From the IMG/VR virus record IMGVR_UViG_3300046533_001163: 64,000 nucleotides of DNA. One strand, written 5' to 3'. This stretch comes from a virus. Lineage: Duplodnaviria; Heunggongvirae; Uroviricota; Caudoviricetes. A program made the position numbers and the translations under genes. Below the pieces are notes generated by a model, which ran no database searches, was not told the origin of the DNA, and was given only the letters and a program-made list of their open reading frames with translations. Shown piece by piece: positions 1-64,000 of the stretch (positions are counted from its first letter, which is position 1; each line of letters begins with the position of its first letter).

Positions 1-930
1 GTACCGCCAAAGTTCAAAAACCTGTCCTGCCGTAAAAGGTTCGGCGTAAAGACGGAAGTCACGTATCGGTCCTACGAAGTCATGGCTTGCACTAGCTCCG
101 CTAGTGGCAACCTGCCCACCGATGGTAATAGCCTGATTAGCACAAGATAATACTCCAGCAGCGTTTGCGCTGCTGGAGTTACTCGTAGCAATTAATTGTC
201 CATTAATATAAAAAGACTGAGGTCGTGGTGATGGAAATCCTGTAAACTTACTTACAACACAAGCATGTATCCATTCGCCAGGATTATCATCAATCCTAAT
301 AACAAAGTCATTACCGGCATAAATGTTATCGATCCAGTGTAATTCACGAGTATGAGGATCGTACCAGAGGTACCATCCTTGAATTGTCGCTGGCCCACTA
401 TCATGAGGAACATGATTGCCAACAATAACATAGGTAAAACCAATAGAAGCTTGGTCCGGCGGTATCATAAACCAAATTGACATTGTCCAGCCGACTGATT
501 CTGAATTTACAATTTGCGGAATAGAGCACTGGGTAGGTACAGTAATATAATTACTGACGGCGGTCATATTAAACACCATACCGAAATATGTGTCATATAT
601 CCACTGACCAGTTAGATGACCTGTCAACGAGCCGTTAAAGTGGTTTGGTCCTACGTCCCTAACTGGCCAGCCGCCGGAAGTGCTGGTCCCGTTGGAATCT
701 CCAGAACCATCGTTCAACGGCATGGCCAACACAAGTGTTGGCGTGAACTGTGAACTACCTTCGTTAATGCCAGGACACCAGCGTCCTCCCCACTCTACGT
801 TTGTAATACAAGGACGAACATCGGGGACTGAGCCAGAGAACGACTGGATAGAAACTAGCTGACCGTCCGTACTGGCCGTGAAAGTAGGATTAATAGTAGA
901 AAATGTGGGCAAAGTACGGACTAGGGCCAT
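1..930 (-). CDS. LamG/concanavalin A-like jelly-roll domain protein, probable virion/tail protein; 3' end runs off the window (not in ORF track)
   Basis: Manual translation: ATG at 930, no stop down to position 1 (310 codons): MALVRTLPTF...MPLNDGSG...DVGPNHFNGSLTG...WTMSIWF...EWIHACVV...FYINGQLIAT...ITIGG...FVGPIRDFRLYAEPFTAGQVFELW. Typical Laminin_G_3 pattern; preceded by TAAATA-atat-ATG. Confidence 0.85.
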   Translation of the reverse strand, partial: MALVRTLPTFSTINPTFTASTDGQLVSIQSFSGSVPDVRPCITNVEWGGRWCPGINEGSSQFTPTLVLAMPLNDGSGDSNGTSTSGGWPVRDVGPNHFNGSLTGHLTGQWIYDTYFGMVFNMTAVSNYITVPTQCSIPQIVNSESVGWTMSIWFMIPPDQASIGFTYVIVGNHVPHDSGPATIQGWYLWYDPHTRELHWIDNIYAGNDFVIRIDDNPGEWIHACVVSKFTGFPSPRPQSFYINGQLIATSNSSSANAAGVLSCANQAITIGGQVATSGASASHDFVGPIRDFRLYAEPFTAGQVFELWRY

Positions 931-958
931 ATATTATTTAGAGAATCTCAACTATATT

Positions 959-1810
959 ATGGGCATGCCGCCAGATATAGCTCCAATAAGAAATAAAACA
1001 GCAAAAGATAAACCATGGGAAGGCAATATAAGTAAGAAACCATGGGATTATCAGGTGAGCGCCACGATAGCAGTATTAGACGCTGTAGAGCCACTAAAAC
1101 TCGCCGTCCAGTTACTACAACTACAAACAATCAAGCCTTATATCATTTTAGTAGATACTGGGAGTACGCCAGAAAACTACAAGGAAATAGAACAACTAAG
1201 ATCTGAAAACATAGAAGTCCATTCTTTAAAACTAAATGCAGTAGAGCACCCCTCAGACTTTGTGGCGATGGCATGTGATTTAGCCGGGTCGGTATGTAGA
1301 ACAAAGTATATGCTATGGACACATGCCGATTGTTTCTTAACACGAAGAGATGTAATAGAAGAATTACTTGAATTATGCGACACAGAAAATCCGGTTGTCG
1401 GCTACCGATTATCGCCTAGAGCACACGACAACTGGAAAGATATGTTCGGCCATACGCTGACTATGACTGAAATGAGCAAGTACTTAGAATACAGAATAAT
1501 GTGGAATTTAAAACAATTCTGTAATTTTTATGGCTTCCCAAATCACAAGCCAGATGAATCGCGGCCCAATTTACCAGACACAGAATATTTTGCTAATTTA
1601 ATATACCAAGACTGTGGGGTTAAAGCCACACTAATCGGCGACGAAGAAAACTTCAAGAGAAATATAACAGATCATTTTGACCATTGTAGATCTTTTGCAT
1701 CAGGCATGCTGTACGCGCCGGAATACTATAAAATATGCCAAACATGGATGAATGATGCCATGAAAGATGCGAGAGCTAGAATTAAAGAGTGGGGAAAAGA
1801 TGGATTGTAG
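959..1810 (+). CDS. GT-A fold (GT2-like) glycosyltransferase
   Basis: IILVDTGS and MLWTHADC motifs. Start moved from GTG 878 to ATG 959 because 878-930 overlaps the divergent LamG gene. Confidence 0.65.
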   Translation: MGMPPDIAPIRNKTAKDKPWEGNISKKPWDYQVSATIAVLDAVEPLKLAVQLLQLQTIKPYIILVDTGSTPENYKEIEQLRSENIEVHSLKLNAVEHPSDFVAMACDLAGSVCRTKYMLWTHADCFLTRRDVIEELLELCDTENPVVGYRLSPRAHDNWKDMFGHTLTMTEMSKYLEYRIMWNLKQFCNFYGFPNHKPDESRPNLPDTEYFANLIYQDCGVKATLIGDEENFKRNITDHFDHCRSFASGMLYAPEYYKICQTWMNDAMKDARARIKEWGKDGL

Positions 1811-1826
1811 AATGTTTTAGTATATT

Positions 1827-2510
1827 CTACATCTCTAATCTTGTTAATATTCTACTGATAATTTCATGACGAACAATATCTTCTGGTCCAAGTCTGATAA
1901 CGCTTATTAAATCTAGGCCCTCTAATTTAGATGCCAATGATTCTAAAGCGCCCTGTTTAAATTTAGGAAGATCAGACTGGACCGTGTCTCCAGTAATCAC
2001 CATCTTAGAACCCTCGCCGAACCGAGTTAACAACATTTTAATCTGTTCAAGTGTAGCATTCTGGCATTCATCCGCGATAATAAATGCATTTTTAAATGTA
2101 CGACCACGCATATAATTAAGAGGCAATATTTCAATCTGCTCTATTTCAGAAACATCACGCCTTGACGAGTTTTTAATTTCATCAAATAATGGGTGCATAT
2201 AAGGCTCTATTTTTTCCAGGGCTGACCCAGGAAGATATCCGAGACTTCCGCCGGCTTCAACAACTGGCCTTGTCAATATAATTTTATCAACAAACTTATT
2301 GTGAAGATGCTCGGCGGCCGTCGCGGCTGCAATAAAAGTTTTGCCGGTTCCAGCACCACCAAGAACAAATGTAATTAAATTAGCGTTAATAGCATCAATT
2401 AATAAAGCTTGATTTTTAGTCCTAGGAATTAATTTTCTAGGAGGCAAAGGCTGATTTTCAGGTTTCCCTTTCCCCGACGACGCTTTTGCACGTTTGCGAT
2501 TTGCCATCAA
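1827..2510 (-). CDS. phoH: PhoH-family ATPase
   Basis: GGAGTGKT, LTRPVVEAG, LGYLPG, YMRGRTF, IIADECQN, LLTRFGEGSKMVITGDTVQSD, IVRH. Confidence 0.95.
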   Translation of the reverse strand: MMANRKRAKASSGKGKPENQPLPPRKLIPRTKNQALLIDAINANLITFVLGGAGTGKTFIAAATAAEHLHNKFVDKIILTRPVVEAGGSLGYLPGSALEKIEPYMHPLFDEIKNSSRRDVSEIEQIEILPLNYMRGRTFKNAFIIADECQNATLEQIKMLLTRFGEGSKMVITGDTVQSDLPKFKQGALESLASKLEGLDLISVIRLGPEDIVRHEIISRILTRLEM

Positions 2511-2537
2511 GTATATTTATCGTTATCAATATCAAAA

Positions 2538-2567
2538 AAAAATAGCCGTCATTTGACGGCTATTTTT
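2538..2567. terminator. Intrinsic terminator, bidirectional form
   Basis: AAAAATAGCCGTC-ATTT-GACGGCTATTTTT inverted repeat with T-tracts on both strands. Confidence 0.85.
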
Positions 2568-2813
2568 AGCGAAAGACTTCGTAAACTTAAGCCGTTAGGC
2601 TTGCGGAAGAGAAGAATCACATAATATTGGATTCCTAGAATGAAATAAAACTTTGCGAAGATTTAACCTGTGATGAATCAAATCTAGTTTTAGATCATTC
2701 CGAAAGGCAATAAAGCATACGCTAAAAACAATTTAATCAAAATCCTACCGCAACTATCTTGCTCTTTAACGTAAGCAAACTTCCCAACAACAACGATTGG
2801 TCTCGCTTATTAA
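2568..2813 (-). ncRNA. Candidate ~250-nt structured non-coding RNA
   Basis: Lies between a near-consensus sigma70 promoter and a terminator; no ATG-started ORF of note on the minus strand; several local hairpins. Confidence 0.45.
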
Positions 2814-2819
2814 TTGTGT

Positions 2820-2847
2820 ATTTTACCAGAAAAATCAATAATGTCAA
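2820..2847 (-). promoter_or_regulatory. sigma70-type promoter
   Basis: TTGACA-16 nt-TAAAAT with an extended -10 TG. Confidence 0.7.
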
Positions 2848-3599
2848 GACGACTTTACCAAAGACGATATCTCTGGCATTTTACGCATCTGAGCAGGAAT
2901 TTCTAGTGCGGCTTGCTCAGCAAATCTTTCATACAAAGAAACATCTAGTCCCGAAATATGATAATGATGAACAATGGATGCTTTCACGGCACGCGGCTTA
3001 TACCCCTTACCCGTCGCAGAAAGAGTGAATAAGAAAGATGCTCCAATGTGTGGTAGCGCTTCATTGAACGGCCCAACCTCGTCCCAGCACTTCCTGGTGA
3101 CCATCAGGCACCAATCCTGCAAATAGTCAATCTTCTGATCCTGCATTACATAATGATGCATCTGTGTTCCTACAATACCAGAATCCGATGAATCAGATAC
3201 GCCAATCAATAAATCAAGCCAAGCAGGATTGAGAACGCTAGTATCGGCATGCATAAAAACTAAATACGCCGAATTCTTATCCGCTGCTTTTGCGCCTTGA
3301 TTAGCAGCTTTGGTCCAGTAAAGGTTCTTCTCATTTCTGATTATCTTAATTCTACCATCATCTAATGTATCAAGGTAATCCTTAGAATCTTTGCTGGTTG
3401 ACCCATTATCTACGACAATAATTTCATAATTATTATTCACGCTACAAATAGAAATCGTTTGTAGGCACACACTAAGATACTCAGGCTTATCATTATGAAC
3501 TACGATAATAGAAACTTGCTCGTCGGTTGCATCGCCAGTTAAATCAATTACTAAATCAGGTCTAGCACCTTCAAGTGGGTTATGTGGTTTATTTGCCAT
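2844..3599 (-). CDS. GT2-family glycosyltransferase
   Basis: VSIIVV, YLSVCLQTI, EIIVVDNGS, NLYWTKAANQG, YLVFMHADT. Confidence 0.8.
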   Translation of the reverse strand: MANKPHNPLEGARPDLVIDLTGDATDEQVSIIVVHNDKPEYLSVCLQTISICSVNNNYEIIVVDNGSTSKDSKDYLDTLDDGRIKIIRNEKNLYWTKAANQGAKAADKNSAYLVFMHADTSVLNPAWLDLLIGVSDSSDSGIVGTQMHHYVMQDQKIDYLQDWCLMVTRKCWDEVGPFNEALPHIGASFLFTLSATGKGYKPRAVKASIVHHYHISGLDVSLYERFAEQAALEIPAQMRKMPEISSLVKSS

Positions 3600-3621
3600 T
3601 TTTATAACATTCCTTCAAAAC

Positions 3622-3632
3622 TATTATAGTCA
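3622..3632 (-). promoter_or_regulatory. TGACTATAATA promoter motif, copy 1
   Basis: Exact 11-mer also at 37380-37390 and 38756-38766, each 19-22 nt upstream of an ATG. Confidence 0.55.
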
Positions 3633-3839
3633 ATCAATCTCTATTTTGTATACTCCCACTTCACAAGCACAAGAAATAGAACCGGCACCAGGCACATCTA
3701 TCTTTTGTCTCGGATTAACTGCAAGAGCCTTGGCATATTCTTCTGCCTTAGCCTTATCCGAAAAGCCTTTTTCTGACTTAATAAAAATCATTTCACCATA
3801 CTCTTGGCGAGCTACCGTCATCACTACCCATGCCGTCAT
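3630..3839 (-). CDS. Hypothetical protein
   Basis: 69 aa, tightly packed with neighbours, GGAG SD upstream. Confidence 0.6.
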   Translation of the reverse strand: MTAWVVMTVARQEYGEMIFIKSEKGFSDKAKAEEYAKALAVNPRQKIDVPGAGSISCACEVGVYKIEID

Positions 3840-4054
3840 GAATTTTTACTCCTTATATTTTGAATTTTATTATTTAATCCTTGCATAAAACCACTCAAAG
3901 CACTATCTGGACAAGCGGCCATATCTTTAAACAAAGTATTATATGTCTTTTCGTCTAAATTCAATGATTTCAGATAAGATATAGAGCAATCCCTACTTAC
4001 CCCTATATTTTGAGCATCTATTTGCTGATTATAATTTATGGCAATTCTTGACAT
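3836..4054 (-). CDS. Hypothetical protein
   Basis: 72 aa, 4-nt overlap with the downstream gene. Confidence 0.55.
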   Translation of the reverse strand: MSRIAINYNQQIDAQNIGVSRDCSISYLKSLNLDEKTYNTLFKDMAACPDSALSGFMQGLNNKIQNIRSKNS

Positions 4055-4072
4055 TTATCTAAATATAGTAGT

Positions 4073-4354
4073 ATGAACTTTTTGGAATTCTTATATCATC
4101 ATGGATCGGGCGTAAGCCTAGCTCTGCCAACCGATATTATCATCGGCAAAATTACCGGAATATCGTATAAGACTAATCCTATACAACTAACGGTGCAAAA
4201 AAAGGACGGCGGAAGTATTACCGCATCCTTTAAAGACAGATTTGTATATGACTATATGGTCAGAAAGCAAAACCCAGAAGTGGGCAAAAATATAGAAATG
4301 CATCTGGGACCAGATAAAGTAATCAAATCAATAAAGATTACTTCTTCTCGCTAA
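4073..4354 (+). CDS. Hypothetical late protein (MNFLEFL N-terminus)
   Basis: 93 aa; TAAATA at 4060-4065 upstream. Confidence 0.55.
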   Translation: MNFLEFLYHHGSGVSLALPTDIIIGKITGISYKTNPIQLTVQKKDGGSITASFKDRFVYDYMVRKQNPEVGKNIEMHLGPDKVIKSIKITSSR

Positions 4355-4571
4355 GAAATTTTTTCCAAGCATCTTGTCCGGGTCCGTATGGAGAACGATA
4401 CCCGTCAGACATATGATGAGAGACTCCCTTAATTAATCCATCATGATTAGAGAGCTTGTCTGCCAACTTAGCAACAACAAAATCAGACAAAGAAAACTGT
4501 GAAAAGCGAACGCAATATAGGATTACGGATAGAACTAAGATAACGGCTATTTTTTTAATCATACTTTTCAT
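4338..4571 (-). CDS. Hypothetical protein with N-terminal signal/TM segment
   Basis: KKIAVILVLSVILYC; 4-nt overlap with dnaJ. Confidence 0.55.
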   Translation of the reverse strand: MKSMIKKIAVILVLSVILYCVRFSQFSLSDFVVAKLADKLSNHDGLIKGVSHHMSDGYRSPYGPGQDAWKKFLSEKK

Positions 4572-5629
4572 GCTCCAATAGTAAATTCAGTAACACTTTC
4601 TCTGAATATATCTATTGTTTTGCACGATAAGTTATTATTCTGCGTTAAGAAATCCTTGTAATTATCATTTATCTCATCTGGCAAGCATAATTTAACCCTT
4701 ACGATGAATTGGCCTGCATTACAATCACATATCACAAACTCTTTTCCATGCGAAGTAAAAGCAGGAATAGCCAAATTATGTAATTTTCCGTTAATATGAG
4801 GAACGTCTATGCTGCCGCCCAACACAGCCAAATGATATGAAATCGGCAAATCGCAAATAACATTTTGTTCTTCTCTATAAAAAAGCGGATGATTGGCAAC
4901 ATTAATAGTACAATATATGTCTCCATACTGACCATACGACCAACAGTTGCCAGCTCCAGCTAAGACAAACTGAGAATGATTATTGGTTCCAGCCGGTATT
5001 TTAACCTGGAAAGTTTCAGTATTAGATTTCAGGCAACTTCCCGAACATGACTGACATTTCTCTTTAATTGTTCTTCTCGCGCCGCCACAAGCCGCGCAGG
5101 ATGTAGATACTACAAACGGGCCTTGCCTGGTAGTAGACGAACCAGTGCCATTACAAACAATACATGTATTAAATGAATTTCCTAAATGGGAACCATTCCC
5201 CTTACAATCTTGACAAGCATTATGTCTGTTGACTATGATATGCTTATCACAACCAAAAGTAGCTTCCAAAAAACTAATTTCCATATCATATGCGATATGG
5301 GGATCTACATTATAAGTTTGTTGGCGATGATTATGGTTAAAGAATCCATTAAAGAATCCTCCAGCCATATCTGCGCCGAATGGATTACCGTATCCAGAAA
5401 CACCATCTCTCTTATCCACGCGGCCATACATATCAAACTGACGCTTAGATTCAGCATCGCCTAATATGTCATATGCTTCACTCACATCCTTGAAATTATC
5501 GGAAGCACCGGTATCCTTATTGGAGTCGGGATGATATTTTTTAGCAAGCTTTTTATAAGCTTTTTTTATTTCGTCTGCCGATGCGTTCGGATCAACATCT
5601 AATACTTCATAAGGATTTAAATTAGGCAT
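4568..5629 (-). CDS. dnaJ: DnaJ (Hsp40) co-chaperone
   Basis: J domain with HPD, G/F-rich linker, four CxxC(xGxG) zinc-finger repeats and C-terminal domain. Confidence 0.93.
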   Translation of the reverse strand: MPNLNPYEVLDVDPNASADEIKKAYKKLAKKYHPDSNKDTGASDNFKDVSEAYDILGDAESKRQFDMYGRVDKRDGVSGYGNPFGADMAGGFFNGFFNHNHRQQTYNVDPHIAYDMEISFLEATFGCDKHIIVNRHNACQDCKGNGSHLGNSFNTCIVCNGTGSSTTRQGPFVVSTSCAACGGARRTIKEKCQSCSGSCLKSNTETFQVKIPAGTNNHSQFVLAGAGNCWSYGQYGDIYCTINVANHPLFYREEQNVICDLPISYHLAVLGGSIDVPHINGKLHNLAIPAFTSHGKEFVICDCNAGQFIVRVKLCLPDEINDNYKDFLTQNNNLSCKTIDIFRESVTEFTIGA

Positions 5630-5650
5630 ACAATATAATAGCGAAAGCTA

Positions 5651-5953
5651 TTACTTCTTATCAAACGATATACCAACAAGATTGCCGTCATCTACGAAAT
5701 CAATCGTAGTTCCCTTGACCTTTTCTTTGGACTCTTGGTCGCATATAAACTTTAATCCACCGTGCTCACAAACTAAATCACCAGAATCCTTTTCCGATGT
5801 AATTTGAAACGTATACTGAAAATCATCATCGTCAGAAATAACGCCTATTCTAACAAAAATATCAGCCCCACCCTTTTTGGCATCTGCCCAAATTGGCGAA
5901 GAGTCAATAGCCTTTTTAATTTCCGTAGACGCCTTATCTGTAATCGTTAGCAT
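5651..5953 (-). CDS. HesB/IscA/ErpA-like protein lacking the Fe-S cysteines
   Basis: MLTITDKA...VRIGV...D.ES...KGTTIDFVD is the A-type carrier pattern, but GGC and CxC are absent. Confidence 0.7.
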   Translation of the reverse strand: MLTITDKASTEIKKAIDSSPIWADAKKGGADIFVRIGVISDDDDFQYTFQITSEKDSGDLVCEHGGLKFICDQESKEKVKGTTIDFVDDGNLVGISFDKK

Positions 5954-5978
5954 GTTTTTTTCCTTACCTTAATTAATT

Positions 5979-7193
5979 TCAGCACCAGTAGCACAAGAAG
6001 AAGCACTCACCGTTTCGTTCACCGAGAACGACAGGAGTTATAAATTCTGATTTAGTCAAATGCTGGTCAAGTGCAACAGAGGCAGGGTTAATTTCACTCT
6101 TTTCCTTGCTCTGGTGCCAATTTACCGCTACTTCTTTTCCGTCAATCATCAAGAGCCATTTTTCAGATTTTTTATCATGACAAAACTCACGAGCATCAAG
6201 ATGAAAGCTCGGACAAACAACCCAGTAATGATCAAAAATTGCTTTGCCGCCGGTCGCCGGGTAATGCTCAACTAACTTAAGAAGCTTCTCAACGCGAGGA
6301 GGCATAGGGGCATCAAAGGAATAAAGAGGATACTTATTAGGCTGATACTTTAAATTAGGTAAACCATAAGTATCAGCAATTTTCCAGAAAGCCAATTTGG
6401 CAGGAACCAAATCTCTAGAAACCTGTATGCAACGAGCGCCACTTTCCCATCTGAGGCCCATAGATTTAGCTAAGATCATTGCCGCGTCTACCATTTTTAA
6501 TCTTACGAACCCATAATATTGTTCGGATACTCTTTTCTTTGTGTAATCCATTTTAGTAGAAATCGCTCTACTAAAGGCTGCTGCCTGCACATCATCAAAT
6601 GCACTAAGCATTTTCTCTTGCGCGGCCAGTTCATCTACGTAATCATATCCACAATAATATGATTTAAAGGAATCAGGATGTACAGAGCATGGAGTCGCTT
6701 CCAAAACTCCGGCAAACGGAATACTATTTGGCTTTTTGATCTGCCTGGCTTTAATCCGCTCTTTATCGCTCTTTAAAATTCTAACTGGGGGACGAGAAAT
6801 TTCGTGACAAAAGTTCTTAGAAACTTCTTTAAACTTAGTAAACTGACTACGAATTAATTCTGATAATTCAGCGGTATTGTGGTCCCTAATATAAGCCGCA
6901 GATCCAATGGCTTCGCAAATCAAGGAAAACTTCTTGCGAGTTATGCCATGCTGACTAATAAAAGTAGCTAAATGTGGGTGGTCAACATCCACTCTCTGAC
7001 AGAATGAATTGATGCTTCTGCCAAACTTGCCCAAAACCAACTGGCAATCTTCTTCCTCTTGCCTAGCAATCCACTCCATCTTGCCGCTAATTTCGCGGTC
7101 TATAACGGTAGTGTCGCCATGTTTATTCTTAGCAATCTTGCCAGCGTCGGCTAAAATTGCTTCCTGAAATTCATCAACTTCTCTAACCGCCAT
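5979..7193 (-). CDS. Hypothetical protein, 404 aa
   Basis: Long ORF in the minus-strand operon; no family recognised. Confidence 0.75.
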   Translation of the reverse strand: MAVREVDEFQEAILADAGKIAKNKHGDTTVIDREISGKMEWIARQEEEDCQLVLGKFGRSINSFCQRVDVDHPHLATFISQHGITRKKFSLICEAIGSAAYIRDHNTAELSELIRSQFTKFKEVSKNFCHEISRPPVRILKSDKERIKARQIKKPNSIPFAGVLEATPCSVHPDSFKSYYCGYDYVDELAAQEKMLSAFDDVQAAAFSRAISTKMDYTKKRVSEQYYGFVRLKMVDAAMILAKSMGLRWESGARCIQVSRDLVPAKLAFWKIADTYGLPNLKYQPNKYPLYSFDAPMPPRVEKLLKLVEHYPATGGKAIFDHYWVVCPSFHLDAREFCHDKKSEKWLLMIDGKEVAVNWHQSKEKSEINPASVALDQHLTKSEFITPVVLGERNGECFFLCYWC

Positions 7194-7827
7194 TAGGCAC
7201 CTTATTTTCGCTTGTTAAGGATTTAGGTGAGGGAGTAATCGCCTTCTTAGGCGAAAGTTTCGCTATAATAGAACGTTCACTAAACGCAGGCTTACTCGTA
7301 ACTTCAGATACATCAGAAACGGCAGCTATTACAGAATTAATAATTTCAAACCACCTGTCTTTATGTGGTTGTATTTTTCTCTTCTTGGCTCTGACCTTCA
7401 ACTGAACATGAAAGCCTTTGGCAAGAAATTCTCTTAGTTTATTAATCTGAACATCTAAGTCATGTTGTTCAATATTAGGCGAAAACAATAACTCTTTTTC
7501 CGAAACAGAAACTTGACTTTTCCGTTTCTGCTTTTCCTTAAGACACTGTTCGTATTTAAACTTTCCATAATCTGCAACAATGCATATTGATACATTATCC
7601 TGTTTCGTAATTTCAATTAAGTCCAATCCGAAACCTTTTGCATATGTCAAAGCATCTTGCTTTGACATAACGCCTATCTGCTCCCCGTCTTTAACAACAC
7701 GGATCTTAAATGCGTAAATAGAATGGTTAATGTTGTTAGTCGCGTTTTTTGCAGAAAAATCTGAATTTCTCAAAGATTGTTCCTTAGAAGTACCCTTCTC
7801 GCTCAAGTTCCACGAACCTGAATTCAC
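7183..7827 (-). CDS. infC: Translation initiation factor IF-3
   Basis: IN..I...IRVV..GEQIGVMS...AL..A...GLDLIEI......C...DYGKFKYEQ, then KE..F.P.I..HDL. Probable start is TTG 7773 (AAGGA SD). Confidence 0.9.
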   Translation of the reverse strand: MNSGSWNLSEKGTSKEQSLRNSDFSAKNATNNINHSIYAFKIRVVKDGEQIGVMSKQDALTYAKGFGLDLIEITKQDNVSICIVADYGKFKYEQCLKEKQKRKSQVSVSEKELLFSPNIEQHDLDVQINKLREFLAKGFHVQLKVRAKKRKIQPHKDRWFEIINSVIAAVSDVSEVTSKPAFSERSIIAKLSPKKAITPSPKSLTSENKVPNGG

Positions 7828-8071
7828 CAGAATTCATCATATCAGTAGCGATGGAAAGAGTCAATGCGGATTCTACGTAAATTTCAAAAATACCAGGCTG
7901 AAAAAAACTTCTAATAGTACAATTTGGAGCAAACGATTTTACTAAGTACGATCCATAATCTTGCTCCACTCCAAGCTTTGTGCAGACATAAAGCTTCCCT
8001 GGTCTAAACTTAACCTCGCGACCGTTCCAAGTAGTCGTTTCACTTTTTCTGAAAAAACCATCACTCTTCAT
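7784..8071 (-). CDS. Hypothetical protein
   Basis: 95 aa, packed between infC and the decarboxylase. Confidence 0.55.
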   Translation of the reverse strand: MKSDGFFRKSETTTWNGREVKFRPGKLYVCTKLGVEQDYGSYLVKSFAPNCTIRSFFQPGIFEIYVESALTLSIATDMMNSGEFRFVELEREGYF

Positions 8072-8086
8072 AAAGACCTAACTTTC

Positions 8087-9709
8087 TTAAATAATTTTTT
8101 GCAACTTAGATGTCATACGCTCTAGTGTAGCAGAACGATCTTTTTTGTCAAGAACAACATTGATAATATACAAATCTTTACTCAATAAAGCTTCAGAGAA
8201 GGCAGAGTCTAATTCTGTTTCGGTGTTAACAAGCCGCCCGACACCACGACCAATAATCTGAGGCAACAAGTGGTACTGCCAATTAGGAATATCGTTAAAA
8301 CTACCGTCAATCAAAAATCGCTCTACCGTATAGCCGCCGTTATTCAGCACAACAATAATAGGATTTAGCTTATTGCTAGCTATCGTTGATATTTCCATTC
8401 CAGTCATCTGAAATGCTCCATCGCCAACCAATACAATCGGTCTAACATCCGGTTTAGCAATCTGAACACCCAGGGCAGCAGGAATAGAGAATCCCATGGA
8501 TGTATAAAATGCCTGTGATAAAAAGTTGTTACTGTGATGAACAACTAGCTCATTAGAGCCGAATAAGCTGTCGCCTATGTCTGCAATTATTGCCATATTC
8601 TTGTCTAAAACAGCATTAATTTTTTCAAATAATCTCTTGACCGTAATTTTCTCATTCTTAGGAGAAAAAACTGCTCTTGTCTTCATTTCGCCAACAATCG
8701 GAATTCGATCAGAAGAAATATTAGACTTAATTAACCCATTAACAAAATCTTGGAAAAGAACATTTTCATAGTAATGATTTCGCACTCCCATTTTTTCAGT
8801 AGTGCAAAATATCGTTCTATCTTTACGAAGAACAGATGGCTTAAATCCAAAGTTAATGTCAGTAATCATCACGCCCAACATAATTAAGCAATCTGATTCC
8901 TCAACCTTTTGCTTAACTTCTGGGCTACTAGCATCCCCACAATAAACACCTATAGATATCGGATGATTTTCATTTGTCAAACTCTTACTCAACATAGTTG
9001 TAGCAATGGGAATATTATACTTTCTAGCAAACTTGGTAATGACTTCGCCCATACCAAATCTAGCTAATTCAATGCCCGCCAAAATTACAGGGTTTTTACT
9101 TGAGTTGATCCAATTAATAGATTCCTGCAAAGCTTCCGCTAAATTTATCTTATCACTCTCTGTAGCTTTAGGAGAGCCGACCGTAAATGCATCATAGCTA
9201 ATAGTTGTGTCCACCATATCTCTGGGGACTTCAATATAAACAGGTTGCTTATGCTGCTTCATGGCCAGAAGCACCCGATCAATTTCATAAGCCGCCATTA
9301 CCGGATTATCTAATACACAAGAAGCGCAGGTCACATGTTTAAAAATCTCAAACTGAGTATCATAAGAACCAACAGCATGATGCAGCGTCATTCCGCCGGC
9401 TCTCTCCTTTTTCCCGGGAGAACCGCTAATAACAACAACCGGAGATTTTTCTGCGAAAGCGCCCCCGATAGAATTTAATAGTTTAAACCCACCGACGCAA
9501 TAAGTGGTGCATACACAGCCAATACCGTTAACTCTGGCATATGCGTCAGCGGCGAACCCAGCGCACTGTTCGTCAGTAGTGCCGATTACAGGAAGAGATT
9601 TAGAAAACTGATTATACAAATTAAGAACGAAATCGCCAGGAACTCCAAAAATATGCTTTACACCACACTCTTTAAGACGAGAAATCAAAAATTGTGCAAC
9701 TGTTGGCAT
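8087..9709 (-). CDS. ThDP-dependent 2-oxo-acid decarboxylase (PDC/IPDC family)
   Basis: FGVPGDF, DEQCAGFAADAYAR, KQPVYIEVPRD, ADIGDS, SMGFSIPAALG, ThDP motif GDGAFQMTGMEIST...NNGGY. Confidence 0.92.
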   Translation of the reverse strand: MPTVAQFLISRLKECGVKHIFGVPGDFVLNLYNQFSKSLPVIGTTDEQCAGFAADAYARVNGIGCVCTTYCVGGFKLLNSIGGAFAEKSPVVVISGSPGKKERAGGMTLHHAVGSYDTQFEIFKHVTCASCVLDNPVMAAYEIDRVLLAMKQHKQPVYIEVPRDMVDTTISYDAFTVGSPKATESDKINLAEALQESINWINSSKNPVILAGIELARFGMGEVITKFARKYNIPIATTMLSKSLTNENHPISIGVYCGDASSPEVKQKVEESDCLIMLGVMITDINFGFKPSVLRKDRTIFCTTEKMGVRNHYYENVLFQDFVNGLIKSNISSDRIPIVGEMKTRAVFSPKNEKITVKRLFEKINAVLDKNMAIIADIGDSLFGSNELVVHHSNNFLSQAFYTSMGFSIPAALGVQIAKPDVRPIVLVGDGAFQMTGMEISTIASNKLNPIIVVLNNGGYTVERFLIDGSFNDIPNWQYHLLPQIIGRGVGRLVNTETELDSAFSEALLSKDLYIINVVLDKKDRSATLERMTSKLQKII

Positions 9710-9720
9710 TATACTCTCTC

Positions 9721-10521
9721 CTATGTAAGAGATTCCGATGTTGGTGATTGTTGAACCTTGATGACAAAACTGCCATCTGTAGGAAACCTACGAACCCATT
9801 CCACGCCTTCGCCAATAAAACATCCATATTCACTAGGAGTAAAACTAGTAAAGCTTGGTGTTGAAATTGATAATGAATTTACCATACTCATAGATGTCGT
9901 CATCTTTAATAACTTAAACTCAAAATTAAAACACCCAGGAACACAAGTATCATTAGAGAGCCATTCATAAACAAGTTGGCTTTTAGTTAAAACATTAGTA
10001 GAAACTGTTCCATCAACCTGAAGCTGATCTTCGTAAGTTAACTCCGTCTGAGCAACAGAATTCAAAACCCTAAATATTTTTAAACAAGTGCCCTTTTTAT
10101 AATCGCCAACTGGTGTACCATTATACCCTCTAAGAACTTGCACCAACTTAAGATTTTCGTCAAACCCAGTAATTAGCATCTGCTCTGGATTACGAACTCT
10201 ACTCACAACTATAATATCGCCAACCAACGCCTGCTGAAAACCAATACCGTCTGCTAAAGCAAAATAAGTGTCTGTAGACGTAATAGCTGATTTAAGCTTC
10301 GCATTCGCCCACATACTCGCTTCTAATACAAGTCCAGTTAAATCTATCGGACCATTACAATCTGAAATAGCAACTTTAAACGGAGGCTTGGTGTCATGCT
10401 GTTTGATCTGGAAATCTGGGCAACTTCCATCACAATTAAACTCATCGGGACACCCGCCATTACAATTAGTTGAACTAGCAAAACTGTTTAAATTACTTGA
10501 ATTACTTTGAGAGCATGTCAT
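9721..10521 (-). CDS. BppU-N-like virion structural protein with Cys-rich N-terminus
   Basis: FQIKQHDTKP...DCNGPIDLTG...LVYEW...DT..PG.F..EFKL resembles the BppU N-terminal family; no SD, AT-rich promoter-like sequence immediately upstream. Confidence 0.5.
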   Translation of the reverse strand: MTCSQSNSSNLNSFASSTNCNGGCPDEFNCDGSCPDFQIKQHDTKPPFKVAISDCNGPIDLTGLVLEASMWANAKLKSAITSTDTYFALADGIGFQQALVGDIIVVSRVRNPEQMLITGFDENLKLVQVLRGYNGTPVGDYKKGTCLKIFRVLNSVAQTELTYEDQLQVDGTVSTNVLTKSQLVYEWLSNDTCVPGCFNFEFKLLKMTTSMSMVNSLSISTPSFTSFTPSEYGCFIGEGVEWVRRFPTDGSFVIKVQQSPTSESLT

Positions 10522-10544
10522 ACCATTATATATCTTGCACTAAA

Positions 10545-11090
10545 TCAAGAAAATAATTCTGGCACTTGCAACTCCATAATCCCTATCTTATCTTTAACCC
10601 AATGAAGGTTGCCGCCATATCTCTCTATTTTAACGCTATGATAAGATTTGCTTAAAAACTCAAAAGTTTTTTTATAGTCTTTAGGCAGACCATAAGGCTT
10701 TTTAGGTGCATATACAATCCGCCGAATGCCACGATCAAGTATGTTTACCACCGAGTCAGGATGAGGAATAGTAGTAATATACAAACTAAACGCAAAAAAA
10801 TTAGTTTCCTTATCAGAAAGCGCTCTTAAAACCTTGATTTCAGCAGGAACGATAAAATCATAAATTTTTGGATTGTCCCAAGACAATTTAAACGGATTGG
10901 CAGCATAAGTTGGGACATCACCTATCGGATAGGTGAAAGCCATAGCTCTTATTTCTTCCTTATCCGCTAAAACAGCTCCAGACTGGCAATAAGGATCTAC
11001 CGATGCCCATGACGCAATTACAGCGTGCATCATCATCCGATGATCTAATGCGACAATATCCCTGGCATTCTTTTCCTGAAACTGAAACAT
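10545..11090 (-). CDS. dCMP/cytidine deaminase-fold protein with degenerate active site
   Basis: S.DP..Q.GAVL, LYITT.P......I...GIRRIVY; HAE has become PAE and PCxxC has become PHPDS. Confidence 0.75.
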   Translation of the reverse strand: MFQFQEKNARDIVALDHRMMMHAVIASWASVDPYCQSGAVLADKEEIRAMAFTYPIGDVPTYAANPFKLSWDNPKIYDFIVPAEIKVLRALSDKETNFFAFSLYITTIPHPDSVVNILDRGIRRIVYAPKKPYGLPKDYKKTFEFLSKSYHSVKIERYGGNLHWVKDKIGIMELQVPELFS

Positions 11091-12256
11091 TATTCCGTCT
11101 TCAGCAGGTAAGACTTAGTTTCTTCCGTAAGCTCTTTAAGCCACTTAACATAGGGCGTTCCACCAGTACCGGTAGGATTATCACACTTTTTCTGGATATA
11201 GTCAACAGCATACCCAAAGTGAATTTCCCGAAATCGGCATAACTGAAGAATGATGTTATTATAAGTAGCTCTTACATACTTGTCAAGTTTATTATTAATA
11301 ATTCCATCTCTGATATTAACCGATGATCCTTCAAGGTGCGAAACAAACCCACGGTGATTCCTGGGCATATACTTTCTCATATCATCAAGATGATGAGTCA
11401 AAATAGACTGCTGATGCTTAACTCCGAAAGCTGCCAATACAGCAGGAACAATAGAACTTTGAGCACCCGTTTCGCCTCTAAAAGACTGCTCTTTTGCACC
11501 ACTAAAGAACGAACAGCTCGGAACATTTTCATACACTACATTTTCAAAACCAAAAATATAAGGTCTAACCTTACGGAAATAAACATCTGGGCTACACTTT
11601 TCTGGCATCCTTTCTAAAACCGTATTAATCCCTTTAAAAGAACTGCATATAACCTCTAGATTCTCGGCAAAGAAATCATCATTTGGCGCTTTACCGCTAT
11701 CAAGAAACTCCGTTAAATTATAAATGCTTTTCAGCAATCTCCCTGCCCTAGCTTCAATTTCAACATGAACTAGAATAAACCAATCTTCATCATAAATATT
11801 ATTAAATTTTTGAATTAACTGAATATTACCAAGCGATATATCAGAATTCTTATCGATTCTCTTCCAGTTGTTCAATGCATAATCAGCATACGACAAAATC
11901 GGCGGTCTACCAACAATCTCTGACAAAGCACAAAGAGGACGAGCAATCGCACTAGGGATATGCTTAACAACTCCAGCTTGGCCGTGCACATAAGCAGATG
12001 CAAAATAAGCATAAATCATCCTAAGTCGGTTTAAAACACCGCGCTCTTTATGCTCTTTAAGAGCCGAATAAGAGATATCGTATATCGGCAAGGTGTCTAG
12101 GGTAATTCTTACCTTACTGGACTGAACATGAGAAGGTAATTCATAGGCCACCTTATCCAAATAACTAAACCCAGAACCACTGGGCAATCGCTCAATCGGG
12201 TCTGGGCTAGCAAGAAATCCTCTGTCTTCATGAACGGTGGGATAAAATTCAGTCAT
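11090..12256 (-). CDS. Indoleamine 2,3-dioxygenase-like heme enzyme
   Basis: RPPILSYADYAL.NW, DEDWFILVH..IE, F...VRPYI, RGETGAQSS, LRRxM-like MRKYMP..HR.F, proximal-His helix FREIH..YA.DYI, GTGGT. Confidence 0.88.
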   Translation of the reverse strand: MTEFYPTVHEDRGFLASPDPIERLPSGSGFSYLDKVAYELPSHVQSSKVRITLDTLPIYDISYSALKEHKERGVLNRLRMIYAYFASAYVHGQAGVVKHIPSAIARPLCALSEIVGRPPILSYADYALNNWKRIDKNSDISLGNIQLIQKFNNIYDEDWFILVHVEIEARAGRLLKSIYNLTEFLDSGKAPNDDFFAENLEVICSSFKGINTVLERMPEKCSPDVYFRKVRPYIFGFENVVYENVPSCSFFSGAKEQSFRGETGAQSSIVPAVLAAFGVKHQQSILTHHLDDMRKYMPRNHRGFVSHLEGSSVNIRDGIINNKLDKYVRATYNNIILQLCRFREIHFGYAVDYIQKKCDNPTGTGGTPYVKWLKELTEETKSYLLKTE

Positions 12257-12645
12257 TGTGATTTAGACCTTAAAAAAGAAGGCGGGGAATTTGCGAGTGA
12301 AACTATACCGTCCATAGCAATATACTTTATTTTTTTTCTTTTGCCGATATACCGAGAAATAGGCCACAAATTGTCAAATTCTACCCAATAATAGCTATCA
12401 TCGGCATACTTCAACAACTTTACAGCGCCGGAATCACCCTGATAAAAATCTGGGGCTAAAATCGCCATCTTATTAAAAAATACTTTATAACAAGACCCTT
12501 TGCACCAACTATAAACAAAAGCACCAAAATTCTCAGCATTAACGCCGTCAATAATTTCTTGCGACCAAAACCCTATATTATGCTTATGAAAAACCTGAAA
12601 CGGGCGCATCGGGAGTGCTACTGGCATTTTACTTTCTCTGACCAA
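12253..12645 (-). CDS. Hypothetical protein
   Basis: 130 aa, overlapping-gene junctions. Confidence 0.55.
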   Translation of the reverse strand: MVRESKMPVALPMRPFQVFHKHNIGFWSQEIIDGVNAENFGAFVYSWCKGSCYKVFFNKMAILAPDFYQGDSGAVKLLKYADDSYYWVEFDNLWPISRYIGKRKKIKYIAMDGIVSLANSPPSFLRSKSQ

Positions 12646-13205
12646 GCATAGTGGGTGCCCTTTTTACAAATAAGATTGATGCTGTTCGGGTTCTTATTAG
12701 AAATAAACCAACTACATTCTTCAAGACTACAATTTCGGTGCTTTCCTGTTGATACTTGAATTTTTTCTTTTATCCTACTAACCTGTTCTGGATATTTCTC
12801 CAACGCATCGCAATAATCAATACGCTTGTCAAAAGCGAACAACTTTTGTTCACTGAATAATCTAATTTTGGCTGAATGTAAATCGCTAAGAACTTCAAAG
12901 TCACAATTCAATTTAGCACTCTTCATAATTCTATCTAAATACTCAATTTTGTCAATAGCTTTATAGAAAAACGTGGCGTACGTTGTTTCACCAGTAAAAT
13001 CTCTAAAACAAGTCAGCAATTCGTACTTTTGATTTTTATAATCACTGTAAAATGGCTGCAATAGGCATAAAAAAACCAAAATGCGCGATTCTTTCTCGCC
13101 TAAATAAATCTCCATCCACTTTTTATCTTCGGGCAGGAAGTCATAATGAAGTGAGTTTTTGGAGTAAATTCTTAAAAATACTAAGTCTTTTTCACTAACA
13201 CGCAT
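12618..13205 (-). CDS. Hypothetical protein
   Basis: 195 aa, C-terminal Cys/His cluster. Confidence 0.6.
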   Translation of the reverse strand: MRVSEKDLVFLRIYSKNSLHYDFLPEDKKWMEIYLGEKESRILVFLCLLQPFYSDYKNQKYELLTCFRDFTGETTYATFFYKAIDKIEYLDRIMKSAKLNCDFEVLSDLHSAKIRLFSEQKLFAFDKRIDYCDALEKYPEQVSRIKEKIQVSTGKHRNCSLEECSWFISNKNPNSINLICKKGTHYAWSEKVKCQ

Positions 13206-13731
13206 CGGCCAGTTCTGGTGTTTTCTTTGTTTCTTTAACCTTAACCATTAATGCAGTCCAATCTAACGGAATTCCAACAACAACATCCAAATAAATCAAA
13301 AGTATTCCGCCGATTCTATTTTGAGGAATCCGCTTTGCCTCACATTCCAGCATCAATTTACGAAGGAGTACCATATCATAGTATTTCCCATCACTAAAAA
13401 GCTCTCCACACAGCCTAAAATCAGGATTTTTATCAGCCATCAACTTAATGGCCTCATAAAACAAATCCACGGCCGTCACAAACTCAATCTGTTCAATAAT
13501 ATCAATTTTTTCTTGGGAAATCAACGCTCGCTGCGGAATAGCTCCGCCGCAATGCCATTTACGCCCTTCAAAAAAGTGCAAAATACATTCCTTCGCATGT
13601 TCATCAATTTCCGCCATTAAGTCAATTACGTTTTGCTCAGCGTCTGTCCATTCATCATCAAAATCGTCATAATCGTCGTCGTTAAAAACAGGGCTTTCGG
13701 AAATCGGCATTTTGTTCTCCGTGATGTTCAA
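13195..13731 (-). CDS. Hypothetical protein with acidic N-terminus
   Basis: 178 aa, in operon. Confidence 0.6.
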   Translation of the reverse strand: MNITENKMPISESPVFNDDDYDDFDDEWTDAEQNVIDLMAEIDEHAKECILHFFEGRKWHCGGAIPQRALISQEKIDIIEQIEFVTAVDLFYEAIKLMADKNPDFRLCGELFSDGKYYDMVLLRKLMLECEAKRIPQNRIGGILLIYLDVVVGIPLDWTALMVKVKETKKTPELADAC

Positions 13732-13791
13732 ATCGTTTACTTAACAATACTCCAAAAATTTCAAAAAGGAAGTAAAATCCATAAATATTTT

Positions 13792-14262
13792 ATGAAATAC
13801 CTACTTGCTGCATTTGTGTGTCTATTCGTTGCCGGTTGCAATGTGTCCCCATTTTCTCCTAATACCAAACAAGAGGTACAAAATCAAGGGGGAAGTATCG
13901 ATGAAATAAAAAACAATACCAATGGTATTATGTCAGAAATTGGAACGATGAAACAAAAATTGGATATTCACGCCAGTAAAATAGGCGAAATCCAAGAGGG
14001 GATTGCAAACCTAAAAGTAAAAATAGGAGGGAATGAAAATAACGGAACACAAATACTGTCCGGTGACGGTGCTCTTTTATCCATATTTGCCATAGCAGTG
14101 ATAGGAATGCTTCTTTTCTACTTCTACAAGGAAAAGAAAATCACTAAGATATTGGCTACAGAAATCAAAAACAGAAACGATGTATCTTTACACGAAGGGG
14201 TGATTCGCGCAGCATCATACACAATGGTTGAAAAAGATGTTTATAATTTATTGTATAAGTAG
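13792..14262 (+). CDS. Lipoprotein with coiled coil and C-proximal TM helix (spanin-like topology)
   Basis: True start ATG 13792 after TAAATA-tttt; lipobox LFVAG-C; heptad region; TM GALLSIFAIAVIGMLLFYFY. Confidence 0.7.
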   Translation: MKYLLAAFVCLFVAGCNVSPFSPNTKQEVQNQGGSIDEIKNNTNGIMSEIGTMKQKLDIHASKIGEIQEGIANLKVKIGGNENNGTQILSGDGALLSIFAIAVIGMLLFYFYKEKKITKILATEIKNRNDVSLHEGVIRAASYTMVEKDVYNLLYK

Positions 14263-14352
14263 ACCATTTAACATAGGCGAAAATACGCCGGTAAGCCAAA
14301 TTACAACAATCAACGAAATAAGAGCGAAAAACCAAATTTTATCTTTTTTCAT
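14248..14352 (-). CDS. 34-aa single-TM peptide (not in ORF track)
   Basis: MKKDKIWFFALISLIVVIWLTGVFSPMLNGLLIQ; AGGAG SD. Confidence 0.6.
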   Translation of the reverse strand: MKKDKIWFFALISLIVVIWLTGVFSPMLNGLLIQ

Positions 14353-14361
14353 AATCCACTC

Positions 14362-14463
14362 CTAGTTAATACGATATAAAATTAAAACACCCACAGCCAA
14401 TGCTGTAAAAACCAAAACTGCTAAAAAAGCAGCCCCCTTCCAATCATCGTCTGGCGATTCCAT
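14362..14463 (-). CDS. 33-aa single-TM peptide (not in ORF track)
   Basis: MESPDDDWKGAAFLAVLVFTALAVGVLILYRIN; AAGGAG SD. Confidence 0.65.
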   Translation of the reverse strand: MESPDDDWKGAAFLAVLVFTALAVGVLILYRIN

Positions 14464-14474
14464 TATCAATCTCC

Positions 14475-14615
14475 TTAGTATCGTTCATCTTCGTAGTCGT
14501 CGTAAGAATCTTCTTCGCACCATCCACAGGTGCACCAATATAATTCATCGCCATTATAATCATACTTGCTAGTGGCAGTAATCTGACAGTTTTTACCACA
14601 ATTAGGGCAAATCAT
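14475..14615 (-). CDS. 46-aa zinc-ribbon protein with acidic tail (not in ORF track)
   Basis: MICPNCGK...WCTCGWCEEDSYDDYEDERY; 4-nt overlap with the upstream gene. Confidence 0.65.
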   Translation of the reverse strand: MICPNCGKNCQITATSKYDYNGDELYWCTCGWCEEDSYDDYEDERY

Positions 14616-14917
14616 ATAATCTCATCTCCAGAAAACATCGGGAAATAACCAGTCATATTAAACTTGGCTCTGTGTTTTTTAAGATCCAAATTCATTTCTT
14701 CTTGGCGGTCTTTTGCATACTGTAACGCTAATTCTACCTTATTTTTAGAAAGGCGAGCAGTATATTGTTCTCTACATAATTCTTGAACGTTCATCCCAGC
14801 CCTATGATTAAACCAAATATGCCATACTGGAACCTCAATAATATGCGGAATACCATTATTGGATTCAACTTTTATAACCATCTGGCCAGAATCATTTTTT
14901 TCTAAGAACTGGGCCAT
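14612..14917 (-). CDS. DUF433-like HTH protein
   Basis: VPVWHI......GMNVQEL..QY..LS...VELALQY. Confidence 0.5.
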   Translation of the reverse strand: MAQFLEKNDSGQMVIKVESNNGIPHIIEVPVWHIWFNHRAGMNVQELCREQYTARLSKNKVELALQYAKDRQEEMNLDLKKHRAKFNMTGYFPMFSGDEII

Positions 14918-14922
14918 TTTGC

Positions 14923-15108
14923 TTACTTCCTATTAGCTGATTTTATAGTAATAGCAGAACATTCTTCGTCGTACCAATGCCTCTCATTAGGACAACCACA
15001 ATGCCAACCTTCTATAATTCCGTCATACCAAAATGGCTTGCAGCCATTAGATTTTGCAATTTTATAAATCAATTTATCGTGTTTGGTTTCTTCGGGCATT
15101 ACTGACAA
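14923..15108 (-). CDS. Hypothetical small Cys/His protein
   Basis: 61 aa in a run of packed small genes. Confidence 0.5.
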   Translation of the reverse strand: MSVMPEETKHDKLIYKIAKSNGCKPFWYDGIIEGWHCGCPNERHWYDEECSAITIKSANRK

Positions 15109-15362
15109 TCCTCGCTAGAATTTTGCATATCCTTAACTGCACTTGCAACATCATCTAAAGATAACCCATATACATCCCAAAGACTTTCCTCTAATGTAAC
15201 TAATCGCTCTAATCTTTCGCTCACACATCCAGTATGATGATATTTAACAACCCCAGGTTCATCTGAATGGCATAATGGAATGGGCCACAAATTAGGGTTT
15301 CCATGAAGACTATTACATGGCTCTCCGCAATAATAGCATGGCTCTTTATGTCCTTCGCTCAT
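15099..15362 (-). CDS. Hypothetical Zn-finger-like protein
   Basis: CYYCGEPC...CH...HHTGC. Confidence 0.55.
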   Translation of the reverse strand: MSEGHKEPCYYCGEPCNSLHGNPNLWPIPLCHSDEPGVVKYHHTGCVSERLERLVTLEESLWDVYGLSLDDVASAVKDMQNSSEDCQ

Positions 15363-15652
15363 TATTTCACCTTAACATAATTGTTATCATCAGAGCAAAC
15401 GGACAAATAATGAATTTCATACTTTCCGTTTTTTCTCTTAAATTTAACCTTATACCAAGGAGTTCCATGTTCATCAATTTCATCAATTAAAACAGGTTTG
15501 CCTCTAGCAATAATTTTATTGAACACTCTTACAGTATCTTTGTGAATACAATATCCTGGCGTACCATGTAGAACTGGCAAAGATACAATCTTAATTGTAT
15601 CGCCGATTTTTAACTTTTTATTCATTACAACATCGCTCCACAAAATGGACAA
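15362..15652 (-). CDS. Hypothetical basic protein
   Basis: 96 aa, overlapping junctions. Confidence 0.55.
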   Translation of the reverse strand: MSILWSDVVMNKKLKIGDTIKIVSLPVLHGTPGYCIHKDTVRVFNKIIARGKPVLIDEIDEHGTPWYKVKFKRKNGKYEIHYLSVCSDDNNYVKVK

Positions 15653-15846
15653 TATTTAATTTTAATAAAACTACTTCCACCATCTAAAACAGGCATGCCC
15701 CAACGATGCTTGCCATGCCACTCAATCCTTACCTCATACTGACACGCGCTCGTAGCTCTTGCGAATCTTTCACAACAAGCAATCCAGCCGCGTTTAGGGG
15801 CCTGCGGAATACCTTCAAGGCATTTACTGCCATCAGGATGCTTCAT
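15625..15846 (-). CDS. Hypothetical protein with C-terminal CPFCG
   Basis: IACC...IKYCPFCG, a common small phage Zn motif. Confidence 0.55.
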   Translation of the reverse strand: MKHPDGSKCLEGIPQAPKRGWIACCERFARATSACQYEVRIEWHGKHRWGMPVLDGGSSFIKIKYCPFCGAML

Positions 15847-15849
15847 AAA

Positions 15850-16157
15850 TCACCCAAGTATGTTCCAGTTAGAGATAAACAAGAAGTTACCATTGTAGCC
15901 ATAGACATCACCGCTGCACTCAATTTTATGACCAACTAACTGACGCAATATATCATCATGAAACGGACTTCCGCCTGGACGACGCATCTCAATATCTCTG
16001 TTGTCAAGGTATCTACTATTTTTGATATTAGCCAAAAAAACAGCATCGCGCTCGGACTTACTGCCAATATCAACCTTTTTAAGAACAACATCTCCGCGGT
16101 ACTGCATCACTGATGATGTCCATACCTCATCGGGATAATAATTACGGCTTCTTGACA
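15850..16157 (-). CDS. Hypothetical protein
   Basis: Start taken as MSRSRNYY (16157) to limit overlap with the upstream gene. Confidence 0.5.
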
Positions 16158-16429
16158 TTTTGATCATACCCCTGCTTAACAGTTTTGAGATATGGGTACC
16201 CGGGACAGTTTCCGCCGTCGCCACAAGGCACACCAAGCATTGAAATGTCTTGGCCGTTTTTCTTGTTCTTGGCTGTGAAATCTTTTACCTTAGCATCAAT
16301 AGATGCTTTTTGACCTGTTAGTTTTAAACAAACGCAGGTCGTGTAATTAATTTCGTCCAAGTACCTACAGGTCTTCGCCCCGCCGTAACGGAGACAGACA
16401 TTCTTAAGCTGTTTTTCGCTAAGAGCCAT
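16142..16429 (-). CDS. Hypothetical Cys-rich protein
   Basis: 95 aa directly downstream of def. Confidence 0.6.
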   Translation of the reverse strand: MALSEKQLKNVCLRYGGAKTCRYLDEINYTTCVCLKLTGQKASIDAKVKDFTAKNKKNGQDISMLGVPCGDGGNCPGYPYLKTVKQGYDQNVKKP

Positions 16430-16431
16430 GC

Positions 16432-16929
16432 TTAATTCCTTGCTTTTGCAGGGGAACCAATTTTGTCAATTGTAATTCCAAAACTATGATCAATCTCATG
16501 GGCATAAACAGCCGCAAAATCTGAGACTACCATATCAACATCTTTCAACACAATTTCATTTTTAGCAATAATTTGCTTACCAATCACTCGGATGCTTTTA
16601 TGACGAGAAACGACGTAAAACTTCAAGTTACCACTGGCATCTTTCAAAGATAAACATCCTTCATAAGATTCATACACTTCTTCGCCCACTGGCTCGTACC
16701 TACAGTTTACCCAATGCGAAAAGCCATGTAAATAGTTTTCTGAAGAAAGACTGTTTTTTATCACAAAAAGATTAAGCGGAATGCCAACTTGTGTTGCGGA
16801 TAATCCAACGCCCTGCTCTTTTACGCACAAAACACTTAGCGCTGTAGCCAGCTTAAAAGCATCAACCAACTTGGTTTCATCAACAGCTTCAGCTAACGGA
16901 ATTTTATCAGGAGCAACCAGCTTATACAT
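16432..16929 (-). CDS. def: Peptide deformylase
   Basis: All three motifs: GVGLSATQVG, EGCLS, HEIDH. Confidence 0.93.
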   Translation of the reverse strand: MYKLVAPDKIPLAEAVDETKLVDAFKLATALSVLCVKEQGVGLSATQVGIPLNLFVIKNSLSSENYLHGFSHWVNCRYEPVGEEVYESYEGCLSLKDASGNLKFYVVSRHKSIRVIGKQIIAKNEIVLKDVDMVVSDFAAVYAHEIDHSFGITIDKIGSPAKARN

Positions 16930-17311
16930 TTTTGCTTCCTAACTTGCCAACAATCTTGTCTACTCGCTCTTTAAACCAAGTGGTTAAAGCAGCAACATTC
17001 ATTCCCTTTGGGATATTCAAGATCACAGTATGCATTTTATCATTTGGCAAAACTTTGTCAAGTAGATTTGCCAAAAATAATTCAATAGCAACACCTTCTT
17101 TTTCAGCCGCAACCTTCAACTTCTGAATAACTGCATCGGCTAAAACCAATCCGTTATTCACAGCCGGGGGCAATCCGTCCATTCCACTACTGCCAACAGC
17201 CCAATTCTCCATAATGGTTTTAGCCATCACAGATGCAGGAACTGCTTCGCCAGCCTGTGCTTTAATAGCATCAAATACTGAATCCTCTACTTTAAACCTT
17301 AACTCTTTCAT
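16922..17311 (-). CDS. Possible tandem ribbon-helix-helix DNA-binding protein
   Basis: LRFKVEDSVFDAIKAQA and LVLADAVIQKLKVAAEKEG segments. Confidence 0.35.
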   Translation of the reverse strand: MKELRFKVEDSVFDAIKAQAGEAVPASVMAKTIMENWAVGSSGMDGLPPAVNNGLVLADAVIQKLKVAAEKEGVAIELFLANLLDKVLPNDKMHTVILNIPKGMNVAALTTWFKERVDKIVGKLGSKNV

Positions 17312-17553
17312 AATCGGTCCTTTTGCTTGTGCTGTGCGCGGTTTCTTTCGATCTTATCACGTTGCCGACGTTTTTCAGATGGCTTGCAGTATCGTTCATA
17401 CTTATCAATTTGATCCTTCACGCCGCCTGTCTCTGAATAGAGAGTACGAAACATCTTCATCATCTTGTCCAAGTTACGCTTCTGTTCTTCATAAGAAGCG
17501 TTCGGACTTAACCGACTAGTAATTTTAATGTTAACCACACTCATAATTTTCAC
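17308..17553 (-). CDS. rpsU: Ribosomal protein bS21-like
   Basis: LDKMMKMFR......G....I...E.YCKPSEKRR, 81 aa, basic. Confidence 0.75.
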   Translation of the reverse strand: MKIMSVVNIKITSRLSPNASYEEQKRNLDKMMKMFRTLYSETGGVKDQIDKYERYCKPSEKRRQRDKIERNRAQHKQKDRL

Positions 17554-18689
17554 ACCTTTTCATTATTGACCTTAATAAAATTTAGACCAATCTTTCTGGT
17601 CTTTCTCTTGCGTACATTGTCGTACACTAATATATCGTCCGTCTCAACGGCAGACTTGAGATTATTTCGGTCAATAGTCGGAAGAAACTGCTTTAGCTTA
17701 ATCAGAACTTGTATTAGAGCATAATTCCAATCAATTTCAATAGCATTATTGAATAAAAATGCATATTTTTTCTGGATTCCTACGGCACATAAGTCATCTA
17801 ACTCATACTCTTTTGTACCAAAATACCTTTGGCGTATATCCGCACATAAATATGGAGCGCGAGCCATAATGGCAAACTTTGATAGACCTGAACAGATGTC
17901 TAGCACGCAACTGCTGGCGCGCATAGCCGAAAGCACAGATAAAGAGTTCGCCTCCGTCACATAAGCGCACTTGTCGGTAAAAATACTAGACACATCGTAT
18001 GCCGATGAACTAAGCCAAACTACTGGAAAAACTCCTTCGGCAATAAGAGAATTAATTAGTGTGTGCCAAAGATGAATGCTTACAGATGCGATTTCTTCAC
18101 GCCCATTACGCCATATCTTAATCTGCGGAGATGGACAAATAAAAACACTATAATTAAACTTAGATATCTTTTTAGCCAACTCCAAAGATGGTGAAGGAAT
18201 AGAAGGCAAAAAGTAATTAATTTCCTTATAATCATCAAAGAATTTTTGTGTAAGTCCATTATTGTAATAAATCGCAAACATAGATCCATTAATTACTTCG
18301 CCAGGAAAATATCGTAATAGATTAGACTCATACACAGAAAGTGATGAAGAGTTATTCTTAAACCCATCTGCCTTTTTGAAAATCTCAGAAGCTGAAACAG
18401 AATCGGTTAATTGCCAGTATTCATTCACGCCAGCATATGGAAATAAACTAGAATTCCCTGGGTGTGAACAAAGTATAACATACCTTGGCCTACGAATCTT
18501 CTTAATATAATTCTTTAGCAATAACGACGACAAAATAAAGGTCGCTTTGCAATCACCGAAAAAGAATATTACCAATATGTCGCTAAGATTCGTTGGTATC
18601 TGCGACTCTTCATATTTTACTCTAGTAAACCCGGTGCGCTCTGCTGCTCTAGAAAGAAACTCGGCTGGATTAAAAATTTCAGATGTCAT
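17550..18689 (-). CDS. GT-B, GT9 (heptosyltransferase)-like protein
   Basis: W..LI..L...G..PVV, ..SAMRASSCVLDICSGLSKFAIMARAP matches the GT9 C-terminal DSGxxHxAxAxxxP region. Confidence 0.5.
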   Translation of the reverse strand: MTSEIFNPAEFLSRAAERTGFTRVKYEESQIPTNLSDILVIFFFGDCKATFILSSLLLKNYIKKIRRPRYVILCSHPGNSSLFPYAGVNEYWQLTDSVSASEIFKKADGFKNNSSSLSVYESNLLRYFPGEVINGSMFAIYYNNGLTQKFFDDYKEINYFLPSIPSPSLELAKKISKFNYSVFICPSPQIKIWRNGREEIASVSIHLWHTLINSLIAEGVFPVVWLSSSAYDVSSIFTDKCAYVTEANSLSVLSAMRASSCVLDICSGLSKFAIMARAPYLCADIRQRYFGTKEYELDDLCAVGIQKKYAFLFNNAIEIDWNYALIQVLIKLKQFLPTIDRNNLKSAVETDDILVYDNVRKRKTRKIGLNFIKVNNEKV

Positions 18690-19804
18690 TTTGGAATTAA
18701 GAATTCATTTTGCTTGAGTAGAAACTTAATATAGTCCGGATTTTCTACTTGTCCTATAATCGGAGCAAAATTATTTTGTTCAATCTCTTGGAGCGCTTGA
18801 AGGACTAGCTCTATACATTTATCCTGTGCATAATAAGCATTCCAAAAATGCGAGATAATAATCTTACGCTTGTTATCTTTATCGGCCAAGAACATTCTAT
18901 AGCCTTCTTGTCCACTAGCCGTTTTAGACAGGACTTGCTGATCTGATTCTGTAATAATGTGTGGCGTGCCCGACATCGCAGCTATTCTATGCGATGCAGT
19001 AAAAAATTGCACAGTTGCCTTAACCTGACTAGTTAAGGCAAAAGTACATTCTATATCTTTAGACTCAGGTGTTTTAGTAAAATCAATTACATCGCCAGGA
19101 GGACACGGCAAGCTCGTTTCATCTCCGGTCCATATCACATTATAGCCTTTATCTTTTATAGATTTAATTAAATTTCCATAAAACTCAGGACTTAGGTTTC
19201 TACCATAACAAGCACGATTCCTACCGGTGACAATCACGCTATTTGACTTGATGTACTTTCTAATAGAATCCATCTTATCTTGAGAAGGTGTCGGAGGAAA
19301 AACTGTATCTAATTTAACATCGGGTATCTTCGGATATATTTCCGTAAGAGCAATCTTTCCTAGTTCATTAGCACCAATGACCGTTCCATGATAATCTAAT
19401 AAAACTTCTAAGCGTTTTAAGTTCTTGCTGTTGTGATGAAATGCACGAGTATATTCTTTTAAATATCCATGCTCTGGAAAAATCTCTATTATTTCATCTA
19501 CCAAATGTTTGTATAAATAAGAAGTTCCTGGCCAAGTCAAAACAGTAGAATATTTCCCAGCATAACGGTCCCGCATCAAAAAACTGATACAGGCTATTCC
19601 AGCGATTGTGTTAGATCCGAATTCGCCCATTAAACTAAATATTACACAATTACGCCTGCCTGGTTTAGGGCGATTATTACACTTTATAATCTTGAAATTC
19701 ATGCTGCCCAGCATTTTTTCTACTGGTGTGGGCAATCTTGAACCAACATTGTATATCTTGCCATCAACTATCGTATGTGGATATATTTTGGTCTGGAACA
19801 TCAC
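18686..19804 (-). CDS. GT-B, GT9-like protein
   Basis: PEFYGNLIKSIKDKGYNVIWTG, VIDFT, ASHRIAAMSGTPHI. Confidence 0.55.
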   Translation of the reverse strand: MMFQTKIYPHTIVDGKIYNVGSRLPTPVEKMLGSMNFKIIKCNNRPKPGRRNCVIFSLMGEFGSNTIAGIACISFLMRDRYAGKYSTVLTWPGTSYLYKHLVDEIIEIFPEHGYLKEYTRAFHHNSKNLKRLEVLLDYHGTVIGANELGKIALTEIYPKIPDVKLDTVFPPTPSQDKMDSIRKYIKSNSVIVTGRNRACYGRNLSPEFYGNLIKSIKDKGYNVIWTGDETSLPCPPGDVIDFTKTPESKDIECTFALTSQVKATVQFFTASHRIAAMSGTPHIITESDQQVLSKTASGQEGYRMFLADKDNKRKIIISHFWNAYYAQDKCIELVLQALQEIEQNNFAPIIGQVENPDYIKFLLKQNEFLIPK

Positions 19805-19835
19805 AAATTAACCTAGTAATTCGTCCACAGAACTT

Positions 19836-20261
19836 CTAGCCATCTAAACAGCAATCCTTTATTTCAACTACAAATAAACCCTTCGTTTGCTCAATTTCGG
19901 GAGGATCGTATCCATCCATTTTAGCACTGCCTTCTCGTAAATAATTTCCAATTTTATCTTTAAAGTTATTTTTGTTCGTTGTTCCGTATTGCCAGCCATT
20001 TCGGAACTTTACATTCTCATGGAGCCAATCATAAAAGTGGGCATCTGGAATATTAATATTGTCAACAAATGTTCCCGTATAATCCATTTTTTCTTTTACA
20101 CACTTTGCAATATGCTTGCCTGCTTGATCTATAAAATTTGTAGCATCTTCTTTCGATGCAAATGATGCTACAAAATCAATATATTCAATATATGAAAAGT
20201 CATCCGCCACAGGTGAGGGATAATAAGAACAATTCGGTCTAACTACAGCAAAACAACTCAT
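19836..20261 (-). CDS. Hypothetical protein
   Basis: 141 aa, packed. Confidence 0.55.
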   Translation of the reverse strand: MSCFAVVRPNCSYYPSPVADDFSYIEYIDFVASFASKEDATNFIDQAGKHIAKCVKEKMDYTGTFVDNINIPDAHFYDWLHENVKFRNGWQYGTTNKNNFKDKIGNYLREGSAKMDGYDPPEIEQTKGLFVVEIKDCCLDG

Positions 20262-20569
20262 TGAATCTTCTCCATTTCCTTAATCTGCTTGTACATGTTA
20301 TATCTTTTAAACCCATCGAAAGTAGTATTCCTACGAATATCGGAATACTTGTCACTCCAAACAATTCCATATCTTATCTGCGCAATCCCACTAGCCATGC
20401 ATCCATCATAATCATCTGGAATATAAACATAATCATCGCTAGCAAAAACATAACCTGCGTCTAAAACGATCTGCTTCTCCTCAAGAGATAAGGGGCGATT
20501 CATGTATTCATTAAATTCTTTAATCTCTTGTTCTGTAGGCATAACCTGCACATTACTCTCAATTTTCAT
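20258..20569 (-). CDS. Hypothetical protein
   Basis: 103 aa, packed. Confidence 0.55.
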   Translation of the reverse strand: MKIESNVQVMPTEQEIKEFNEYMNRPLSLEEKQIVLDAGYVFASDDYVYIPDDYDGCMASGIAQIRYGIVWSDKYSDIRRNTTFDGFKRYNMYKQIKEMEKIQ

Positions 20570-20975
20570 AAATCAAATTTTTTTCTTTTAAAAATGAAAC
20601 AATGCTAAAATGATTGTTATCTTCAAGTGCATTACTTGCCACCTTGCCATAAACATCCACCAAAATACCATCTTTTGATTTAGAATGCACAAACAAATTA
20701 GCACTGCTACAACTCTGAAGCACATCTGCCATAGCGTCACGGCCACCTTCTTTGACCTTTAAATATAACTTTACAAAGTACGACTTTCCATCAATCATAA
20801 CAGACAAATCGTTATCAGATAAAATATTAAGATTTTCCAGCGGGTATTCTTTGCCAACATCCAATGAAGACATAACTGTAGCTGTCGGCGTATGAAAGTA
20901 ATTCTTAATTCTCTCTCTTCCAAGCCATAACACTAATAAAAGCAACGCCGCTAATGCCATGAGTTCAATTTTCAT
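20559..20975 (-). CDS. Membrane-anchored hypothetical protein, possibly a degenerate SNase fold
   Basis: N-terminal TM; weak resemblance to thermonuclease strands without the DGDT/catalytic residues. Confidence 0.4.
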   Translation of the reverse strand: MKIELMALAALLLLVLWLGRERIKNYFHTPTATVMSSLDVGKEYPLENLNILSDNDLSVMIDGKSYFVKLYLKVKEGGRDAMADVLQSCSSANLFVHSKSKDGILVDVYGKVASNALEDNNHFSIVSFLKEKNLIYEN

Positions 20976-21502
20976 GCCTGCTTCTCCTCATGCTCATCAA
21001 TAGCCTGCTTAATCTGAAGCAAGTCTTCATACCAAAGACCGTACCGAGAAATTGACTTGGAGAATACAGAGATATCAAGTTGCGCAACTTCCCAGCATAC
21101 GCTTCCATCATCATTGTACTTAATGTTTGTAGAGTATTTTGTACAACCGCGTTCATCCTTTACTTTTACCTGCTTACCGTTCTCCTCTATTGTCTCGGGA
21201 AGATACTTCGGACTTATCCTTGATAAATTAAGATCTAAAAGTGCTTCGCGCTGAGCGTCATTGCATATATCAAGCCAGGCATCAGATGAAATAACAATCG
21301 CCATTTCATACTGTTCGCCAATCCATATCTTGGATAGCGGCGAAAACTTAGATACCTTACCCCAATTAAATTTATTTCTTATAAACGGCTTAGCATCACA
21401 AAAAGCCAGCGCAATCGTGGCCAACTCAAGATTTGGGTGATTCTTTAATTTAACTTCCTGAAGCTTAGCTGCTTCAACTGGACCGGCTTTCCAAATTAAC
21501 AT
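20972..21502 (-). CDS. Phage metallopeptidase-like protein lacking HExxH
   Basis: HPNL..A.IAL, GKVSK, IVIS..W......QREALLD, D..VF...I.RYGLW; DHELxH is replaced by DLNLSR. Confidence 0.55.
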   Translation of the reverse strand: MLIWKAGPVEAAKLQEVKLKNHPNLELATIALAFCDAKPFIRNKFNWGKVSKFSPLSKIWIGEQYEMAIVISSDAWLDICNDAQREALLDLNLSRISPKYLPETIEENGKQVKVKDERGCTKYSTNIKYNDDGSVCWEVAQLDISVFSKSISRYGLWYEDLLQIKQAIDEHEEKQA

Positions 21503-21563
21503 ATATCTCTCCTAATTGTTTTAGATAATATGTTATCGGTAGAATAAAGAAAGGAGTTTAACC

Positions 21564-22028
21564 CTAAACTCTATCGCCCATTAAATCATCACTCAAGAAA
21601 TCAATCTTGGCGCGCATTTCATCAAGGAGCTTTTTAACTTCGGCTGCACTTTCCTTAGTTAAATTAGAATTTAAGGCAAATATTCCATTAGTAGAGATGT
21701 GATGTAATCTTTCAAGTACCTCAACAGAAACCTTAAGATTATGCAACGCATCTAACTTTGGACCAAAAGAAAAATCGGGAGTCGCCTTATTATCGCCGTC
21801 ATTTCCAAGCGTATATGTATCAACTGGATTATCGGCCATTCCTTTAGGCTTAAAAGAAAGCCTATGAACCTTCTCTTCTGGACTATACTGATCTTTGTCA
21901 TAGTAATCAACAGACTGATTGCCGAAAGCATCATTGGCTCTCTGTGTGCCATTCATTAGCTCTGCCTCCTGCTCTTCTTTAGACAGTGCCGCAGAATAAG
22001 CCTCAATCAATTCTCTCATAGATTCCAT
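21564..22028 (-). CDS. Hypothetical late protein
   Basis: 154 aa; TAAATA then GGAGG SD upstream. Confidence 0.6.
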   Translation of the reverse strand: MESMRELIEAYSAALSKEEQEAELMNGTQRANDAFGNQSVDYYDKDQYSPEEKVHRLSFKPKGMADNPVDTYTLGNDGDNKATPDFSFGPKLDALHNLKVSVEVLERLHHISTNGIFALNSNLTKESAAEVKKLLDEMRAKIDFLSDDLMGDRV

Positions 22029-22083
22029 ATAGATTTTCCTCCATATTATTTATGCCGCCCACAACAAAAACCGATAAACTAAC

Positions 22084-24534
22084 ATGGAAGATTGTAAGCG
22101 ACTAGTACTTCTGTGCCAAGAAGCACTAAAAACAAAAGGCATAGACGACACAATACACAATAACCGCCTCAGGTGGGAACTCAAGGAATTACAGGTCAAA
22201 AATGACTGCGGATATTTCCTGAACATCCATGATAAAGGCGTTAAAAACCAACCTAACCATAAAAATGTATTAGTTCCCTATTTGCTTGATATCTGTAATG
22301 AATTTGATATTACCAAGCTTCCAGAATTCCTAATGGGAGAAATGCCAGATATTGACGTTGACTACCTCCCAGAAATACAACAATATCTCAAAAATGATTA
22401 TGTTCCCAAAGCGTTCGGAGCAGAATACGTTTGCAATATAGGAAGCCACAATACGCTTGGCGTAAAATCTGCGCTTATCGACACAGTAAGAATTTATAGC
22501 AAAGATAGAGACGAAATTCTTAAGATTACAACTAAACTCCAAGACAAGAATGACGAAGGCAAGCCTATTTCCTTTGAAGAAGCGATTAACTCTAATTCCG
22601 ACTTAAAGAAGTATTTGGCCGAAAATCCAGAAATTAAAGAAGCAGCGGGAAAGCTGGTCGGTAAAACTAGAAGCTTTGGGCAACATGCGGCTGGTGTTAT
22701 CATATCCAGCGTACCTTTAAAAACCCTAGTGCCACTTATTTCCGGCAAAGATGGGATGCAATGTAGCGCATGGGGCGAAGGACAGCATAGCCTAGATTTA
22801 AGTACAGTAGGATTAATTAAATTTGACTTTCTAGGAAGCGAATCCTTAAACAAAGTCATGCAATGCCTTAAGCTTATAAAAGAAAGACATGGTATTGAAA
22901 AAGTATGTGCGGCACCAGGTGGAGACAACTGGTCAGACATTTCTTATCTTAACGATCCAAAATGCCTAGAAATGGCTAGTAAAGGCGATCTCAAAACTAT
23001 TTTCCAGTTTGATTCCGACGTTGCGCGTAAAATGTGCAAAGATGGTGGCGTTGATAGATTTGAAGATTTGGTAGCCTATACGTCATTAAACCGCCCAGGA
23101 TGCTTGGAAATGGGTACAGATGTGGAATTCATCAAGCGCAAAAAGGGCGCTTCATATGAGGTCCACCCGCTTCTAGAGCCTATCCTAAGAGATACTTACG
23201 CGCTAATGTTATATCAGGAGCAACTCTTCCGTATTCTTAACGTGGTGGGCAAAATTCCAGAACATCAATGCATGGAGGTTCAAAAAGCAGTATCTAAGAA
23301 AAAAGTAGATAAGTTCGCAAAATATAAAGAAATGTTCGTAGAAAATGGCCAAAAAGTATTAAACCAATCAAAAGAAGAACTAGAAAAACTTTGGGCATTA
23401 ATTGAAGCGTTCGCCAAGTACTCCTTCAACCTCGCGCACGCCTGTAGCTATACCTATGTTTCTTCCAGAATGTTATGGTTAAAATGCCACTACCCACTTG
23501 AATGGTATGCGGCCTGTATGTCGTCTTTAAAAACAGCCGATTCTAAGCTACAAGAGTATCGTTACGATGGTGTTAAGCATGATATAGTTTTTAACCGTCT
23601 TGACATTAACAAATCCAAGAGTAATTTTGCTATCGCAGAAGACAACTCAATCTACTATGCTTTCTCTAAGATTAAGGGAATCGGTGATGATATTGCGGAT
23701 AGAATTACATCATTGCAACCCTATGCTGATTTAAAGGATTTTCTACATAAGTTCGGAGTTCTTTCTAATACACTAAAGCCGCTTATAGCACTAAGAATAT
23801 TCGGCGATGACACAGTTTCTCTATGGAAGGAATATGAAAGATTTAAAGATGGCATTGACCAGAAAATAGAAGATTTAAACACTAAGCACGCTGAAACAAT
23901 AAACAAGCACGCTTCGGAATTAATGTCTCTGCTTCCAGAACAATTGATGGATATCAATTCAATAAGTGAAATAGACAAATTAGAAAACATTATAGATGCT
24001 AAAATCTATAAGAAGTTATTAAAAATTAAAGAAAAAAACGGCAAAACGATTGAGACATTTAATAAGAAACTAGCCAAACTTGAGAATTATGAAGTTAAAA
24101 TTGAGCCTGAATACGAAAAGCTACTCCTAGACAAAGATGCAGCGGAAATCGCATTTTACGGATTTCCTTGGGACAGCCCATTATCCAAATACGTATCGGC
24201 AGAAGAACATCACTTTGACTGGATGGATGCTAACGGATTAGAAGTAGCGCCCATTAATGTAAGAATTACAAACATACAAGAAAAACAGGGAAAAGTTAAG
24301 TTTTATCAATTAACGGTTCAGGATATTTTAGGTGCGGAAAAGAAAGCAAACATATGGAACTCTGACTATAATATCTGGAAGGAATTGTTAGTAGTTGGTG
24401 CGCTAATAAGAATACAGTTAAAGGCTCCAAATGGCGGTTTTCCAACTTATACGATGACATCGGAACGATTTAAAAAATATGTACGTGGAGTTAACGATTT
24501 TAGAATAGTGAATTTAGCAGGAGAAGTAAAATGA
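22084..24534 (+). CDS. dnaE: DNA polymerase III alpha, C-terminal polypeptide (palm catalytic Asps, thumb, fingers, HhH, OB)
   Basis: MPDIDVDY, GQHAAGVII, LIKFDFLG, IFQFDS, SLNRPG, LYQEQL, YSFNLAHACSY, IKGIG; no PHP domain. Confidence 0.93.
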   Translation: MEDCKRLVLLCQEALKTKGIDDTIHNNRLRWELKELQVKNDCGYFLNIHDKGVKNQPNHKNVLVPYLLDICNEFDITKLPEFLMGEMPDIDVDYLPEIQQYLKNDYVPKAFGAEYVCNIGSHNTLGVKSALIDTVRIYSKDRDEILKITTKLQDKNDEGKPISFEEAINSNSDLKKYLAENPEIKEAAGKLVGKTRSFGQHAAGVIISSVPLKTLVPLISGKDGMQCSAWGEGQHSLDLSTVGLIKFDFLGSESLNKVMQCLKLIKERHGIEKVCAAPGGDNWSDISYLNDPKCLEMASKGDLKTIFQFDSDVARKMCKDGGVDRFEDLVAYTSLNRPGCLEMGTDVEFIKRKKGASYEVHPLLEPILRDTYALMLYQEQLFRILNVVGKIPEHQCMEVQKAVSKKKVDKFAKYKEMFVENGQKVLNQSKEELEKLWALIEAFAKYSFNLAHACSYTYVSSRMLWLKCHYPLEWYAACMSSLKTADSKLQEYRYDGVKHDIVFNRLDINKSKSNFAIAEDNSIYYAFSKIKGIGDDIADRITSLQPYADLKDFLHKFGVLSNTLKPLIALRIFGDDTVSLWKEYERFKDGIDQKIEDLNTKHAETINKHASELMSLLPEQLMDINSISEIDKLENIIDAKIYKKLLKIKEKNGKTIETFNKKLAKLENYEVKIEPEYEKLLLDKDAAEIAFYGFPWDSPLSKYVSAEEHHFDWMDANGLEVAPINVRITNIQEKQGKVKFYQLTVQDILGAEKKANIWNSDYNIWKELLVVGALIRIQLKAPNGGFPTYTMTSERFKKYVRGVNDFRIVNLAGEVK

Positions 24535-24893
24535 ATGTAATGTTATTTGTGTTAGGAACAATTGGAGCTTCGTTTATTCTAGTAGACAGCACTTTATTTG
24601 CTCCAATTAGAAGCAAGCTAGAAAAATATGAATACCTATATTCTATGGTTACTTGCTATCAATGCAACTCTTTCTGGCTCGGAATGCTATTTGGATTCTT
24701 TTTAATTTCCAGTAATTTGTTTAGCGTATTTGCTTGTGGTTGCGCTGCAAGTTTTCTTAGCATCTTTGCGGCAGCTTTTATCAATGTATTTGAATCGTTT
24801 ACTAGCAGAATGCAATCGCTTGGATCTCCCTTCCCGCAAAACGTTCCATGCGTTAACTGCGGCAAGAAACAAACAGAAGAAGCGTCTAAATAA
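24531..24893 (+). CDS. DUF1360-like membrane protein
   Basis: TM segments with CYQCNSFW (CxxCxxxW). Confidence 0.5.
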   Translation: MNVMLFVLGTIGASFILVDSTLFAPIRSKLEKYEYLYSMVTCYQCNSFWLGMLFGFFLISSNLFSVFACGCAASFLSIFAAAFINVFESFTSRMQSLGSPFPQNVPCVNCGKKQTEEASK

Positions 24894-24896
24894 CAT

Positions 24897-25577
24897 ATGA
24901 CGTGCAGAAAATACGTACGCGGATCATACCCCACTAAAGGGAAGTGTTCGCCTTGTGGCGTTTCATTGTGTAATTCTAAATTGCTACAATGCTGCGGTAA
25001 AATCTGTCCGCCTCCAGCGTGCCCGCAAATAGAAAATCAATATGGCATCGGCTGCTGCGCAATCATTGTAGATGGCGCAAGAACTATGAATTACTCTATA
25101 GAATCATCGTGTCCATGCCTAGATGGACTTACCGGCACATTTCAAGCTCTGGGGAATGGGGGTGAGGTAACATCTTGGGGAGAGGATGGCCATCACCTCG
25201 CTAGCCCTCAGTGCGACTGTCGGGAAGGCGGATGCCTAGGACTTCCAGATACATTCAATAAATCTACATTCAGCATGACGATCAGGTGCGACAGTGGTGG
25301 ATTTTCGCTACTGGCGCAAACTTTCGGCGGGAACAACCGAATGTGCGAAGGCGGCTCCTGGGTATGCCAAATGTCTGCAAATGCATCATGGGTGTGCTGC
25401 GATACATCCATGCCGTTACCACTAGAGCCAATAGGCATTGACGGACAAGCATGCGATAGTTTTTCTTACACCTTTGAGGGATTTATGATGAAGCCTGATT
25501 CTTTTTTTAATAGAAATACATGTGGCTGTCCATGTGCTCAAGGATCTTCTATATCCGTTACAGTTACAAATATATAA
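24897..25577 (+). CDS. Cys-rich late (probable virion) protein
   Basis: 24 Cys in 226 aa; TAAATA-acat-ATG. Confidence 0.7.
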   Translation: MTCRKYVRGSYPTKGKCSPCGVSLCNSKLLQCCGKICPPPACPQIENQYGIGCCAIIVDGARTMNYSIESSCPCLDGLTGTFQALGNGGEVTSWGEDGHHLASPQCDCREGGCLGLPDTFNKSTFSMTIRCDSGGFSLLAQTFGGNNRMCEGGSWVCQMSANASWVCCDTSMPLPLEPIGIDGQACDSFSYTFEGFMMKPDSFFNRNTCGCPCAQGSSISVTVTNI

Positions 25578-25580
25578 AAT

Positions 25581-26105
25581 ATGACAAGATGTAACACGCC
25601 AGGCAATCAAAAGTCCTGTTATGTAATAATAGGATTTACAAGTAACATCAAACTAGAGGCCGGAAGCCCAAATACATTTGACCTCCATTGCGTAAATCAA
25701 TTCTACTCAATCGGCGATCAAACAATAACTGAAAATGATATCATAAAAAAATATTACTGTAGTGATGGTAGTGACGGACATCTACCCTGCAATGTATCAT
25801 CGGAATGGGCGAATTGTAGCGTACAAGGTGTAACAGTATATCTCAATATCGGAGGACCATACTTAACGCCGCCGGTTGATGTGCATGATGGAGACAATAT
25901 AACAGTGATAGTCACCTTTCCCGGAGATGCACCAATAAACCCCCCCCTGTCCTTAGGAAGATTTCCTGACGGCATTGAGTGCGTACAGTCTATGCCTATG
26001 TTCGTCTTTAGCTACTATAAGCCTAGCCAAAACAAGATAGTTATAAACAGACAGGCATTAATTAGACAAATTAAAGCCGACCAAAAACGTAGAAATATCC
26101 GATAG
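25581..26105 (+). CDS. Cys-containing beta-rich late protein
   Basis: 174 aa; TATATA-aaat-ATG. Confidence 0.65.
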   Translation: MTRCNTPGNQKSCYVIIGFTSNIKLEAGSPNTFDLHCVNQFYSIGDQTITENDIIKKYYCSDGSDGHLPCNVSSEWANCSVQGVTVYLNIGGPYLTPPVDVHDGDNITVIVTFPGDAPINPPLSLGRFPDGIECVQSMPMFVFSYYKPSQNKIVINRQALIRQIKADQKRRNIR

Positions 26106-26168
26106 TCTTAAAATATACCTTTTCCACAATATATAATACGTACAGTAATTTAATAGGATAATCTAAAA

Positions 26169-27041
26169 ATGAGTCTAAAATCATTCGAAGAGTTTGTAAA
26201 AAATAAAGGTGGAGTTCCTTACGTGTTTTCGGAAAAGATTCCACCAAAGTCAATTTCTGCTGATTCAGAAGGCGATGAAGAAGGCATGGGATTGCTTGGA
26301 AGTCCTCAGATGATGGACAAAGAACAACCCCCACTAACGCGGGTTGAGAAAAAGGACATGGCCGATCCAGAGTATACGAAGAATGGCGAAAAACTAAAGA
26401 CTCAAAAAGAAGGCGTTGAACTAGTTGAGCATCGTGGCGAAAGCGATGATTTATCAATGTCAAGTATTGATGGCGGAAAATTTTCGCCATCAATTAGCGA
26501 AGTTGCTTCATATACGGCTAAGTTAATTAAGAAGCACCCTCATACAGCAGAGCACTTTGTTAGAAACCTAAAGAAGCACGGCAGTTTTGAGGGATTTATC
26601 GCTGAGGCCGTTGAGCACCCAGAAACATTCGCGTGTCTAGCAAATCACATCGGGCATGACGAACATGGTCCCCGCCATTCAAAAAAGATGGTCAAGGCCC
26701 TAATGGCGCATCACACTGCAAAACATGCTATTAAAGAAAGCGTTGATGGTCCTCGTGGTGGCGATTTCGGTGGCGGAATGCCTTCGGCTCCTCCAGCACC
26801 AATGGGAGTTGCGCCAATGCCAGTTAATTCAGATCCTACCGGGCTTTCACCAACGACCGGAATGAGTGGGATGGGTGGAAGCGGGAACCTGAGTACAAGC
26901 CAAGCGCCGCCGGCCGTTCAGATGCCTGCTCCATCCGAGTCAGCACACAAGGGCGAAGGGTACCACAACCTGGTATCAGAAATGAGCAAGGAGCCGGAAA
27001 TGCACGATGCGATGCGTGAATGTTGCGGCATGGGATACTAA
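26169..27041 (+). CDS. Probable internal head/core protein
   Basis: MSLKSFEEFV N-terminus, low-complexity P/G/M tail, several [ILV]-x-E sites. Confidence 0.5.
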   Translation: MSLKSFEEFVKNKGGVPYVFSEKIPPKSISADSEGDEEGMGLLGSPQMMDKEQPPLTRVEKKDMADPEYTKNGEKLKTQKEGVELVEHRGESDDLSMSSIDGGKFSPSISEVASYTAKLIKKHPHTAEHFVRNLKKHGSFEGFIAEAVEHPETFACLANHIGHDEHGPRHSKKMVKALMAHHTAKHAIKESVDGPRGGDFGGGMPSAPPAPMGVAPMPVNSDPTGLSPTTGMSGMGGSGNLSTSQAPPAVQMPAPSESAHKGEGYHNLVSEMSKEPEMHDAMRECCGMGY

Positions 27042-27055
27042 CTTAGTCATAAGTT

Positions 27056-27084
27056 AAAAAAAGCCGCTTTAAGCGGCTTTTTTT
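27056..27084. terminator. Bidirectional intrinsic terminator between convergent genes
   Basis: AAAAAAAGCCGCT-TTA-AGCGGCTTTTTTT. Confidence 0.85.
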
Positions 27085-27090
27085 ATTCGA

Positions 27091-27633
27091 TCAATCCCCA
27101 TTACCCTTTTTGTAAATTTTCTTGATCTGGGATAAATCTTCCTTAGACGGCTTGCTACCACGATACTTCTGATATAATGGCTGCGCCTTGCACTTATGCT
27201 TCCAAAACTTCTCAGTAGCAATCTGTATTTCACATATCATGCCACCAATTACAATATCTACATGCACAGTTCCATAATAGCCAAACTCATACTCATTAGG
27301 ACTATCATTATGGGCGACCTTCTTAACAATGAAATGCTTCTTGATATTATCAACAATTTTAGATATTTGATTTTTGGTATCTACAAGAATCGCGGCCCTT
27401 AATATGTCAAATACCTTAGATGGAGACTTATTCCTTTTCTTGGTTTTATTATTAAACGACTTCTCGCTTTTAATATCTATGACAATCTTATGTCCATCAG
27501 CAGAATGCTTGAGTAGCGTAGCAAATTTTGGCTTCAATTCTAAAGCCATTTTCTTTGCTTTATCATAAGTTTGAAAATCCTGCTTTTTAGCAATCGGCTG
27601 AGGATTTTTCTCTATCCATTCTTTAAAGTCCAT
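27091..27633 (-). CDS. RelA/SpoT-family small alarmone synthetase-like nucleotidyltransferase
   Basis: IKSEKSFNNKTKKR (Syn1), FDILRAAILV (Syn2), GYYGTVH (Syn3), EIQIAT (Syn4); 180 aa with no hydrolase domain. Confidence 0.75.
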   Translation of the reverse strand: MDFKEWIEKNPQPIAKKQDFQTYDKAKKMALELKPKFATLLKHSADGHKIVIDIKSEKSFNNKTKKRNKSPSKVFDILRAAILVDTKNQISKIVDNIKKHFIVKKVAHNDSPNEYEFGYYGTVHVDIVIGGMICEIQIATEKFWKHKCKAQPLYQKYRGSKPSKEDLSQIKKIYKKGNGD

Positions 27634-27647
27634 ACATTATTTATGAA

Positions 27648-27842
27648 CTAGGATTTCTTCTTTTTCTTTTTACGATGTTCGGCCCTATCACCAGCACTAC
27701 CAATCGGCCAACCTTCCATTGAAACTCCGGCAACACCTGCCGAGCCAGCAATATTAAAACCGAGTTTCTGCAACCTGCTTTTTGGCACGGTCCCTACAAT
27801 AATTGCCCCGCCTTCTTTTAGCCATTCTTGAAACGTTTTCAT
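27648..27842 (-). CDS. Small basic late protein with capsid-targeting-like N-terminus
   Basis: MKTFQEWLKE..., C-terminal RKKKKKKS; TATATA-atat-ATG. Confidence 0.65.
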   Translation of the reverse strand: MKTFQEWLKEGGAIIVGTVPKSRLQKLGFNIAGSAGVAGVSMEGWPIGSAGDRAEHRKKKKKKS

Positions 27843-27858
27843 ATATTATATAACAAAA

Positions 27859-27883
27859 GCGGCCTAGGAAATTCCTAGGCCGC
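27859..27883 (-). terminator. Terminator hairpin insulating the late genes at 27091-27842
   Basis: GCGGCCTAGGAA-A-TTCCTAGGCCGC perfect inverted repeat followed by TTTTGTT on the minus strand. Confidence 0.75.
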
Positions 27884-27945
27884 TCACTATCCAAAAAGGA
27901 GACTTGGCTCCTGACAGAAATTATATACCAACTACGCTTTAATAA

Positions 27946-28440
27946 TTAAAAGCCGCCAACTATTTCATGCACTTCATCAACACTAATTCCTAACACTTTA
28001 GAAGCATTTTTAATCTTCTTATGAAGAAGGGTATAATTAGCCTTCATTCGCTTTACGTGCTCTTTCAACTGAGGGTGATCGGTATTATATAAAGCGTCCT
28101 CTCCCGCGTCCCAAACATCAGCATATGCATCGGCAACATCAATTTCACCAGAGCTAAAATAAGCACAAGCCAAAGATACATTATACACAATCGGGTGTTG
28201 AACTGTGACCTGTATATCGGTACTAGCCGTAACCGAAATAAGAGACTTTATTTCTCGTATAAGAGGATGTCCCGCTAGTTTGTTTTGTTCATCATACTGA
28301 ATATGGTAAATTTTCTGATTAATCTTGCTCTGCAACGCCTGCAAAGCTTTTAAATCATTAACGCTATCTATATCAACGCCTTTTTTAGCGCCCTTGATTT
28401 TAGTTTTAATAGCTTTAACTTTAGTTTTCATATTTTTCAT
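27946..28440 (-). CDS. Hypothetical protein, paralog family B
   Basis: Similar to 28971-29432 at both ends. Confidence 0.65.
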   Translation of the reverse strand: MKNMKTKVKAIKTKIKGAKKGVDIDSVNDLKALQALQSKINQKIYHIQYDEQNKLAGHPLIREIKSLISVTASTDIQVTVQHPIVYNVSLACAYFSSGEIDVADAYADVWDAGEDALYNTDHPQLKEHVKRMKANYTLLHKKIKNASKVLGISVDEVHEIVGGF

Positions 28441-28992
28441 TTAATCGCCTATTAATTGTTCAAGATCATGCATTCTAAGATTTGATACAAAGCCACATCT
28501 ATCATTATAATGGTATCTTGTATTCACGCAACCAGATGCAAACCGATTAATAAACTTACGCTTTTTACCAAACGGCCAAACTCTATATTTTAACAAATAA
28601 CTTAATACCGACCATCGCATAGAACTACCGCGCCAAAACTCGCCAGGCTCAATGCAAAAGGTGTGCTGGTTGGTAGTACAGTAAATCACAGCAGGGTTTT
28701 TTAACTTTAACTTGGCTTCAATATCGGACACGACCTTAATGCGTCCTGGATTATTTGTCGTAATAAAAAATGCTTTAAACTTTCCACTTCGGAAGTAATG
28801 TAAGTAACCCTGAAAAGAATCCCGACATGACATAGGATTCCATCCATTGGCCGAATAAACACTAGGAAGATAAAAACTAAAAGATGAGTCTACCGGAAAC
28901 GGAACTCCTTCTGGAAGTTCCGGCAAACTTTCTATGTAATTACGAGAAAACATGGCATCTCTCATTGTCCTCATAAATTGACTATGTCCCAA
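28441..28992 (-). CDS. Hypothetical protein, paralog family A
   Basis: CRDSFQ, FWRGSSMRWSV, SGCVNTRYHYN shared with 30054-30593. Confidence 0.65.
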   Translation of the reverse strand: MGHSQFMRTMRDAMFSRNYIESLPELPEGVPFPVDSSFSFYLPSVYSANGWNPMSCRDSFQGYLHYFRSGKFKAFFITTNNPGRIKVVSDIEAKLKLKNPAVIYCTTNQHTFCIEPGEFWRGSSMRWSVLSYLLKYRVWPFGKKRKFINRFASGCVNTRYHYNDRCGFVSNLRMHDLEQLIGD

Positions 28993-29432
28993 ACATCGCC
29001 CTCTGATATGCCGAATTCTTTCGCAGTCTTTAATACTTTTTCTCTAATCTGTTTTTGAATTATTCTAATATCCTTAATCCTTTGTTTTATTACAGGATGA
29101 TTGCCACCCTGTATTTTATTCTCTTCTACAGCAGGATAATAATCCCCTTTAAGTTCCACGTAGTCTACTGCAATTTCGCTGCCTTGATCGTATGAATCTA
29201 CGATTAGAGAAACTCTAAATTCCAGTGCTTTTTTAGAGGGCACAGTAACATCAAACTCACACCTTCCATTAATCTGCTGTGCCAATAAACGAATTTCTTT
29301 TACCAATGAAAAGCTTGAAAGCTTATTCTTCTTAGCACGATCCTGACTATCAATCTTAGATATTTTATTATCAATACTTTCTCTAAGCTTAGTCAAAACC
29401 TTACGATCATTAATTTTTTCAACATCAATCAT
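28971..29432 (-). CDS. Hypothetical protein, paralog family B
   Basis: INDRKVL..L...I..KI, HP.IK...., GIS...VWDIV. Confidence 0.65.
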   Translation of the reverse strand: MIDVEKINDRKVLTKLRESIDNKISKIDSQDRAKKNKLSSFSLVKEIRLLAQQINGRCEFDVTVPSKKALEFRVSLIVDSYDQGSEIAVDYVELKGDYYPAVEENKIQGGNHPVIKQRIKDIRIIQKQIREKVLKTAKEFGISEGDVWDIVNL

Positions 29433-30049
29433 ATCGCATCTCCCATAATTTTCTTGAGTTCTTTACGATTCACAAAGCATTTATCAACTTGCTTCGGAGT
29501 TAAATTATAAAAATGATCACACCAGCCAGTAAATTTAGGCGCATCATAATAACTATAACCATTATTATGCCTAAAAGTCTGATAGCGTACATAATGATTG
29601 CCGTTTAAAAACTTATTAACGGCAACCCTCGTATTGCGCGATGAAAAATACTCTGACCTACGTATCGTAGAAACAACGTTGGCCCTATAGCTTCTACCGG
29701 CTCTTATTAAAGCTGTCAGTAAAGAAAACCTAACTCTCTTCATCCAAAAACCGGTCAGCTTAATACAAACAATATTCTTTCCGTCAGTTCTATATCCATT
29801 ACACCGAAATCTTTTGGGTACCTTAGACTTAATCTGAAAATCTTTCAAAAATTTTATAATATTTCCTAAGTGAGCGCCACTCTTACACTGATAAAACAAT
29901 CTTCTCGGATACGGATTATAGCGAAACGTATCATCCACAGATTCACGACAATACTCCCAATACTGGTAATTGTCGTTTACTAAATAAAATGAATCTTTAT
30001 ATTCTCCATAAATATCATCGTTAGATGGAGCTTTAATCAATCTTTTCAT
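29429..30049 (-). CDS. Hypothetical protein, paralog family A (divergent)
   Basis: YCRES, FWMKRVRFSLLTALIRAG. Confidence 0.65.
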   Translation of the reverse strand: MKRLIKAPSNDDIYGEYKDSFYLVNDNYQYWEYCRESVDDTFRYNPYPRRLFYQCKSGAHLGNIIKFLKDFQIKSKVPKRFRCNGYRTDGKNIVCIKLTGFWMKRVRFSLLTALIRAGRSYRANVVSTIRRSEYFSSRNTRVAVNKFLNGNHYVRYQTFRHNNGYSYYDAPKFTGWCDHFYNLTPKQVDKCFVNRKELKKIMGDAI

Positions 30050-30053
30050 TAAG

Positions 30054-30593
30054 TCACCTACAGATTAACTTGGAAACATCAGGAAGTAATTTTAAATTTT
30101 CAAAAATACCAAAATCAGGATTGTAATGAATCGCCGTGTTCACACAGCCTGATTTAAACTTTGCTAAAAATTCTTTTTTCAAATCAGTATCAAAGTATGG
30201 GCCAACATACCCCCGAGCCTTAAATACAGAACTAAAAACAGAAAGCCTCATCGGACTAGCAAGCCAAAATTTGCTCATTTCAATATAAGTGATACGTTTC
30301 TCATCAGTAGGAAAAAAATTAGTGCGATCTAAAGTATCAATATTTAATTCTTGTTCAATATCTTGAACCGGCTGAATATGCATTTTAGATGCACCCTCTG
30401 GTGCTCTCAAATAAAGAATGTGTCTTTTATCTTCGCTAATTTTCAAAATTCTGCTCTGAAATACGTCCCTGCAAAGATACCACGCTTTATCTGTAAAGCT
30501 GAGAAAGTCAGCTATTAAAAATGGATACGACGAGAAATCATAATTAGCATGTGTTGGGGGTATCTTTACACTAGATTTAAATGGCCAAAACAT
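30054..30593 (-). CDS. Hypothetical protein, paralog family A
   Basis: CRDVFQ, FWLASPMRLSV, SGCVNTAIHYN; start taken at MFWPF (30593). Confidence 0.65.
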   Translation of the reverse strand: MFWPFKSSVKIPPTHANYDFSSYPFLIADFLSFTDKAWYLCRDVFQSRILKISEDKRHILYLRAPEGASKMHIQPVQDIEQELNIDTLDRTNFFPTDEKRITYIEMSKFWLASPMRLSVFSSVFKARGYVGPYFDTDLKKEFLAKFKSGCVNTAIHYNPDFGIFENLKLLPDVSKLICR

Positions 30594-30594
30594 A

Positions 30595-30828
30595 TTAGAC
30601 CTCTTTATAACCTTTTGCCGTTTTCTCTTTAACCATCTTAGACACATGCTTAATGGCATCGTCGTTACTTGAGAATTCCTTAATACTAAAACTGCCAGCA
30701 GCGCCTATCTTGCCATACTTAAAAAATACTACGTCTTCTTCACAAAAAACGCTCCAGAACTTATTAGACCGCCCCTTCGTAAATTCAAACCTACGAAAGA
30801 CTTCTTTAACGCCATCTAGTTTTTTCAT
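30595..30828 (-). CDS. WGR-domain protein
   Basis: SNKFWSV...YGKIGAAG.....F....A.....K...EK..KGY. Confidence 0.85.
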   Translation of the reverse strand: MKKLDGVKEVFRRFEFTKGRSNKFWSVFCEEDVVFFKYGKIGAAGSFSIKEFSSNDDAIKHVSKMVKEKTAKGYKEV

Positions 30829-30854
30829 AATTGTACTTTTAGAAAGGAAGGCCA

Positions 30855-30883
30855 AATATACCACATTTTGTCAAGCCGGTCAA
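30855..30883 (-). promoter_or_regulatory. sigma70-type promoter
   Basis: TTGACC-17 nt-TATATT with TG extension, upstream of the WGR gene and paralog array. Confidence 0.55.
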
Positions 30884-30917
30884 TCTCTCCTAAGCAGAAT
30901 TTTTGTGGTAAAGCCGC

Positions 30918-31397
30918 CTATTGTGATACAAAAACAGCACACCAATAATACATGCTATTATCGCCGCAGGCAACACCTATTCCAATATGAGAATAATCTC
31001 CTAGCATATTTTTTCTATGACCAGAAGAATTTTCCCACATAGTAATTACTGCTTCGGGGTCATACCAAGATTCGTCGGCGATATTTTCACCTATCGCACT
31101 AAAAGACTTTCCGACTTTCTCTACTCTGTCCCATGGCTCTTCGCCATTATCATTTTTGTGAGAAAGCTTGCCTGCACGCGCCATCCAGTCAGCATGTCGT
31201 TGAGCAACAGAACAAATAATAGCATCCTTAGTTAAATCAGCTTTCCCATTATTAAAACGAAAAGCATTAACGTAATGGAGCAGCTTATCTGTTTTTTCAT
31301 CATAGGCTGACACCGCAGTATTAAACGGCGTCTGATGATGGCAACTTACCGCGCAACATAAGAAAAGAATAATAACGATTTTTTGGAACATTTTCAA
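30918..31397 (-). CDS. CAP/SCP-domain lipoprotein
   Basis: Signal peptide with AVS-C lipobox; VNAFR, AQRHADWMA....LSH, GENIA, W.NSSGHRKNML, IGIGVA. Confidence 0.88.
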   Translation of the reverse strand: MKMFQKIVIILFLCCAVSCHHQTPFNTAVSAYDEKTDKLLHYVNAFRFNNGKADLTKDAIICSVAQRHADWMARAGKLSHKNDNGEEPWDRVEKVGKSFSAIGENIADESWYDPEAVITMWENSSGHRKNMLGDYSHIGIGVACGDNSMYYWCAVFVSQ

Positions 31398-31400
31398 TCC

Positions 31401-31607
31401 CTATAAATGGCTAATGTCTGCATCATGCTGCCTTGGCAGATTCTTAGCATCATTTTCATCCATGATGATAAGCTCGGGAACCCCATCTTGCCAAACAGTA
31501 ATGCCAATTACGTTGTCTAAGTTAGAGCACTTGACGCAGGTCTTGGTACTAGGAAGAGCTTCAAGGCGCTCTTTAGGAATCTTCTTACCGCAGGTTTCGC
31601 ACAACAT
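31401..31607 (-). CDS. TraR/DksA C4-type zinc-finger protein
   Basis: CETCGKKIPKERLEALPSTKTCVKC. Confidence 0.85.
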   Translation of the reverse strand: MLCETCGKKIPKERLEALPSTKTCVKCSNLDNVIGITVWQDGVPELIIMDENDAKNLPRQHDADISHL

Positions 31608-31630
31608 AATCTGTATCTAGAATAGTAGTC

Positions 31631-31825
31631 CTAGTTTTTAAAATCACTACGACTAAAAATTATAATAGGAAACGCTATAAAAAAATACAAAGATGCTGCG
31701 GCACAAACCCATATTGCCCTACCGTCTAATACATTCAACCAGCACATAGCTTGCAAAAGCCAAGCCCCAATGTAGTCAAAAGAAAACCAAGTTTTCTTAA
31801 AGTACTTAAAGTACTGGCGAAACAT
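31631..31825 (-). CDS. Small two-TM membrane protein
   Basis: 64 aa, hydrophobic. Confidence 0.5.
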   Translation of the reverse strand: MFRQYFKYFKKTWFSFDYIGAWLLQAMCWLNVLDGRAIWVCAAASLYFFIAFPIIIFSRSDFKN

Positions 31826-31827
31826 GA

Positions 31828-32079
31828 TTATCGTCCGAATCGGAACCCGAAGCCAAAATATGGCTGGTAGTATGGCTGATTATAGTAATAAGGGTTATTA
31901 TAATAATACGGCTGGTTGTAATAGGGGCGATTGTAGTATGGGTTCCCATAATACTGGCGACCATATGGGCGATTATAATTGTTATTCGGCCCACCTACAC
32001 CAACTCCAAGTCCCCATCCCGCATCACTTACGGCGGGAGCACACAAAAATAAAGCAACAGCAATCAATAGTTTTTTCAT
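31828..32079 (-). CDS. Secreted Tyr/Asn/Pro-repeat peptide
   Basis: Signal peptide MKKLLIAVALFLCAPAVSDA, then repeated YY(N/G)xPY. Confidence 0.65.
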   Translation of the reverse strand: MKKLLIAVALFLCAPAVSDAGWGLGVGVGGPNNNYNRPYGRQYYGNPYYNRPYYNQPYYYNNPYYYNQPYYQPYFGFGFRFGR

Positions 32080-32100
32080 GATTTTTTTCTCCAATTATAT

Positions 32101-32385
32101 TTATATTTCCGAACGAACATCTTCAACAAGCATCACGTACTCTTGTGCTTTTTTCAGTACTTTCAGACAAAGACTTTTGACAATGCTATCATAATTATTC
32201 CGCAAAGTGCCAACCTCAAACCTGTTATAAACTAAATAACCGCCATTATTAGTATCAATAATACCTATATTCCATAGGCCCATATCGTATATTCCAACGG
32301 ATAATCCCCGGCGTGAAAACTGGTAGCCATTCAGGCTCTTCCTTGCGAAACCTTTTTCCATCAAATAAGCCATATCATCTTCCAT
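32101..32385 (-). CDS. Hypothetical protein
   Basis: 94 aa, packed. Confidence 0.5.
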   Translation of the reverse strand: MEDDMAYLMEKGFARKSLNGYQFSRRGLSVGIYDMGLWNIGIIDTNNGGYLVYNRFEVGTLRNNYDSIVKSLCLKVLKKAQEYVMLVEDVRSEI

Positions 32386-32388
32386 ACT

Positions 32389-32748
32389 TCACCATCCCAT
32401 AGTTCTTTTAGCGCCATCACGATATTCTTTGGTCAAATGATTTAACTGAAATAAAGTACGATTTGCGTTGAATTGCTTAAGCACTTTATTATCGTGAGAC
32501 GCCATCATCTTGTCACTAATCGCATCAACGCCTTCAAGGCCAGAGTCTATATTTCGCATGTCTACCATAATTCTATACTCAGAAGAATTACGCCACTCTT
32601 GAATTGACTTAAACTTTTTTCCGTCAACAATGAATCCAGAAGTGCTTCTTTTCTCAAAAAGGCCAGGGCGAGGTGGATGAGGAATCTTATCCGCAGCCAT
32701 AACCAAAGTAGAACTCCACACCAACACCGCAAACGTAAAAATACGCAT
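32389..32748 (-). CDS. Hypothetical secreted protein
   Basis: N-terminal signal peptide, AGGAG SD. Confidence 0.55.
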   Translation of the reverse strand: MRIFTFAVLVWSSTLVMAADKIPHPPRPGLFEKRSTSGFIVDGKKFKSIQEWRNSSEYRIMVDMRNIDSGLEGVDAISDKMMASHDNKVLKQFNANRTLFQLNHLTKEYRDGAKRTMGW

Positions 32749-32763
32749 GATCTTTCTCCTGTA

Positions 32764-32865
32764 TTAGAAAAAATAGTTCCAGTGCTTTTTAACCCATCGG
32801 TAAGCAAATGGAAAGCCAATGATGCAAGCCAAAATAACAAACAATTGAAGTATTAAATCAAACAT
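32764..32865 (-). CDS. 33-aa single-TM peptide (not in ORF track)
   Basis: MFDLILQLFVILACIIGFPFAYRWVKKHWNYFF; AGGAG SD, fills the gap between genes. Confidence 0.6.
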   Translation of the reverse strand: MFDLILQLFVILACIIGFPFAYRWVKKHWNYFF

Positions 32866-33184
32866 TTTTTAACTCCTCCCGCCAATCATTCAAGCCACAA
32901 ATAATTTCATAATATTCCAAAATTGATTTTCTTAAACTATTTTCTAGTTGTTCCTCAAGCTGGCCCAGGGGAACATAGAAGGCAAATTTTCCGCCAACAG
33001 CAATAGTCCAATTACCATAACCAGTATTGGTAATTTTTATTTTACTGTTTTCATATGTTTCAGCAGGTGTTTGGAATGAAAATAAGCTAACAGAATGGCT
33101 ATTGACCGAAAACGGAGAGTTAAGATTAGCCTTAACCGCAATTTTTTCAAATCCAATGCTTAATAAATAATCATAGTCACTCAT
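32858..33184 (-). CDS. Hypothetical protein
   Basis: 108 aa, 4-nt overlap with the upstream gene. Confidence 0.55.
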   Translation of the reverse strand: MSDYDYLLSIGFEKIAVKANLNSPFSVNSHSVSLFSFQTPAETYENSKIKITNTGYGNWTIAVGGKFAFYVPLGQLEEQLENSLRKSILEYYEIICGLNDWREELKNV

Positions 33185-33468
33185 TGCTTGTACTCATCTA
33201 AATCGCCATTTTTAACAATACACTTATCCTCATACGGAGCCACTAGTCTACGATTAAACTCTAAGCCAGCAGCATTGAATACTTCCTGTGCTCGGCTAAG
33301 ATTAGCGTATCGCCAGCCGGCATCTGGCTTCATTGAAGCCGCAACAATTCTAGTAATCGTATAATTACAATTACCCTCTAAGCTATCTGGATAAGACTTC
33401 AATAAAGTAATTAGCTCATCAATTTTAGGATTTAATACTGATCGAATATCAATAGGAACGTACGGCAT
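33181..33468 (-). CDS. Conserved phage protein (G.xNY.IT...EF.RR..APYED..NGD family)
   Basis: Motif recognisable from small phage proteins; function unknown. Confidence 0.6.
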   Translation of the reverse strand: MPYVPIDIRSVLNPKIDELITLLKSYPDSLEGNCNYTITRIVAASMKPDAGWRYANLSRAQEVFNAAGLEFNRRLVAPYEDKCIVKNGDLDEYKQ

Positions 33469-33494
33469 AATAACTACCTTTAATAAAAAACTAA

Positions 33495-33716
33495 TTAATC
33501 AACTGTAAAGCTTGCAATAACATCATTATCAAAACGAACTTCTACATCCACATATTCACCACCAGCATGACTTACTTGCTGAAAAGTAAGTCTTTGTTTT
33601 AAAACCTGCTTTACCAATTCGGTAAAGCACTCCATTTGTTTCACAGACTGATTGCTACCCGGCAACCAAGTGCAGTTATTGCCAAACAAACCCGCCAACG
33701 CTTGTTCTGTTTTCAT
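33495..33716 (-). CDS. Hypothetical protein
   Basis: 73 aa, AGGA SD. Confidence 0.5.
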   Translation of the reverse strand: MKTEQALAGLFGNNCTWLPGSNQSVKQMECFTELVKQVLKQRLTFQQVSHAGGEYVDVEVRFDNDVIASFTVD

Positions 33717-33779
33717 GACTTGTTCCTAGATTATGGATACTTTTACCAATTTTACTAGAAAAAACCCAACAATGCAATA

Positions 33780-35159
33780 TCAATTTTTGGGTTTTGAGAA
33801 TTTTGTTAAAAACTCATTAACTGTTTGATCAAAAACATTTTTAGTTTTTTTAGTGAAGGCGCATGGCAATGAAACCTGTTTAATCGCTTCCACAATCTTC
33901 TGGTCACTTTTAGCCAAAACATCCTTCAACTTATCAAAGAAGACACTAGAGTTTGCTTTAGTGATTTTCTTCATTCCACTAAAATTCTCCTGCCATATCT
34001 TTTGAGTAATTTGCTTATTCTCCTCATACTTTTCTTTATACTCGGCATTTATCTGATTAACTTTATCAATAGAATCTTGCGCTAAAGATTTAGTCCAGTT
34101 CCATGCCTGTAATGCAGGAATGGTACAAATAAACTTCATCATCTGATCTTCTAGCTCATACATTTCGTCCGGGCCATCGCCAGCAAAAAAATCTTCTATC
34201 TGCTTAGAGTTCATGCCTTTGAGAAATTCTTCTTCTAACGTTTCGCTGATTAATTCAAAAACATCAAAATCATATGTGATATGGCGCACTTCGCGGCCTG
34301 GTTCATGAACATCAAAAGACTCGCCAGTATAACAACTATAAAGCCACTCGCCCAAAAACTCAAAACTCAAAAGACGATCTGATTTTCCAGTATTAACAAA
34401 CTCTAGTTCGCCAGAACAATCCCACTCTGGATCTTTATCATAATTAACATTAAAAGTTGGTCCTTCTAATACCCACTCGGAATACATCTGACAAATAACA
34501 AGAGCAATTTTCTTTCTTAGAGAACATCTAACTTTTAGAAAATCAAACTTATCTCTATTTTTTGCGTACCAAGTAGATTCATTAAATATAACTTCTTTAT
34601 ACTTAACTTCCTCCGAATGCATCAATTCATGTTCTGAAAATTGTTCCTGCAATATATCAGACGTTCGCTCTGGATAATCGTACTCCAACAAAGCCTGGTT
34701 TAAAAAACTATCGGCATAAAATTTCTCCCCACAAGTGTCGCAAGTAGAGAATATATTAAATAAATTATGATCATCTAATTCTGCCGGAAGCCTATGGCCA
34801 TGATGAATTTCTTTAGAAAGATACTCTACAAACTCTTCTTTACGCTCTTCTAAAGTTTCAGTTTTATATGGAGACATATAACTATCAATAACATTAATCT
34901 CGTCTGCCACTTCGTCTAACCATAAGTTAGCATTCCCAGTTAGTTGCTTAATCTGCTTTTCGGTAGATGCGTAAAAGAAATTACCACATTGAAAACAAAT
35001 GCACACAGGACCATTCTTAGTTGCGTCATGTTTTAATAAATGATTCTGACAAGACGGACAAGTTAAGAAGTGACTTTTGTCAGAACTCTTCTGACGACTT
35101 ATAGTTCCACGCTTAACTAATTTATCAAATAAATGTTTATTCATACAGTTAGTCTCCAC
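33780..35159 (-). CDS. Hypothetical acidic protein with Zn-ribbon motifs
   Basis: CPSC..CFQC near the N-terminus, CDTC; directly downstream of dnaE-N. Confidence 0.7.
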   Translation of the reverse strand: METNCMNKHLFDKLVKRGTISRQKSSDKSHFLTCPSCQNHLLKHDATKNGPVCICFQCGNFFYASTEKQIKQLTGNANLWLDEVADEINVIDSYMSPYKTETLEERKEEFVEYLSKEIHHGHRLPAELDDHNLFNIFSTCDTCGEKFYADSFLNQALLEYDYPERTSDILQEQFSEHELMHSEEVKYKEVIFNESTWYAKNRDKFDFLKVRCSLRKKIALVICQMYSEWVLEGPTFNVNYDKDPEWDCSGELEFVNTGKSDRLLSFEFLGEWLYSCYTGESFDVHEPGREVRHITYDFDVFELISETLEEEFLKGMNSKQIEDFFAGDGPDEMYELEDQMMKFICTIPALQAWNWTKSLAQDSIDKVNQINAEYKEKYEENKQITQKIWQENFSGMKKITKANSSVFFDKLKDVLAKSDQKIVEAIKQVSLPCAFTKKTKNVFDQTVNEFLTKFSKPKN

Positions 35160-35161
35160 TA

Positions 35162-36496
35162 TTATTTATCGGCTACTGGCTCCAATAAATTAATATCAAA
35201 CTTATAGTCAATAGCCCGGCCTCGTGCCTCGCTCAAAAACCTACTAAATAGCAATCCGTGGTGCACACTATCAATATCTGTAATGCCCATTGTATAGAGC
35301 ACTAGGCTTGACGCTGCACTACCTCTGCCTGGATTAATAGCATTGGTTTCACTAGTTCCCAAAACATCTCTACAATACCTGCGAGCTTCATCAATCACTT
35401 GTTGTTGTATAAGAAAATACGATGAAAATCCTTTACGGGTAATCAAATCATACTCTTCCGCAATTCTCTTCTTGTACTCAGTTGTGTTAGGAAGATTTCG
35501 TTTTTTAAAACCAACTTTAATTGCTTCTTTTAACTTTTCGTCAGCATCAGGTATTTCCGGCAGTTTAATAGATCGGTCAATCCTAACGCCTTCTGCCATC
35601 TGACAAATTCTTACAGTATTACGCTTTGCTTCTTGATAAATGTCTAGTGGAATAATATCACTAAAATCGTTCTCCCACTTTTCATTTAACTGTTGTTCAT
35701 TCTTGAAATAAATTTGCTTATCTTGTACCTCAAACATATCGTTACCAGCCGCAACTAACTTATCTAGTTCAGCTCTAGTTCTCTTACTTTGAACCAACAG
35801 TAAATTTGTTTGCGCTTCGTGATCTTGCTGGTCCACATAATGCACATCATTAGTTAATACCATATGAATGTTGTGCTTTAAATGCATCTTTACCAAAAAC
35901 TGGTTGAACGCTCGTTGTGGCGCATAATCAATCATCATCATTTCAAGATAATAATTATCACCAAACACAGAACGATAATCTAGAATCATTGCTTCGGCTG
36001 CATCTTCACCATGATTAACAAATGCCTGTCCTACTTCCCCCATAATACAGCAAGAGCCAACAATTAATCCTTCAGAAAACTTCTTAAGAACGTCCCAGTT
36101 AACTCTAGGCTTGTAATAAAAGCCATGTATCTCGGCAAAACTAGTAATCTGTACTAGGTTGCTGTATCCTACATTACTAGCCGCAATTAAAAGAAGATGA
36201 TAAGATTTCTTAATCTTAACTCGTTCTTCTGGGGGTAGGTCAGCAAAAGTATCTGGGTTATGCGCTCGCTGTATGTATATTTCACAAGCAATTACCGGCT
36301 TTGTCCCAAATTTATCACATGCTCTTAGCTGTGATGGAACAGCAGCCATTGATCCATGATCGCTCAAGCAAAGATACTGATGATTATTTTTCTTTGCTTT
36401 CTCAGCGTATTGATGGCAGAAACCAACAGCATCTAGAATACTCGCTTCAGCACTATGAAGATGAAGATGCTCAAATCCAGTAATTTCCTGTTTCAT
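35162..36496 (-). CDS. dnaE: DNA polymerase III alpha, N-terminal polypeptide (PHP domain and start of palm)
   Basis: HLHLHS, LSDHG, IACEIY, YHLLL, YYKPRV, TNDVHY, YFLI, PGRGSAASSLVLY..GITDID, LLFSRFL; stops just before the PDxDxD motif. Confidence 0.92.
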   Translation of the reverse strand: MKQEITGFEHLHLHSAEASILDAVGFCHQYAEKAKKNNHQYLCLSDHGSMAAVPSQLRACDKFGTKPVIACEIYIQRAHNPDTFADLPPEERVKIKKSYHLLLIAASNVGYSNLVQITSFAEIHGFYYKPRVNWDVLKKFSEGLIVGSCCIMGEVGQAFVNHGEDAAEAMILDYRSVFGDNYYLEMMMIDYAPQRAFNQFLVKMHLKHNIHMVLTNDVHYVDQQDHEAQTNLLLVQSKRTRAELDKLVAAGNDMFEVQDKQIYFKNEQQLNEKWENDFSDIIPLDIYQEAKRNTVRICQMAEGVRIDRSIKLPEIPDADEKLKEAIKVGFKKRNLPNTTEYKKRIAEEYDLITRKGFSSYFLIQQQVIDEARRYCRDVLGTSETNAINPGRGSAASSLVLYTMGITDIDSVHHGLLFSRFLSEARGRAIDYKFDINLLEPVADK

Positions 36497-36702
36497 TACT
36501 TCTTAATCATTTCTTTCTTGCGAGTTTCCCAAGAAAGAAGCAGCGCCTTAGCTTCGGCCTCTAGCTTAAGCTTATCTTCTTTATAAGTATCTAAAACCTT
36601 CTTTACAGTTTCATTTTTAGTTTTTAAAAGATTATGGATTTCCGAAATCTTAGTACTAAACTGCACGAAATCATCTGTTAAAAGTGATTCTAATTCATTC
36701 AT
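36496..36702 (-). CDS. Small coiled-coil protein
   Basis: 68 aa, 1-nt overlap with dnaE-N. Confidence 0.6.
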   Translation of the reverse strand: MNELESLLTDDFVQFSTKISEIHNLLKTKNETVKKVLDTYKEDKLKLEAEAKALLLSWETRKKEMIKK

Positions 36703-36707
36703 GATAT

Positions 36708-36740
36708 TTTCTCCGATTAGGTATTAATATATCGGAGAAA
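36708..36740 (-). promoter_or_regulatory. Hairpin covering the RBS of 36496-36702
   Basis: TTTCTCCGAT-13 nt-ATCGGAGAAA; the 3' arm on the minus strand contains the GGAG SD. Confidence 0.45.
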
Positions 36741-36757
36741 TGCAGAAGAAACCTTAA

Positions 36758-37357
36758 TTAAATTATGCTATCGGCCAAACCTATATCAACAGTTTCTTTG
36801 GCATTAAGAATTGTGTCGGTTTCCAGCATCTTTTGAAGCTCTTTACGGTCAAAATCTGGATGCTTTTCTATAATTCTCTTGAAGTATATTTCTTCAAGCT
36901 CTAAGTCTGTTTTATCCATCTCTTTAGTCCAATTTTTAGCAATCTTAGAATAATCAGAAATTTCAAATATCCCATAATGCATCATAAAACGACTATGGGC
37001 AGAAATCCTCCGCTCACCAGTGGCACCTTGTAATATCACCCCAGTAGCAGAAAAGGCTGGACCAAAAACATCAATATTAACTTTTGGCTTACATGTGGCG
37101 ATAAAATCGTATATGGCACCGCAATAATACCAATCCCCTCCAAGGCCACTTAATACAATTCGTATAGGGCCTGGAGGGGCGAGGTTATCAAGGAAATGCA
37201 GCCCTTTTATAGCGTTAGCTGCAAAATCAGAGTTTATTTCTAGCTCATTTCCGTCAGGATCAGACGGATTACCCATATAAAGCGTTCTAGTACTGGTATG
37301 AATTCCATGGTCATACCAGAGAAGCGCTTCATTGAATACGAAACTTTTAACAGCCAT
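36758..37357 (-). CDS. clpP: ClpP-family protease subunit
   Basis: RTLYM, GG....G.AIYD, AFSATGVIL (Ser), RFMMHY (His), ETDTILNAKE...GLAD (Asp). Confidence 0.85.
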   Translation of the reverse strand: MAVKSFVFNEALLWYDHGIHTSTRTLYMGNPSDPDGNELEINSDFAANAIKGLHFLDNLAPPGPIRIVLSGLGGDWYYCGAIYDFIATCKPKVNIDVFGPAFSATGVILQGATGERRISAHSRFMMHYGIFEISDYSKIAKNWTKEMDKTDLELEEIYFKRIIEKHPDFDRKELQKMLETDTILNAKETVDIGLADSII

Positions 37358-37409
37358 ATAACGTCCTTATCAGACGCTATATTATAGTCATTTGGCTGTT
37401 AAAAATTGC

Positions 37410-37577
37410 CTACTTGTCCATAATTAGGTATAAAAGCAGGTATACCAAAATACCCAGTCCTGCGGCATGTGCTAAAAGCACGAATAAAATGCGTACAACC
37501 CAAGGATTCCACCCTAGATCTGCCGCGATCCCGCTACAAACTCCCAACAATAGCTTCCTACTTGTATCAATCTTCAT
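37410..37577 (-). CDS. pspC: PspC-domain membrane protein, 55 aa (not in ORF track)
   Basis: MKIDTSRKLLLGVCSGIAADLGWNPWVVRILFVLLAHAAGLGILVYLLLYLIMDK: GVCxGxA, VR and G...Y motifs. Confidence 0.85.
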   Translation of the reverse strand: MKIDTSRKLLLGVCSGIAADLGWNPWVVRILFVLLAHAAGLGILVYLLLYLIMDK

Positions 37578-37603
37578 AATAATTACCTTTCTTGTTTTTA
37601 AAC

Positions 37604-38428
37604 TTACTTCTTAACAGAAACCTTTGTCTCTATGTACTTATCCATAAAAGAACCAAATCGCTCTAAAACTTTTCTAGAAGGAGTATTAGTATTATAGTCA
37701 ATTTCAGGATGGAATTGCGCTCCAATCCAAGGCGCGGTTTTGCCGCACATTAGTTCAACGATCTGCTCACAGTCCTTAACTCCGGTAGCAGCAATGCCAA
37801 TCACAGACAATGCATCGGTAGCCCATTTTCTACCCTGATCCTTTGCGCCATAATATTTAATCGCCTGGTGGTGGTAAGAATTCACCCAGATAAGATCTGT
37901 ATCATATTTGAACGATTCGCGCACAAAGAACTTGCGCTCTTCCGGCACATCTGGATTAAAATAATCTTTATATTTTTCCAACAATCTCACGGCATGAGAC
38001 GGTTCATGATTTCTAAGAGTAATGTCTTGCCTATGAGGCGTATGCGCAATTCGGCCATGTGTAATATCAGCGAAAAGTTCCATTCCATGGTAAACGCCTA
38101 AGAGTTGCATACCTCTACAAACTCCAAGCATCGGAATCTTATCTTTAATACAATTCTCAATCAAAAACAATTCTCTAATATCTCGGTCAATATCAAACTT
38201 TCCAAAGTTATTGTGGTTCGTCACATTATGACCATAAGCAGACGGGTGAATGTCAACACCGCCCGAAAGAATAACACCACTACATCGCTTGAGCCAATAT
38301 TTCAAATTATCTTTGTCGTTGTGATAAAGCAACACAAAGTTAGCATTGAAAAACTTCTCAACCATTTCCAGCATTTCTGCCGTAAAGCTGGAAGGTCCAG
38401 AGACACCGATGAGCTTGCGTATCGTCAT
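37604..38428 (-). CDS. Peptidase C26/PuuD-like class I glutamine amidotransferase
   Basis: ILSGGVDIHP, RD..EL, PMLGVCRGMQ (Cys), VNSYHHQAI, QFHPE. Confidence 0.88.
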   Translation of the reverse strand: MTIRKLIGVSGPSSFTAEMLEMVEKFFNANFVLLYHNDKDNLKYWLKRCSGVILSGGVDIHPSAYGHNVTNHNNFGKFDIDRDIRELFLIENCIKDKIPMLGVCRGMQLLGVYHGMELFADITHGRIAHTPHRQDITLRNHEPSHAVRLLEKYKDYFNPDVPEERKFFVRESFKYDTDLIWVNSYHHQAIKYYGAKDQGRKWATDALSVIGIAATGVKDCEQIVELMCGKTAPWIGAQFHPEIDYNTNTPSRKVLERFGSFMDKYIETKVSVKK

Positions 38429-38736
38429 TATTTATTCCCGTAAAGAGAAAAGACCAAATCCATGCTGGGCTGGTCAAGGTGTTTGTAGTTTCGCAACATG
38501 ATAGCAGTTAAAGCCTTCTCTGTCCATCCCGATTTCATCGCGGCCAGATATGCTCCAGAACGCTCAATTTCATTAGATTCAGACCACTCCATTGACCCCA
38601 TATCAAGCCAGCCTCTTACCCCTATTTTAAATCCGGCGGCCTGAACTACTCCATCAATGCTATTAATAATGTGTTCATCGCCATAATCCTGTCCATAAAC
38701 AATCGGATCGCCGCAATCTTCGCCACAGTTTTTCAT
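38428..38736 (-). CDS. Hypothetical protein
   Basis: 102 aa, 1-nt overlap with the PuuD-like gene. Confidence 0.55.
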   Translation of the reverse strand: MKNCGEDCGDPIVYGQDYGDEHIINSIDGVVQAAGFKIGVRGWLDMGSMEWSESNEIERSGAYLAAMKSGWTEKALTAIMLRNYKHLDQPSMDLVFSLYGNK

Positions 38737-38749
38737 TTGATGCCTTTCT

Positions 38750-38766
38750 TGACTATATTATAGTCA
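38750..38766. promoter_or_regulatory. Palindromic bidirectional promoter element
   Basis: TGACTATA-T-TATAGTCA between divergent ATGs at 38736 and 38767. Confidence 0.6.
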
Positions 38767-39387
38767 ATGATTTCTTCAACTGGTGATAATCTTAATATCC
38801 TTATCTGCACTGAATACGCTCCACATAACGACTGGATGTCATTTGTAGCTTGGTATTCAATTCATAAAGCTATGCCGTCCAGCCAAGTTGCCATTTCTTG
38901 TTCTCGCGTAAAAGGCAACACTCACTCGCTTTTTAACTGGACCACAAGGTGTGGAGTTAAATGTTTTCAACATAAAAACAGTGGATTTGAGAATTGTATC
39001 AGCACTGCAATAAAAAATCAAGTCATATCTCTACCAATTTTGGCAATTCCACCTTCTTATTTAGCTGTAAAAGAATTGTCTCAACTATGCGCGAATCAAT
39101 TAAACGAAATCAATGCTGGCAGAAATCCAAATGGAGATATTTTGTTTCTTAAAAATGAACAGACCAATGACGCAACAATAATCAGTGAACTAGATAACAC
39201 ATTCGTAAACCACGATGCCCTCCAAAAGTTCTCATCCAAAGACTGGACAAAAAACAAAACATCGCCACCATTTAATATCTTCTGGAAGTTTTTCCACGAA
39301 AATATGACGGTGCAAGAAGCAAAAATTTTACACATTTGGAAAAGAGCGAAGTATATTTACGAAAACCTGAGATTTGTGGAGTTATGA
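38767..39387 (+). CDS. Hypothetical protein
   Basis: 206 aa. Confidence 0.6.
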   Translation: MISSTGDNLNILICTEYAPHNDWMSFVAWYSIHKAMPSSQVAISCSRVKGNTHSLFNWTTRCGVKCFQHKNSGFENCISTAIKNQVISLPILAIPPSYLAVKELSQLCANQLNEINAGRNPNGDILFLKNEQTNDATIISELDNTFVNHDALQKFSSKDWTKNKTSPPFNIFWKFFHENMTVQEAKILHIWKRAKYIYENLRFVEL

Positions 39388-39401
39388 TACTAATATAAGG
39401 T

Positions 39402-39737
39402 ATGAGGAGAATCAACATGAGCAATAGAGACGATAGTAATTTCTTTTCTGAAGAAGAATACGACGAAAACTTCGATGAAGGCGATGAAGATGCCAACGAC
39501 GAAGACGCAAAGGATTTTATCAATAAAAACGAAGTCCTTTATACGATGGAATTAGACCACTTAGATAATCGTCTGCACAAAGAAACTAATGTCGCAGTAA
39601 TGAAAGAAGCAGTGAAGCTTGCCAAAGACACGCTCTTATGGCGTTTTCGCACTAAAACCAATAAACTCAAAATCATACTCGGTTTTTATTACGATATTAT
39701 TCCACATGTGAATTTTGACAAAAGTGATATTGAATGA
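39402..39737 (+). CDS. Hypothetical acidic protein
   Basis: GAGGAG SD before ATG 39417. Confidence 0.6.
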   Translation: MRRINMSNRDDSNFFSEEEYDENFDEGDEDANDEDAKDFINKNEVLYTMELDHLDNRLHKETNVAVMKEAVKLAKDTLLWRFRTKTNKLKIILGFYYDIIPHVNFDKSDIE

Positions 39738-39758
39738 TTCGGCCACTTGTGCTATCTT
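39730..39758 (+). promoter_or_regulatory. sigma70-type promoter upstream of the fmdB-prkA-yeaH-spoVR run
   Basis: TTGAAT-17 nt-TATCTT with TG extension. Confidence 0.55.
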
Positions 39759-39765
39759 ATGAACC

Positions 39766-40344
39766 ATGACAAACGAACAAACCAATGCGATCTCGCCAAT
39801 GAATGCTCAAACGATAACCATAGACAAATCGCCCGTTAAAGAAATTGTCGTGGAAACAAATAAGAGAGTTTTACCTAGTAAAATCGGCTCGGCGGAGTTT
39901 GAAGCGGCTCTTCTGCTGGAGTTCACTGGCAAACACGAATGGAGAAGTTCAACAGGACTTGCCAAAAAGCTTGGCGTAGACGCAAAAGAATTAGAGTCTT
40001 TTCTAGATAAAGATAAGAGATTCGTTCGTTCTGCTGGTGAAGAGGACGGTTCTTGGTTTTACGCCGTAAAAAAGAGACTTGACACTGGCACCGAAACCTG
40101 CTCTAATAAGACAAAGGTAAAGACGAAAATTACCCTCAGTCCTGAAGATCGCTACGCATTAGGACAACTCAATCTTTTGTCAGTAGTTTTAGACAAGGTT
40201 CTTGACAACTATGCGTTGCGAGTAATGGAACAAAGCGAAGAAGCATTATCCCACCTAACAAGAGCGTTAAAGCATTTAAAAGCTGGCACCGCTCTGTACG
40301 CCACCGAAACTAAAGCCAATCCCGAACACCTTATTACCCTTTAA
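39766..40344 (+). CDS. Hypothetical protein, possible HTH
   Basis: WRSSTGLAKKLGVDAKELESFL. Confidence 0.6.
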   Translation: MTNEQTNAISPMNAQTITIDKSPVKEIVVETNKRVLPSKIGSAEFEAALLLEFTGKHEWRSSTGLAKKLGVDAKELESFLDKDKRFVRSAGEEDGSWFYAVKKRLDTGTETCSNKTKVKTKITLSPEDRYALGQLNLLSVVLDKVLDNYALRVMEQSEEALSHLTRALKHLKAGTALYATETKANPEHLITL

Positions 40345-40350
40345 TTAATC

Positions 40351-40641
40351 ATGCCAATATACGATCTAAGATGTAAAAAATGTGGAATAGAGTTTGAAGA
40401 ATTATGCAAACTAGATGATGTTATCACTTGTTTATGCGGAAGTACTGAAACGGAAAAATTAATCTCAGGTTTTGCCGTTACCTTTACAAATCCTATCGGA
40501 ACAAGTAAAATGGATTCGTTCGGGTATCGTGCCGGTCACAACATGGAAAAAGCGAAAGCGGAAAGACGACACGCCCAAAAATTAGACCCAAAGGGCGGAA
40601 GCGTTTACAAAGAAACTAAACTCCCTCGCACCGAAATCTAA
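40351..40641 (+). CDS. FmdB-family zinc-ribbon protein
   Basis: MPIYDLRCKKCG..FE......TCLCGS....KLIS. Confidence 0.8.
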   Translation: MPIYDLRCKKCGIEFEELCKLDDVITCLCGSTETEKLISGFAVTFTNPIGTSKMDSFGYRAGHNMEKAKAERRHAQKLDPKGGSVYKETKLPRTEI

Positions 40642-40672
40642 GAAACAAATCCCCTGACAAAACGGAGATAGC

Positions 40673-42751
40673 ATGACAGTCAGTCCACTCAAGAGTCGGT
40701 TTGACAATCTGGCGGAAAAGTTCCCCAAAAAGGAATTTGACACCCTTCACGAAACGATGACGTTTAGTGAATACTATGATCTGGTTCACAAGAACCCTGC
40801 CTTGGCAAGAACCTCGCACCAACGCATATACGATATGATTTTGGTCAAGGGCACCGAAACAATCAAGCGATGCAACAAGACGGTGACCATTTACAAGTTC
40901 TTCAATGATTCACAGTTTCCTATCTTCGGACTGGAAAACACTCTTGAAGAACTTGTGCGGGTCTTCCGTTCGGCTGCCGGGTTTTACGGAACCGAAAAAC
41001 GAATTATTCTTCTTCACGGACCTGTGGGTAGTTCAAAGTCAACTATCTGCCGCCTGATTAAGAAAGAGCTTGAGGCGTCCTCCAAGACTGACGCTGGAGC
41101 ACTTTATAGCTTTTCTTGGAAGGATCTTCCTCCCGATCTGGAATCGGAAAGCTGTATCAACTGCCCCATGCACGAAGACCCACTGAATTTAATTCCTAAA
41201 TTCATGCGTGCCGACTTGGAGAAGGAACTCAACGAAATTCACCAGGAGCAGTATCGTGCTCGCTTCCCTGGCGAAACCCCATACCCCATCCGCATTCGCG
41301 GTGAACTTGATCCGCAGTGCCGATTCTTCATGGAGCACTTGCTCAAGCAAGAAAAGGGCGACCTGAAAGCGGTTCTAGACAAGTACATTGAAGTACGCCG
41401 AATCTGCTTCTCTGAAGCTGACCGTTGTGGTATCGGCACCTTCCAGCCGAAAGATGAAAAGAATCAGGACTCAACCGAACTTACTGGAGATATTAACTTC
41501 CGTAAGCTTGGCGAACTCGGCAAGGATTCTGACCCCAGAGCGTTCAGCTTTGACGGTGAATTCAATATCGCCAATCGCGGTGTGATTGAATTTATCGAAG
41601 TGCTGAAGCTTGACAAGGCGTTCCTGTATGACCTGCTCGGTGCTGCTCAGGAACAGCAGATTAAGCCTAAGAAGTTTGCACAAACTTCTATTGACTTGGC
41701 AATCATCGGGCATACGAATAATCCTGAATTCCAAAAGCTTCAGGCAGACCGAACGATGGAAGCTATCAAGGATAGAACCATCAAGATTGACGTTCCTTAT
41801 CTGCTTGAAGTAAGCAAGGAACTGATGGTCCTCCTGCAAGATTACGGGAACGGCAAGGTGCCTCAGCACATCGCTCCCCATACTTTGGAAGTAGCCGCAC
41901 TTTGGGCGGTTTGCACTCGCCTCAAAGACCCTCAGGACAAGAGTTGCTCGCTGATTGAAAAGGCCAAACTCTACGACGGGAAGATCCTGCCTGGATGGAC
42001 CGAAGACAGAGTGAAGGAACTGCGGTTGACGGGTGGCGAAGGAATTGAAAAGGGCATGTCGGTGCGATATACCCAAAATAAGATTTCCAACGCCCTTGTT
42101 AATAACAAACAATACATCAATCCATTCATTGTCTTGAACGAAATCCAGAATGGATTAGACAAGACTCCGCTGATTGATGACAAGAAGGACTTGGAATACT
42201 ATCTGACCTGCATCACCCATGTGAGAAATGAATTAAACAACATTCTCAAGAAGGAAGTGCAGGAAGCAATCTCTCTTGACGGAAATCAGATGGAACGGCT
42301 CTGCCAAAAGTATATGAATAACGTTGTCGCCCACATTGAAGGGACAAAGATAACGGACCCGTATACCAACGAAGAGCAAGACCCAGACGAACCGTTGATG
42401 CGAGCGATTGAGGAAAAGATTGACATTCCCGAACCTCTTGCGGATGACTTCCGACGCTCTCTCGCTGGCTTCGCTGGTGGACTGGCGATGAAAGATAAGA
42501 AGTTTGAGTGGGATAGCAATCCCAAACTCAAGAAGGGTCTTGAGAAATACATGTTTGAAATCAGCAAGGATACCATCAACATTGCCAAGCTGAACAATGG
42601 TGGACAAGTTGTCGGCCACGATCAGCAGGAAAAGATTGACACTATCCGTGGGCGACTCATTGAGCGCTTCGGATACAACGAACAGTCGGCAACCGATGTG
42701 ATGAACTACGTCAGCCAACTCTTTGCCCGAGGCGACATCGCCGAAGAGTAA
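40673..42751 (+). CDS. prkA: PrkA/YeaG-family AAA+ ATPase/serine kinase
   Basis: FGLE..LEELV..FRSAA, LLHGPVGSSKST, CPMHEDPL, GIGTFQPKDEKNQDSTELTG, GDSDPRAF-like, ANRGVIEFIE. Confidence 0.95.
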   Translation: MTVSPLKSRFDNLAEKFPKKEFDTLHETMTFSEYYDLVHKNPALARTSHQRIYDMILVKGTETIKRCNKTVTIYKFFNDSQFPIFGLENTLEELVRVFRSAAGFYGTEKRIILLHGPVGSSKSTICRLIKKELEASSKTDAGALYSFSWKDLPPDLESESCINCPMHEDPLNLIPKFMRADLEKELNEIHQEQYRARFPGETPYPIRIRGELDPQCRFFMEHLLKQEKGDLKAVLDKYIEVRRICFSEADRCGIGTFQPKDEKNQDSTELTGDINFRKLGELGKDSDPRAFSFDGEFNIANRGVIEFIEVLKLDKAFLYDLLGAAQEQQIKPKKFAQTSIDLAIIGHTNNPEFQKLQADRTMEAIKDRTIKIDVPYLLEVSKELMVLLQDYGNGKVPQHIAPHTLEVAALWAVCTRLKDPQDKSCSLIEKAKLYDGKILPGWTEDRVKELRLTGGEGIEKGMSVRYTQNKISNALVNNKQYINPFIVLNEIQNGLDKTPLIDDKKDLEYYLTCITHVRNELNNILKKEVQEAISLDGNQMERLCQKYMNNVVAHIEGTKITDPYTNEEQDPDEPLMRAIEEKIDIPEPLADDFRRSLAGFAGGLAMKDKKFEWDSNPKLKKGLEKYMFEISKDTINIAKLNNGGQVVGHDQQEKIDTIRGRLIERFGYNEQSATDVMNYVSQLFARGDIAEE

Positions 42752-42785
42752 TCTGACTTGTGTCCTTGGTAGAGAATTTTATAAA

Positions 42786-42825
42786 CGCCTAGTAGGTAAA
42801 ACTTCACTGTGATACCTACTAGGCG
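42786..42825 (+). promoter_or_regulatory. Intercistronic stem-loop between prkA and yeaH
   Basis: CGCCTAGTAGGT(A)...(T)ACCTACTAGGCG perfect 13-bp stem; no adjacent poly-T. Confidence 0.65.
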
Positions 42826-42864
42826 AATTATTTTAAATACAAACATCAAAATAAGGAATCAATC

Positions 42865-44094
42865 ATGCCTAACGGTATTCAAGAAGACTTTGATGATTTC
42901 CAGCAAATCATCGGTGGCAAGAAGCGAGAAGAACTTAAGCGACATATCCAAACTGGAGAAATCTTTGGGCAAAGACCAAACGGTCGCGGTGCTCTCAGTA
43001 TTCCCATCAAAAGAATTGAACTTCCTTATATAACTCACGGTGAAGAAAAAGACGGTGTAGGAAGTGGTCCCGGCAAACCTGGCGATGTCATCGGCAAAAA
43101 GCCAGGCAAGGGCGACGGCAAGGGTGGACACAAGCCCGGCACAAATCCTGGCGAAGGAATGTTGGTTGACGTTGACATGGAAGAAATCTGGAAGGAACTT
43201 CAGGAAGAATTGAAGCTTCCTAATATGCAGCCGAAGGATACACCTACGTGGGAAGATATAGAAGTTAAGTATAACGGCATTTCCCGACTTGGCCCCAGAT
43301 CGCTTCTGCATCCGAGAAGAACATTCAAGGAATGTCTGAAGCGCGAAATCGCCCAGACTGGTGGAAAATTAGAAAAGAAAATAGTGCCTGGGTGTAATCG
43401 CCCCGTCACGGTTTTCCATCCAATCAAGGACGATTTCAGATACCGTCAGTATAATGAAATTAAGAAACCGTCATCCAATGCCGCCATCTTCTTCGTAAGA
43501 GACGGCTCTGGCTCCATGGACGATAATAAGTGCGAAATAGTAAGCGATGTATCTTTCTGGATTGATGCTTGGATCAGAAGGTTCTACAAAACCACCAAGA
43601 AGATTTATGTCTGGCACGATACTGAAGCGAAAGAACTCAGTGAGAAAAAGTTCTATAACCTCAGGTACGGTGGCGGAACATACGCAACATCTGCAATGGA
43701 ATTCGTTGAGAGACAGCTTTATCACAGAGTACCTCCCCAGAAGTGGAACATCTACGTATTCTACTTCGGCGACGGTGAAACTTTCGGTAGAGACAACGAC
43801 GCCTTTGTTGAATTGCTAAAAACTAAACTCGGGCCTCAGGCCATTAACCTGACTGGTGTTGTCCAGATTCTCAGTTATTCTTATACAGGAACTTTGAAAC
43901 ATTCTATTGACTTGGCTCTGGAATCTGGTAAACTGGATAAGAAGTTTGTGAGAACTGTTTCTGTGGGCGATGAAAAAGATCACGGATACGGCAGCTACCA
44001 AACTATGACTCCGGAACAAAAAGGACAGGCTGTTAAAAAGGCTATATCGGCTTTGCTTGGAGCAAAGGCAACAGAAACTACGGCCAAAGCTTAA
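42865..44094 (+). CDS. yeaH: YeaH/YhbH (DUF444) vWA protein
   Basis: GVGSGPGKPGD, DDFRYR, FFVRDGSGSM (MIDAS), GGT, YFGDGE. Confidence 0.92.
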   Translation: MPNGIQEDFDDFQQIIGGKKREELKRHIQTGEIFGQRPNGRGALSIPIKRIELPYITHGEEKDGVGSGPGKPGDVIGKKPGKGDGKGGHKPGTNPGEGMLVDVDMEEIWKELQEELKLPNMQPKDTPTWEDIEVKYNGISRLGPRSLLHPRRTFKECLKREIAQTGGKLEKKIVPGCNRPVTVFHPIKDDFRYRQYNEIKKPSSNAAIFFVRDGSGSMDDNKCEIVSDVSFWIDAWIRRFYKTTKKIYVWHDTEAKELSEKKFYNLRYGGGTYATSAMEFVERQLYHRVPPQKWNIYVFYFGDGETFGRDNDAFVELLKTKLGPQAINLTGVVQILSYSYTGTLKHSIDLALESGKLDKKFVRTVSVGDEKDHGYGSYQTMTPEQKGQAVKKAISALLGAKATETTAKA

Positions 44095-44142
44095 TTTTAA
44101 ATTTTATCAGTAAAAATCAAGCTTTCACAAGAAAGAAATAAA

Positions 44143-45708
44143 ATGCACGTTGCACCGATGCTTTCTGGCGACAACACAATTCCGGGAGAACTCATTCCTC
44201 CCGATGTTCAAAAAAGAATCCCCGAAATTTTTGACGCTTGCGCAAAATTCGGATTAGACTATCCGCCGACAGTCGTTGAATTCCTTGACTGGGATACGAT
44301 GGCCGAAATCTGTTCTTACGGCGGATTTCCCAGCCGATACCCTCACTGGAAGTGGGGTATGGAATGGGCAGATTTCCGAAAGAATTATCTCGCTGGAAGA
44401 ATGCGAGTTTATGAAATAGTAATTAATTCAAACCCAGTTGAGCTGTACTGCCTCAACAGCAACACTCACACGGATAACGTTACGGTAATTGCTCACGCTC
44501 TGGGACATGCTGACTTTTTTAAGAACAATATATTCTTTAAATCTACGAGCCAGAATGCAGTCAATGAACTTGCCTGCCATGGTACCAGAATTCGCAAATA
44601 CCAAAGTCGTAGAGGGCGTGAACAAGTCAGTAAGTTTCTTGATAAGCTGCTGATGATTGAAACCCTCATTGATCCGGCTGCGGCGTGGGATAAGCCTAAG
44701 TGCAAGGATGTTATTGTTTCTGATAAAAGAGACTACAAATATCCAAGGAAGCACAAGATTGCTGATGGGCATGAATATATGCATGACTGGATTAATACTC
44801 CAGAGCATATGAAAAAAGAAGAACACAGAATTAAAATGGACGAAATAAAAGCTGAGCTTTCTATTTTCGGACAAGCCACCAGAGATATCTTCGGCTTCCT
44901 AATGAAGAATGCTCCCCTTAAACCTTGGGAGCAAGATATCATGGCTATGATTTACAGAGAAGGACTTTACTTCTCGCCTCAGCGCCCCACCAAAGTCAGC
45001 AATGAAGGATTCGCCTCTTGGGTTGATTTTAATATTATGGCGAGACTAGGCATGGCCGACTCTTCTGGAATCATGGATTACTCTCACCACAAAGCGGGTG
45101 TGCTTGGTGGGAAATACTCAATGAATCCATACAAGTTAGGATTTAACATCCTGCTTGACATTGAGGAGCGTTGGAATAAGGGCCGCTTCGGCGACGACTA
45201 CGAAAAGTGCGACAGCTACGATGAAAAGAGAAACTGGGACAAAAAACTTGGTCTTGGAAAAGAAAAAGTTTTTGAAGTCCGCGAATACTACAACGACATG
45301 ATGCTGATTCATGAGTTCGTCACCGAGGACTTCGTCGCGAAAAATGAGATGTTTGAATGGGCGTTACTGCCTAACGGCGAATATCAAATTGTTTCTCGCA
45401 ATGCGAAGGAAATTAAGAAGAAGTTGCTCAGGAAATTCATGAATGGCGGACTTCCAGATATCCACCTTGAAGATCCTAACTACAAGGGTAAGAACTACCT
45501 GTTGTTGCAACACAACTGGGATGGACGACTTCTTAAAGACAAATGGATAAGAGAAGTCTTGCCGTCTCTCTTCTTCCTTTGGAAGCGACCCGTATTCCTC
45601 GCTACTAGAAACAAAAGCGGCGAAGAAATGGTCTATGTATGCGACAGCGATGATTACAAGAAAGTGCAATACGTCACCAGGAAAGAACTGGACGCAAGCA
45701 TACGATGA
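44143..45708 (+). CDS. spoVR: SpoVR/YcgB-family protein
   Basis: GLDYPP..E, G.PSRYPHWKWG, YEIVINSNP, VIAHALGHADFFKNN, NEGFASW, NPYKLG. Confidence 0.95.
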   Translation: MHVAPMLSGDNTIPGELIPPDVQKRIPEIFDACAKFGLDYPPTVVEFLDWDTMAEICSYGGFPSRYPHWKWGMEWADFRKNYLAGRMRVYEIVINSNPVELYCLNSNTHTDNVTVIAHALGHADFFKNNIFFKSTSQNAVNELACHGTRIRKYQSRRGREQVSKFLDKLLMIETLIDPAAAWDKPKCKDVIVSDKRDYKYPRKHKIADGHEYMHDWINTPEHMKKEEHRIKMDEIKAELSIFGQATRDIFGFLMKNAPLKPWEQDIMAMIYREGLYFSPQRPTKVSNEGFASWVDFNIMARLGMADSSGIMDYSHHKAGVLGGKYSMNPYKLGFNILLDIEERWNKGRFGDDYEKCDSYDEKRNWDKKLGLGKEKVFEVREYYNDMMLIHEFVTEDFVAKNEMFEWALLPNGEYQIVSRNAKEIKKKLLRKFMNGGLPDIHLEDPNYKGKNYLLLQHNWDGRLLKDKWIREVLPSLFFLWKRPVFLATRNKSGEEMVYVCDSDDYKKVQYVTRKELDASIR

Positions 45709-45911
45709 AAAAAGCATTCCTAGATGGCCTGAAGGGCATGTCGTTAAAAACTGCTCAGCAAATATGTCTATCAGAAGGATTTGATGTCTACATCATGGAA
45801 GATGGACTGCCTCTAGGAATGGCTGCGGTGCCTGATCTAATCGTGCTTTGGCATAAACATGATGTAATTACCGAAGCGTTTGCAGGCGACCCTTGCCAGA
45901 TAGAAAATTAA
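45705..45911 (+). CDS. Hypothetical protein
   Basis: 68 aa, ATGA overlap with spoVR. Confidence 0.55.
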   Translation: MKKAFLDGLKGMSLKTAQQICLSEGFDVYIMEDGLPLGMAAVPDLIVLWHKHDVITEAFAGDPCQIEN

Positions 45912-45923
45912 TAATGAAACTAT

Positions 45924-46871
45924 TTAACCGCCAACTAGTTTCACCCAAATACTAATAGCCTTGCCCAATTTCACATAATACTCGTCCATAGTTTTTTGCA
46001 ATCCATCTGCAATCTCTAGCATGCACTCGCTTGGCGTACTGCCCACCATAGGAATATCATCTATAACTTTCCAAAAAGTTTCATTCCTCTGAATTCCAGC
46101 AGCTTCTTTAATCAAATTAACAAAGCAATTACTTGCTCTTGAGTGATTCACAAAAGGCTCGCCAACGGCCACCAATAAATTTAAATGATGGCAAACCTTT
46201 AATAAAATTACCCCGCACCAGATATCATCAAACCTTGAGAACATCTGATCTTCTCCCATTAATGGAAAATACATTAATGGGAGAATTTCTTTTTTAAAAC
46301 ATAAATTCATTCCGCAAACTGGCATATATTTACCATTAGGGACAATCATAGTTCCATTCGGAACAGAGTCGCACTCAGGATTTCTCAACCGATTAAGTTC
46401 TTGTGGAGCATCATAATCAAGATTATTAATCCATAGGCCCGCATTCAAAACAACATTATTCATCAAACCCAAATTTTGATATGGAAATCCCCTGGTCTTA
46501 ATATTAGGCACTGATTCAATCCACTTAGACTGTTCTGACAACTGCTTAACATGCTTCTTTACGAAATCGTCACCTACCGGCATGCAATCATCGTCTAAAG
46601 TAAAAACGTAGTCCGCGCCAAGTCGCCTCACTGCTGCATAAAATCCAAAATTTCTTACGGCAGAATCTTTCTTGCTAATAATCCATGAATTATCTTTAAG
46701 TGAATCTTGTATCTCTTGCCAAGAATAATGACAGTCAACATCTATATTAAATGTTTTCTTTGGGCCATCTTCAACAACAACAATATAATCCCACTGTTTA
46801 AGATCCCATGATCCAAGAAACTTTTTTAAATTACTTTCACGATTAGAAGGAATTACTAGGGCTGTGGTCAT
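45924..46871 (-). CDS. RGP/UAM (UDP-arabinopyranose mutase, reversibly glycosylated polypeptide)-like protein
   Basis: KDSAVRNFGF, FTLDDDC, RGFPY, GLW...DYDAP, CGMNL.F, MYFPLMG....RFDDIW, HSRASN.FVNL.KE, as in plant RGPs. Confidence 0.85.
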   Translation of the reverse strand: MTTALVIPSNRESNLKKFLGSWDLKQWDYIVVVEDGPKKTFNIDVDCHYSWQEIQDSLKDNSWIISKKDSAVRNFGFYAAVRRLGADYVFTLDDDCMPVGDDFVKKHVKQLSEQSKWIESVPNIKTRGFPYQNLGLMNNVVLNAGLWINNLDYDAPQELNRLRNPECDSVPNGTMIVPNGKYMPVCGMNLCFKKEILPLMYFPLMGEDQMFSRFDDIWCGVILLKVCHHLNLLVAVGEPFVNHSRASNCFVNLIKEAAGIQRNETFWKVIDDIPMVGSTPSECMLEIADGLQKTMDEYYVKLGKAISIWVKLVGG

Positions 46872-48264
46872 AAAGAATTTTATCAATTATATCTGTAGTA
46901 GACGGTAAATCAAACTTAGGAGTCAAGATTACGTTATCTTCTCCAACTATAGAGCATCCTACTATTTCACTTTTAGAAACATAGTCGCCACCTTTACATA
47001 TGTAATTTGGGACTATTACTTTAATTATTTGCTCAGGAGTAACCTCGTCAAACGAAACAACAAAATCAATACAATCAAGCAAAGATAATGTTGTCATCCT
47101 ATCATTCAATGAAATGACTGGCCTGCTATCGCCCTTGAGCTGTTTAACACTCTTGTCAGAGTTAACCCCTACAACTAGCTTGCATCGTCTCTTATCCGCT
47201 TCACTTTTAGCATACTGTAATTGCTTAATATGAGACGCATGCAACAAATCGTAGCATCCATTCGTAAAAACTAAACCAAAATCTCTCAGCTTTAAATCTA
47301 ACGGATTTACTATTTTGCCGGACAAATCGGCAGGACTCACTGGCTGGTTCATACCTTTTTGCACATAAGATGCACCGGCGTTCCATGCAATTTCAATCGC
47401 ATCCGGTATTTCAAACCCATGTCCTAAAGACAAGGACATAACCGCAACAAAGGCATCGCCGGCACCTACTGAACTTTTGGCTTTTACCATACGCTTAGGC
47501 TCATAACAAAAATAATCTTTATTATAAACTCCAGAAACGATTCCGCCACTGTGCGTAATTACAACAGACTTACACTGAAGTATGTTCTGTAAATAAACAG
47601 ATTGCTCTTTCCAGTTTTTAAGGCCAGTAAATCTTTCGGCCTCAATAGCATTAAGCTTAAACACAGTACAGCCAATCCATTTAGATAAATCTCCATCTTT
47701 TGGATCTACTATCGTAATATTATTTTTAAATGGCTCAATGTAATTAAAATCAGGCTTAGAAAAAAATCCCTTTGAGTAGTCTGATAGCACAATTACCGTA
47801 GACGCACTACATTTAGTTTTTATATTATTAATAACTTGATTTACCGCATTCTCAATATCACTTTGTGTCGTCCCGTATAACGGTGGCTCAATATCATGTC
47901 TAATTATCTGAATGCCTTCGCTGGTTAAAAATCGTCTTTTAACAGGCATAGAAAAAAACGACTCATCTGATGGATACAGACATTCAATCTGATTTTCACG
48001 AAACAACCAATTGTACCTCGGGTCGTAAAGACATCCTAGCTTAACCGACGAATTAAAATACTTAAACTGCGCAGCAACATTGGCGCAACCACCCAACTTA
48101 CAAACAGGAACATCATCTAATGAATGAAGAACCGGAAATGGGCCTTCTGGCGAAATTCTATTTACGCTCACATTCAAATACTCGTCTACCATAGTATCGC
48201 CAAGGCAAATAACGTCTATCTTTTTTTGACGATTAAACTCTAAAAATTTGGATAAAACAGTCAT
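46843..48264 (-). CDS. hldE: Bifunctional heptose-7-phosphate kinase / ADP-heptose synthase
   Basis: GDTMVDEY....NRISPEGP.PV, GGCANVA, SDY.KG, VGAGD, then VFTNGCYDLLHASH, VGVNSD.SV..LKG..RP, KGGDY. Confidence 0.92.
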   Translation of the reverse strand: MTVLSKFLEFNRQKKIDVICLGDTMVDEYLNVSVNRISPEGPFPVLHSLDDVPVCKLGGCANVAAQFKYFNSSVKLGCLYDPRYNWLFRENQIECLYPSDESFFSMPVKRRFLTSEGIQIIRHDIEPPLYGTTQSDIENAVNQVINNIKTKCSASTVIVLSDYSKGFFSKPDFNYIEPFKNNITIVDPKDGDLSKWIGCTVFKLNAIEAERFTGLKNWKEQSVYLQNILQCKSVVITHSGGIVSGVYNKDYFCYEPKRMVKAKSSVGAGDAFVAVMSLSLGHGFEIPDAIEIAWNAGASYVQKGMNQPVSPADLSGKIVNPLDLKLRDFGLVFTNGCYDLLHASHIKQLQYAKSEADKRRCKLVVGVNSDKSVKQLKGDSRPVISLNDRMTTLSLLDCIDFVVSFDEVTPEQIIKVIVPNYICKGGDYVSKSEIVGCSIVGEDNVILTPKFDLPSTTDIIDKILYDHSPSNSF

Positions 48265-48291
48265 ATTGAGCTAGTAATAAAGGAAATTGTG

Positions 48292-48300
48292 TGCTATAAT
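48292..48300 (+). promoter_or_regulatory. Extended -10 promoter for lat
   Basis: TGCTATAAT (TGnTATAAT) 24 nt before ATG 48325. Confidence 0.6.
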
Positions 48301-48324
48301 GTAGTACCAAGCAAGGGAAAAATC

Positions 48325-49599
48325 ATGAACAACATAGAAATCAAAGATTATCTAAAAACTAAAATTCCATTTGACGATTCAGCAAAAACCATTGATTTCA
48401 AGAAATCACACGGTTCTTTCCTAGTAGATGCTGACGGCACTGAATACCTAGACCTATGTACATCTTTCGGCTCCGGATCTATCGGGTATAATCACCCCAA
48501 GCTACGCGAAAAAATGATGGAACATTCAGAAGTATTTATCAACAAAATTTCCAATGCAGACCTTTACAGCTCTATACAGGCCAACTTTATAAAGAAGCTT
48601 TTTCAAATATTGCCGTCTGGATTTGAAAAATGTTTTTTAGTCGATAACGGAACTAACGCTGTTGATGCTGCACTCAAAACATGCTTTGACTTCTACGCCA
48701 AGAAACATAATATTAAAGAAGAAGATATTAATAATTTAAATATCATATCCTTCCAAAACGGATTTCATGGCAGATGCGGCATTCCTATTAGTTTAACCTG
48801 CACCGATATAAATAAAACAAAACTATACCCTAAACATAAATTCACAAAAATAACCCCTCCTGGCGTTCACCACCCAATAGATGTCAGAAAAGTTGAACAA
48901 CTAGAAGCAATAAGCTTAAACGAACTAGAAAACGCGCTATTTTCAGGTGGCATTGTAGCGGTTATAATGGAGCCGCTACTCAGTGAAGGCGGAAATATCA
49001 TACTTAGAAAAGAATATCTCCAAAAAGTCAGAGACATGACAGAGAGATATGGAACATTTTTAATCTTTGACGAAGTTCAAACATTCGCTATGACAGAAAA
49101 ATTCTGGCTGTCAGAATATTACGGGGTTATACCAGACATCATATGTTTTGGTAAAAAGCTTCAAATTTCTGGATTTGCCGTCAATTCAAAAATTAATGAA
49201 GTACCAAATAACGTCTTCGTAGAAAAAAGTAGAATATCTAGCACCTTCTGCGGGTCAACGGCAGACATGCTAAGAGCTACATTTATATTAGAAATCATCC
49301 AAGAAGAAAATTTACTTGCCAATGCACAAAATCAAGGCGAATATATCGTCAACAAAATAACCGAATTAAGCCAGAAATACAAGTCAATAACAAACATACG
49401 AGGGATTGGATTTCTAATTGGGTTTGACCTACCTACCGCCGATATGAGAGATGCCCTTGCCAAGGAATTAAATAAACAGTTATTTATACTAACTTGCGGA
49501 AAACAATCAATACGATTAAGGCCGTTCCTAAACATGTCTAGAAATGAATGTAATACATTTCTCGGTGTTCTTGAATTTGCTCTTAACAATACTATCTAA
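48325..49599 (+). CDS. lat: Class III PLP aminotransferase, L-lysine 6-transaminase-like
   Basis: S.GS.LVD, YLD, GYNHP, FHGR, EP..SEGG, FDEVQT, FGKK(PLP-Lys)LQ, RISSTF.G...DM.RA. Confidence 0.85.
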   Translation: MNNIEIKDYLKTKIPFDDSAKTIDFKKSHGSFLVDADGTEYLDLCTSFGSGSIGYNHPKLREKMMEHSEVFINKISNADLYSSIQANFIKKLFQILPSGFEKCFLVDNGTNAVDAALKTCFDFYAKKHNIKEEDINNLNIISFQNGFHGRCGIPISLTCTDINKTKLYPKHKFTKITPPGVHHPIDVRKVEQLEAISLNELENALFSGGIVAVIMEPLLSEGGNIILRKEYLQKVRDMTERYGTFLIFDEVQTFAMTEKFWLSEYYGVIPDIICFGKKLQISGFAVNSKINEVPNNVFVEKSRISSTFCGSTADMLRATFILEIIQEENLLANAQNQGEYIVNKITELSQKYKSITNIRGIGFLIGFDLPTADMRDALAKELNKQLFILTCGKQSIRLRPFLNMSRNECNTFLGVLEFALNNTI

Positions 49600-49602
49600 A
49601 AA

Positions 49603-50484
49603 TTAGCAGTCATCATCAGGCGGTGGTGGGGCATCAGGGATATAGCCATCATCATCAACTGGTGGCGGAACATTCCCATAATAATATCCTTCTTCTTCAG
49701 ATGGATCTGCCTTCTCCATTACAGGGGAAGTTAGCAACAATATACTAAGCTCAGAAAAATCATCGTCACTATTAGACCAAACCCAATCTAAATTTCCACT
49801 AACATCTTTAGACATGTCTTTTAATAAGTCAATAGACATCATAAAAGCAACATGATCTAAAGGACGGCCACTTTTGTCAATCACAAAAGCCCGAATTCCA
49901 ACTAAACCATAATCCAGCCAGCTACCAGATCCGCTATCTCCGGAAATAGTCGGCACATTAATTCTATGAAAAGTGCGTTCGGATAGCGATTTACTACGAT
50001 AATTCACGCCGGTGACTTCTCCGGAGTTCAGCCTAGGAACGGCTGTTCCATCACCTAATCCAAAACTAAAAACCTTAGTCCCGATATAAAGCTTTTCGCC
50101 AAAACTTATCGTTGCAGTGCATAGCTTTTTAGGGGTTACAAAAAATACAAGAGCCATATCAGTTTCAAAATCAGCATAATAAACCCGAGCCGCATATGTG
50201 CTAGCACTATCATATTCAGACCAGTTTTTATACTGATTAACGCCAACTTTACAAGTTAAGTCTGTATCAACAACATGAGCACATGTTAGCGCTATATTAT
50301 AATAAACATCGTCTACTTTATAACTTTTTAAAACCGTACCAGTTCCCATATGACCCTCTGCTGTTGTTATTCTAACAGTGGGGTATAGACATTTTAAATG
50401 TAAATTAATATTAGGACTAGCAGAAAATATAGGAGAAACGAAAAAACTACAGGCAACAATGATGGTTAATGCAAGTCGGCTCAA
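49603..50484 (-). CDS. Secreted trypsin-like (S1) serine protease
   Basis: Signal peptide; LTCAHVV (His), DMAL (Asp), GDSGSG (Ser). Confidence 0.85.
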   Translation of the reverse strand: MSRLALTIIVACSFFVSPIFSASPNINLHLKCLYPTVRITTAEGHMGTGTVLKSYKVDDVYYNIALTCAHVVDTDLTCKVGVNQYKNWSEYDSASTYAARVYYADFETDMALVFFVTPKKLCTATISFGEKLYIGTKVFSFGLGDGTAVPRLNSGEVTGVNYRSKSLSERTFHRINVPTISGDSGSGSWLDYGLVGIRAFVIDKSGRPLDHVAFMMSIDLLKDMSKDVSGNLDWVWSNSDDDFSELSILLLTSPVMEKADPSEEEGYYYGNVPPPVDDDGYIPDAPPPPDDDC

Positions 50485-50539
50485 ATGATACTCCTAATGA
50501 AACGATAGAATAATATATCTAAGGTTGAATAAATATTAT

Positions 50540-51202
50540 ATGACAAACAAGTATTTAGTTATAATAATCATATTATTATTGGCCGTAATCATATTTAGAC
50601 ACAGCAGAACCACCATTGAAGTTGGCGTTCATCAGCCTAATACAAGCGAAAAAGTAAACCTAGATCCAGCAGTGCCGAAAGAAGACGTCGTAACCGAACC
50701 GACTCCAGCAGAAACTCCCAACACAGAAGTCAAAACAGACAGTCCCCCTATGGTAATTGCTCCGGTGCCGGTGCCTGCCCCAATCCCAGTGCCCGACACA
50801 GTACCCCCACCAAAGAGTAACGATGTGGTTTTTGTGTATAGCATGACCGATGCTATTAAAAAATCTAAAGAATTAAACAAAAAAATATTAGTATTCTTTC
50901 ACGCTCCATGGTGCGGAGCATGCGAAACAATGAAAGACTATTTTCCAGGCTCTAAGCATCCTAATAAAGATGTAAAGACCGCCATGTTAGATTACGTTGT
51001 CTTTATGTGTAATACTGACGTTGACAGGGCAATGGCTAAAAAATATGGAATTTACGGACTCCCAACCTATATTATCATTGATGAAAATGAAAATATCATC
51101 AAAAGCGGTGTCGGAGGACTACCAGCAAGACAATTTATTAGCTGGCTAAACATATCTAAATCAACAAAACCTAAAGCCAGATTTAATAACTCAAGACGAT
51201 AG
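50540..51202 (+). CDS. Membrane-anchored thioredoxin-fold protein
   Basis: N-terminal TM, Pro-rich linker, WCGAC, cis-Pro loop GLPT; TAAATA-ttat-ATG. Confidence 0.85.
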   Translation: MTNKYLVIIIILLLAVIIFRHSRTTIEVGVHQPNTSEKVNLDPAVPKEDVVTEPTPAETPNTEVKTDSPPMVIAPVPVPAPIPVPDTVPPPKSNDVVFVYSMTDAIKKSKELNKKILVFFHAPWCGACETMKDYFPGSKHPNKDVKTAMLDYVVFMCNTDVDRAMAKKYGIYGLPTYIIIDENENIIKSGVGGLPARQFISWLNISKSTKPKARFNNSRR

Positions 51203-51212
51203 AAAGAACAAA

Positions 51213-51581
51213 ATGACGAACATATTAGAAAAAGAAACACAAGCTGTAATTGCTGAATGGAATGCCATAAAGCCAACCGTTGCCGCTGGAGCCAAGGCGG
51301 CGTGGAAGTCAGTATCGGGATTTATGCTTAACGCCTTAGATGTGTTCGTTATTGCAGTAGAACCTATGATACTGGCTGGCGGCGATAAAAAAGTTGCTGT
51401 TTTAACCGCTATTTCGTTAACATATGACTCTGTTGTTGCGCCTTTAATGCCTTTTTATCTAAAACCATTTAACTCCGCTATCAAGGCATTTATCATAATG
51501 ACATTAGCGTCTTCTATGATTGATTTCGTAGTAAAGCAATATAATAAAATGGGTGGCGTACCTATGCAAGCTGCGAGCTAA
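51213..51581 (+). CDS. Hydrophobic hypothetical protein (holin-like composition, unconfirmed)
   Basis: 122 aa, amphipathic helices, G.DKK..V motif. Confidence 0.45.
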   Translation: MTNILEKETQAVIAEWNAIKPTVAAGAKAAWKSVSGFMLNALDVFVIAVEPMILAGGDKKVAVLTAISLTYDSVVAPLMPFYLKPFNSAIKAFIIMTLASSMIDFVVKQYNKMGGVPMQAAS

Positions 51582-51585
51582 TTTA

Positions 51586-52059
51586 ATGTTTAAAACATGG
51601 CTAGAAACAGTGCAATTAGAAAAACCTTTTGTATTTCTTGATCTTGATGAAACACTAATTCACTGTTTGGATTATCCAGATGCAGAATCTATTATAGCAA
51701 GGCCGCATTTAGAGCAATTTTTAAAATCGGCCAACAAATTCGCTAACTTATGTATTCTAACAAGAAGTCCCAAAAAATATGCAGATGCCATCATGCATAA
51801 CTTAGGGCTATCTGAGTACTTTGCCCACATATTCAGTAGCAGGGACGATAATGATATATGTAAAAAATTAAACTTAGACAAACAAAAATGGGTATTGGTG
51901 GACAATCGCTATGCCGATTTTCCCTACACCATTGAGAAGATGGGCCAACTTGGAAACAACGGCGAGTTGATCAAAATCAAATCATGGATAGGCGATAAAA
52001 ATGATAATAGATTAATGAAAATTATACCCAAAATCAAAAAAACATTAAATATCACATAA
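51586..52059 (+). CDS. NIF/FCP1-like HAD phosphatase
   Basis: FLDLDETLIH, RPHL..FL, T.S...YA, LVDN; start MFKTWLE. Confidence 0.8.
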   Translation: MFKTWLETVQLEKPFVFLDLDETLIHCLDYPDAESIIARPHLEQFLKSANKFANLCILTRSPKKYADAIMHNLGLSEYFAHIFSSRDDNDICKKLNLDKQKWVLVDNRYADFPYTIEKMGQLGNNGELIKIKSWIGDKNDNRLMKIIPKIKKTLNIT

Positions 52060-52093
52060 GATAACTTTCCGAGCCAGAAATAATAAATATAAT

Positions 52094-53035
52094 ATGGCAA
52101 AGAAAAAATACAAAAAAAATACATGCTTCCTACCAAAGTTCACCGTAGAACCAGTGGTTAGTATGCTAGAAGCATCCCAACGCGCAGGATGGCAAATTAC
52201 TAAATTTGACTTCCCTGACGTTTGGAAATATACAAGAGGCAAAGGTGTGGTCGTCGCCGTTATTGATAGCGGCTGCGATATGGATCATGAAGATTTAAAA
52301 GACAACCTTATCCCAGGCCCTAACTTCGTTATCCCTACATCCTTGCCAGAAGATGACTGTGGCCACGGTACGCATTGCGCCAGTTTGATCGCGGCCGAGA
52401 ATAATGAAGTAGGTTTGATCGGACAATCCCCAGAAGCCAAAGTAATGGTAATTAAAACATTGGACAGAAACGGGATAGGAAATTTACAGACTGTAGCCAA
52501 GGCTATCAGGTGGGCGGTAGACAGTAAGGCCGATATAATTTCTATGTCACTAGGATGTCCTAATGAAACTCCAGAAATATATAAAGCCGTAATGTATGCC
52601 TATAGCCAGAACGTACCTATATTCTGCGCATCTGGAAACTCTGGAAACCTAAACAATATATTCTGGCCCGCAAATTATAAAGAAACAATAAGCGTATCTG
52701 CTTATGATGAAAATATGCACAGAGCGCATTTTGCCAACGTATCTCCAAATATTAACTTCTTTGCGCCAGGGACATCGTTATTCGGAGCATATCTAAATAA
52801 TGATTATACGATTATGTCTGGAACAAGCATGGCCTGCCCGATAATGGCATCTGCCGCTGCTCTGATATTATCATATAAGAGAAACTATCAAACAGATATT
52901 AAATTAAATTCTGTTGAGGACTACCGAGATATTCTAAAACAATACTGCAAGCCTATTAGCGATAACTGCTCTCAGGGATTTGGGTTCTTTAATCCAGATG
53001 TATTTTTAGAGTGGATTAAGAAACAGCCGGTCTAA
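52094..53035 (+). CDS. Subtilisin-family (S8) protease
   Basis: VAVIDSG, HGTHCA, SGNSG, GTSMACP; TAAATA-taat-ATG. Confidence 0.93.
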   Translation: MAKKKYKKNTCFLPKFTVEPVVSMLEASQRAGWQITKFDFPDVWKYTRGKGVVVAVIDSGCDMDHEDLKDNLIPGPNFVIPTSLPEDDCGHGTHCASLIAAENNEVGLIGQSPEAKVMVIKTLDRNGIGNLQTVAKAIRWAVDSKADIISMSLGCPNETPEIYKAVMYAYSQNVPIFCASGNSGNLNNIFWPANYKETISVSAYDENMHRAHFANVSPNINFFAPGTSLFGAYLNNDYTIMSGTSMACPIMASAAALILSYKRNYQTDIKLNSVEDYRDILKQYCKPISDNCSQGFGFFNPDVFLEWIKKQPV

Positions 53036-53217
53036 TCACCTAATTTTGTTTTAGGATCAATTTTATCAATTTCTATTTTGTTCGCAAATTTTTTAGGCGA
53101 ACAATACTTTTGAATATCCTCTTCAGTCAAACGGCCATGACGATCTGGCGTAAGAAATTTCTGCCAGTCATGTGGTCGCCACAACTTCAAATTTTTTATG
53201 TACTGTTCTGATGCCAT
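53032..53217 (-). CDS. Hypothetical protein
   Basis: 61 aa. Confidence 0.5.
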   Translation of the reverse strand: MASEQYIKNLKLWRPHDWQKFLTPDRHGRLTEEDIQKYCSPKKFANKIEIDKIDPKTKLGD

Positions 53218-53747
53218 TAGTCTATTTTTACTTTCTTTGCAATCAATTCTTCCTTTAATTTTTTAAACTCGGCAACCTTTTTTTTAGTCCGCTCCTTATC
53301 ATACCAAGCCTCATATAAAGACATGATTTCTTTAAAGATTTCTTTTTCTTTGCTAATGGCGGCTATTCTCTTATTATGAGCAGACAATTCCTGCTTATAT
53401 TTAACATTAACCTTTGGCTGATTACACTTGAGCATAATAGAGCAACAATCATCTTCGGGATACTCTACTGCAACAGCGTAACTTAAGATATCTTTACACT
53501 CACAGTTTTCATGAATATACTTTGAGATATCATTCATGGATATCTCATTTCCTACATAAAATGTATGAATATATCGGTAATTATTAAACACTTCAACTGG
53601 CGGAAGTGGCTGGCCCCATGGAATACTTAAATACGGAGATTTATCTGGACGAAAATTAATATACGAATATCGTTTGCGTAATTTTTCAGGCACATAAGAA
53701 GGAAATTTAATTTTATCAAACATTTTTACTCTCCACCAATCAATCAA
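53217..53747 (-). CDS. Hypothetical protein, paralog of 53740-54222
   Basis: Shared P..L.K.Y..INF, FY.G, KDI..YA, EK.IF, IA.F.KLK..L.AK...D. Confidence 0.65.
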   Translation of the reverse strand: MIDWWRVKMFDKIKFPSYVPEKLRKRYSYINFRPDKSPYLSIPWGQPLPPVEVFNNYRYIHTFYVGNEISMNDISKYIHENCECKDILSYAVAVEYPEDDCCSIMLKCNQPKVNVKYKQELSAHNKRIAAISKEKEIFKEIMSLYEAWYDKERTKKKVAEFKKLKEELIAKKVKID

Positions 53748-54222
53748 TTAACTGTTTTGCCTTTAATTTGTTTTTTAATTTATTAAACTGGGCAATCTCT
53801 GATTTGGTCTGTTCTTCTTCTACAAAGTTATTATAAGCCGCAAGCACTGCCGGAAATATCTTTTTCTCTTCCTCATATATCTCGCTATCCTTCTGATACT
53901 TCTTGAGCAGAGTTTGATACTGTGGACTTTTCACATTCTTAATGTACATTAAATTAATTTCGGTTCCGTTCAATTCATCATAATTAGAATTTAGGGCATA
54001 ATGGCTAATATCCTTATCATCACGATTATTATTAATATACTCAATAATGCTTGTGATGTATACTTCTCCACTATAAAACGAATAAACGCTTTCAAGTTTT
54101 ACATAAGACTCATTAGGAGGAGTAGGATTCACCATAGATGGACTGCTAAATGAAAAATTAATAAACTTATAATCTTTTTTCAAATGCTCGGGCAAATTAC
54201 TAACATCAAACTTCTTAAACAT
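53740..54222 (-). CDS. Hypothetical protein, paralog of 53217-53747
   Basis: Same shared motifs as 53217-53747. Confidence 0.65.
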   Translation of the reverse strand: MFKKFDVSNLPEHLKKDYKFINFSFSSPSMVNPTPPNESYVKLESVYSFYSGEVYITSIIEYINNNRDDKDISHYALNSNYDELNGTEINLMYIKNVKSPQYQTLLKKYQKDSEIYEEEKKIFPAVLAAYNNFVEEEQTKSEIAQFNKLKNKLKAKQLID

Positions 54223-54682
54223 TTTTCATTCTCCTAATTTCATCTCTTATTTTTGCTGCTTCTTCGTATCTTTCTTCTAAGACAGCAGCTTTCATTTTTT
54301 GTTCTAGTAATAGAATCGTCTTCTTATTATCTTTCTTTAATGGACGACGACCCACATGAATAGTTTTTTTACAATGCTTCTGCAAAAATGGCATAATAAA
54401 ATCACTAAACGCTTCATAGCACTTCGGGCACCCCAACCTACCATTTTTAGTAAAATTAAATAAAGTCATCCCACAAACGCACTCTGATCCTGGTTTCTCA
54501 CTTTCTACCGGCGGCAGCTCAAACCCAACTGCATCTATTAGTTTAAAAAGCTCATCTTTCAAGCCATATTTTACGGCGCAATCACGACAAGCCGAAACTG
54601 AAGTTTTTTTGCCATCAATAATTTTAACTACAGAAAGTATTCTCGGCTTATCGCAAGGCTCATCGGTGAATGGGCAATTCAT
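54215..54682 (-). CDS. mcsA: McsA-like protein (CxxC repeats plus UVR domain)
   Basis: ACRDCA, CVCGMT..NF...GRLGCPKCYEAF, HVGRRP, AAVLEERYEEAAKIRDEI. Confidence 0.9.
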   Translation of the reverse strand: MNCPFTDEPCDKPRILSVVKIIDGKKTSVSACRDCAVKYGLKDELFKLIDAVGFELPPVESEKPGSECVCGMTLFNFTKNGRLGCPKCYEAFSDFIMPFLQKHCKKTIHVGRRPLKKDNKKTILLLEQKMKAAVLEERYEEAAKIRDEIRRMKNV

Positions 54683-55254
54683 TCTTTTTCCTTCGGCTTT
54701 TCATCCTGTGGAATCAATCGAAGCTTCTGGTAAACTTTAATCATTTGTTTTCTGTAAACAACACACTCTTTCTTATCCTCTTCTAAAAGAAACGCTATAT
54801 TGCCTGCGATAACCTTATCTAAAAATGCAATATGCTTGCTAGCGAAATCTTTACTCAAGCTTAAATATCGTGCTGACAAATCAACAAATTCTGCACTCAA
54901 ATCTCCACCATCTACTGACTGTAACTTGCTGGCCATCTGTAAATGTATTTGATACTGCTTATATGACAACCCATAATACTTCTCAAATACCTTAAGGATA
55001 TAAGCAATTTTTTCGTAATCGTCCATATCTGAAAATTTATGTTTTTTGTCAGCAGATTGATAATTCTTATAGGTATCAAAATTATCAATACCCCCCAGTA
55101 CTTCGGTCATTTCTTTCAATGTAGTCTCACTAAGCTTAATAACTTTATCAAGCGCTGCTGCTTGATCGGGGGTCGGCGTAGGAGAGGCGACCAAGTAATT
55201 GGAGCTAGCAATAGAAACCACAAACAACAGAGTCATCATCATCATTTTTCGCAT
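54679..55254 (-). CDS. Hypothetical secreted helical protein
   Basis: N-terminal signal peptide. Confidence 0.6.
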   Translation of the reverse strand: MRKMMMMTLLFVVSIASSNYLVASPTPTPDQAAALDKVIKLSETTLKEMTEVLGGIDNFDTYKNYQSADKKHKFSDMDDYEKIAYILKVFEKYYGLSYKQYQIHLQMASKLQSVDGGDLSAEFVDLSARYLSLSKDFASKHIAFLDKVIAGNIAFLLEEDKKECVVYRKQMIKVYQKLRLIPQDEKPKEKE

Positions 55255-56080
55255 CTCTTATCTCCTGTAAGGTTAAAACTTTGGGAAGAACATCATTAGA
55301 TATTTTACTAATCTCAATTTTCTGAATACTTCTTAAAGAAGTCCGCGGTTCACTGTTACTTTTTACTTGCTTAACCGGACAACCAGTAAAAAAATGAACC
55401 TTTTTTAACTTTTCCTGCTCTTCTATAATGTTTTTATCTAAGAAGGCATGTTGGTACGCCTCTTGCCAATAATCGTACTCATAGTCTTTAAGAATAAAAT
55501 CCCCGAATCCCTGATTGGTGAAAAAGTCCTTAACTAACATGCAATCAATTCCACACTTATTGGCAATATCATAGGCAAAAGATATTATCACAGACAAAGT
55601 AAATCCTATGTCTGCTTTATTCCTGCGTGACAACTCCATAACATAATCACGCATACCACTATACGGACTATGCCAAACAAAACAATCTGATACTGCCGCC
55701 TTTTCAGCATCCCTAGAATAAAGATCAAACAAATCTCCGATATTATCAAATCGGTATTCTGCTAATCCACTAAATTGCGGATCAAAATTGAACGTCATCC
55801 AAGCTAGCGCACATCTATGGATGCTGCCAAGACAGCAAGACTGCTTTCTATCTACCTGATTTTCAATCTGCCGAAATTTTCTAATAATAAAATCACAAAA
55901 ATCAAGTTCCGTAATTCTATGCCGGAGCTGAACCGGCAAGTTGAGATAATTTTTATCCAATTTTGCAAAGTACGAATGCAGAGCATCCAATTTACAGGCT
56001 ACAATGCCAGGAAGAAGACACTTCCACTGGCCCATTAAAGCGCCATCATATTTAATGTCGCTGATAAATCGTGCGCTCAT
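55205..56080 (-). CDS. Hypothetical protein, 291 aa
   Basis: Long ORF; no family recognised. Confidence 0.65.
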   Translation of the reverse strand: MSARFISDIKYDGALMGQWKCLLPGIVACKLDALHSYFAKLDKNYLNLPVQLRHRITELDFCDFIIRKFRQIENQVDRKQSCCLGSIHRCALAWMTFNFDPQFSGLAEYRFDNIGDLFDLYSRDAEKAAVSDCFVWHSPYSGMRDYVMELSRRNKADIGFTLSVIISFAYDIANKCGIDCMLVKDFFTNQGFGDFILKDYEYDYWQEAYQHAFLDKNIIEEQEKLKKVHFFTGCPVKQVKSNSEPRTSLRSIQKIEISKISNDVLPKVLTLQEIRDAKNDDDDSVVCGFYC

Positions 56081-56085
56081 TATTT

Positions 56086-56886
56086 TTACGGAAACACGGT
56101 GCCTTGGATTTGTAAAGTGGCCGAATCAGACGGCAGGGCCGCAGATCCCGCAGGTGTGACTCTTTTTAGCCAAAGAGGAAATCCTTCTTCGGCCCTCAAT
56201 GTTGCTATTGTAATAGATCCGCTGGTAAATACAACCCCAGTTGGGGTAGTTGCGACATTTCCAGTGCTCTGAGCAATATCATTTCTTGGACCACCTTCTG
56301 TTATCGTGCTCATAGTTGGATTGGGTACAGATGGGGTCAAAGCATTCGTATCTACCACCAAAAGATTTTGATTTCTATTGCCGTCATCACCGGTAAATGT
56401 TATTGTGTAATTAGAGCCACTTGAATGAGCACAAGAAACCTGTGACAAACCAGCGGTTCCATTCAACCCAGCCTGCAAATTTACGGCAAAAACTGACGGC
56501 GTATTGTCCCAGTTGATCTGGGGAGATAAAGCGTTTTCGTATTTTAGCACTAAATTTCCACCTGTTGGCGACCCATTTATCGCAATTCGCTGAACCTCAT
56601 TTCTTGCTAAAACTCCAATAGTAATAGTAGAACCGCCAGCAATCTGGGATTGCAAAGAAACAGAAACATTGTAGAATACATCCGTTGAATTGTTATTAAA
56701 TACGTAAATACAGCGATAGTCAGTATACCCGCTTTGAGCCTGTGCGGCAGTCACATTAGTGAACAAGTTATTCAGCGTTGTTCCGACTGCATGCGAACTA
56801 GGTTGCCCACCAAAAGAAAGAGCCGGATTAGTATTGCTTGAACCCCCTGAAAGCACTATGCTAATATCCGAAGCCATAATCGTCAT
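56086..56886 (-). CDS. Probable tail/virion structural protein
   Basis: NNLF.NV.......YRCIYV.N; EVQ.I......TGG...L....I.W module typical of tail proteins; TAAATA-aggt-ATG. Confidence 0.65.
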   Translation of the reverse strand: MTIMASDISIVLSGGSSNTNPALSFGGQPSSHAVGTTLNNLFTNVTAAQAQSGYTDYRCIYVFNNNSTDVFYNVSVSLQSQIAGGSTITIGVLARNEVQRIAINGSPTGGNLVLKYENALSPQINWDNTPSVFAVNLQAGLNGTAGLSQVSCAHSSGSNYTITFTGDDGNRNQNLLVVDTNALTPSVPNPTMSTITEGGPRNDIAQSTGNVATTPTGVVFTSGSITIATLRAEEGFPLWLKRVTPAGSAALPSDSATLQIQGTVFP

Positions 56887-56912
56887 ACCTTATTTACCCT
56901 GAGAGGTTGAAA

Positions 56913-57806
56913 ATGCCAGACGAAGAAACAAAGGAACTCAAAATTACGTGGCAGCCTCGTAAAGGCGGGAAGCCATCCCAGATTTACACCACAGGGCTTG
57001 AATACTGCTTTATCAACAGCGAAAATCAACAGTGCCATGAATTTGTTTACTGCAAAGACTTCCTACATGACGCGGTTCATGCTTTTTTGTACGAAAAAGT
57101 CGCGGACATTTATGACTTCGTTTACGACCCCAAGAGCATGCCTCCCCTCATGCTTTCTAGGACAAAAATTGCGCTAAGCAATGCGTCCGACAAAAATTTT
57201 GTCAGTAAAATGGATAATATGGTTGACTTCATCAACCAATGTGAGGTAAAATTAAAACTCAAGAAGTCTAGGGGAATCCTTTGTAGTAACCCGCCAAAAC
57301 AATATAAAAACGGTATTATAGTTTTAAGAGGTTCAGCTAAGTGGATAGAAGCGCCTCCAATGCTATCTTTATATACTCTTCTTATTAGAATAGGGTTTAT
57401 CCATAAAAAGGGCGATAGTTATACCCAGACTATGGACGCTTTAATCAATGGATCGGTTAAACCATATCAAAAAAATGATACCAGCTACCTCTCAAGCGCC
57501 AAGAAAAGTGTTGACAGGATTCTTGAAGAAGGGTATAGAAAAATATTCTACAGCGATATCAAGCGAAATTATCCAAAAAATGTAGACATTGGAACGCTAC
57601 ACAACAGCTTCGGTATTGTCGGGTTCACTAGCAAATCTCCCAAACAATGGGTTCCAGGCTGGTGGAAATCTAAGAAAAAGAAAATCACTACCGCTGAAGC
57701 TGCGGCAGCTAACCCAGACGATTATTATATTGATTGCGAAATGGGACTGACCAAAAAAGAAACCGCCAAACCGGAAACCATTAAAACAGAGGTGGCAAAT
57801 GCCTAA
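56913..57806 (+). CDS. Hypothetical protein, distant member of paralog family A
   Basis: CKDFLHD, F....E.KLKL, W...PPMLSLYTLLIRIG; upstream partner of the COOH.NH2 ligase. Confidence 0.6.
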   Translation: MPDEETKELKITWQPRKGGKPSQIYTTGLEYCFINSENQQCHEFVYCKDFLHDAVHAFLYEKVADIYDFVYDPKSMPPLMLSRTKIALSNASDKNFVSKMDNMVDFINQCEVKLKLKKSRGILCSNPPKQYKNGIIVLRGSAKWIEAPPMLSLYTLLIRIGFIHKKGDSYTQTMDALINGSVKPYQKNDTSYLSSAKKSVDRILEEGYRKIFYSDIKRNYPKNVDIGTLHNSFGIVGFTSKSPKQWVPGWWKSKKKKITTAEAAAANPDDYYIDCEMGLTKKETAKPETIKTEVANA

Positions 57807-58686
57807 ATCTTGGACAATCGGACATGATGTTGAATTTACGGTCTTTGACCCGAAAAGTAAGAAAATCAGAAGTGCTATCGGGGTAGTTCCTGGCAGCAAG
57901 GAATGCCCTTATGACCTCGGGGACGGCCATCGGGCTTTCTACGACAATGTGCTGGCAGAATGTAACTTAAAAGTTAGCAATTCCAAAGAAGATTTTATAG
58001 CAAATAACAAGGAATGTTTTCAGCGATATGCAGATGCAATTAAGCCGTGTGTTTTACTGCCGAAAGCATCCCACACATATCCGGCATCAGAACTTCAGCA
58101 CGAAGATGCCTTAAAGTTTGGCTGCGATCAATCTTTTGATGCTTATACCGTCGCCCCAAATCCACCGCCCGACTGTCAGCCCGGTAATGGCTTCCGAACC
58201 GGGGGTGGTCATATTCACCTTGGTGGCGATTTCTTCCCCTTAAACGACGACTGGGGGCGTATATGGGTCATTAGAATGATGGATATCTTCTTTGGAGTTC
58301 CGTCACTGTTTATTGACCAAGATCCAACGTCTATGGTAAGACGCAAGCTGTATGGTGGAGCAGGGGATCATCGTCCGCAAGTCTACGGAGTTGAGTACAG
58401 GTCACCATCCAATTTCTGGGTAGCTACTCCTCAACTGGTCGCACTCACATATGATATCTGTGATTTTGTGCTGGATGTCTGCATTAACGAGCAACATGAA
58501 GAAATTTATAATCTTCATGAAGACAATATCGTGAAATGCATCAATAATTGGGACAAAAAGGCGGCAAAACCCTTTATGGAAATATGCCGAAGACTAATGC
58601 CCAAAAAACTATGGGAAAACGTTGAGCAACTCTCTAAGCCGCGAGAAGACAAGTCGTTCTACGAGAGCTGGGGAATCAAGGCTTAG
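57799..58686 (+). CDS. phiEco32-like COOH.NH2 ligase (type 2)
   Basis: IGHDVEF, DNVLAE, FGCD...DAY, RTGGGHIHLG, RRKLYG.AG..R...YGVEYRSPSNFW. Confidence 0.88.
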   Translation: MPKSWTIGHDVEFTVFDPKSKKIRSAIGVVPGSKECPYDLGDGHRAFYDNVLAECNLKVSNSKEDFIANNKECFQRYADAIKPCVLLPKASHTYPASELQHEDALKFGCDQSFDAYTVAPNPPPDCQPGNGFRTGGGHIHLGGDFFPLNDDWGRIWVIRMMDIFFGVPSLFIDQDPTSMVRRKLYGGAGDHRPQVYGVEYRSPSNFWVATPQLVALTYDICDFVLDVCINEQHEEIYNLHEDNIVKCINNWDKKAAKPFMEICRRLMPKKLWENVEQLSKPREDKSFYESWGIKA

Positions 58687-58703
58687 TCAAAATAATAGGC
58701 AAA

Positions 58704-58770
58704 TAGCCCAAACTGGCAATTAGCAAGTTTATTCCTTTCCTTATCTTTTTTATACGGCCAGTTTGGGCTA
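58704..58770. repeat. 14-bp perfect inverted repeat in intergenic DNA
   Basis: TAGCCCAAACTGGC (58704-58717) ... GCCAGTTTGGGCTA (58757-58770). Confidence 0.7.
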
Positions 58771-58789
58771 CCAACCAACGGAGAAAAAC

Positions 58790-59437
58790 GTGCCAAAAAA
58801 TCTAATCGGGAAATGGATAGTTGATGCGCCTGAGAACATAGAGCGGTGCATCATCGCCTTCCCAGGAAGGGGAGGATCGGCTGAAAGTATGATGAGTCTT
58901 TGTCGTGCCATAAGGTTGCCGGATACATTGATTATATGCTTACAATCTAGATATTTTGCTTGGTACGCATCTCCAAATGGAGCCAATGATCAATATGATG
59001 CTGTGCAAAGCATGAAGAATGCTATAAAAGAAATAACAAATACAATTAATAAAATAAAAGACTTTTGGGGAGTGTCGGACAACCAAATCGCCTTGCTTGG
59101 ACATAGTGCTGGTAGCGTTGTCTCAATTCAAACTGCGCTAAACTTCAATTTCCGTGCGGTTATTTCCCTTGCCGGTGCTATTTTAGAGCCGGAAAAAATG
59201 CCGATATGCGCTATAGACACTCAATTTTTGCTTCAACACGACACTAATGATGACTGCTTTTCTTGGGATGAACGATTCGTGCCAATGCATGACGCTCTAA
59301 AAACAAACAAGTATCATACAGAAATATGTATAGACAGAGGAAATGGGCATGATTCATTTACGAACGAAGTCGTAGACTATGTGCAATCATTTCTAACTGA
59401 GAAGTTCAAAATTACCGCAGAAAGCGAAGAGTCCTAA
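58790..59437 (+). CDS. Phospholipase/carboxylesterase (alpha/beta hydrolase)
   Basis: PGRGG, GHSAG nucleophile elbow, D..F, GH; GTG start with GGAG SD. Confidence 0.85.
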   Translation: MPKNLIGKWIVDAPENIERCIIAFPGRGGSAESMMSLCRAIRLPDTLIICLQSRYFAWYASPNGANDQYDAVQSMKNAIKEITNTINKIKDFWGVSDNQIALLGHSAGSVVSIQTALNFNFRAVISLAGAILEPEKMPICAIDTQFLLQHDTNDDCFSWDERFVPMHDALKTNKYHTEICIDRGNGHDSFTNEVVDYVQSFLTEKFKITAESEES

Positions 59438-59445
59438 AACTCTAA

Positions 59446-60195
59446 CTACTTACTAAGATCAACAATCTTAAAACCTAGATTAAGCAAGTCAGCAAATCCA
59501 TCTAAGGATTTCTTTGCCTGCATATCACCTAGAGTATCATTAATCTCATCAATAGTAGCTTCTGTTAGTTGTTTTCCTGGGTTATAACCCTTGCTCAAAT
59601 AAGACGCAAAGCTATAAAGAGCAGACTCAGTCCCACGATAAAACTTAAGAGCATCGTCTACCATCTTTTCTCTTGAGTAGCTTTCCGATACAACATACTT
59701 TGAGCACTTGGAGCACATCCCGTCTTTGGGGTCTTTACTGCCGCAATTACAGAAATAAGTGTCCATACCGTTGCCAAAATAATTGGCTTCTTCTTTTTTA
59801 TCATGGCCATGCGCAGCGTGACTACCTTTACCTTCGCATTTGTCGCAATCACAATTACACTTTGACTTTCCACCTTTATCCATCATGTCATCATCATCAT
59901 CGTCCATGTCGTCGTCATCCATATCATCATCTTCGTCACCATCTACATCATCATCGTCCATGTCGTCGTCGTCCATGTCATCATCTTCGTCACCATCTAC
60001 ATCATCATCGTCCATGTCTTCGGGTTCTGGGGCAATAGGTTGCTTAGGCGCTTCTGTAGTAACATCTTCAGTGGCGTCAACATTTGCCCATTGAGCACCG
60101 ATTACGCCAATGGCCTTTGGTCCAGAAGAAAGTCCAAGTAAAGTAGAAGATCCAAGACTTTCATGTAAAAGCTTCCAAGATTTAAAATCTATCAT
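59446..60195 (-). CDS. Acidic repeat protein, probable internal head/scaffold protein
   Basis: Start MIDFKSWKLLHES; D/M tract; Cys clusters; LxE sites. Confidence 0.55.
   Translation of the reverse strand: MIDFKSWKLLHESLGSSTLLGLSSGPKAIGVIGAQWANVDATEDVTTEAPKQPIAPEPEDMDDDDVDGDEDDDMDDDDMDDDDVDGDEDDDMDDDDMDDDDDDMMDKGGKSKCNCDCDKCEGKGSHAAHGHDKKEEANYFGNGMDTYFCNCGSKDPKDGMCSKCSKYVVSESYSREKMVDDALKFYRGTESALYSFASYLSKGYNPGKQLTEATIDEINDTLGDMQAKKSLDGFADLLNLGFKIVDLSK
59893..60017. repeat. 54-bp tandem repeat (~2.3 copies) encoding DDDDVDGDEDDDMDDDDM
   Basis: caccatctac recurs at 59937 and 59991. Confidence 0.85.
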
Positions 60196-60243
60196 ATTAT
60201 ATTTTTCCTGCGATATAGGTGCTGAAATATATATCAAAGACAA

Positions 60244-61086
60244 TCAGCATTTTAGTTCACATAACACTTTTTCAGGCGATGAACTAAAATAGTCCGCTTG
60301 GAAAACGCGATTATTAATATTTGTTCTCTTAACCCACGATGTCGTCATAGGGGCTAAACAAGGAAAATACATCATTAGCTGCCGAACGTTAAAGTTATCT
60401 GCAACACAAGATAAGCCTGACTGAAACCCAACAAAAAAGACAGAATTTCTTATTATATAGCAAATATTACTAATGTAAGAGTCAATATAAACAGTATTAT
60501 GGACGCCTTGTCTAGTCAATCTGTCTCCTATTTCAGATAGGACGTTTTTATCATACCCTGCACCTACTAATATAATAGGCAGATTAAACCTGTCATATAT
60601 CCCCTTAACCAACTTGTGCCATTGATCTGTATTCCAAAGGTCCGTTCTAGAGCGATTAGTTCCAGAAACAAAAGCCGTAAGATACCGCCCATAAGGAGTG
60701 GGGCAACAATCCGTTCTAATAGGAACGCAAATATCAATAGGATATTCTAAATCTATTTCATCTAGCCTAGTTCCGGACTCAAGCCACCGATTCGCCGAAT
60801 ATTCAAATGCAAAGCGCCCTTTTTGATATAAATCAAATATGCCTTTAATATCAGGCTTTAAGCCAGCCACTCTGTGATAATCTGCTTCAGAAACCTTTTT
60901 AAAACAAGACTTTCCTACCTGTGGCAAAAGCTTGACGAATTCCCCAGATCTGTGCTGTACGGCATCATCGGCTATGGTTAATATGTTAAAATTAATCTTA
61001 TCAAAATATGGGGCAAACTTTTGATATATCCAAAATATATCCCCAATACCTTGAGGAACATCCAGAGTAATTTCAGCGCCAATCAT
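60244..61086 (-). CDS. GT9-like glycosyltransferase
   Basis: GIGD near the N-terminus, W...QW..L, PIILVGA..D, FFVGFQSGL. Confidence 0.65.
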   Translation of the reverse strand: MIGAEITLDVPQGIGDIFWIYQKFAPYFDKINFNILTIADDAVQHRSGEFVKLLPQVGKSCFKKVSEADYHRVAGLKPDIKGIFDLYQKGRFAFEYSANRWLESGTRLDEIDLEYPIDICVPIRTDCCPTPYGRYLTAFVSGTNRSRTDLWNTDQWHKLVKGIYDRFNLPIILVGAGYDKNVLSEIGDRLTRQGVHNTVYIDSYISNICYIIRNSVFFVGFQSGLSCVADNFNVRQLMMYFPCLAPMTTSWVKRTNINNRVFQADYFSSSPEKVLCELKC

Positions 61087-61871
61087 GCAATAAATATAGT
61101 CGGCGACCAGTTAAAAATATCTTTAGTCCTGGCGATATCAGCACAGGTATGAAACTGATATGTATCTTTGAATGGGCAATCAATATAGTCTGGGATAATG
61201 TTAGAATTATACAATCTATTACAGTAATTTATTATATTTTCAAAAGGGACGCTGACTCCGCTACCTAAATTAAATACTCCACTTGTTTGCACGCTTATAG
61301 CACTCTTAATACACTCGCATACATCATCAATATGAATAAAATCACGCTTAGGATTGCCTTTAAATAAAATAGGCGGTTGGCCATTCTTGATCATATTGTT
61401 AATCTGATGTACCATGGATGCCCTTTTACCCTTGTGCTCTTCGCCAATAAGCGACCAGACATTGGTAAACCTAAAACCAATACAAGAAACATCTTTGTCT
61501 CTAGTCCAAGATAATGTCCATCCCTCAAAGTTCTTTTTACTCTGAGCATATGGGGTTAAACAATCATGAACTGCGCCCGATGATGCCCAAATAAACTTGC
61601 GACATCCTTTGCCATAATAATAATCAAACATTTCAATCGGCCAATAATAATTAGCTCTCATCATGGCGTCATAATCTCGGCTCTGCGTATCATTGTTTGC
61701 CGCAAGATGTATCAATACATCTGCCTGTCCCGCATCTTGCCAGTGGATTATAGGAACTGCACTTGGCTGCTCATTCAAATGCCCTGTGCCAACTACATCG
61801 TGTCTCTGACATAGTATTCTAGACAAATATGATCCTACAAATCCGGTGGCACCAGTGATTAATATTCTCAT
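61083..61871 (-). CDS. hldD: ADP-L-glycero-D-manno-heptose 6-epimerase-like SDR
   Basis: ITGATGFVG, IHLAA, WASSGAV, YAQSK, GFRFTNVW..GEEHKG.RASM, RDFIHIDDV, YQ.HTCAD. Confidence 0.8.
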   Translation of the reverse strand: MRILITGATGFVGSYLSRILCQRHDVVGTGHLNEQPSAVPIIHWQDAGQADVLIHLAANNDTQSRDYDAMMRANYYWPIEMFDYYYGKGCRKFIWASSGAVHDCLTPYAQSKKNFEGWTLSWTRDKDVSCIGFRFTNVWSLIGEEHKGKRASMVHQINNMIKNGQPPILFKGNPKRDFIHIDDVCECIKSAISVQTSGVFNLGSGVSVPFENIINYCNRLYNSNIIPDYIDCPFKDTYQFHTCADIARTKDIFNWSPTIFIA

Positions 61872-62563
61872 GATTTCTTAAAAACAAAACTCATTACACC
61901 GTCACGGCCCGCAAGGGTTTCTGCATCGCTCGTTTCTATCAGTTCAAAACCATATTCGGTTACACAATAAATCAAGCCATTTTGAGTGAAGTACTGAAGG
62001 TGCTCGCCTGGCTTCTTATGCTTTGACGACACGATATCATGAATATCATTAAAAATAGGCATGCTTATAAAAAGATATCCATTTTTCCGTACTTGCCGCA
62101 ATATCTCTTCTGGCTTTTGAAAGTGTTCAAAAACATCCCACAGTGTAATCCCATTAAATTCAAGAAGCGTTTGATCTTTACTTAGCTCTTTATAAATACC
62201 TCTATCTTTTAGCCACTTCACGCCACATGGGTTAATATCATACCCGAATGACCTAACTCTTAACTTTTTAATAAATTCTCCGCAACCAATCCCTACATCT
62301 AAAACCAAATCCTGATCTGACATATACTTTTCAACTAAACTACAACGATATTTATTTAAGGCAATGGCAGTAGGAGTGTGCTCTAGGTCTACATAATGCT
62401 TCCAGTAAGCATCTGAATATTCAATAACTTTGTTTCTATCAATTTGCCAAGCAACCCCTATTTCAGGAATACCTTCTATACCGTCTGTAATAGAAACTAC
62501 TTTATCGCCATATATGCCCCGTTTCAATAAGTCAAACATGCGATAATATAGTTCATAGTTCAA
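61868..62563 (-). CDS. Class I SAM-dependent methyltransferase
   Basis: VLDVGIGCGEF, GYDINP, TLWDVFEH, PGEHL.YF. Confidence 0.85.
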   Translation of the reverse strand: MNYELYYRMFDLLKRGIYGDKVVSITDGIEGIPEIGVAWQIDRNKVIEYSDAYWKHYVDLEHTPTAIALNKYRCSLVEKYMSDQDLVLDVGIGCGEFIKKLRVRSFGYDINPCGVKWLKDRGIYKELSKDQTLLEFNGITLWDVFEHFQKPEEILRQVRKNGYLFISMPIFNDIHDIVSSKHKKPGEHLQYFTQNGLIYCVTEYGFELIETSDAETLAGRDGVMSFVFKKS

Positions 62564-63449
62564 TTTTATTTTTCAGGAATTCATACGATTTATGCGGAGC
62601 ATAATAGATGTGCTTGTATTTAAAACAATGATCGTCTGTGCTCTTTATCATTAGGCTAGGATAACTAAAAATTTTAGCCGCAACTACTGATAGAACAGAA
62701 TTAACGCCGATATAGCCGCTAGATTTTTTTAATATCTCCATGGCTTCAACTATAGATGTTTGATTTGATAAATCTATTAAGTTTTTGCTGCCCGCAGGAA
62801 TTAAATCAGGGCCAAGATTTAAAACAACCCCGCTCATCTCTAATCTTTGCAACGATATAATAGTATTTTCCCAGTCACCTTTATCAAAATCCCTAGACGC
62901 AATTCTCTTATCACTAGAATATGGGCAAATTACCATGTATTTTTCTGGTAGTCCAAAATCAGAAACATTACATAACTGATTACTTAAAATGCTTGAATCA
63001 TTATACTTGAGATACCCGGACGTAATGCGGGAAAACTTCGGACTGATGCTCCAGTCATCAGCATCAGACAGCCCTTGAGGAATATTCATTTTCTTAGTTT
63101 TTAAATGAACCATAACCTCATCTTTGGTAAAGAAGCACCAGAATTTAGAAAAATCATCATAAACTATAACATGATTTTTGAGCTTTGGAAAATTAGAAAG
63201 CCTTTTGAAAACTTCCATAATATGCTTGCTTTTATTAGTCGCATAATATATCGTGTCCAGATTTTCTCTTTCATAATGAGAAAAATAGCTTTCTAAAGCA
63301 AGAACATCCCCAATTCCACCCGTCAGTAAAATACCACCAGACGATTCTTTAAATACTCTGGCAGGAGCATTAAATACTCTTTCTTTAATAAGCCGCTGAT
63401 TACGGCTTTTAATTAAATATTGATTTCTTTCACTAAAGTTAAATGGCAT
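62553..63449 (-). CDS. GT9-like glycosyltransferase
   Basis: GGIGDV, VICPYSS, IDLSNQTSIVEAMEILKKSSGYIGVNS. Confidence 0.65.
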   Translation of the reverse strand: MPFNFSERNQYLIKSRNQRLIKERVFNAPARVFKESSGGILLTGGIGDVLALESYFSHYERENLDTIYYATNKSKHIMEVFKRLSNFPKLKNHVIVYDDFSKFWCFFTKDEVMVHLKTKKMNIPQGLSDADDWSISPKFSRITSGYLKYNDSSILSNQLCNVSDFGLPEKYMVICPYSSDKRIASRDFDKGDWENTIISLQRLEMSGVVLNLGPDLIPAGSKNLIDLSNQTSIVEAMEILKKSSGYIGVNSVLSVVAAKIFSYPSLMIKSTDDHCFKYKHIYYAPHKSYEFLKNKIEL

Positions 63450-64000
63450 AATGCAAGTTTTTAGCTTCGCTGACAACTGATGCGGCAATCTCATCAGAGC
63501 AATTCAAAGCAATCTTAACCTTATTTATATTAGTGGAAATATCTTTAAGAGTCCTAAGTCCAGCAGTCCACAGTTTATTAGCCTTTACCCTGCCTATTCC
63601 GCTTAGCTTGACTATATCAACCATTTCAAATGGCACGCCATAATTTATCCTGGCTCTCAGTTGTTCTAGCCACATATGCCGGTTCCACATACCATGCATA
63701 CGATTTATAGCAGATAAAACTTCTAGCGTTCGGCTAAAATCATATTGCAACCCTCTCATGGGAGCGCTCAATATAGGATTCTCTTTTCCCTGTAATAAAA
63801 GATGGTAACAATACCCTACCTTAATTACCGATGCATTGTGCATATCAAAATTAACCTTTTTTCGCCGCAATATATTAACATAGCCATCAGCTTCATCTAC
63901 TTCCATTCTACTAGCAATGCCGCAGCGGTGGGTATCAATATTTGATAGCGCAATAGTTAGCCAATAATCATCTTGCTCTTTTTCGTTTTTAAAAAGGTGA
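63439..64000 (-). CDS. C-terminus of a Ski2/Hel308-like helicase; 5' part lies outside the window
   Basis: Frame is open to the window edge; YGVPFE...I..L.GIGRVKA.KLW.AG.RT..DI HhH module. Confidence 0.7.
   Translation of the reverse strand, partial: HLFKNEKEQDDYWLTIALSNIDTHRCGIASRMEVDEADGYVNILRRKKVNFDMHNASVIKVGYCYHLLLQGKENPILSAPMRGLQYDFSRTLEVLSAINRMHGMWNRHMWLEQLRARINYGVPFEMVDIVKLSGIGRVKANKLWTAGLRTLKDISTNINKVKIALNCSDEIAASVVSEAKNLHYAI

What the first reader, a model, noticed from the sequence alone, without database searches (positions are those of the whole stretch)
928..56896. TAAATA-NNNT-ATG: T4-like late promoters that predict leaderless late mRNAs
Seen: exact TAAATA, four bases and ATG precede genes starting at 930(-), 13792(+), 24897(+), 27633(-), 50540(+), 52094(+) and 56886(-). 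TATATA-N4-ATG precedes 25581(+) and 27842(-). In all nine the fourth spacer base is T and there is no SD. Known: T4 late promoters are a lone TATAAATA with the start site a few bases downstream. Inference: transcription starts at the A of ATG (pyrimidine at -1, purine at +1), so late, mostly virion-type genes would be translated from leaderless mRNAs, while the other genes use sigma70 promoters and SDs. That would be a two-tier transcription/translation programme.
Basis: partly seen in the sequence, partly recalled or inferred. Interest (0 to 1): 0.75.

Follow-up and report, generated by a model that had tools for sequence, protein, structure and literature searches.

The report
Late promoters fused to start codons
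In this roughly 511-kb uncultured soil phage a short T4-style promoter box (TAAATA or TATATA) sits exactly four bases before the ATG of ten genes that have no ribosome-binding site, so their messages most likely begin at the start codon; relatives share the layout, T4 does not, and no RNA data confirm it yet.

Summary
TAAATANNNTATG occurs 8 times against 0.45 expected, and 7 of these open long ORFs. Two TATATA variants and a tenth site (10521, minus strand) also open ORFs. None has a usable SD, all start with ATG, and all have T at -1.

The layout extends to relatives. In the complete 595-kb relative LR756511.1, [A/C]TAnATA lies 4-5 nt before the ATG of about 60 genes. There, 85% have a pyrimidine at -1, non-ATG starts are rare, a position-specific A/T tract lies 15-20 nt upstream, and terminators directly upstream are more frequent than at SD-led genes. 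Over half of these genes encode proteins with a T4-like capsid-targeting N-terminus (M-x-T-F-x-E-W/F).

Both relatives encode T4-type gp23, gp21 and a gp55-like region-2-only sigma. The best reading is a -10-like late promoter fused to the start codon, giving leaderless mRNAs.

Caveats:
- The T4 octamer TATAAATA is absent.
- No gp55 homologue was found in the 86 kb of this genome I could read.
- "Mostly virion genes" is only partly borne out.
- No 5' ends are mapped.

T4 itself lacks the layout; the cultured SAR11 phage HTVC008M has it. This scan has already reported the same layout in many other giant-phage genomes.

The parts
928..940 (-). TAAATA-ATAT-ATG at the start of a 1645-aa Laminin_G_3 protein gene. 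The window holds its first 310 codons, 1-930(-).
   Evidence: Full gene length and domains come from the identical contig L045/L048. A TGCCCATAATATAG box lies at 952-965(-).
13782..13794 (+). TAAATA-TTTT-ATG, start of a 156-aa ORF (13792-14262) at a divergent junction.
   Evidence: No family hit.
24887..24899 (+). TAAATA-ACAT-ATG, start of a 226-aa Cys-rich ORF (24897-25577). The box overlaps the stop codon of the upstream gene.
25571..25583 (+). TATATA-AAAT-ATG, start of a 174-aa Cys-rich ORF (25581-26105). The box overlaps the stop codon of the upstream gene.
27631..27643 (-). TAAATA-ATGT-ATG, start of a 180-aa RelA_SpoT-like ORF (27091-27633) that begins MDFKEWIE (capsid-targeting-like).
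   Evidence: The counterpart in relative G001 (MQFQNWL..., 178 aa; matched by size and N-terminus, no tblastn hit) keeps TAAATA-N4-ATG.
27840..27852 (-). TATATA-ATAT-ATG, start of a 64-aa ORF (27648-27842) that begins MKTFQEWLKE. Compare T4 IPII/IPIII, MKTYQEFIAE.
   Evidence: The counterpart in G001 (MSFKEWL...; matched by size and N-terminus) keeps TAAATA-N4-ATG.
27853..27885 (-). Intrinsic terminator (13-bp GC-rich stem plus TTTTGT) that ends directly against the TATATA box of the 27842 gene.
   Evidence: dG about -24 kcal/mol.
50530..50542 (+). TAAATA-TTAT-ATG, start of a 220-aa thioredoxin-domain ORF (50540-51202) at a divergent junction.
52084..52096 (+). TAAATA-TAAT-ATG, start of a 313-aa S8 subtilase ORF (52094-53035).
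   Evidence: The orthologue in G001 is SD-led instead.
56884..56896 (-). TAAATA-AGGT-ATG, start of a 266-aa ORF (56086-56886) that heads a leftward operon. It is only 20 nt from the divergent gene.
   Evidence: The same divergent junction in G001 carries TAAATA-ATGT-ATG on an extra 101-aa gene.
10519..10532 (-).
35142..35168 (-). TAAATA-N18-ATG with GGAG starting 5 nt after the box. Predicted late promoter with a minimal SD-bearing leader.
   Evidence: Anecdotal: GGAG at this offset is not statistically enriched.
32077..32103 (-). TAAATA-N18-ATG with GGAG starting 5 nt after the box (gene product begins MKKLLIAVALFL).
22026..22052 (-). TAAATA-N18-ATG with GGAGG starting 4 nt after the box.
34757..34769 (+). 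An eighth exact TAAATANNNTATG that is not a gene start (3 codons, antisense inside 33780-35159). Either chance or an antisense promoter.

Best explanation
The hexamer [A/C]TA(A/T)ATA is the -10-like element of a phage-specific, probably late, promoter class. It corresponds to positions -11 to -6 of the T4 late box TATAAATA, with the first two positions relaxed as in Aeromonas phage Aeh1. In ten genes of this window the box lies four bases (once five) before the ATG. RNA polymerase would then start at the A of ATG (T at -1, A at +1), and the mRNA would have no leader and no SD. Ribosomes would have to load directly on the 5'-terminal AUG.

An A/T tract about 15-20 bp upstream of the box helps. 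The class includes capsid-targeted (packaged) proteins, which must be made while proheads assemble.

Shown: the motif, its spacing and its statistics; its recurrence in relatives; the T4-type head genes and gp55-like sigma in those relatives. Inferred: promoter function, the start site, late timing, which sigma reads the box, and leaderless translation.
For: Window:
- 8 matches against 0.45 expected, with a single spacing peak at 4 nt.
- 9 of 11 TAnATA-N4-ATG copies are gene starts.
- T at -1 in all copies and no usable SD.
- A strong terminator abuts the box at 27853-27885(-), leaving no room for another promoter or a leader.
- At 56886/56907 the divergent genes are only 20 nt apart.

Relative LR756511.1 (595 kb, complete):
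- TAAATA followed by an ORF-opening ATG: 15 at spacing 4 and 15 at spacing 5, against a background of 1-5.
- TAnATA before the first ATG of a frame: 26 and 31 at spacings 4 and 5, against about 0.5 per 1000 internal ATGs.
- Base at -1 is C or T in 55 of 65, against 44% at SD-led starts (p = 4e-10).
- Starts are ATG 60, GTG 2, TTG 1, against 11.6% non-ATG at SD-led starts.
- The A/T tract at -19 to -16 from the box is 85-89% A/T and position-specific (p = 1e-14). It is also significant in the window (p = 0.006) and in G001 (p = 0.003).
- A terminator lies within 40 nt upstream at 7 of 65 sites, against 9 of 385 SD-led starts.
- A or C precedes the box in 70 of 88 pooled sites.

Relative G001 (98 kb): 8 sites at spacing 4 and 6 at spacing 5, including counterparts of the two capsid-targeting genes of the window, matched by size and N-terminus.

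Gene class: 17 of 30 TAAATA-linked ORFs in LR756511.1 start M-x-T-F-x-E-[WF]. This resembles T4 IPII/IPIII, MKTYQEFIAE (role of the targeting sequence: PMC9026906).

Machinery: both relatives have gp23 (E about 1e-87), gp21 protease and a gp55-family sigma (phrog_234, E = 5e-11 and 7e-8). That sigma family keeps the T4 pocket residues Y97, T99 and F86 (PMC7892883). gp32 and RecA-like genes lie just past the window's end.

Geometry: the T4 box ends at -6 (PMC2988020), which puts +1 on the A of ATG at spacing 5.

Precedent: phiYS40 middle and late mRNAs are leaderless (PMC3594737), and a -10 region adjacent to ORFs is common in Deinococcus-Thermus (PMC12340547).
Against: - No RNA 5' ends exist for this phage or for any relative examined.
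- The full T4 octamer is absent from every site.
- In this genome the spacing is 4, not 5. Strict T4 geometry would then put +1 on the T of ATG.
- An alternative register, with the two invariant A's of the box in the -12 and -8 pockets of gp55, would put +1 on or after the G of ATG and lose the AUG.
- No gp55 homologue was found in the window or in 22 kb upstream. It was also absent from the best 80 metagenome loci. The only sigma seen in this genome is a region 2+4 type.
- No gp45-type or DnaN clamp was detected in the relatives.
- Direct profile comparison of the sigma family with T4 gp55 is weak (E = 0.06).
- Orthologues of two motif genes are SD-led in relatives.
- The major capsid gene of the relatives is leadered.
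- Several motif genes here are enzymes with no shown virion role.
- The phage encodes IF-3, a factor that normally disfavours leaderless initiation.
Confidence: 0.6

Rival explanations
1. Same promoter and leaderless layout, but read by another sigma. The candidates are the region 2+4 sigma encoded 4.3-5 kb before the window, or the host's primary sigma. In this reading the upstream A/T tract serves as a -35 substitute.
For: - The only sigma found in this genome's accessible DNA has regions 2 and 4 (215 aa, phrog_351), and LR756511.1 has an orthologue.
- A position-specific upstream element exists, which T4 late promoters lack (PMC2988020).
- No gp55 homologue was found in the 86 kb read.
Against: - TAnATA fits neither key base of a sigma-70 -10 hexamer in one register (A at -11 and T at -7).
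- The A/T tract has no fixed sequence and lies about 3 bp closer to the box than a -35 hexamer would.
- The two relatives examined (and about 1000 metagenomic proteins) carry a conserved gp55-like sigma.
Confidence: 0.2
2. The hexamer acts in RNA. Transcription starts further upstream, perhaps with the A/T tract as the real -10. UAnAUA, 4-5 nt before the AUG, then replaces the SD as a ribosome or protein binding site in a short leader. An example would be a RegA-like regulator or an S1/bS21-dependent enhancer.
For: - The fixed distance to the AUG would also suit a translation signal.
- Three sites lie at gene junctions inside operons.
- The phage carries IF-3 and a bS21-like gene.
- The A/T tract lies 25-30 nt before the ATG.
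Against: - The hexamer has no complementarity to the 16S 3' tail (own knowledge).
- The pyrimidine preference at -1 (C as often as T) matches start-site selection, not known start-codon contexts.
- The A/T tract has no -10-like consensus.
- Terminator hairpins lie directly against some boxes.
- The box matches the T4-family late core, including the A/C before it (PMC2988020).
- The same hexamer lies 33 nt upstream of the capsid gene in LR756511.1, with a separate SD-like AGGAAA.
Confidence: 0.12
3. The box is a gp55-type promoter in the other register (box at -13 to -8). Transcription would then start at or after the G of ATG, as at phiKZ TATG late promoters, and these ATGs would not be the translated starts.
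For: - The invariant A's of the box are 4 nt apart, like the T4 bases at -12 and -8 that enter the conserved Y97 and T99 pockets (PMC7892883).
- TATG is invariant in this window.
- phiKZ late promoters start at the G of TATG (PMC4666361).
Against: - The ATGs are the first in-frame starts of long ORFs.
- Many are followed at a fixed distance by the capsid-targeting peptide, which must begin at that Met.
- T at -1 is replaced by C in half of the sites in the relative, so TATG is not the conserved unit.
- No downstream SD-led alternative start is evident.
Confidence: 0.03
4. Chance, base composition, or copying of one 5' gene end among paralogues.
For: - The genome is AT-rich.
- TAA within the box often doubles as a stop codon.
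- The capsid-targeting genes form a family that could have spread together with its upstream box.
Against: - 0 of 100 shuffles reach the observed counts.
- The motif genes in the window are mostly unrelated to one another.
- Sequence outside the box and the A/T tract is not conserved.
- Internal ATGs show no such spacing.
Confidence: 0.02

Closest known systems
Bacteriophage T4 late promoters (TATAAATA at -13 to -6; gp55 sigma, gp33 co-activator, gp45 clamp; PMC2988020, PMC7892883)
   Same: - A lone AT-rich -10-like box with the core TAAATA.
- A or C just before the core, as in T4 (A) and Aeh1 (C).
- The box-to-start distance fits +1 on the A of ATG at spacing 5.
- Relatives encode a gp55-family, region-2-only sigma together with T4-type gp23 and gp21 and capsid-targeting peptides.
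   Different: - The octamer is never complete.
- The third base of the hexamer is free in relatives (A > T > G > C).
- An upstream A/T tract is present.
- No gp45 clamp was detected in the relatives.
- The box is fused to the start codon. T4 shows no such fusion (3 matches against 4 in the control), and T4's own capsid-targeting genes are SD-led.
Leaderless middle and late mRNAs of Thermus phage phiYS40 (Sevostyanova et al. 2007, as summarised in PMC3594737), and -10 regions adjacent to ORFs in Deinococcus-Thermus (PMC12340547)
   Same: A -10-like element a few bases before the start codon, no SD, and stage-specific phage genes expressed as leaderless mRNAs. This window also shares the PrkA-type kinase with phiYS40-group phages.
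   Different: - Those promoters are read by the host's primary sigma and have the form TANNNT.
- Their hosts use leaderless mRNAs widely.
- Here the box is T4-late-like, SD-led genes are common in the same genome, and the phage adds its own IF-3 rather than lowering IF-3.
Pelagibacter phage HTVC008M (cultured T4-like SAR11 myophage, NC_020484)
   Same: TAAATA-N4/5-ATG occurs 16 times against 7 in the control. Of the 9 sites in 5.5-37.5 kb, 8 coincide with annotated CDS starts, mostly baseplate, tail and head genes.
   Different: - Its genome is only 147 kb, it belongs to a different family (Kyanoviridae) and it has a marine host.
- Its spacing is mostly 5, with a G after the box.
- I found no paper in the held library that describes this layout.
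phiKZ non-virion RNAP late promoters (TATG; PMC4666361)
   Same: TATG is invariant at the sites in this window.
   Different: phiKZ starts at the G, has no -10 box, uses a phage multisubunit RNAP and makes no leaderless transcripts (PMC8244752). In relatives of this phage, C replaces the T at -1 in half of the sites.

Membership tests
T4-type (gp55-dependent) late promoter | 8-bp box TATAAATA about one helical turn upstream of the start (-13 to -6) | tested here: not met
   None of the ten sites has the octamer. Only TAAATA or TATATA is present, preceded by A or C in 7 of the 9 sites tabulated, and no TATAAATA lies 4-5 nt before an ATG. The core matches positions -11 to -6. The relaxed -13/-12 positions have a precedent in Aeh1 (PMC2988020).
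T4-type (gp55-dependent) late promoter | No conserved -35 element | tested here: inconclusive
   There is no -35 hexamer. However, a position-specific A/T tract lies at -19 to -16 from the box, in LR756511.1, in G001 and in the window.
T4-type (gp55-dependent) late promoter | The phage encodes a gp55-family sigma (region 2 only) | tested here: inconclusive
   Found in both relatives (phrog_234, E = 5e-11 and 7e-8), and it forms a family of more than 1000 members of about 181 aa. Not found in the window or in 22 kb of adjoining own-genome DNA. About 425 kb of the genome could not be read.
T4-type (gp55-dependent) late promoter | gp45 sliding clamp (and gp33) as activators | tested here: not met
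   PF09116 (gp45) and PF00712 (DnaN) gave no hit in LR756511.1 or G001. gp33 was not tested. A conserved 107-aa ORF follows the sigma gene in G001 and has no family hit.
T4-type (gp55-dependent) late promoter | Drives late (virion and lysis) genes | tested here: inconclusive
   Two products have capsid-targeting-like N-termini and one is a 1645-aa Laminin_G_3 protein. The others are enzymes or unknowns. In LR756511.1, 17 of 30 are capsid-targeting-like. No timing data exist.
Leaderless mRNA genes (-10 element adjacent to the ORF) | -10-like element at a fixed short distance from the start codon, with no SD | tested here: met
   Spacing is 4 nt in nine sites and 5 nt in one, and no SD lies at a usable distance.
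Leaderless mRNA genes (-10 element adjacent to the ORF) | AUG as the start codon | tested here: met
   All ten sites in the window use ATG. In LR756511.1 the counts are ATG 60, GTG 2, TTG 1, against 11.6% non-ATG at SD-led starts.
Leaderless mRNA genes (-10 element adjacent to the ORF) | Mapped mRNA 5' end at, or within a few nt of, the start codon | not testable with these tools
   The phage is uncultured and no RNA data are available.
phiKZ-type nvRNAP late promoter | Conserved TATG with the start at G, and no -10 box | tested here: not met
   T at -1 is not conserved in relatives (C 28, T 27 of 65). A start at G would remove the AUG of ORFs that begin with a conserved targeting peptide (PMC4666361).

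The most novel reading that the evidence does not exclude
A widespread clade of giant T4-related phages runs a two-tier expression programme. Early and middle genes use SD-led mRNAs. A gp55-like region-2-only sigma starts transcription exactly on the A of AUG for a late regulon enriched in capsid-targeted (injected) proteins. The phage's own IF-3 and bS21 copies retune the ribosome's choice between the two kinds of mRNA. In this soil megaphage the system has tightened to a 13-nt unit, TA(A/T)ATA-NNN-T-ATG.
Probability: 0.25. Interest if true: 0.8.

Novelty: new variant of a known kind. Interest (0 to 1): 0.6.

Why it matters
If the start sites are confirmed, a large and environmentally widespread group of T4-related phages makes a whole class of late proteins from leaderless mRNAs. 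These range from soil and freshwater megaphages to a cultured SAR11 phage, and the class includes proteins packaged into the capsid. T4, the model for these phages, does not do this.

Consequences:
- Gene callers could fix start codons in these genomes, because the box marks the true ATG.
- The box would give a sequence-only marker for late and packaged proteins in uncultured giant phages.
- It would give a defined promoter-plus-sigma pair for study.
- It would make one question testable: how can a phage shift translation between SD-led and leaderless messages while carrying its own IF-3?

I found no paper in the held library that describes the layout.

Tried and rejected
- **Whole genome of the window:** not held. 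An exact-match scan of IMG/VR for the window found nothing, and megablast against GenBank phages found nothing.
- **The search for related loci with two motif proteins (27633 and 56886 genes):** no relatives found.
- **gp55 in the window:** HMM and phmmer searches found nothing.
- **Walking upstream with the look-up of encoding contigs:** this gave 22 kb more of the identical genome. It holds no gp55 and no further motif site. I stopped walking because the gene could lie anywhere in about 425 kb.
- **Metagenome scan with the gp55-family profile:** it returned 80 loci, none from this phage's samples or of about 511 kb. Those 245 kb around sigma genes show no 4-5 nt peak. This samples one neighbourhood only and says little.
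- **phrog_12791:** rang nowhere.
- **PDB sequence search with the sigma family:** it hit only sigma region 2 weakly, not the T4 gp55 chains.
- **GGAG 4-5 nt after TAAATA:** tested as a second read-out of the start site. There are three neat cases in the window but no enrichment in any genome.
- **TTAGTTATCCATA motif from a neighbouring window:** not enriched here.
- **AlphaFold model of the 266-aa product of the 56886 gene:** unusable (mean pLDDT 37), so I ran no fold search.
- **phiKZ-type reading:** rejected, see the rival explanations.
- **Sevostyanova 2007 (PMC1885378):** not held, so phiYS40 is cited through a review.

Full report
**What the window is.** The 64-kb window (GC about 38%) is phage DNA. 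It holds a two-piece DnaE-type polymerase, a PrkA-DUF444-SpoVR triad, DnaJ, IF-3, a peptide deformylase and many unknown genes. Earlier notes of this scan call the genome a roughly 511-kb soil phage. The nearest GenBank record is the 595-kb uncultured phage LR756511.1, whose PrkA is 55% identical. An IMG/VR fragment of 98 kb (IMGVR_UViG_3300032241_003073, here G001) is syntenic with window 51-59 kb at 30-43% protein identity. The whole genome is not held. Identical contigs let me read 22 kb beyond the window's start, with 0 mismatches over a 4127-nt overlap.

**The observation.** TAAATANNNTATG occurs 8 times against 0.45 expected, with no shuffle above 2. The eighth (34767, plus strand) opens 3 codons and is not a gene start. 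TATATANNNTATG occurs twice, and both copies open ORFs.

Among all 76 TAAATA copies the distance to the next ATG peaks only at 4 nt. Loosened to TANATA-N4-ATG there are 11 copies against 4.4 expected, and 9 of them are gene starts. Spacing 5 is not enriched here. One such copy, TATATA-ATGGT-ATG at 10521 on the minus strand, does head a 266-aa ORF.

T at -1 is present in all copies although the spacing search did not ask for it (chance about 8e-5). None of the sites has an SD at a usable distance, whereas about half of the other genes show AGGAG-type SDs. None has the T4 octamer.

**Context of the sites.** Four sites lie at divergent junctions (930, 13792, 50540, 56886). At 56886/56907 the two genes are 20 nt apart. 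The 27842 site lies directly after a strong intrinsic terminator, a 13-bp GC stem plus TTTTGT that ends against the TATATA box. Between that terminator and the ATG there is room for nothing but the box. Three sites (24897, 25581, 27633) lie at tight gene junctions, and in the first two the box overlaps the preceding stop codon.

**What the genes encode.**
- The 930(-) gene is a 1645-aa protein with two Laminin_G_3 domains.
- The 27633(-) gene is a small RelA_SpoT-like protein starting MDFKEWIE.
- The 27842(-) gene is a 64-aa protein starting MKTFQEWLKE.
- The others are an S8 subtilase, a thioredoxin-domain protein, two Cys-rich proteins and two unknowns.

The two N-termini resemble the T4 capsid-targeting sequence. 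I read MKTYQEFIAE directly from T4 ipII/ipIII. Its role in loading proteins into the prohead is reviewed in PMC9026906 and PMC3012670.

**Relatives carry the same layout.** In G001 the TAnATA box lies 4 nt (8 genes) or 5 nt (6 genes) before ORF-opening ATGs. These include counterparts of the two targeting-sequence genes, matched by size and N-terminus since tblastn found no similarity, and the head of the operon at the same divergent junction as 56886.

In the complete LR756511.1 genome:
- TAAATA followed by an ATG that opens an ORF of at least 60 codons: 15 at spacing 4 and 15 at spacing 5, with 1-5 at other spacings.
- TAnATA before the first ATG of a frame: 26 and 31 at spacings 4 and 5, with a tail of 13, 7 and 9 at 6-8. 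Internal ATGs show about 0.5 per 1000.
- The third base of the box is free: A 27, T 18, G 14, C 6.
- The base at -1 is a pyrimidine in 55 of 65 sites, against 44% at SD-led starts (p = 4e-10).
- Starts are ATG in 60 cases, GTG in 2 and TTG in 1, against 11.6% non-ATG at SD-led genes.
- The base before the box is A or C in 70 of 88 pooled sites (p = 2e-8).
- A position-specific A/T tract lies at -19 to -16 from the box (85-89% A/T, flanks at background). It is significant in all three genomes.
- Terminator-like hairpins end within 40 nt upstream at 7 of 65 motif starts, against 9 of 385 SD-led starts.
- Seventeen of the 30 TAAATA-linked ORFs begin M-x-T-F-x-E-[WF]. Among all such proteins the box is TAAATA, TATATA, TAGATA or TACATA at 4-5 nt.

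**Machinery.** Both relatives encode a T4-type major capsid protein (PF07068, E about 1e-87), a gp21-type prohead protease (PF03420) and a sigma that matches the PHROG containing T4 gp55 (phrog_234, E = 5e-11 and 7e-8). That sigma belongs to a family of more than 1000 metagenomic proteins of about 181 aa with only sigma region 2. Contigs carrying it reach 673 kb.

A direct profile comparison with T4 gp55 is weak (E = 0.06). It does align the T4 pocket residues F86, Y97 and T99 with invariant F115, Y125 and T127 of the family, while H95 becomes F. Pocket roles are taken from PMC7892883.

No gp45-type clamp or DnaN was found in the relatives. In this phage's own DNA I found gp32 and RecA-like genes just past the window. 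A region 2+4 sigma of 215 aa lies 4.3-5 kb before the window. There is no gp55 homologue in the 86 kb that I could read.

**Mechanism.** T4 late promoters are a lone TATAAATA at -13 to -6. Relatives such as Aeh1 vary -13/-12 (C at -12) and keep the core (PMC2988020). Aligned to -11 to -6, the megaphage box with 5 nt of spacer puts +1 exactly on the A of ATG. With 4 nt, as in this genome, +1 would fall one base later, and the invariant T(-1) A(+1) would pull initiation onto the A. Five features are what a promoter fused to a start codon predicts:
- the rigid spacing;
- the pyrimidine-purine step at the ATG;
- the near-exclusive use of ATG;
- the lack of an SD;
- terminators abutting the box.

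The link with capsid-targeted proteins fits late timing. I therefore read these as late promoters that give leaderless mRNAs (confidence 0.6). Which sigma reads them is an inference; I favour the gp55-like one.

Rivals are listed separately:
- the same layout read by the 215-aa sigma or the host sigma (0.2);
- an RNA-level translation signal in a short leader (0.12);
- the alternative register that starts at the G (0.03);
- chance or paralogy (0.02).

**Comparison with what is known.** T4 has no such fusion: TATAAATA-N3-7-ATG occurs 3 times against 4 in the control, and its targeting-sequence genes have AGGAAA leaders. phiKZ late promoters use TATG but start at the G (PMC4666361), and no leaderless phiKZ transcripts were seen (PMC8244752). 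AR9 has long leaders (PMC5312081).

Leaderless middle and late mRNAs are known for Thermus phage phiYS40 (PMC3594737), and -10 regions next to ORFs are common in Deinococcus-Thermus (PMC12340547). Those are read by the host sigma, in hosts where leaderless mRNAs are common.

The cultured SAR11 myophage HTVC008M shows the same layout. It has 16 TAAATA-N4/5-ATG copies against 7 in the control. Of the 9 sites in 5.5-37.5 kb, 8 coincide with annotated starts of tail, baseplate and head genes. I found no paper in the held library that describes it.

**Standing within this scan.** Earlier follow-up reports describe the same "late promoters fused to start codons" in many other uncultured giant T4-related phages and point to the SAR11 phages. 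My analysis of this genome was made before I read those notes, except for the HTVC008M test, which they prompted. New here:
- the strict 4-nt spacing with invariant T at -1;
- the free third base of the box;
- the upstream A/T tract;
- the statistical tie to capsid-targeting N-termini;
- the terminator-abutted example.

**Verdict.** It is not shown that the genes are mostly virion genes, that this genome has a gp55, or where transcripts start.

Noticed in passing
window 7183-7827(-), 16432-16929(-), 17308-17553(-): The phage encodes IF-3 (both domains, above the Pfam cut-offs), a peptide deformylase and a weak bS21-like protein. IF-3 normally discriminates against leaderless mRNAs, so its presence beside a predicted leaderless regulon is unexplained.
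   Followed up: partly
L045/L048 9274-9921(+), i.e. 4.3-5 kb before the window's start: A 215-aa sigma-70-family factor with regions 2 and 4 (phrog_351, E = 8e-28). It lies downstream of the 1645-aa Laminin_G_3 gene and an Amidoligase_2 gene. LR756511.1 has an orthologue (32% identity). It is not gp55-like.
   Followed up: partly
window 27648-27842(-), 27091-27633(-), 4073-4354(+); LR756511.1 genome-wide: N-termini of the form M-x-T-F-x-E-[WF] resemble the T4 capsid-targeting sequence MKTYQEFIAE. About 60 such ORFs occur in LR756511.1. The 93-aa ORF at 4073 (MNFLEFLY) has TAAATA 7 nt before its ATG.
   Followed up: partly
window 37377-37390(-), 38750-38766(both strands), 24363-24376(+), 952-965(-), 3619-3632(-): A recurring TGACTATAATATAG box (two exact copies, several copies with 1-3 mismatches) lies 20-35 nt upstream of SD-led genes. 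It is probably a different, host-type or early promoter class. Overall enrichment is modest (21 against 10.6 at up to 3 mismatches).
   Followed up: no
window 35142-35168(-), 32077-32103(-), 22026-22052(-): Three TAAATA-N18-ATG sites in which GGAG or GGAGG begins 4-5 nt after the box. Their predicted transcripts would start right at the SD. They are neat but not statistically enriched.
   Followed up: yes
window 40673-45708(+): A PrkA kinase, DUF444 and SpoVR triad. PrkA homologues occur in Thermus phiYS40-group phages and in several 600-kb uncultured phages.
   Followed up: no
window 8087-9709(-), 11090-12256(-): A TPP-dependent enzyme with three domains, and an indoleamine 2,3-dioxygenase-like protein (PF01231, E = 9e-71), both encoded by the phage.
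   Followed up: no
G001 (IMGVR_UViG_3300032241_003073) 63523-63828(+) and 39555-40421(+): A 101-aa protein with two HTH-like segments has TAAATA-ATGT-ATG at the divergent junction that matches window 56886. The gp55-like sigma gene of G001 is followed by a 107-aa ORF with no family hit, a possible gp33-like partner.
   Followed up: no
LR756511.1 524981(-) and G001 88688(-): The T4-type major capsid gene is not leaderless. In LR756511.1 a TAAATA lies 33 nt upstream with an AGGAAA in the leader. In G001 no TAnATA lies within 110 nt.
   Followed up: partly
beyond the window's end (Logan contig, gene table only): gp32-type ssDNA-binding protein, RecA/UvsX-like protein, dCMP deaminase and a DEAD-box helicase follow the window. 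These are T4-like replication and recombination genes, beside a DnaE-type polymerase rather than a family B polymerase.
   Followed up: no

Follow-up and report, generated by a model that had tools for sequence, protein, structure and literature searches.

To our knowledge, in every C-family replicase characterised so far, the nucleotide-binding loop and the catalytic aspartates lie on the same chain. The closest published precedent for separating them is, by its description, the split "minimal" Pol III alpha of the group 2.2 jumbo phages (Iyer et al. 2021, PMC7824862). There, the enzyme is encoded by distant genes without an intein, as an N-terminal NTP-binding protein and a C-terminal Mg2+/DNA-binding protein that are proposed to reconstitute one enzyme. 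The minimal version is described as nucleotidyltransferase and template-binding parts with no PHP domain or any further Pol III domain, and it accompanies a family B polymerase. Cyanobacterial dnaE also consists of two distant genes, and there a split intein ligates the products (Caspi et al. 2003, cited in PMC3919608). Fractured genes, or genes in pieces, have been described as products of homing endonucleases (Dassa et al. 2009, PMC2677866). A literature search, conducted mostly outside the subscription journals, for a full-length, intein-free split phage DnaE found only the minimal version of Iyer et al.

The DNA analysed here comes from a huge uncultured phage, and hundreds of its metagenomic relatives share the two-protein DnaE. 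The window, meaning the whole 64-kb stretch analysed, belongs to a genome of ~511 kb. We estimate a probability of about 80% that two of its genes specify one DnaE-type (C-family) replicative polymerase made of two obligatory chains. Since the cut falls inside the catalytic core and there is no intein to rejoin the pieces, a single active site is most likely formed by the two chains together, and the product would stay as two chains.

Domain content and position of the break

The features of the two genes are as follows.

35162..36496, minus strand: N-half gene (P0002, 444 aa), PHP and N-terminal nucleotide-binding palm part; from ORF, translation, Pfam, PDB and the 91-sequence alignment
35936..36469, minus strand: PHP domain, residues 10-187 (PF02811, E 1.7e-40)
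35318..35329, minus strand: GRGS nucleotide-binding motif of the palm, G390-S393, invariant in 91 N-halves
35165..35545, minus strand: N-half part of the overlap, residues 318-444, with the palm segment in its canonical copy, followed by the tail (hhalign E 3.8e-7)
22084..24534, plus strand: C-half gene (P0001, 816 aa), leader, catalytic Asp strands, thumb, fingers, HhH, helical insert and OB fold
22084..22344, plus strand: leader, residues 1-87, a diverged second copy of the palm helical segment
22255..22266, plus strand: pseudo-GS motif N58-H-K-N61; N58 and N61 invariant in 91 C-halves
22345..22362, plus strand: PDIDVD, residues 88-93, first two catalytic aspartates D89 and D91
22819..22836, plus strand: KFDFLG, residues 246-251, third catalytic aspartate D248 and K246
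22855..23352, plus strand: fingers domain DNA_pol3_finger, residues 258-423 (PF17657, E 7.7e-34)
23590..23790, plus strand: helix-hairpin-helix DNA-binding module HHH_6, residues 503-569 (PF14579, E 1e-9)
24193..24531, plus strand: C-terminal OB fold, residues ~704-816 (AF2 strands within 721-810; OB-fold matches at Z 9-10.4)

Conservation was counted in alignments of 91 N-halves and 91 C-halves with a mean identity of ~50%. All nine PHP metal ligands are present and conserved in P0002: H12, H14, D22, H47, E72, H100 and C150 in the PHP domain, and further on D217 and H219. The last seven of these never vary, and the conservation of H12 and H14 is 90% or higher. R419, F420 and R425 of the N-half are invariant as well. 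On the other protein, P88, D89, D91 and D93 are invariant, with PDIDVD aligning to MPDIDTD at 460-466 of T. aquaticus alpha, as are K246 and D248, with KFDFLG aligning to LKMDFLG. The motifs are split in a complementary way, the nucleotide-binding residues and PHP ligands on one chain and the catalytic set on the other, with the catalytic motifs invariant in each half; the PHP domain, GS-loop palm, three aspartates, fingers, HhH and OB fold of a DnaE are all there, over two chains.

P0002 residues 321-435 match positions 2-108 of the 260-position DNA_pol3_alpha profile PF07733, and P0001 residues 86-251 match positions 100-260. In alignments to solved structures of T. aquaticus Pol III alpha, the N-half covers 7-465 and the C-half 460-925. 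Because of these profile ranges and alignments, the break is placed between RFL..R and PDIDVD, leaving GRGS on the N-half and both PDIDVD and KFDFLG on the C-half. The catalytic core is thereby spread over two ORFs on opposite strands, 10.6 kb apart. The AF2 model of the C-half (pLDDT 87.5) matched M. tuberculosis DnaE1 (7pu7_A) with Z 25.6 and rmsd 5.3 A over 606 aligned residues, 34-809 to chain 351-1099 (VIA-align), and among the matches of its OB fold was 3u4z_A (Z 10.4, rmsd 3.0 A, 95 aligned).

Pfam found no intein domain in P0001 or P0002, and a search of the leader and the last 50 N-half residues found no intein family at E up to 5. An Rfam scan of 20000-38500 returned no intron and no other RNA family. 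Across different samples and assemblers, the C-half recurs unchanged on 4 contigs and the N-half on 7, and the same gene layout is seen on a separate Logan contig of 59 kb; misassembly, named in the first-pass annotation as a possible refutation, is therefore unlikely. Its calls of a 444-aa minus-strand and an 816-aa plus-strand ORF, of intact PHP ligands, and of an intein-free cut between the GS and RFL..R elements and the catalytic aspartates were all borne out by the results above.

No second polymerase was seen among the other ORFs of at least 400 aa in the 64-kb window, and no endonuclease gene was detected within it beside either half. Neither Pfam nor PHROGs gave a match for the genes adjoining the C-half, and most of those lying between the halves were also without one. 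The lone match in between, across both databases, was RelA_SpoT-like, at 27091-27633. For the neighbouring 459-aa protein P0003, there was no usable ESM Atlas match, and the structural TM of ~0.2 is meaningless. A promoter and terminator scan around the C-half unit found fewer promoter-like sites than in shuffled sequence.

A duplicated junction shared by relatives

The leader of the C-half has no beta strand, GS loop or RFL..R helix: N58..N61 stands in for GRGS, and the LLFSRFL..R helix is missing. AF2 models it as helices 2-17, 23-39, 42-50 and 63-67, at block pLDDT 79-95. Its kinship with the N-half was picked up by profile-profile comparison only, in which hhalign aligned leader residues 3-46 to N-half residues 318-362 (probability 92.9%, E 3.8e-7). 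A single-pair BLASTP of the leader against the end of its own N-half was not significant (E 0.77), the leader profile had no match to PDB sequences at E up to 10, and Pfam had none on the leader at E up to 5. Judged by the profiles, the leader is a true paralogue of N-half residues 318-362.

Six leader residues (R28, E32, E35, F45, N58 and N61) are invariant across 50 leaders, and among 69 long representatives, taken at the 50% cluster level, 53 have NxxN and then two hydrophobic residues. The leader is as conserved as the C-terminal third of the same protein; within the overlap, the N-half copy scores 0.75 versus 0.56 for the leader. The first-pass annotation had read the leader as a decayed copy of the N-half end, arising by duplication and reciprocal loss. 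The paralogy stands, and duplication of the junction with complementary loss of motifs is supported, whereas decay is contradicted by the residues invariant across 50 leaders and 91 C-halves. The leader is conserved despite the loss of its catalytic motifs, and it most likely contributes to the interface or assists folding. Duplication followed by fission is a plausible order of events.

At the other side of the break, the N-half tail (RGRAIDYKFD...) occupies the place where PDxDxD would come next. It is short and variable in relatives, with the consensus RGG[KR]xMK[LI]RF. The tail is disordered when the N-half is modelled alone and forms part of the interface in the modelled complex. A placeholder strand formed by the tail in the free protein was considered and found unsupported, with 427-444 disordered at pLDDT <50 in the N-half-alone model; in the same model, 306-312 and 385-389 are not strands.

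Related loci were collected by an alignment-based scan; a single-protein query had returned no relatives. The N-half is represented by more than 100 clusters (435-480 aa) and the C-half likewise by more than 100 (808-930 aa), on contigs up to 670 kb. The leader profile matched 236 clusters at 50% identity, with the leader at the very N-terminus in nearly all of the 150 listed. A survey of relatives for the same breakpoint, proposed at first pass, thus found it in hundreds of clusters, so that it is not peculiar to this genome; the two-gene split is the norm throughout a large huge-phage clade. The opposite-strand arrangement, also pointed out at first pass, is real here and not general: among 39 close IMG/VR loci, 27 have the N-half upstream of the C-half on the same strand. 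Because most relatives share that order, with the N-half 0.4-9.6 kb upstream, the layout in our window is a local derived rearrangement.

In both trees, rooted on bacterial DnaE with a long outgroup branch, the clade of single-chain huge-phage enzymes nests within the split clade, and an AU test did not reject a single split clade (p 0.324). The ~1180-aa single-chain DnaEs of sister huge phages may be the ancestral form, or may possibly have come from re-fusion of the halves. Inteins typically insert at functionally critical sites. Those in the N-halves of relatives sit exactly at GRG|S and at TND|CHY. Inteins occur in both halves of relatives, away from the palm break, and free-standing LAGLIDADG or DUF7487 endonuclease genes lie at other breaks. 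In two relatives (L042 and L039) the fingers domain contains true split inteins accompanied by free-standing endonuclease genes, and in three related loci (L010, L042 and L030) the C-half is closely preceded by a LAGLIDADG gene.

A proposed composite active site and its alternatives

A prediction of the heterodimer, as suggested at first pass, reached ipSAE 0.84 (0.84-0.85 in three runs), compared with 0.35 for the best control. Of 80 solved complexes, 58 reached the ipSAE mark used, as did 2 of 110 mismatched pairs; these counts calibrate this model only roughly because it used its own alignments. At least 90% of contacts were common to the runs, and the partner pLDDT was 89. Modelled contacts join C-half 93-94 to N-half 387, C-half 98-107 to N-half 367-374, and C-half 208-209 and 243 to N-half 308-311. 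N-half 381-396, the GRGS region, touches C-half 80-95, and leader residues 31-70 are within the modelled interface. The N-half GS strand is placed beside D91-D93, in one predicted palm sheet made from both chains. Since the fold that the halves make up has already been solved in single-chain form, the pass may reflect memory of DnaE structures and indicates likeness, not binding.

In the proposed enzyme, the N-chain would supply a PHP 3'-5' exonuclease with its full metal ligand set and a palm part (beta strand, GRGS loop and RFL..R helix) that binds the incoming nucleotide. The C-chain would contribute the thumb, fingers, HhH and OB fold, together with the strands that bear the three catalytic aspartates. 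The chains would associate non-covalently after translation, with no RNA or protein splicing, and their strands would form a single palm beta-sheet and therefore a composite active site, with triphosphate binding from the N-chain and metal and DNA binding from the C-chain. Each chain carries a ~100-residue copy of the junction, that of the N-chain being the catalytic one. More speculatively, and we would rather doubt it, the duplicated junction could be an evolved interlock that enabled fission without an intein. Each chain would then retain a catalytically dead copy of the element supplied by the other, the C-chain a leader with NxxN for GRGS and the N-chain a basic tail strand for PDxDxD, and these copies, packed on each other or on the partner chain, would form a second, pseudo-active-site module keeping the heterodimer together.

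The C-half might instead be a self-sufficient polymerase, its leader, with N58 and N61 for GRGS, completing the palm, and the N-half a stand-alone PHP proofreader that docks by a palm remnant without catalytic role. When the C-half is modelled alone, the leader does sit at the canonical palm helices (37-593 to chain 330-911 of 4jom, and likewise 1-589 to chain 315-933 of 5lew). N58, invariant like N61, aligns by eye with the Ser of GRGS, and proofreading subunits that bind alpha in trans are known, E. coli epsilon being one. Yet the invariance of N-half GRGS, R419, F420 and R425 is hard to explain without nucleotide binding, the N-half copy of the overlap is much the better conserved, and the leader has neither the strand nor the loop nor the helix that it would have to replace. 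The Asp strand is also poorly modelled without the N-half (residues 81-100, block pLDDT 56-64), while the complex puts the GS strand next to it. We regard this explanation as improbable.

It is very unlikely that the halves are rejoined by an unrecognised route, whether an atypical split intein, RNA trans-splicing or DNA rearrangement during infection. Relatives do use inteins in both halves, including the split inteins in the fingers, but here neither protein has an intein domain and no intron family was found. The leader is homologous to DnaE, not to an intein, with no HN followed by Cys/Ser/Thr at its end, and the N-half tail is short and variable. The genes' distance and opposite strands also argue against it, and a joined product would duplicate ~100 palm residues. 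Apart from the unusual architecture, nothing in the window or its relatives suggests decaying fragments of an unneeded dnaE or an assembly artefact: both frames are open, catalytic residues are invariant across ~50%-identical homologues, identical proteins lie on 4 and 7 independent contigs, and the same break recurs in hundreds of clusters. We give this reading the least credence of all.

Comparison with described enzymes

Apparently, replication in a large phage clade, whose genomes run to hundreds of kb, relies on a DnaE active site made from two proteins. If true, this is a natural experiment in protein fission without inteins, and two soluble pieces with a conserved overlap would be a tractable system for the folding of Pol-beta-like palms and for the evolution of fragment complementation. 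In automatic annotation, the pieces are labelled "DNA polymerase III subunit alpha" or "PHP domain-containing protein" and could be taken for truncated genes.

Like the cyanobacterial split DnaE (PMC3919608), this dnaE is two distant genes. The cyanobacterial halves, however, carry intein fragments and are ligated to one chain, whereas here there is no intein and the break is inside the palm. The cyanobacterial break is further along the gene, at about residue 770 in the fingers region. The nrdA/mobE of phage Aeh1 is reportedly a gene-in-pieces case. The present locus resembles the fractured genes (PMC2677866) in that an essential phage enzyme of replication or nucleotide metabolism is in pieces; it differs in that the window has no detected endonuclease by either half and the palm break no intein fragments.

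With the split Pol III alpha of group 2.2, it shares distant genes and a break between the NTP-binding and Mg2+/DNA-binding parts (PMC7824862). Unlike that minimal form as described there, it has PHP, palm, thumb, fingers, HhH and OB fold, a full-length DnaE. Its junction is duplicated, and in the available part of PMC7824862 no duplication is mentioned for the group 2.2 form, the two systems being compared by description.

The domain order and catalytic motifs are those of the single-chain DnaE and DnaE1 structures from T. aquaticus (2HPI, 3E0D), E. coli (2HNH, 5FKU) and M. tuberculosis (7PU7, 5LEW), and the full set of PHP ligands is as in T. aquaticus DnaE. The single-chain huge-phage DnaE of LR756511.1 (P0004, 1179 aa) is 48% identical to the N-half and 40% to the C-half. 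In contrast to it, the enzyme described here is two chains, with ~81 extra residues (444 + 816 versus 1179) from the duplicated junction.

Two genes and the position of the break

The first-pass annotation had described a dnaE divided between two ORFs on opposite strands, with the nucleotide-binding GS motif and the catalytic Asp residues on different chains, and this observation was confirmed.

35162-36496, - strand, N-half gene (P0002), 444 aa
22084-24534, + strand, C-half gene (P0001), 816 aa

P0001 and P0002 combined make a complete DnaE. In Pfam searches, the PHP domain was matched by P0002 residues 10-187 (E 1.7e-40), and the 260-position DNA_pol3_alpha palm profile was covered by both chains, positions 2-108 by P0002 residues 321-435 and positions 100-260 by P0001 residues 86-251, with the fingers domain (258-423) and HHH_6 (503-569) also found in P0001. 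Among solved structures, T. aquaticus Pol III alpha aligned over residues 7-465 with the N-half and over 460-925 with the C-half. Because the profile and structure alignments of the two halves meet there, we place the break after the RFL..R helix and before the PDxDxD strand, where it had been proposed; GRGS (390-393), R419, and R425 therefore fall on the N-half, and D89, D91, and D248 on the C-half. Modelled with AF2 (pLDDT 87.5), the C-half matched M. tuberculosis DnaE1 (7pu7_A) with Z 25.6 and an rmsd of 5.3 A over 606 aligned residues, model residues 34-809 corresponding to chain residues 351-1099, and structure comparison of the model placed an OB fold at the C-half end (704-816).

Across 91 N-halves of ~50% mean identity, GRGS, R419, F420, R425, and the PHP metal ligands were invariant or nearly so, which bears out the earlier impression that the metal ligands are intact. 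Inteins typically insert into the catalytic sites under the greatest constraint. Full-size inteins interrupt two N-half homologues in relatives, P0251 precisely at GRG|S in the nucleotide-binding loop and P0256 precisely at TND|CHY in the PHP metal site. The invariance and these insertion sites together argue that the N-half motifs still matter. Many further homologues of either half, 800-1340 aa long, likewise contain intein and LAGLIDADG domains.

Among the neighbouring genes, P0003 (459 aa, 33780-35159, -) has CxxC...CxxC zinc-ribbon motifs and starts 2 nt past the N-half stop codon, a gap that makes co-translation with the N-half probable. It had no match in Pfam, PHROGs, or Atlas, and was not beside the N-half in the relatives L004 and L005. 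A small alarmone synthetase homologue of RelA_SpoT type (180 aa, 27091-27633, -; PF04607, E 2e-7) lies between the halves. A PrkA, DUF444, and SpoVR trio, a bacterial stress or sporulation-associated kinase module, occupies 40673-45708 (+) with a G+C of 0.43-0.46, against 0.36-0.39 in its surroundings; in L004, DUF444 and SpoVR are directly upstream of the N-half. Other host-like accessory genes in the window are as follows.

4568-5629, - strand, DnaJ
8087-9709, - strand, thiamine-pyrophosphate enzyme
11090-12256, - strand, indoleamine 2,3-dioxygenase homologue
36758-37357, - strand, ClpP
37604-38428, - strand, class-I glutamine amidotransferase (peptidase C26)

The junction between leader and tail

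The halves sum to 1260 aa, compared with 1179 aa in the single-chain DnaE of the related huge phage LR756511.1, and sequence comparison shows the surplus to be a duplicated junction. In profile-profile comparison, a 50-sequence profile of the leader (the N-terminal ~85 residues of the C-half) matched N-half residues 318-362 over leader residues 3-46 with a probability of 92.9% (E 3.8e-7), and the N-half tail alignment with 91.4% (E 9e-7). By eye, N-x-x-N-L-L-V-P-Y-L-L-G-I of the leader corresponds to the canonical S-A-x-G-S-L-V-x-Y-x-L-G-I, and the LLFSRFL..R helix is absent from the leader. When the halves were aligned by tblastn to single-chain phage DnaEs, the two alignments shared ~100 residues, which is what two copies of one canonical segment would give.

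The leader had been read as a decayed copy, but all of 50 leaders compared keep R28, E32, E35, F45, N58, and N61, and N58 and N61 are likewise unchanged across 91 full C-halves. Averaged over positions, the commonest residue had a frequency of 0.56 in the leader, equal to that of the C-terminal third of the C-half, with higher values in the catalytic core (0.73-0.77); the N-half copy of the overlap was conserved like the rest of the N-half (0.75). That copy is followed by a basic tail, typically RGG[KR]xMK[LI]RF in the family and RGRAIDYKFD here. This conservation, together with the elements missing from the leader, shows that the catalytic motifs have been kept strictly complementary and that both copies are under selection. 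Of the proposed duplication with reciprocal loss, the paralogy and the complementary motifs thus hold, and the decay does not.

The split among relatives and its possible origin

The same breakpoint was found across related phages, and the split is a character of a clade, beyond this genome. Searches returned >100 N-half clusters in their own length class (435-480 aa, PHP plus partial palm) and >100 C-half clusters (808-930 aa, no PHP), the latter on contigs reaching 669 kb and often adjoining phage-typical S21 and peptide deformylase genes. A leader-only profile matched 236 clusters at 50% identity, 123 of them at E <=1e-10. In nearly all of the 150 matches listed the leader stood at the extreme N-terminus, and among them no internal leader, as in a fusion keeping the duplication, was evident. 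In 27 of 39 close IMG/VR loci the N-half is on the same strand as the C-half and 0.4-9.6 kb upstream; one locus (L021) has a single-chain gene, and 11 have no N-half in the available flank (<=10 kb). The opposite-strand placement is true of the window and perhaps also of L003, its closest relative, but since the pair is normally co-directional it is a local rearrangement.

The nearest single-chain forms, ~1180 aa long, were DnaEs from further huge phages: LR756511.1, with that dnaE as its only one, and P0245 (590-kb contig). The N-half was 45-48% identical to huge-phage single-chain DnaEs and 33-36% to bacterial DnaE. In trees of the N-part and of the C-part, rooted on bacterial DnaE, this single-chain clade (LR756511.1, P0245, and others) nests in the split clade, which hints that these genes may have arisen by re-fusion; the outgroup branch is very long in both trees, and a single split clade was not rejected by the AU test (p 0.324).

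In two relatives, L042 (9980-14035) and L039 (9968-13320), the C-half has a second break, within the fingers domain or following it. The two pieces each carry intein-splicing fragments and are separated by a free-standing endonuclease gene, which is DUF7487/TnsA-like in L042 and LAGLIDADG in L039. These are split inteins in the classic 'fractured gene' layout. In 3 of ~39 close loci, a free-standing LAGLIDADG-type gene on the opposite strand directly precedes the C-half.

L010, 8826-9920, - strand, LAGLIDADG-type gene
L042, 8826-9920, - strand, LAGLIDADG-type gene
L030, about 9110-9922, - strand, LAGLIDADG-type gene

As selfish elements recur in the polymerase genes of relatives, an endonuclease-driven palm break is possible, and the LAGLIDADG-type gene could be a trace of it; no endonuclease gene was detectable beside either half in the window. 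Another gene recurs between the halves on the opposite strand (L019:9371-9877, L045:9314-9892, and L010:7651-8610, all -, and ~20 more loci), with an N-terminus like M..F.EYLN.KGK and no assigned function; tblastn found no homologue of it in the window.

Predicted pairing of the halves and known systems

The full N-half and C-half residues 1-550 were modelled as a complex, with a 91-row alignment for each. Three runs scored 0.84, 0.85, and 0.84, with the best control at 0.35; 58 of 80 solved complexes attained the same score mark, as did 2 of 110 mismatched pairs. At least 90% of contacts were common to the runs, and the partner pLDDT was 89. In the most confident contacts, the N-half strand leading into GRGS (387) lies beside C-half strand D93-Y94, N-half helix 367-374 packs on C-half helix 98-107, and N-half strand 308-311 meets C-half strands at 208-209 and 243, so that a single palm sheet is predicted to be built by both chains. 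PHP residues touch the C-half palm and thumb, and the interface includes leader 31-70 and N-half tail 418-438. The model indicates that the pieces would fit as in DnaE, which is fit and not binding, and its pass may reflect memory of the DnaE fold because single-chain structures are solved. Modelled alone, the C-half put the leader on canonical helix positions and its Asp strand (81-100) was poor (block pLDDT 56-64); the N-half alone formed no palm strands and was disordered over 427-444.

Our reading is that the two halves most likely act as an obligate heterodimer whose active site is composite. The chains would stay separate and pair, each supplying parts of the site, with the N-chain PHP domain proofreading and the leader probably helping in the interface or in folding. 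It is unlikely that the C-half is an autonomous polymerase and the N-half a separate PHP exonuclease, given that the N-half nucleotide-binding residues are invariant and the leader lacks palm elements.

Covalent rejoining of the halves appears less probable still. Pfam found no intein in P0001 or P0002, nor, at a permissive threshold, in the leader or the last 50 N-half residues, in keeping with the annotation's intein-free split, and Rfam found no intron or other RNA family over 20000-38500; the junction duplication itself also argues against it. We give almost no weight to decaying genes or an assembly artefact, which are excluded to the limit of the sequence data. The identical C-half sequence was found on 4 contigs and the identical N-half on 7, from differing samples and assemblers; both halves are on one 511,254-bp contig, the longest of those with exact matches, and the window's layout, opposite strands included, recurs on a separate 59-kb Logan contig. 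No other window ORF of at least 400 aa matched a polymerase family, so no intact dnaE accompanies the halves among these.

The concept of a split phage Pol III alpha has published precedent, and no description of a full-length split DnaE with a conserved duplicated junction was found in the searchable literature. Iyer et al. 2021 (PMC7824862) describe a minimal Pol III alpha of group 2.2 jumbo phages with its catalytic module split into NTP-binding and Mg2+/DNA-binding parts in distant genes. The window pair shares this division and the distant placement. The minimal version is described as lacking PHP and the other domains and as occurring beside a family B polymerase. The window pair amounts to a full-length DnaE with a conserved duplicated junction.
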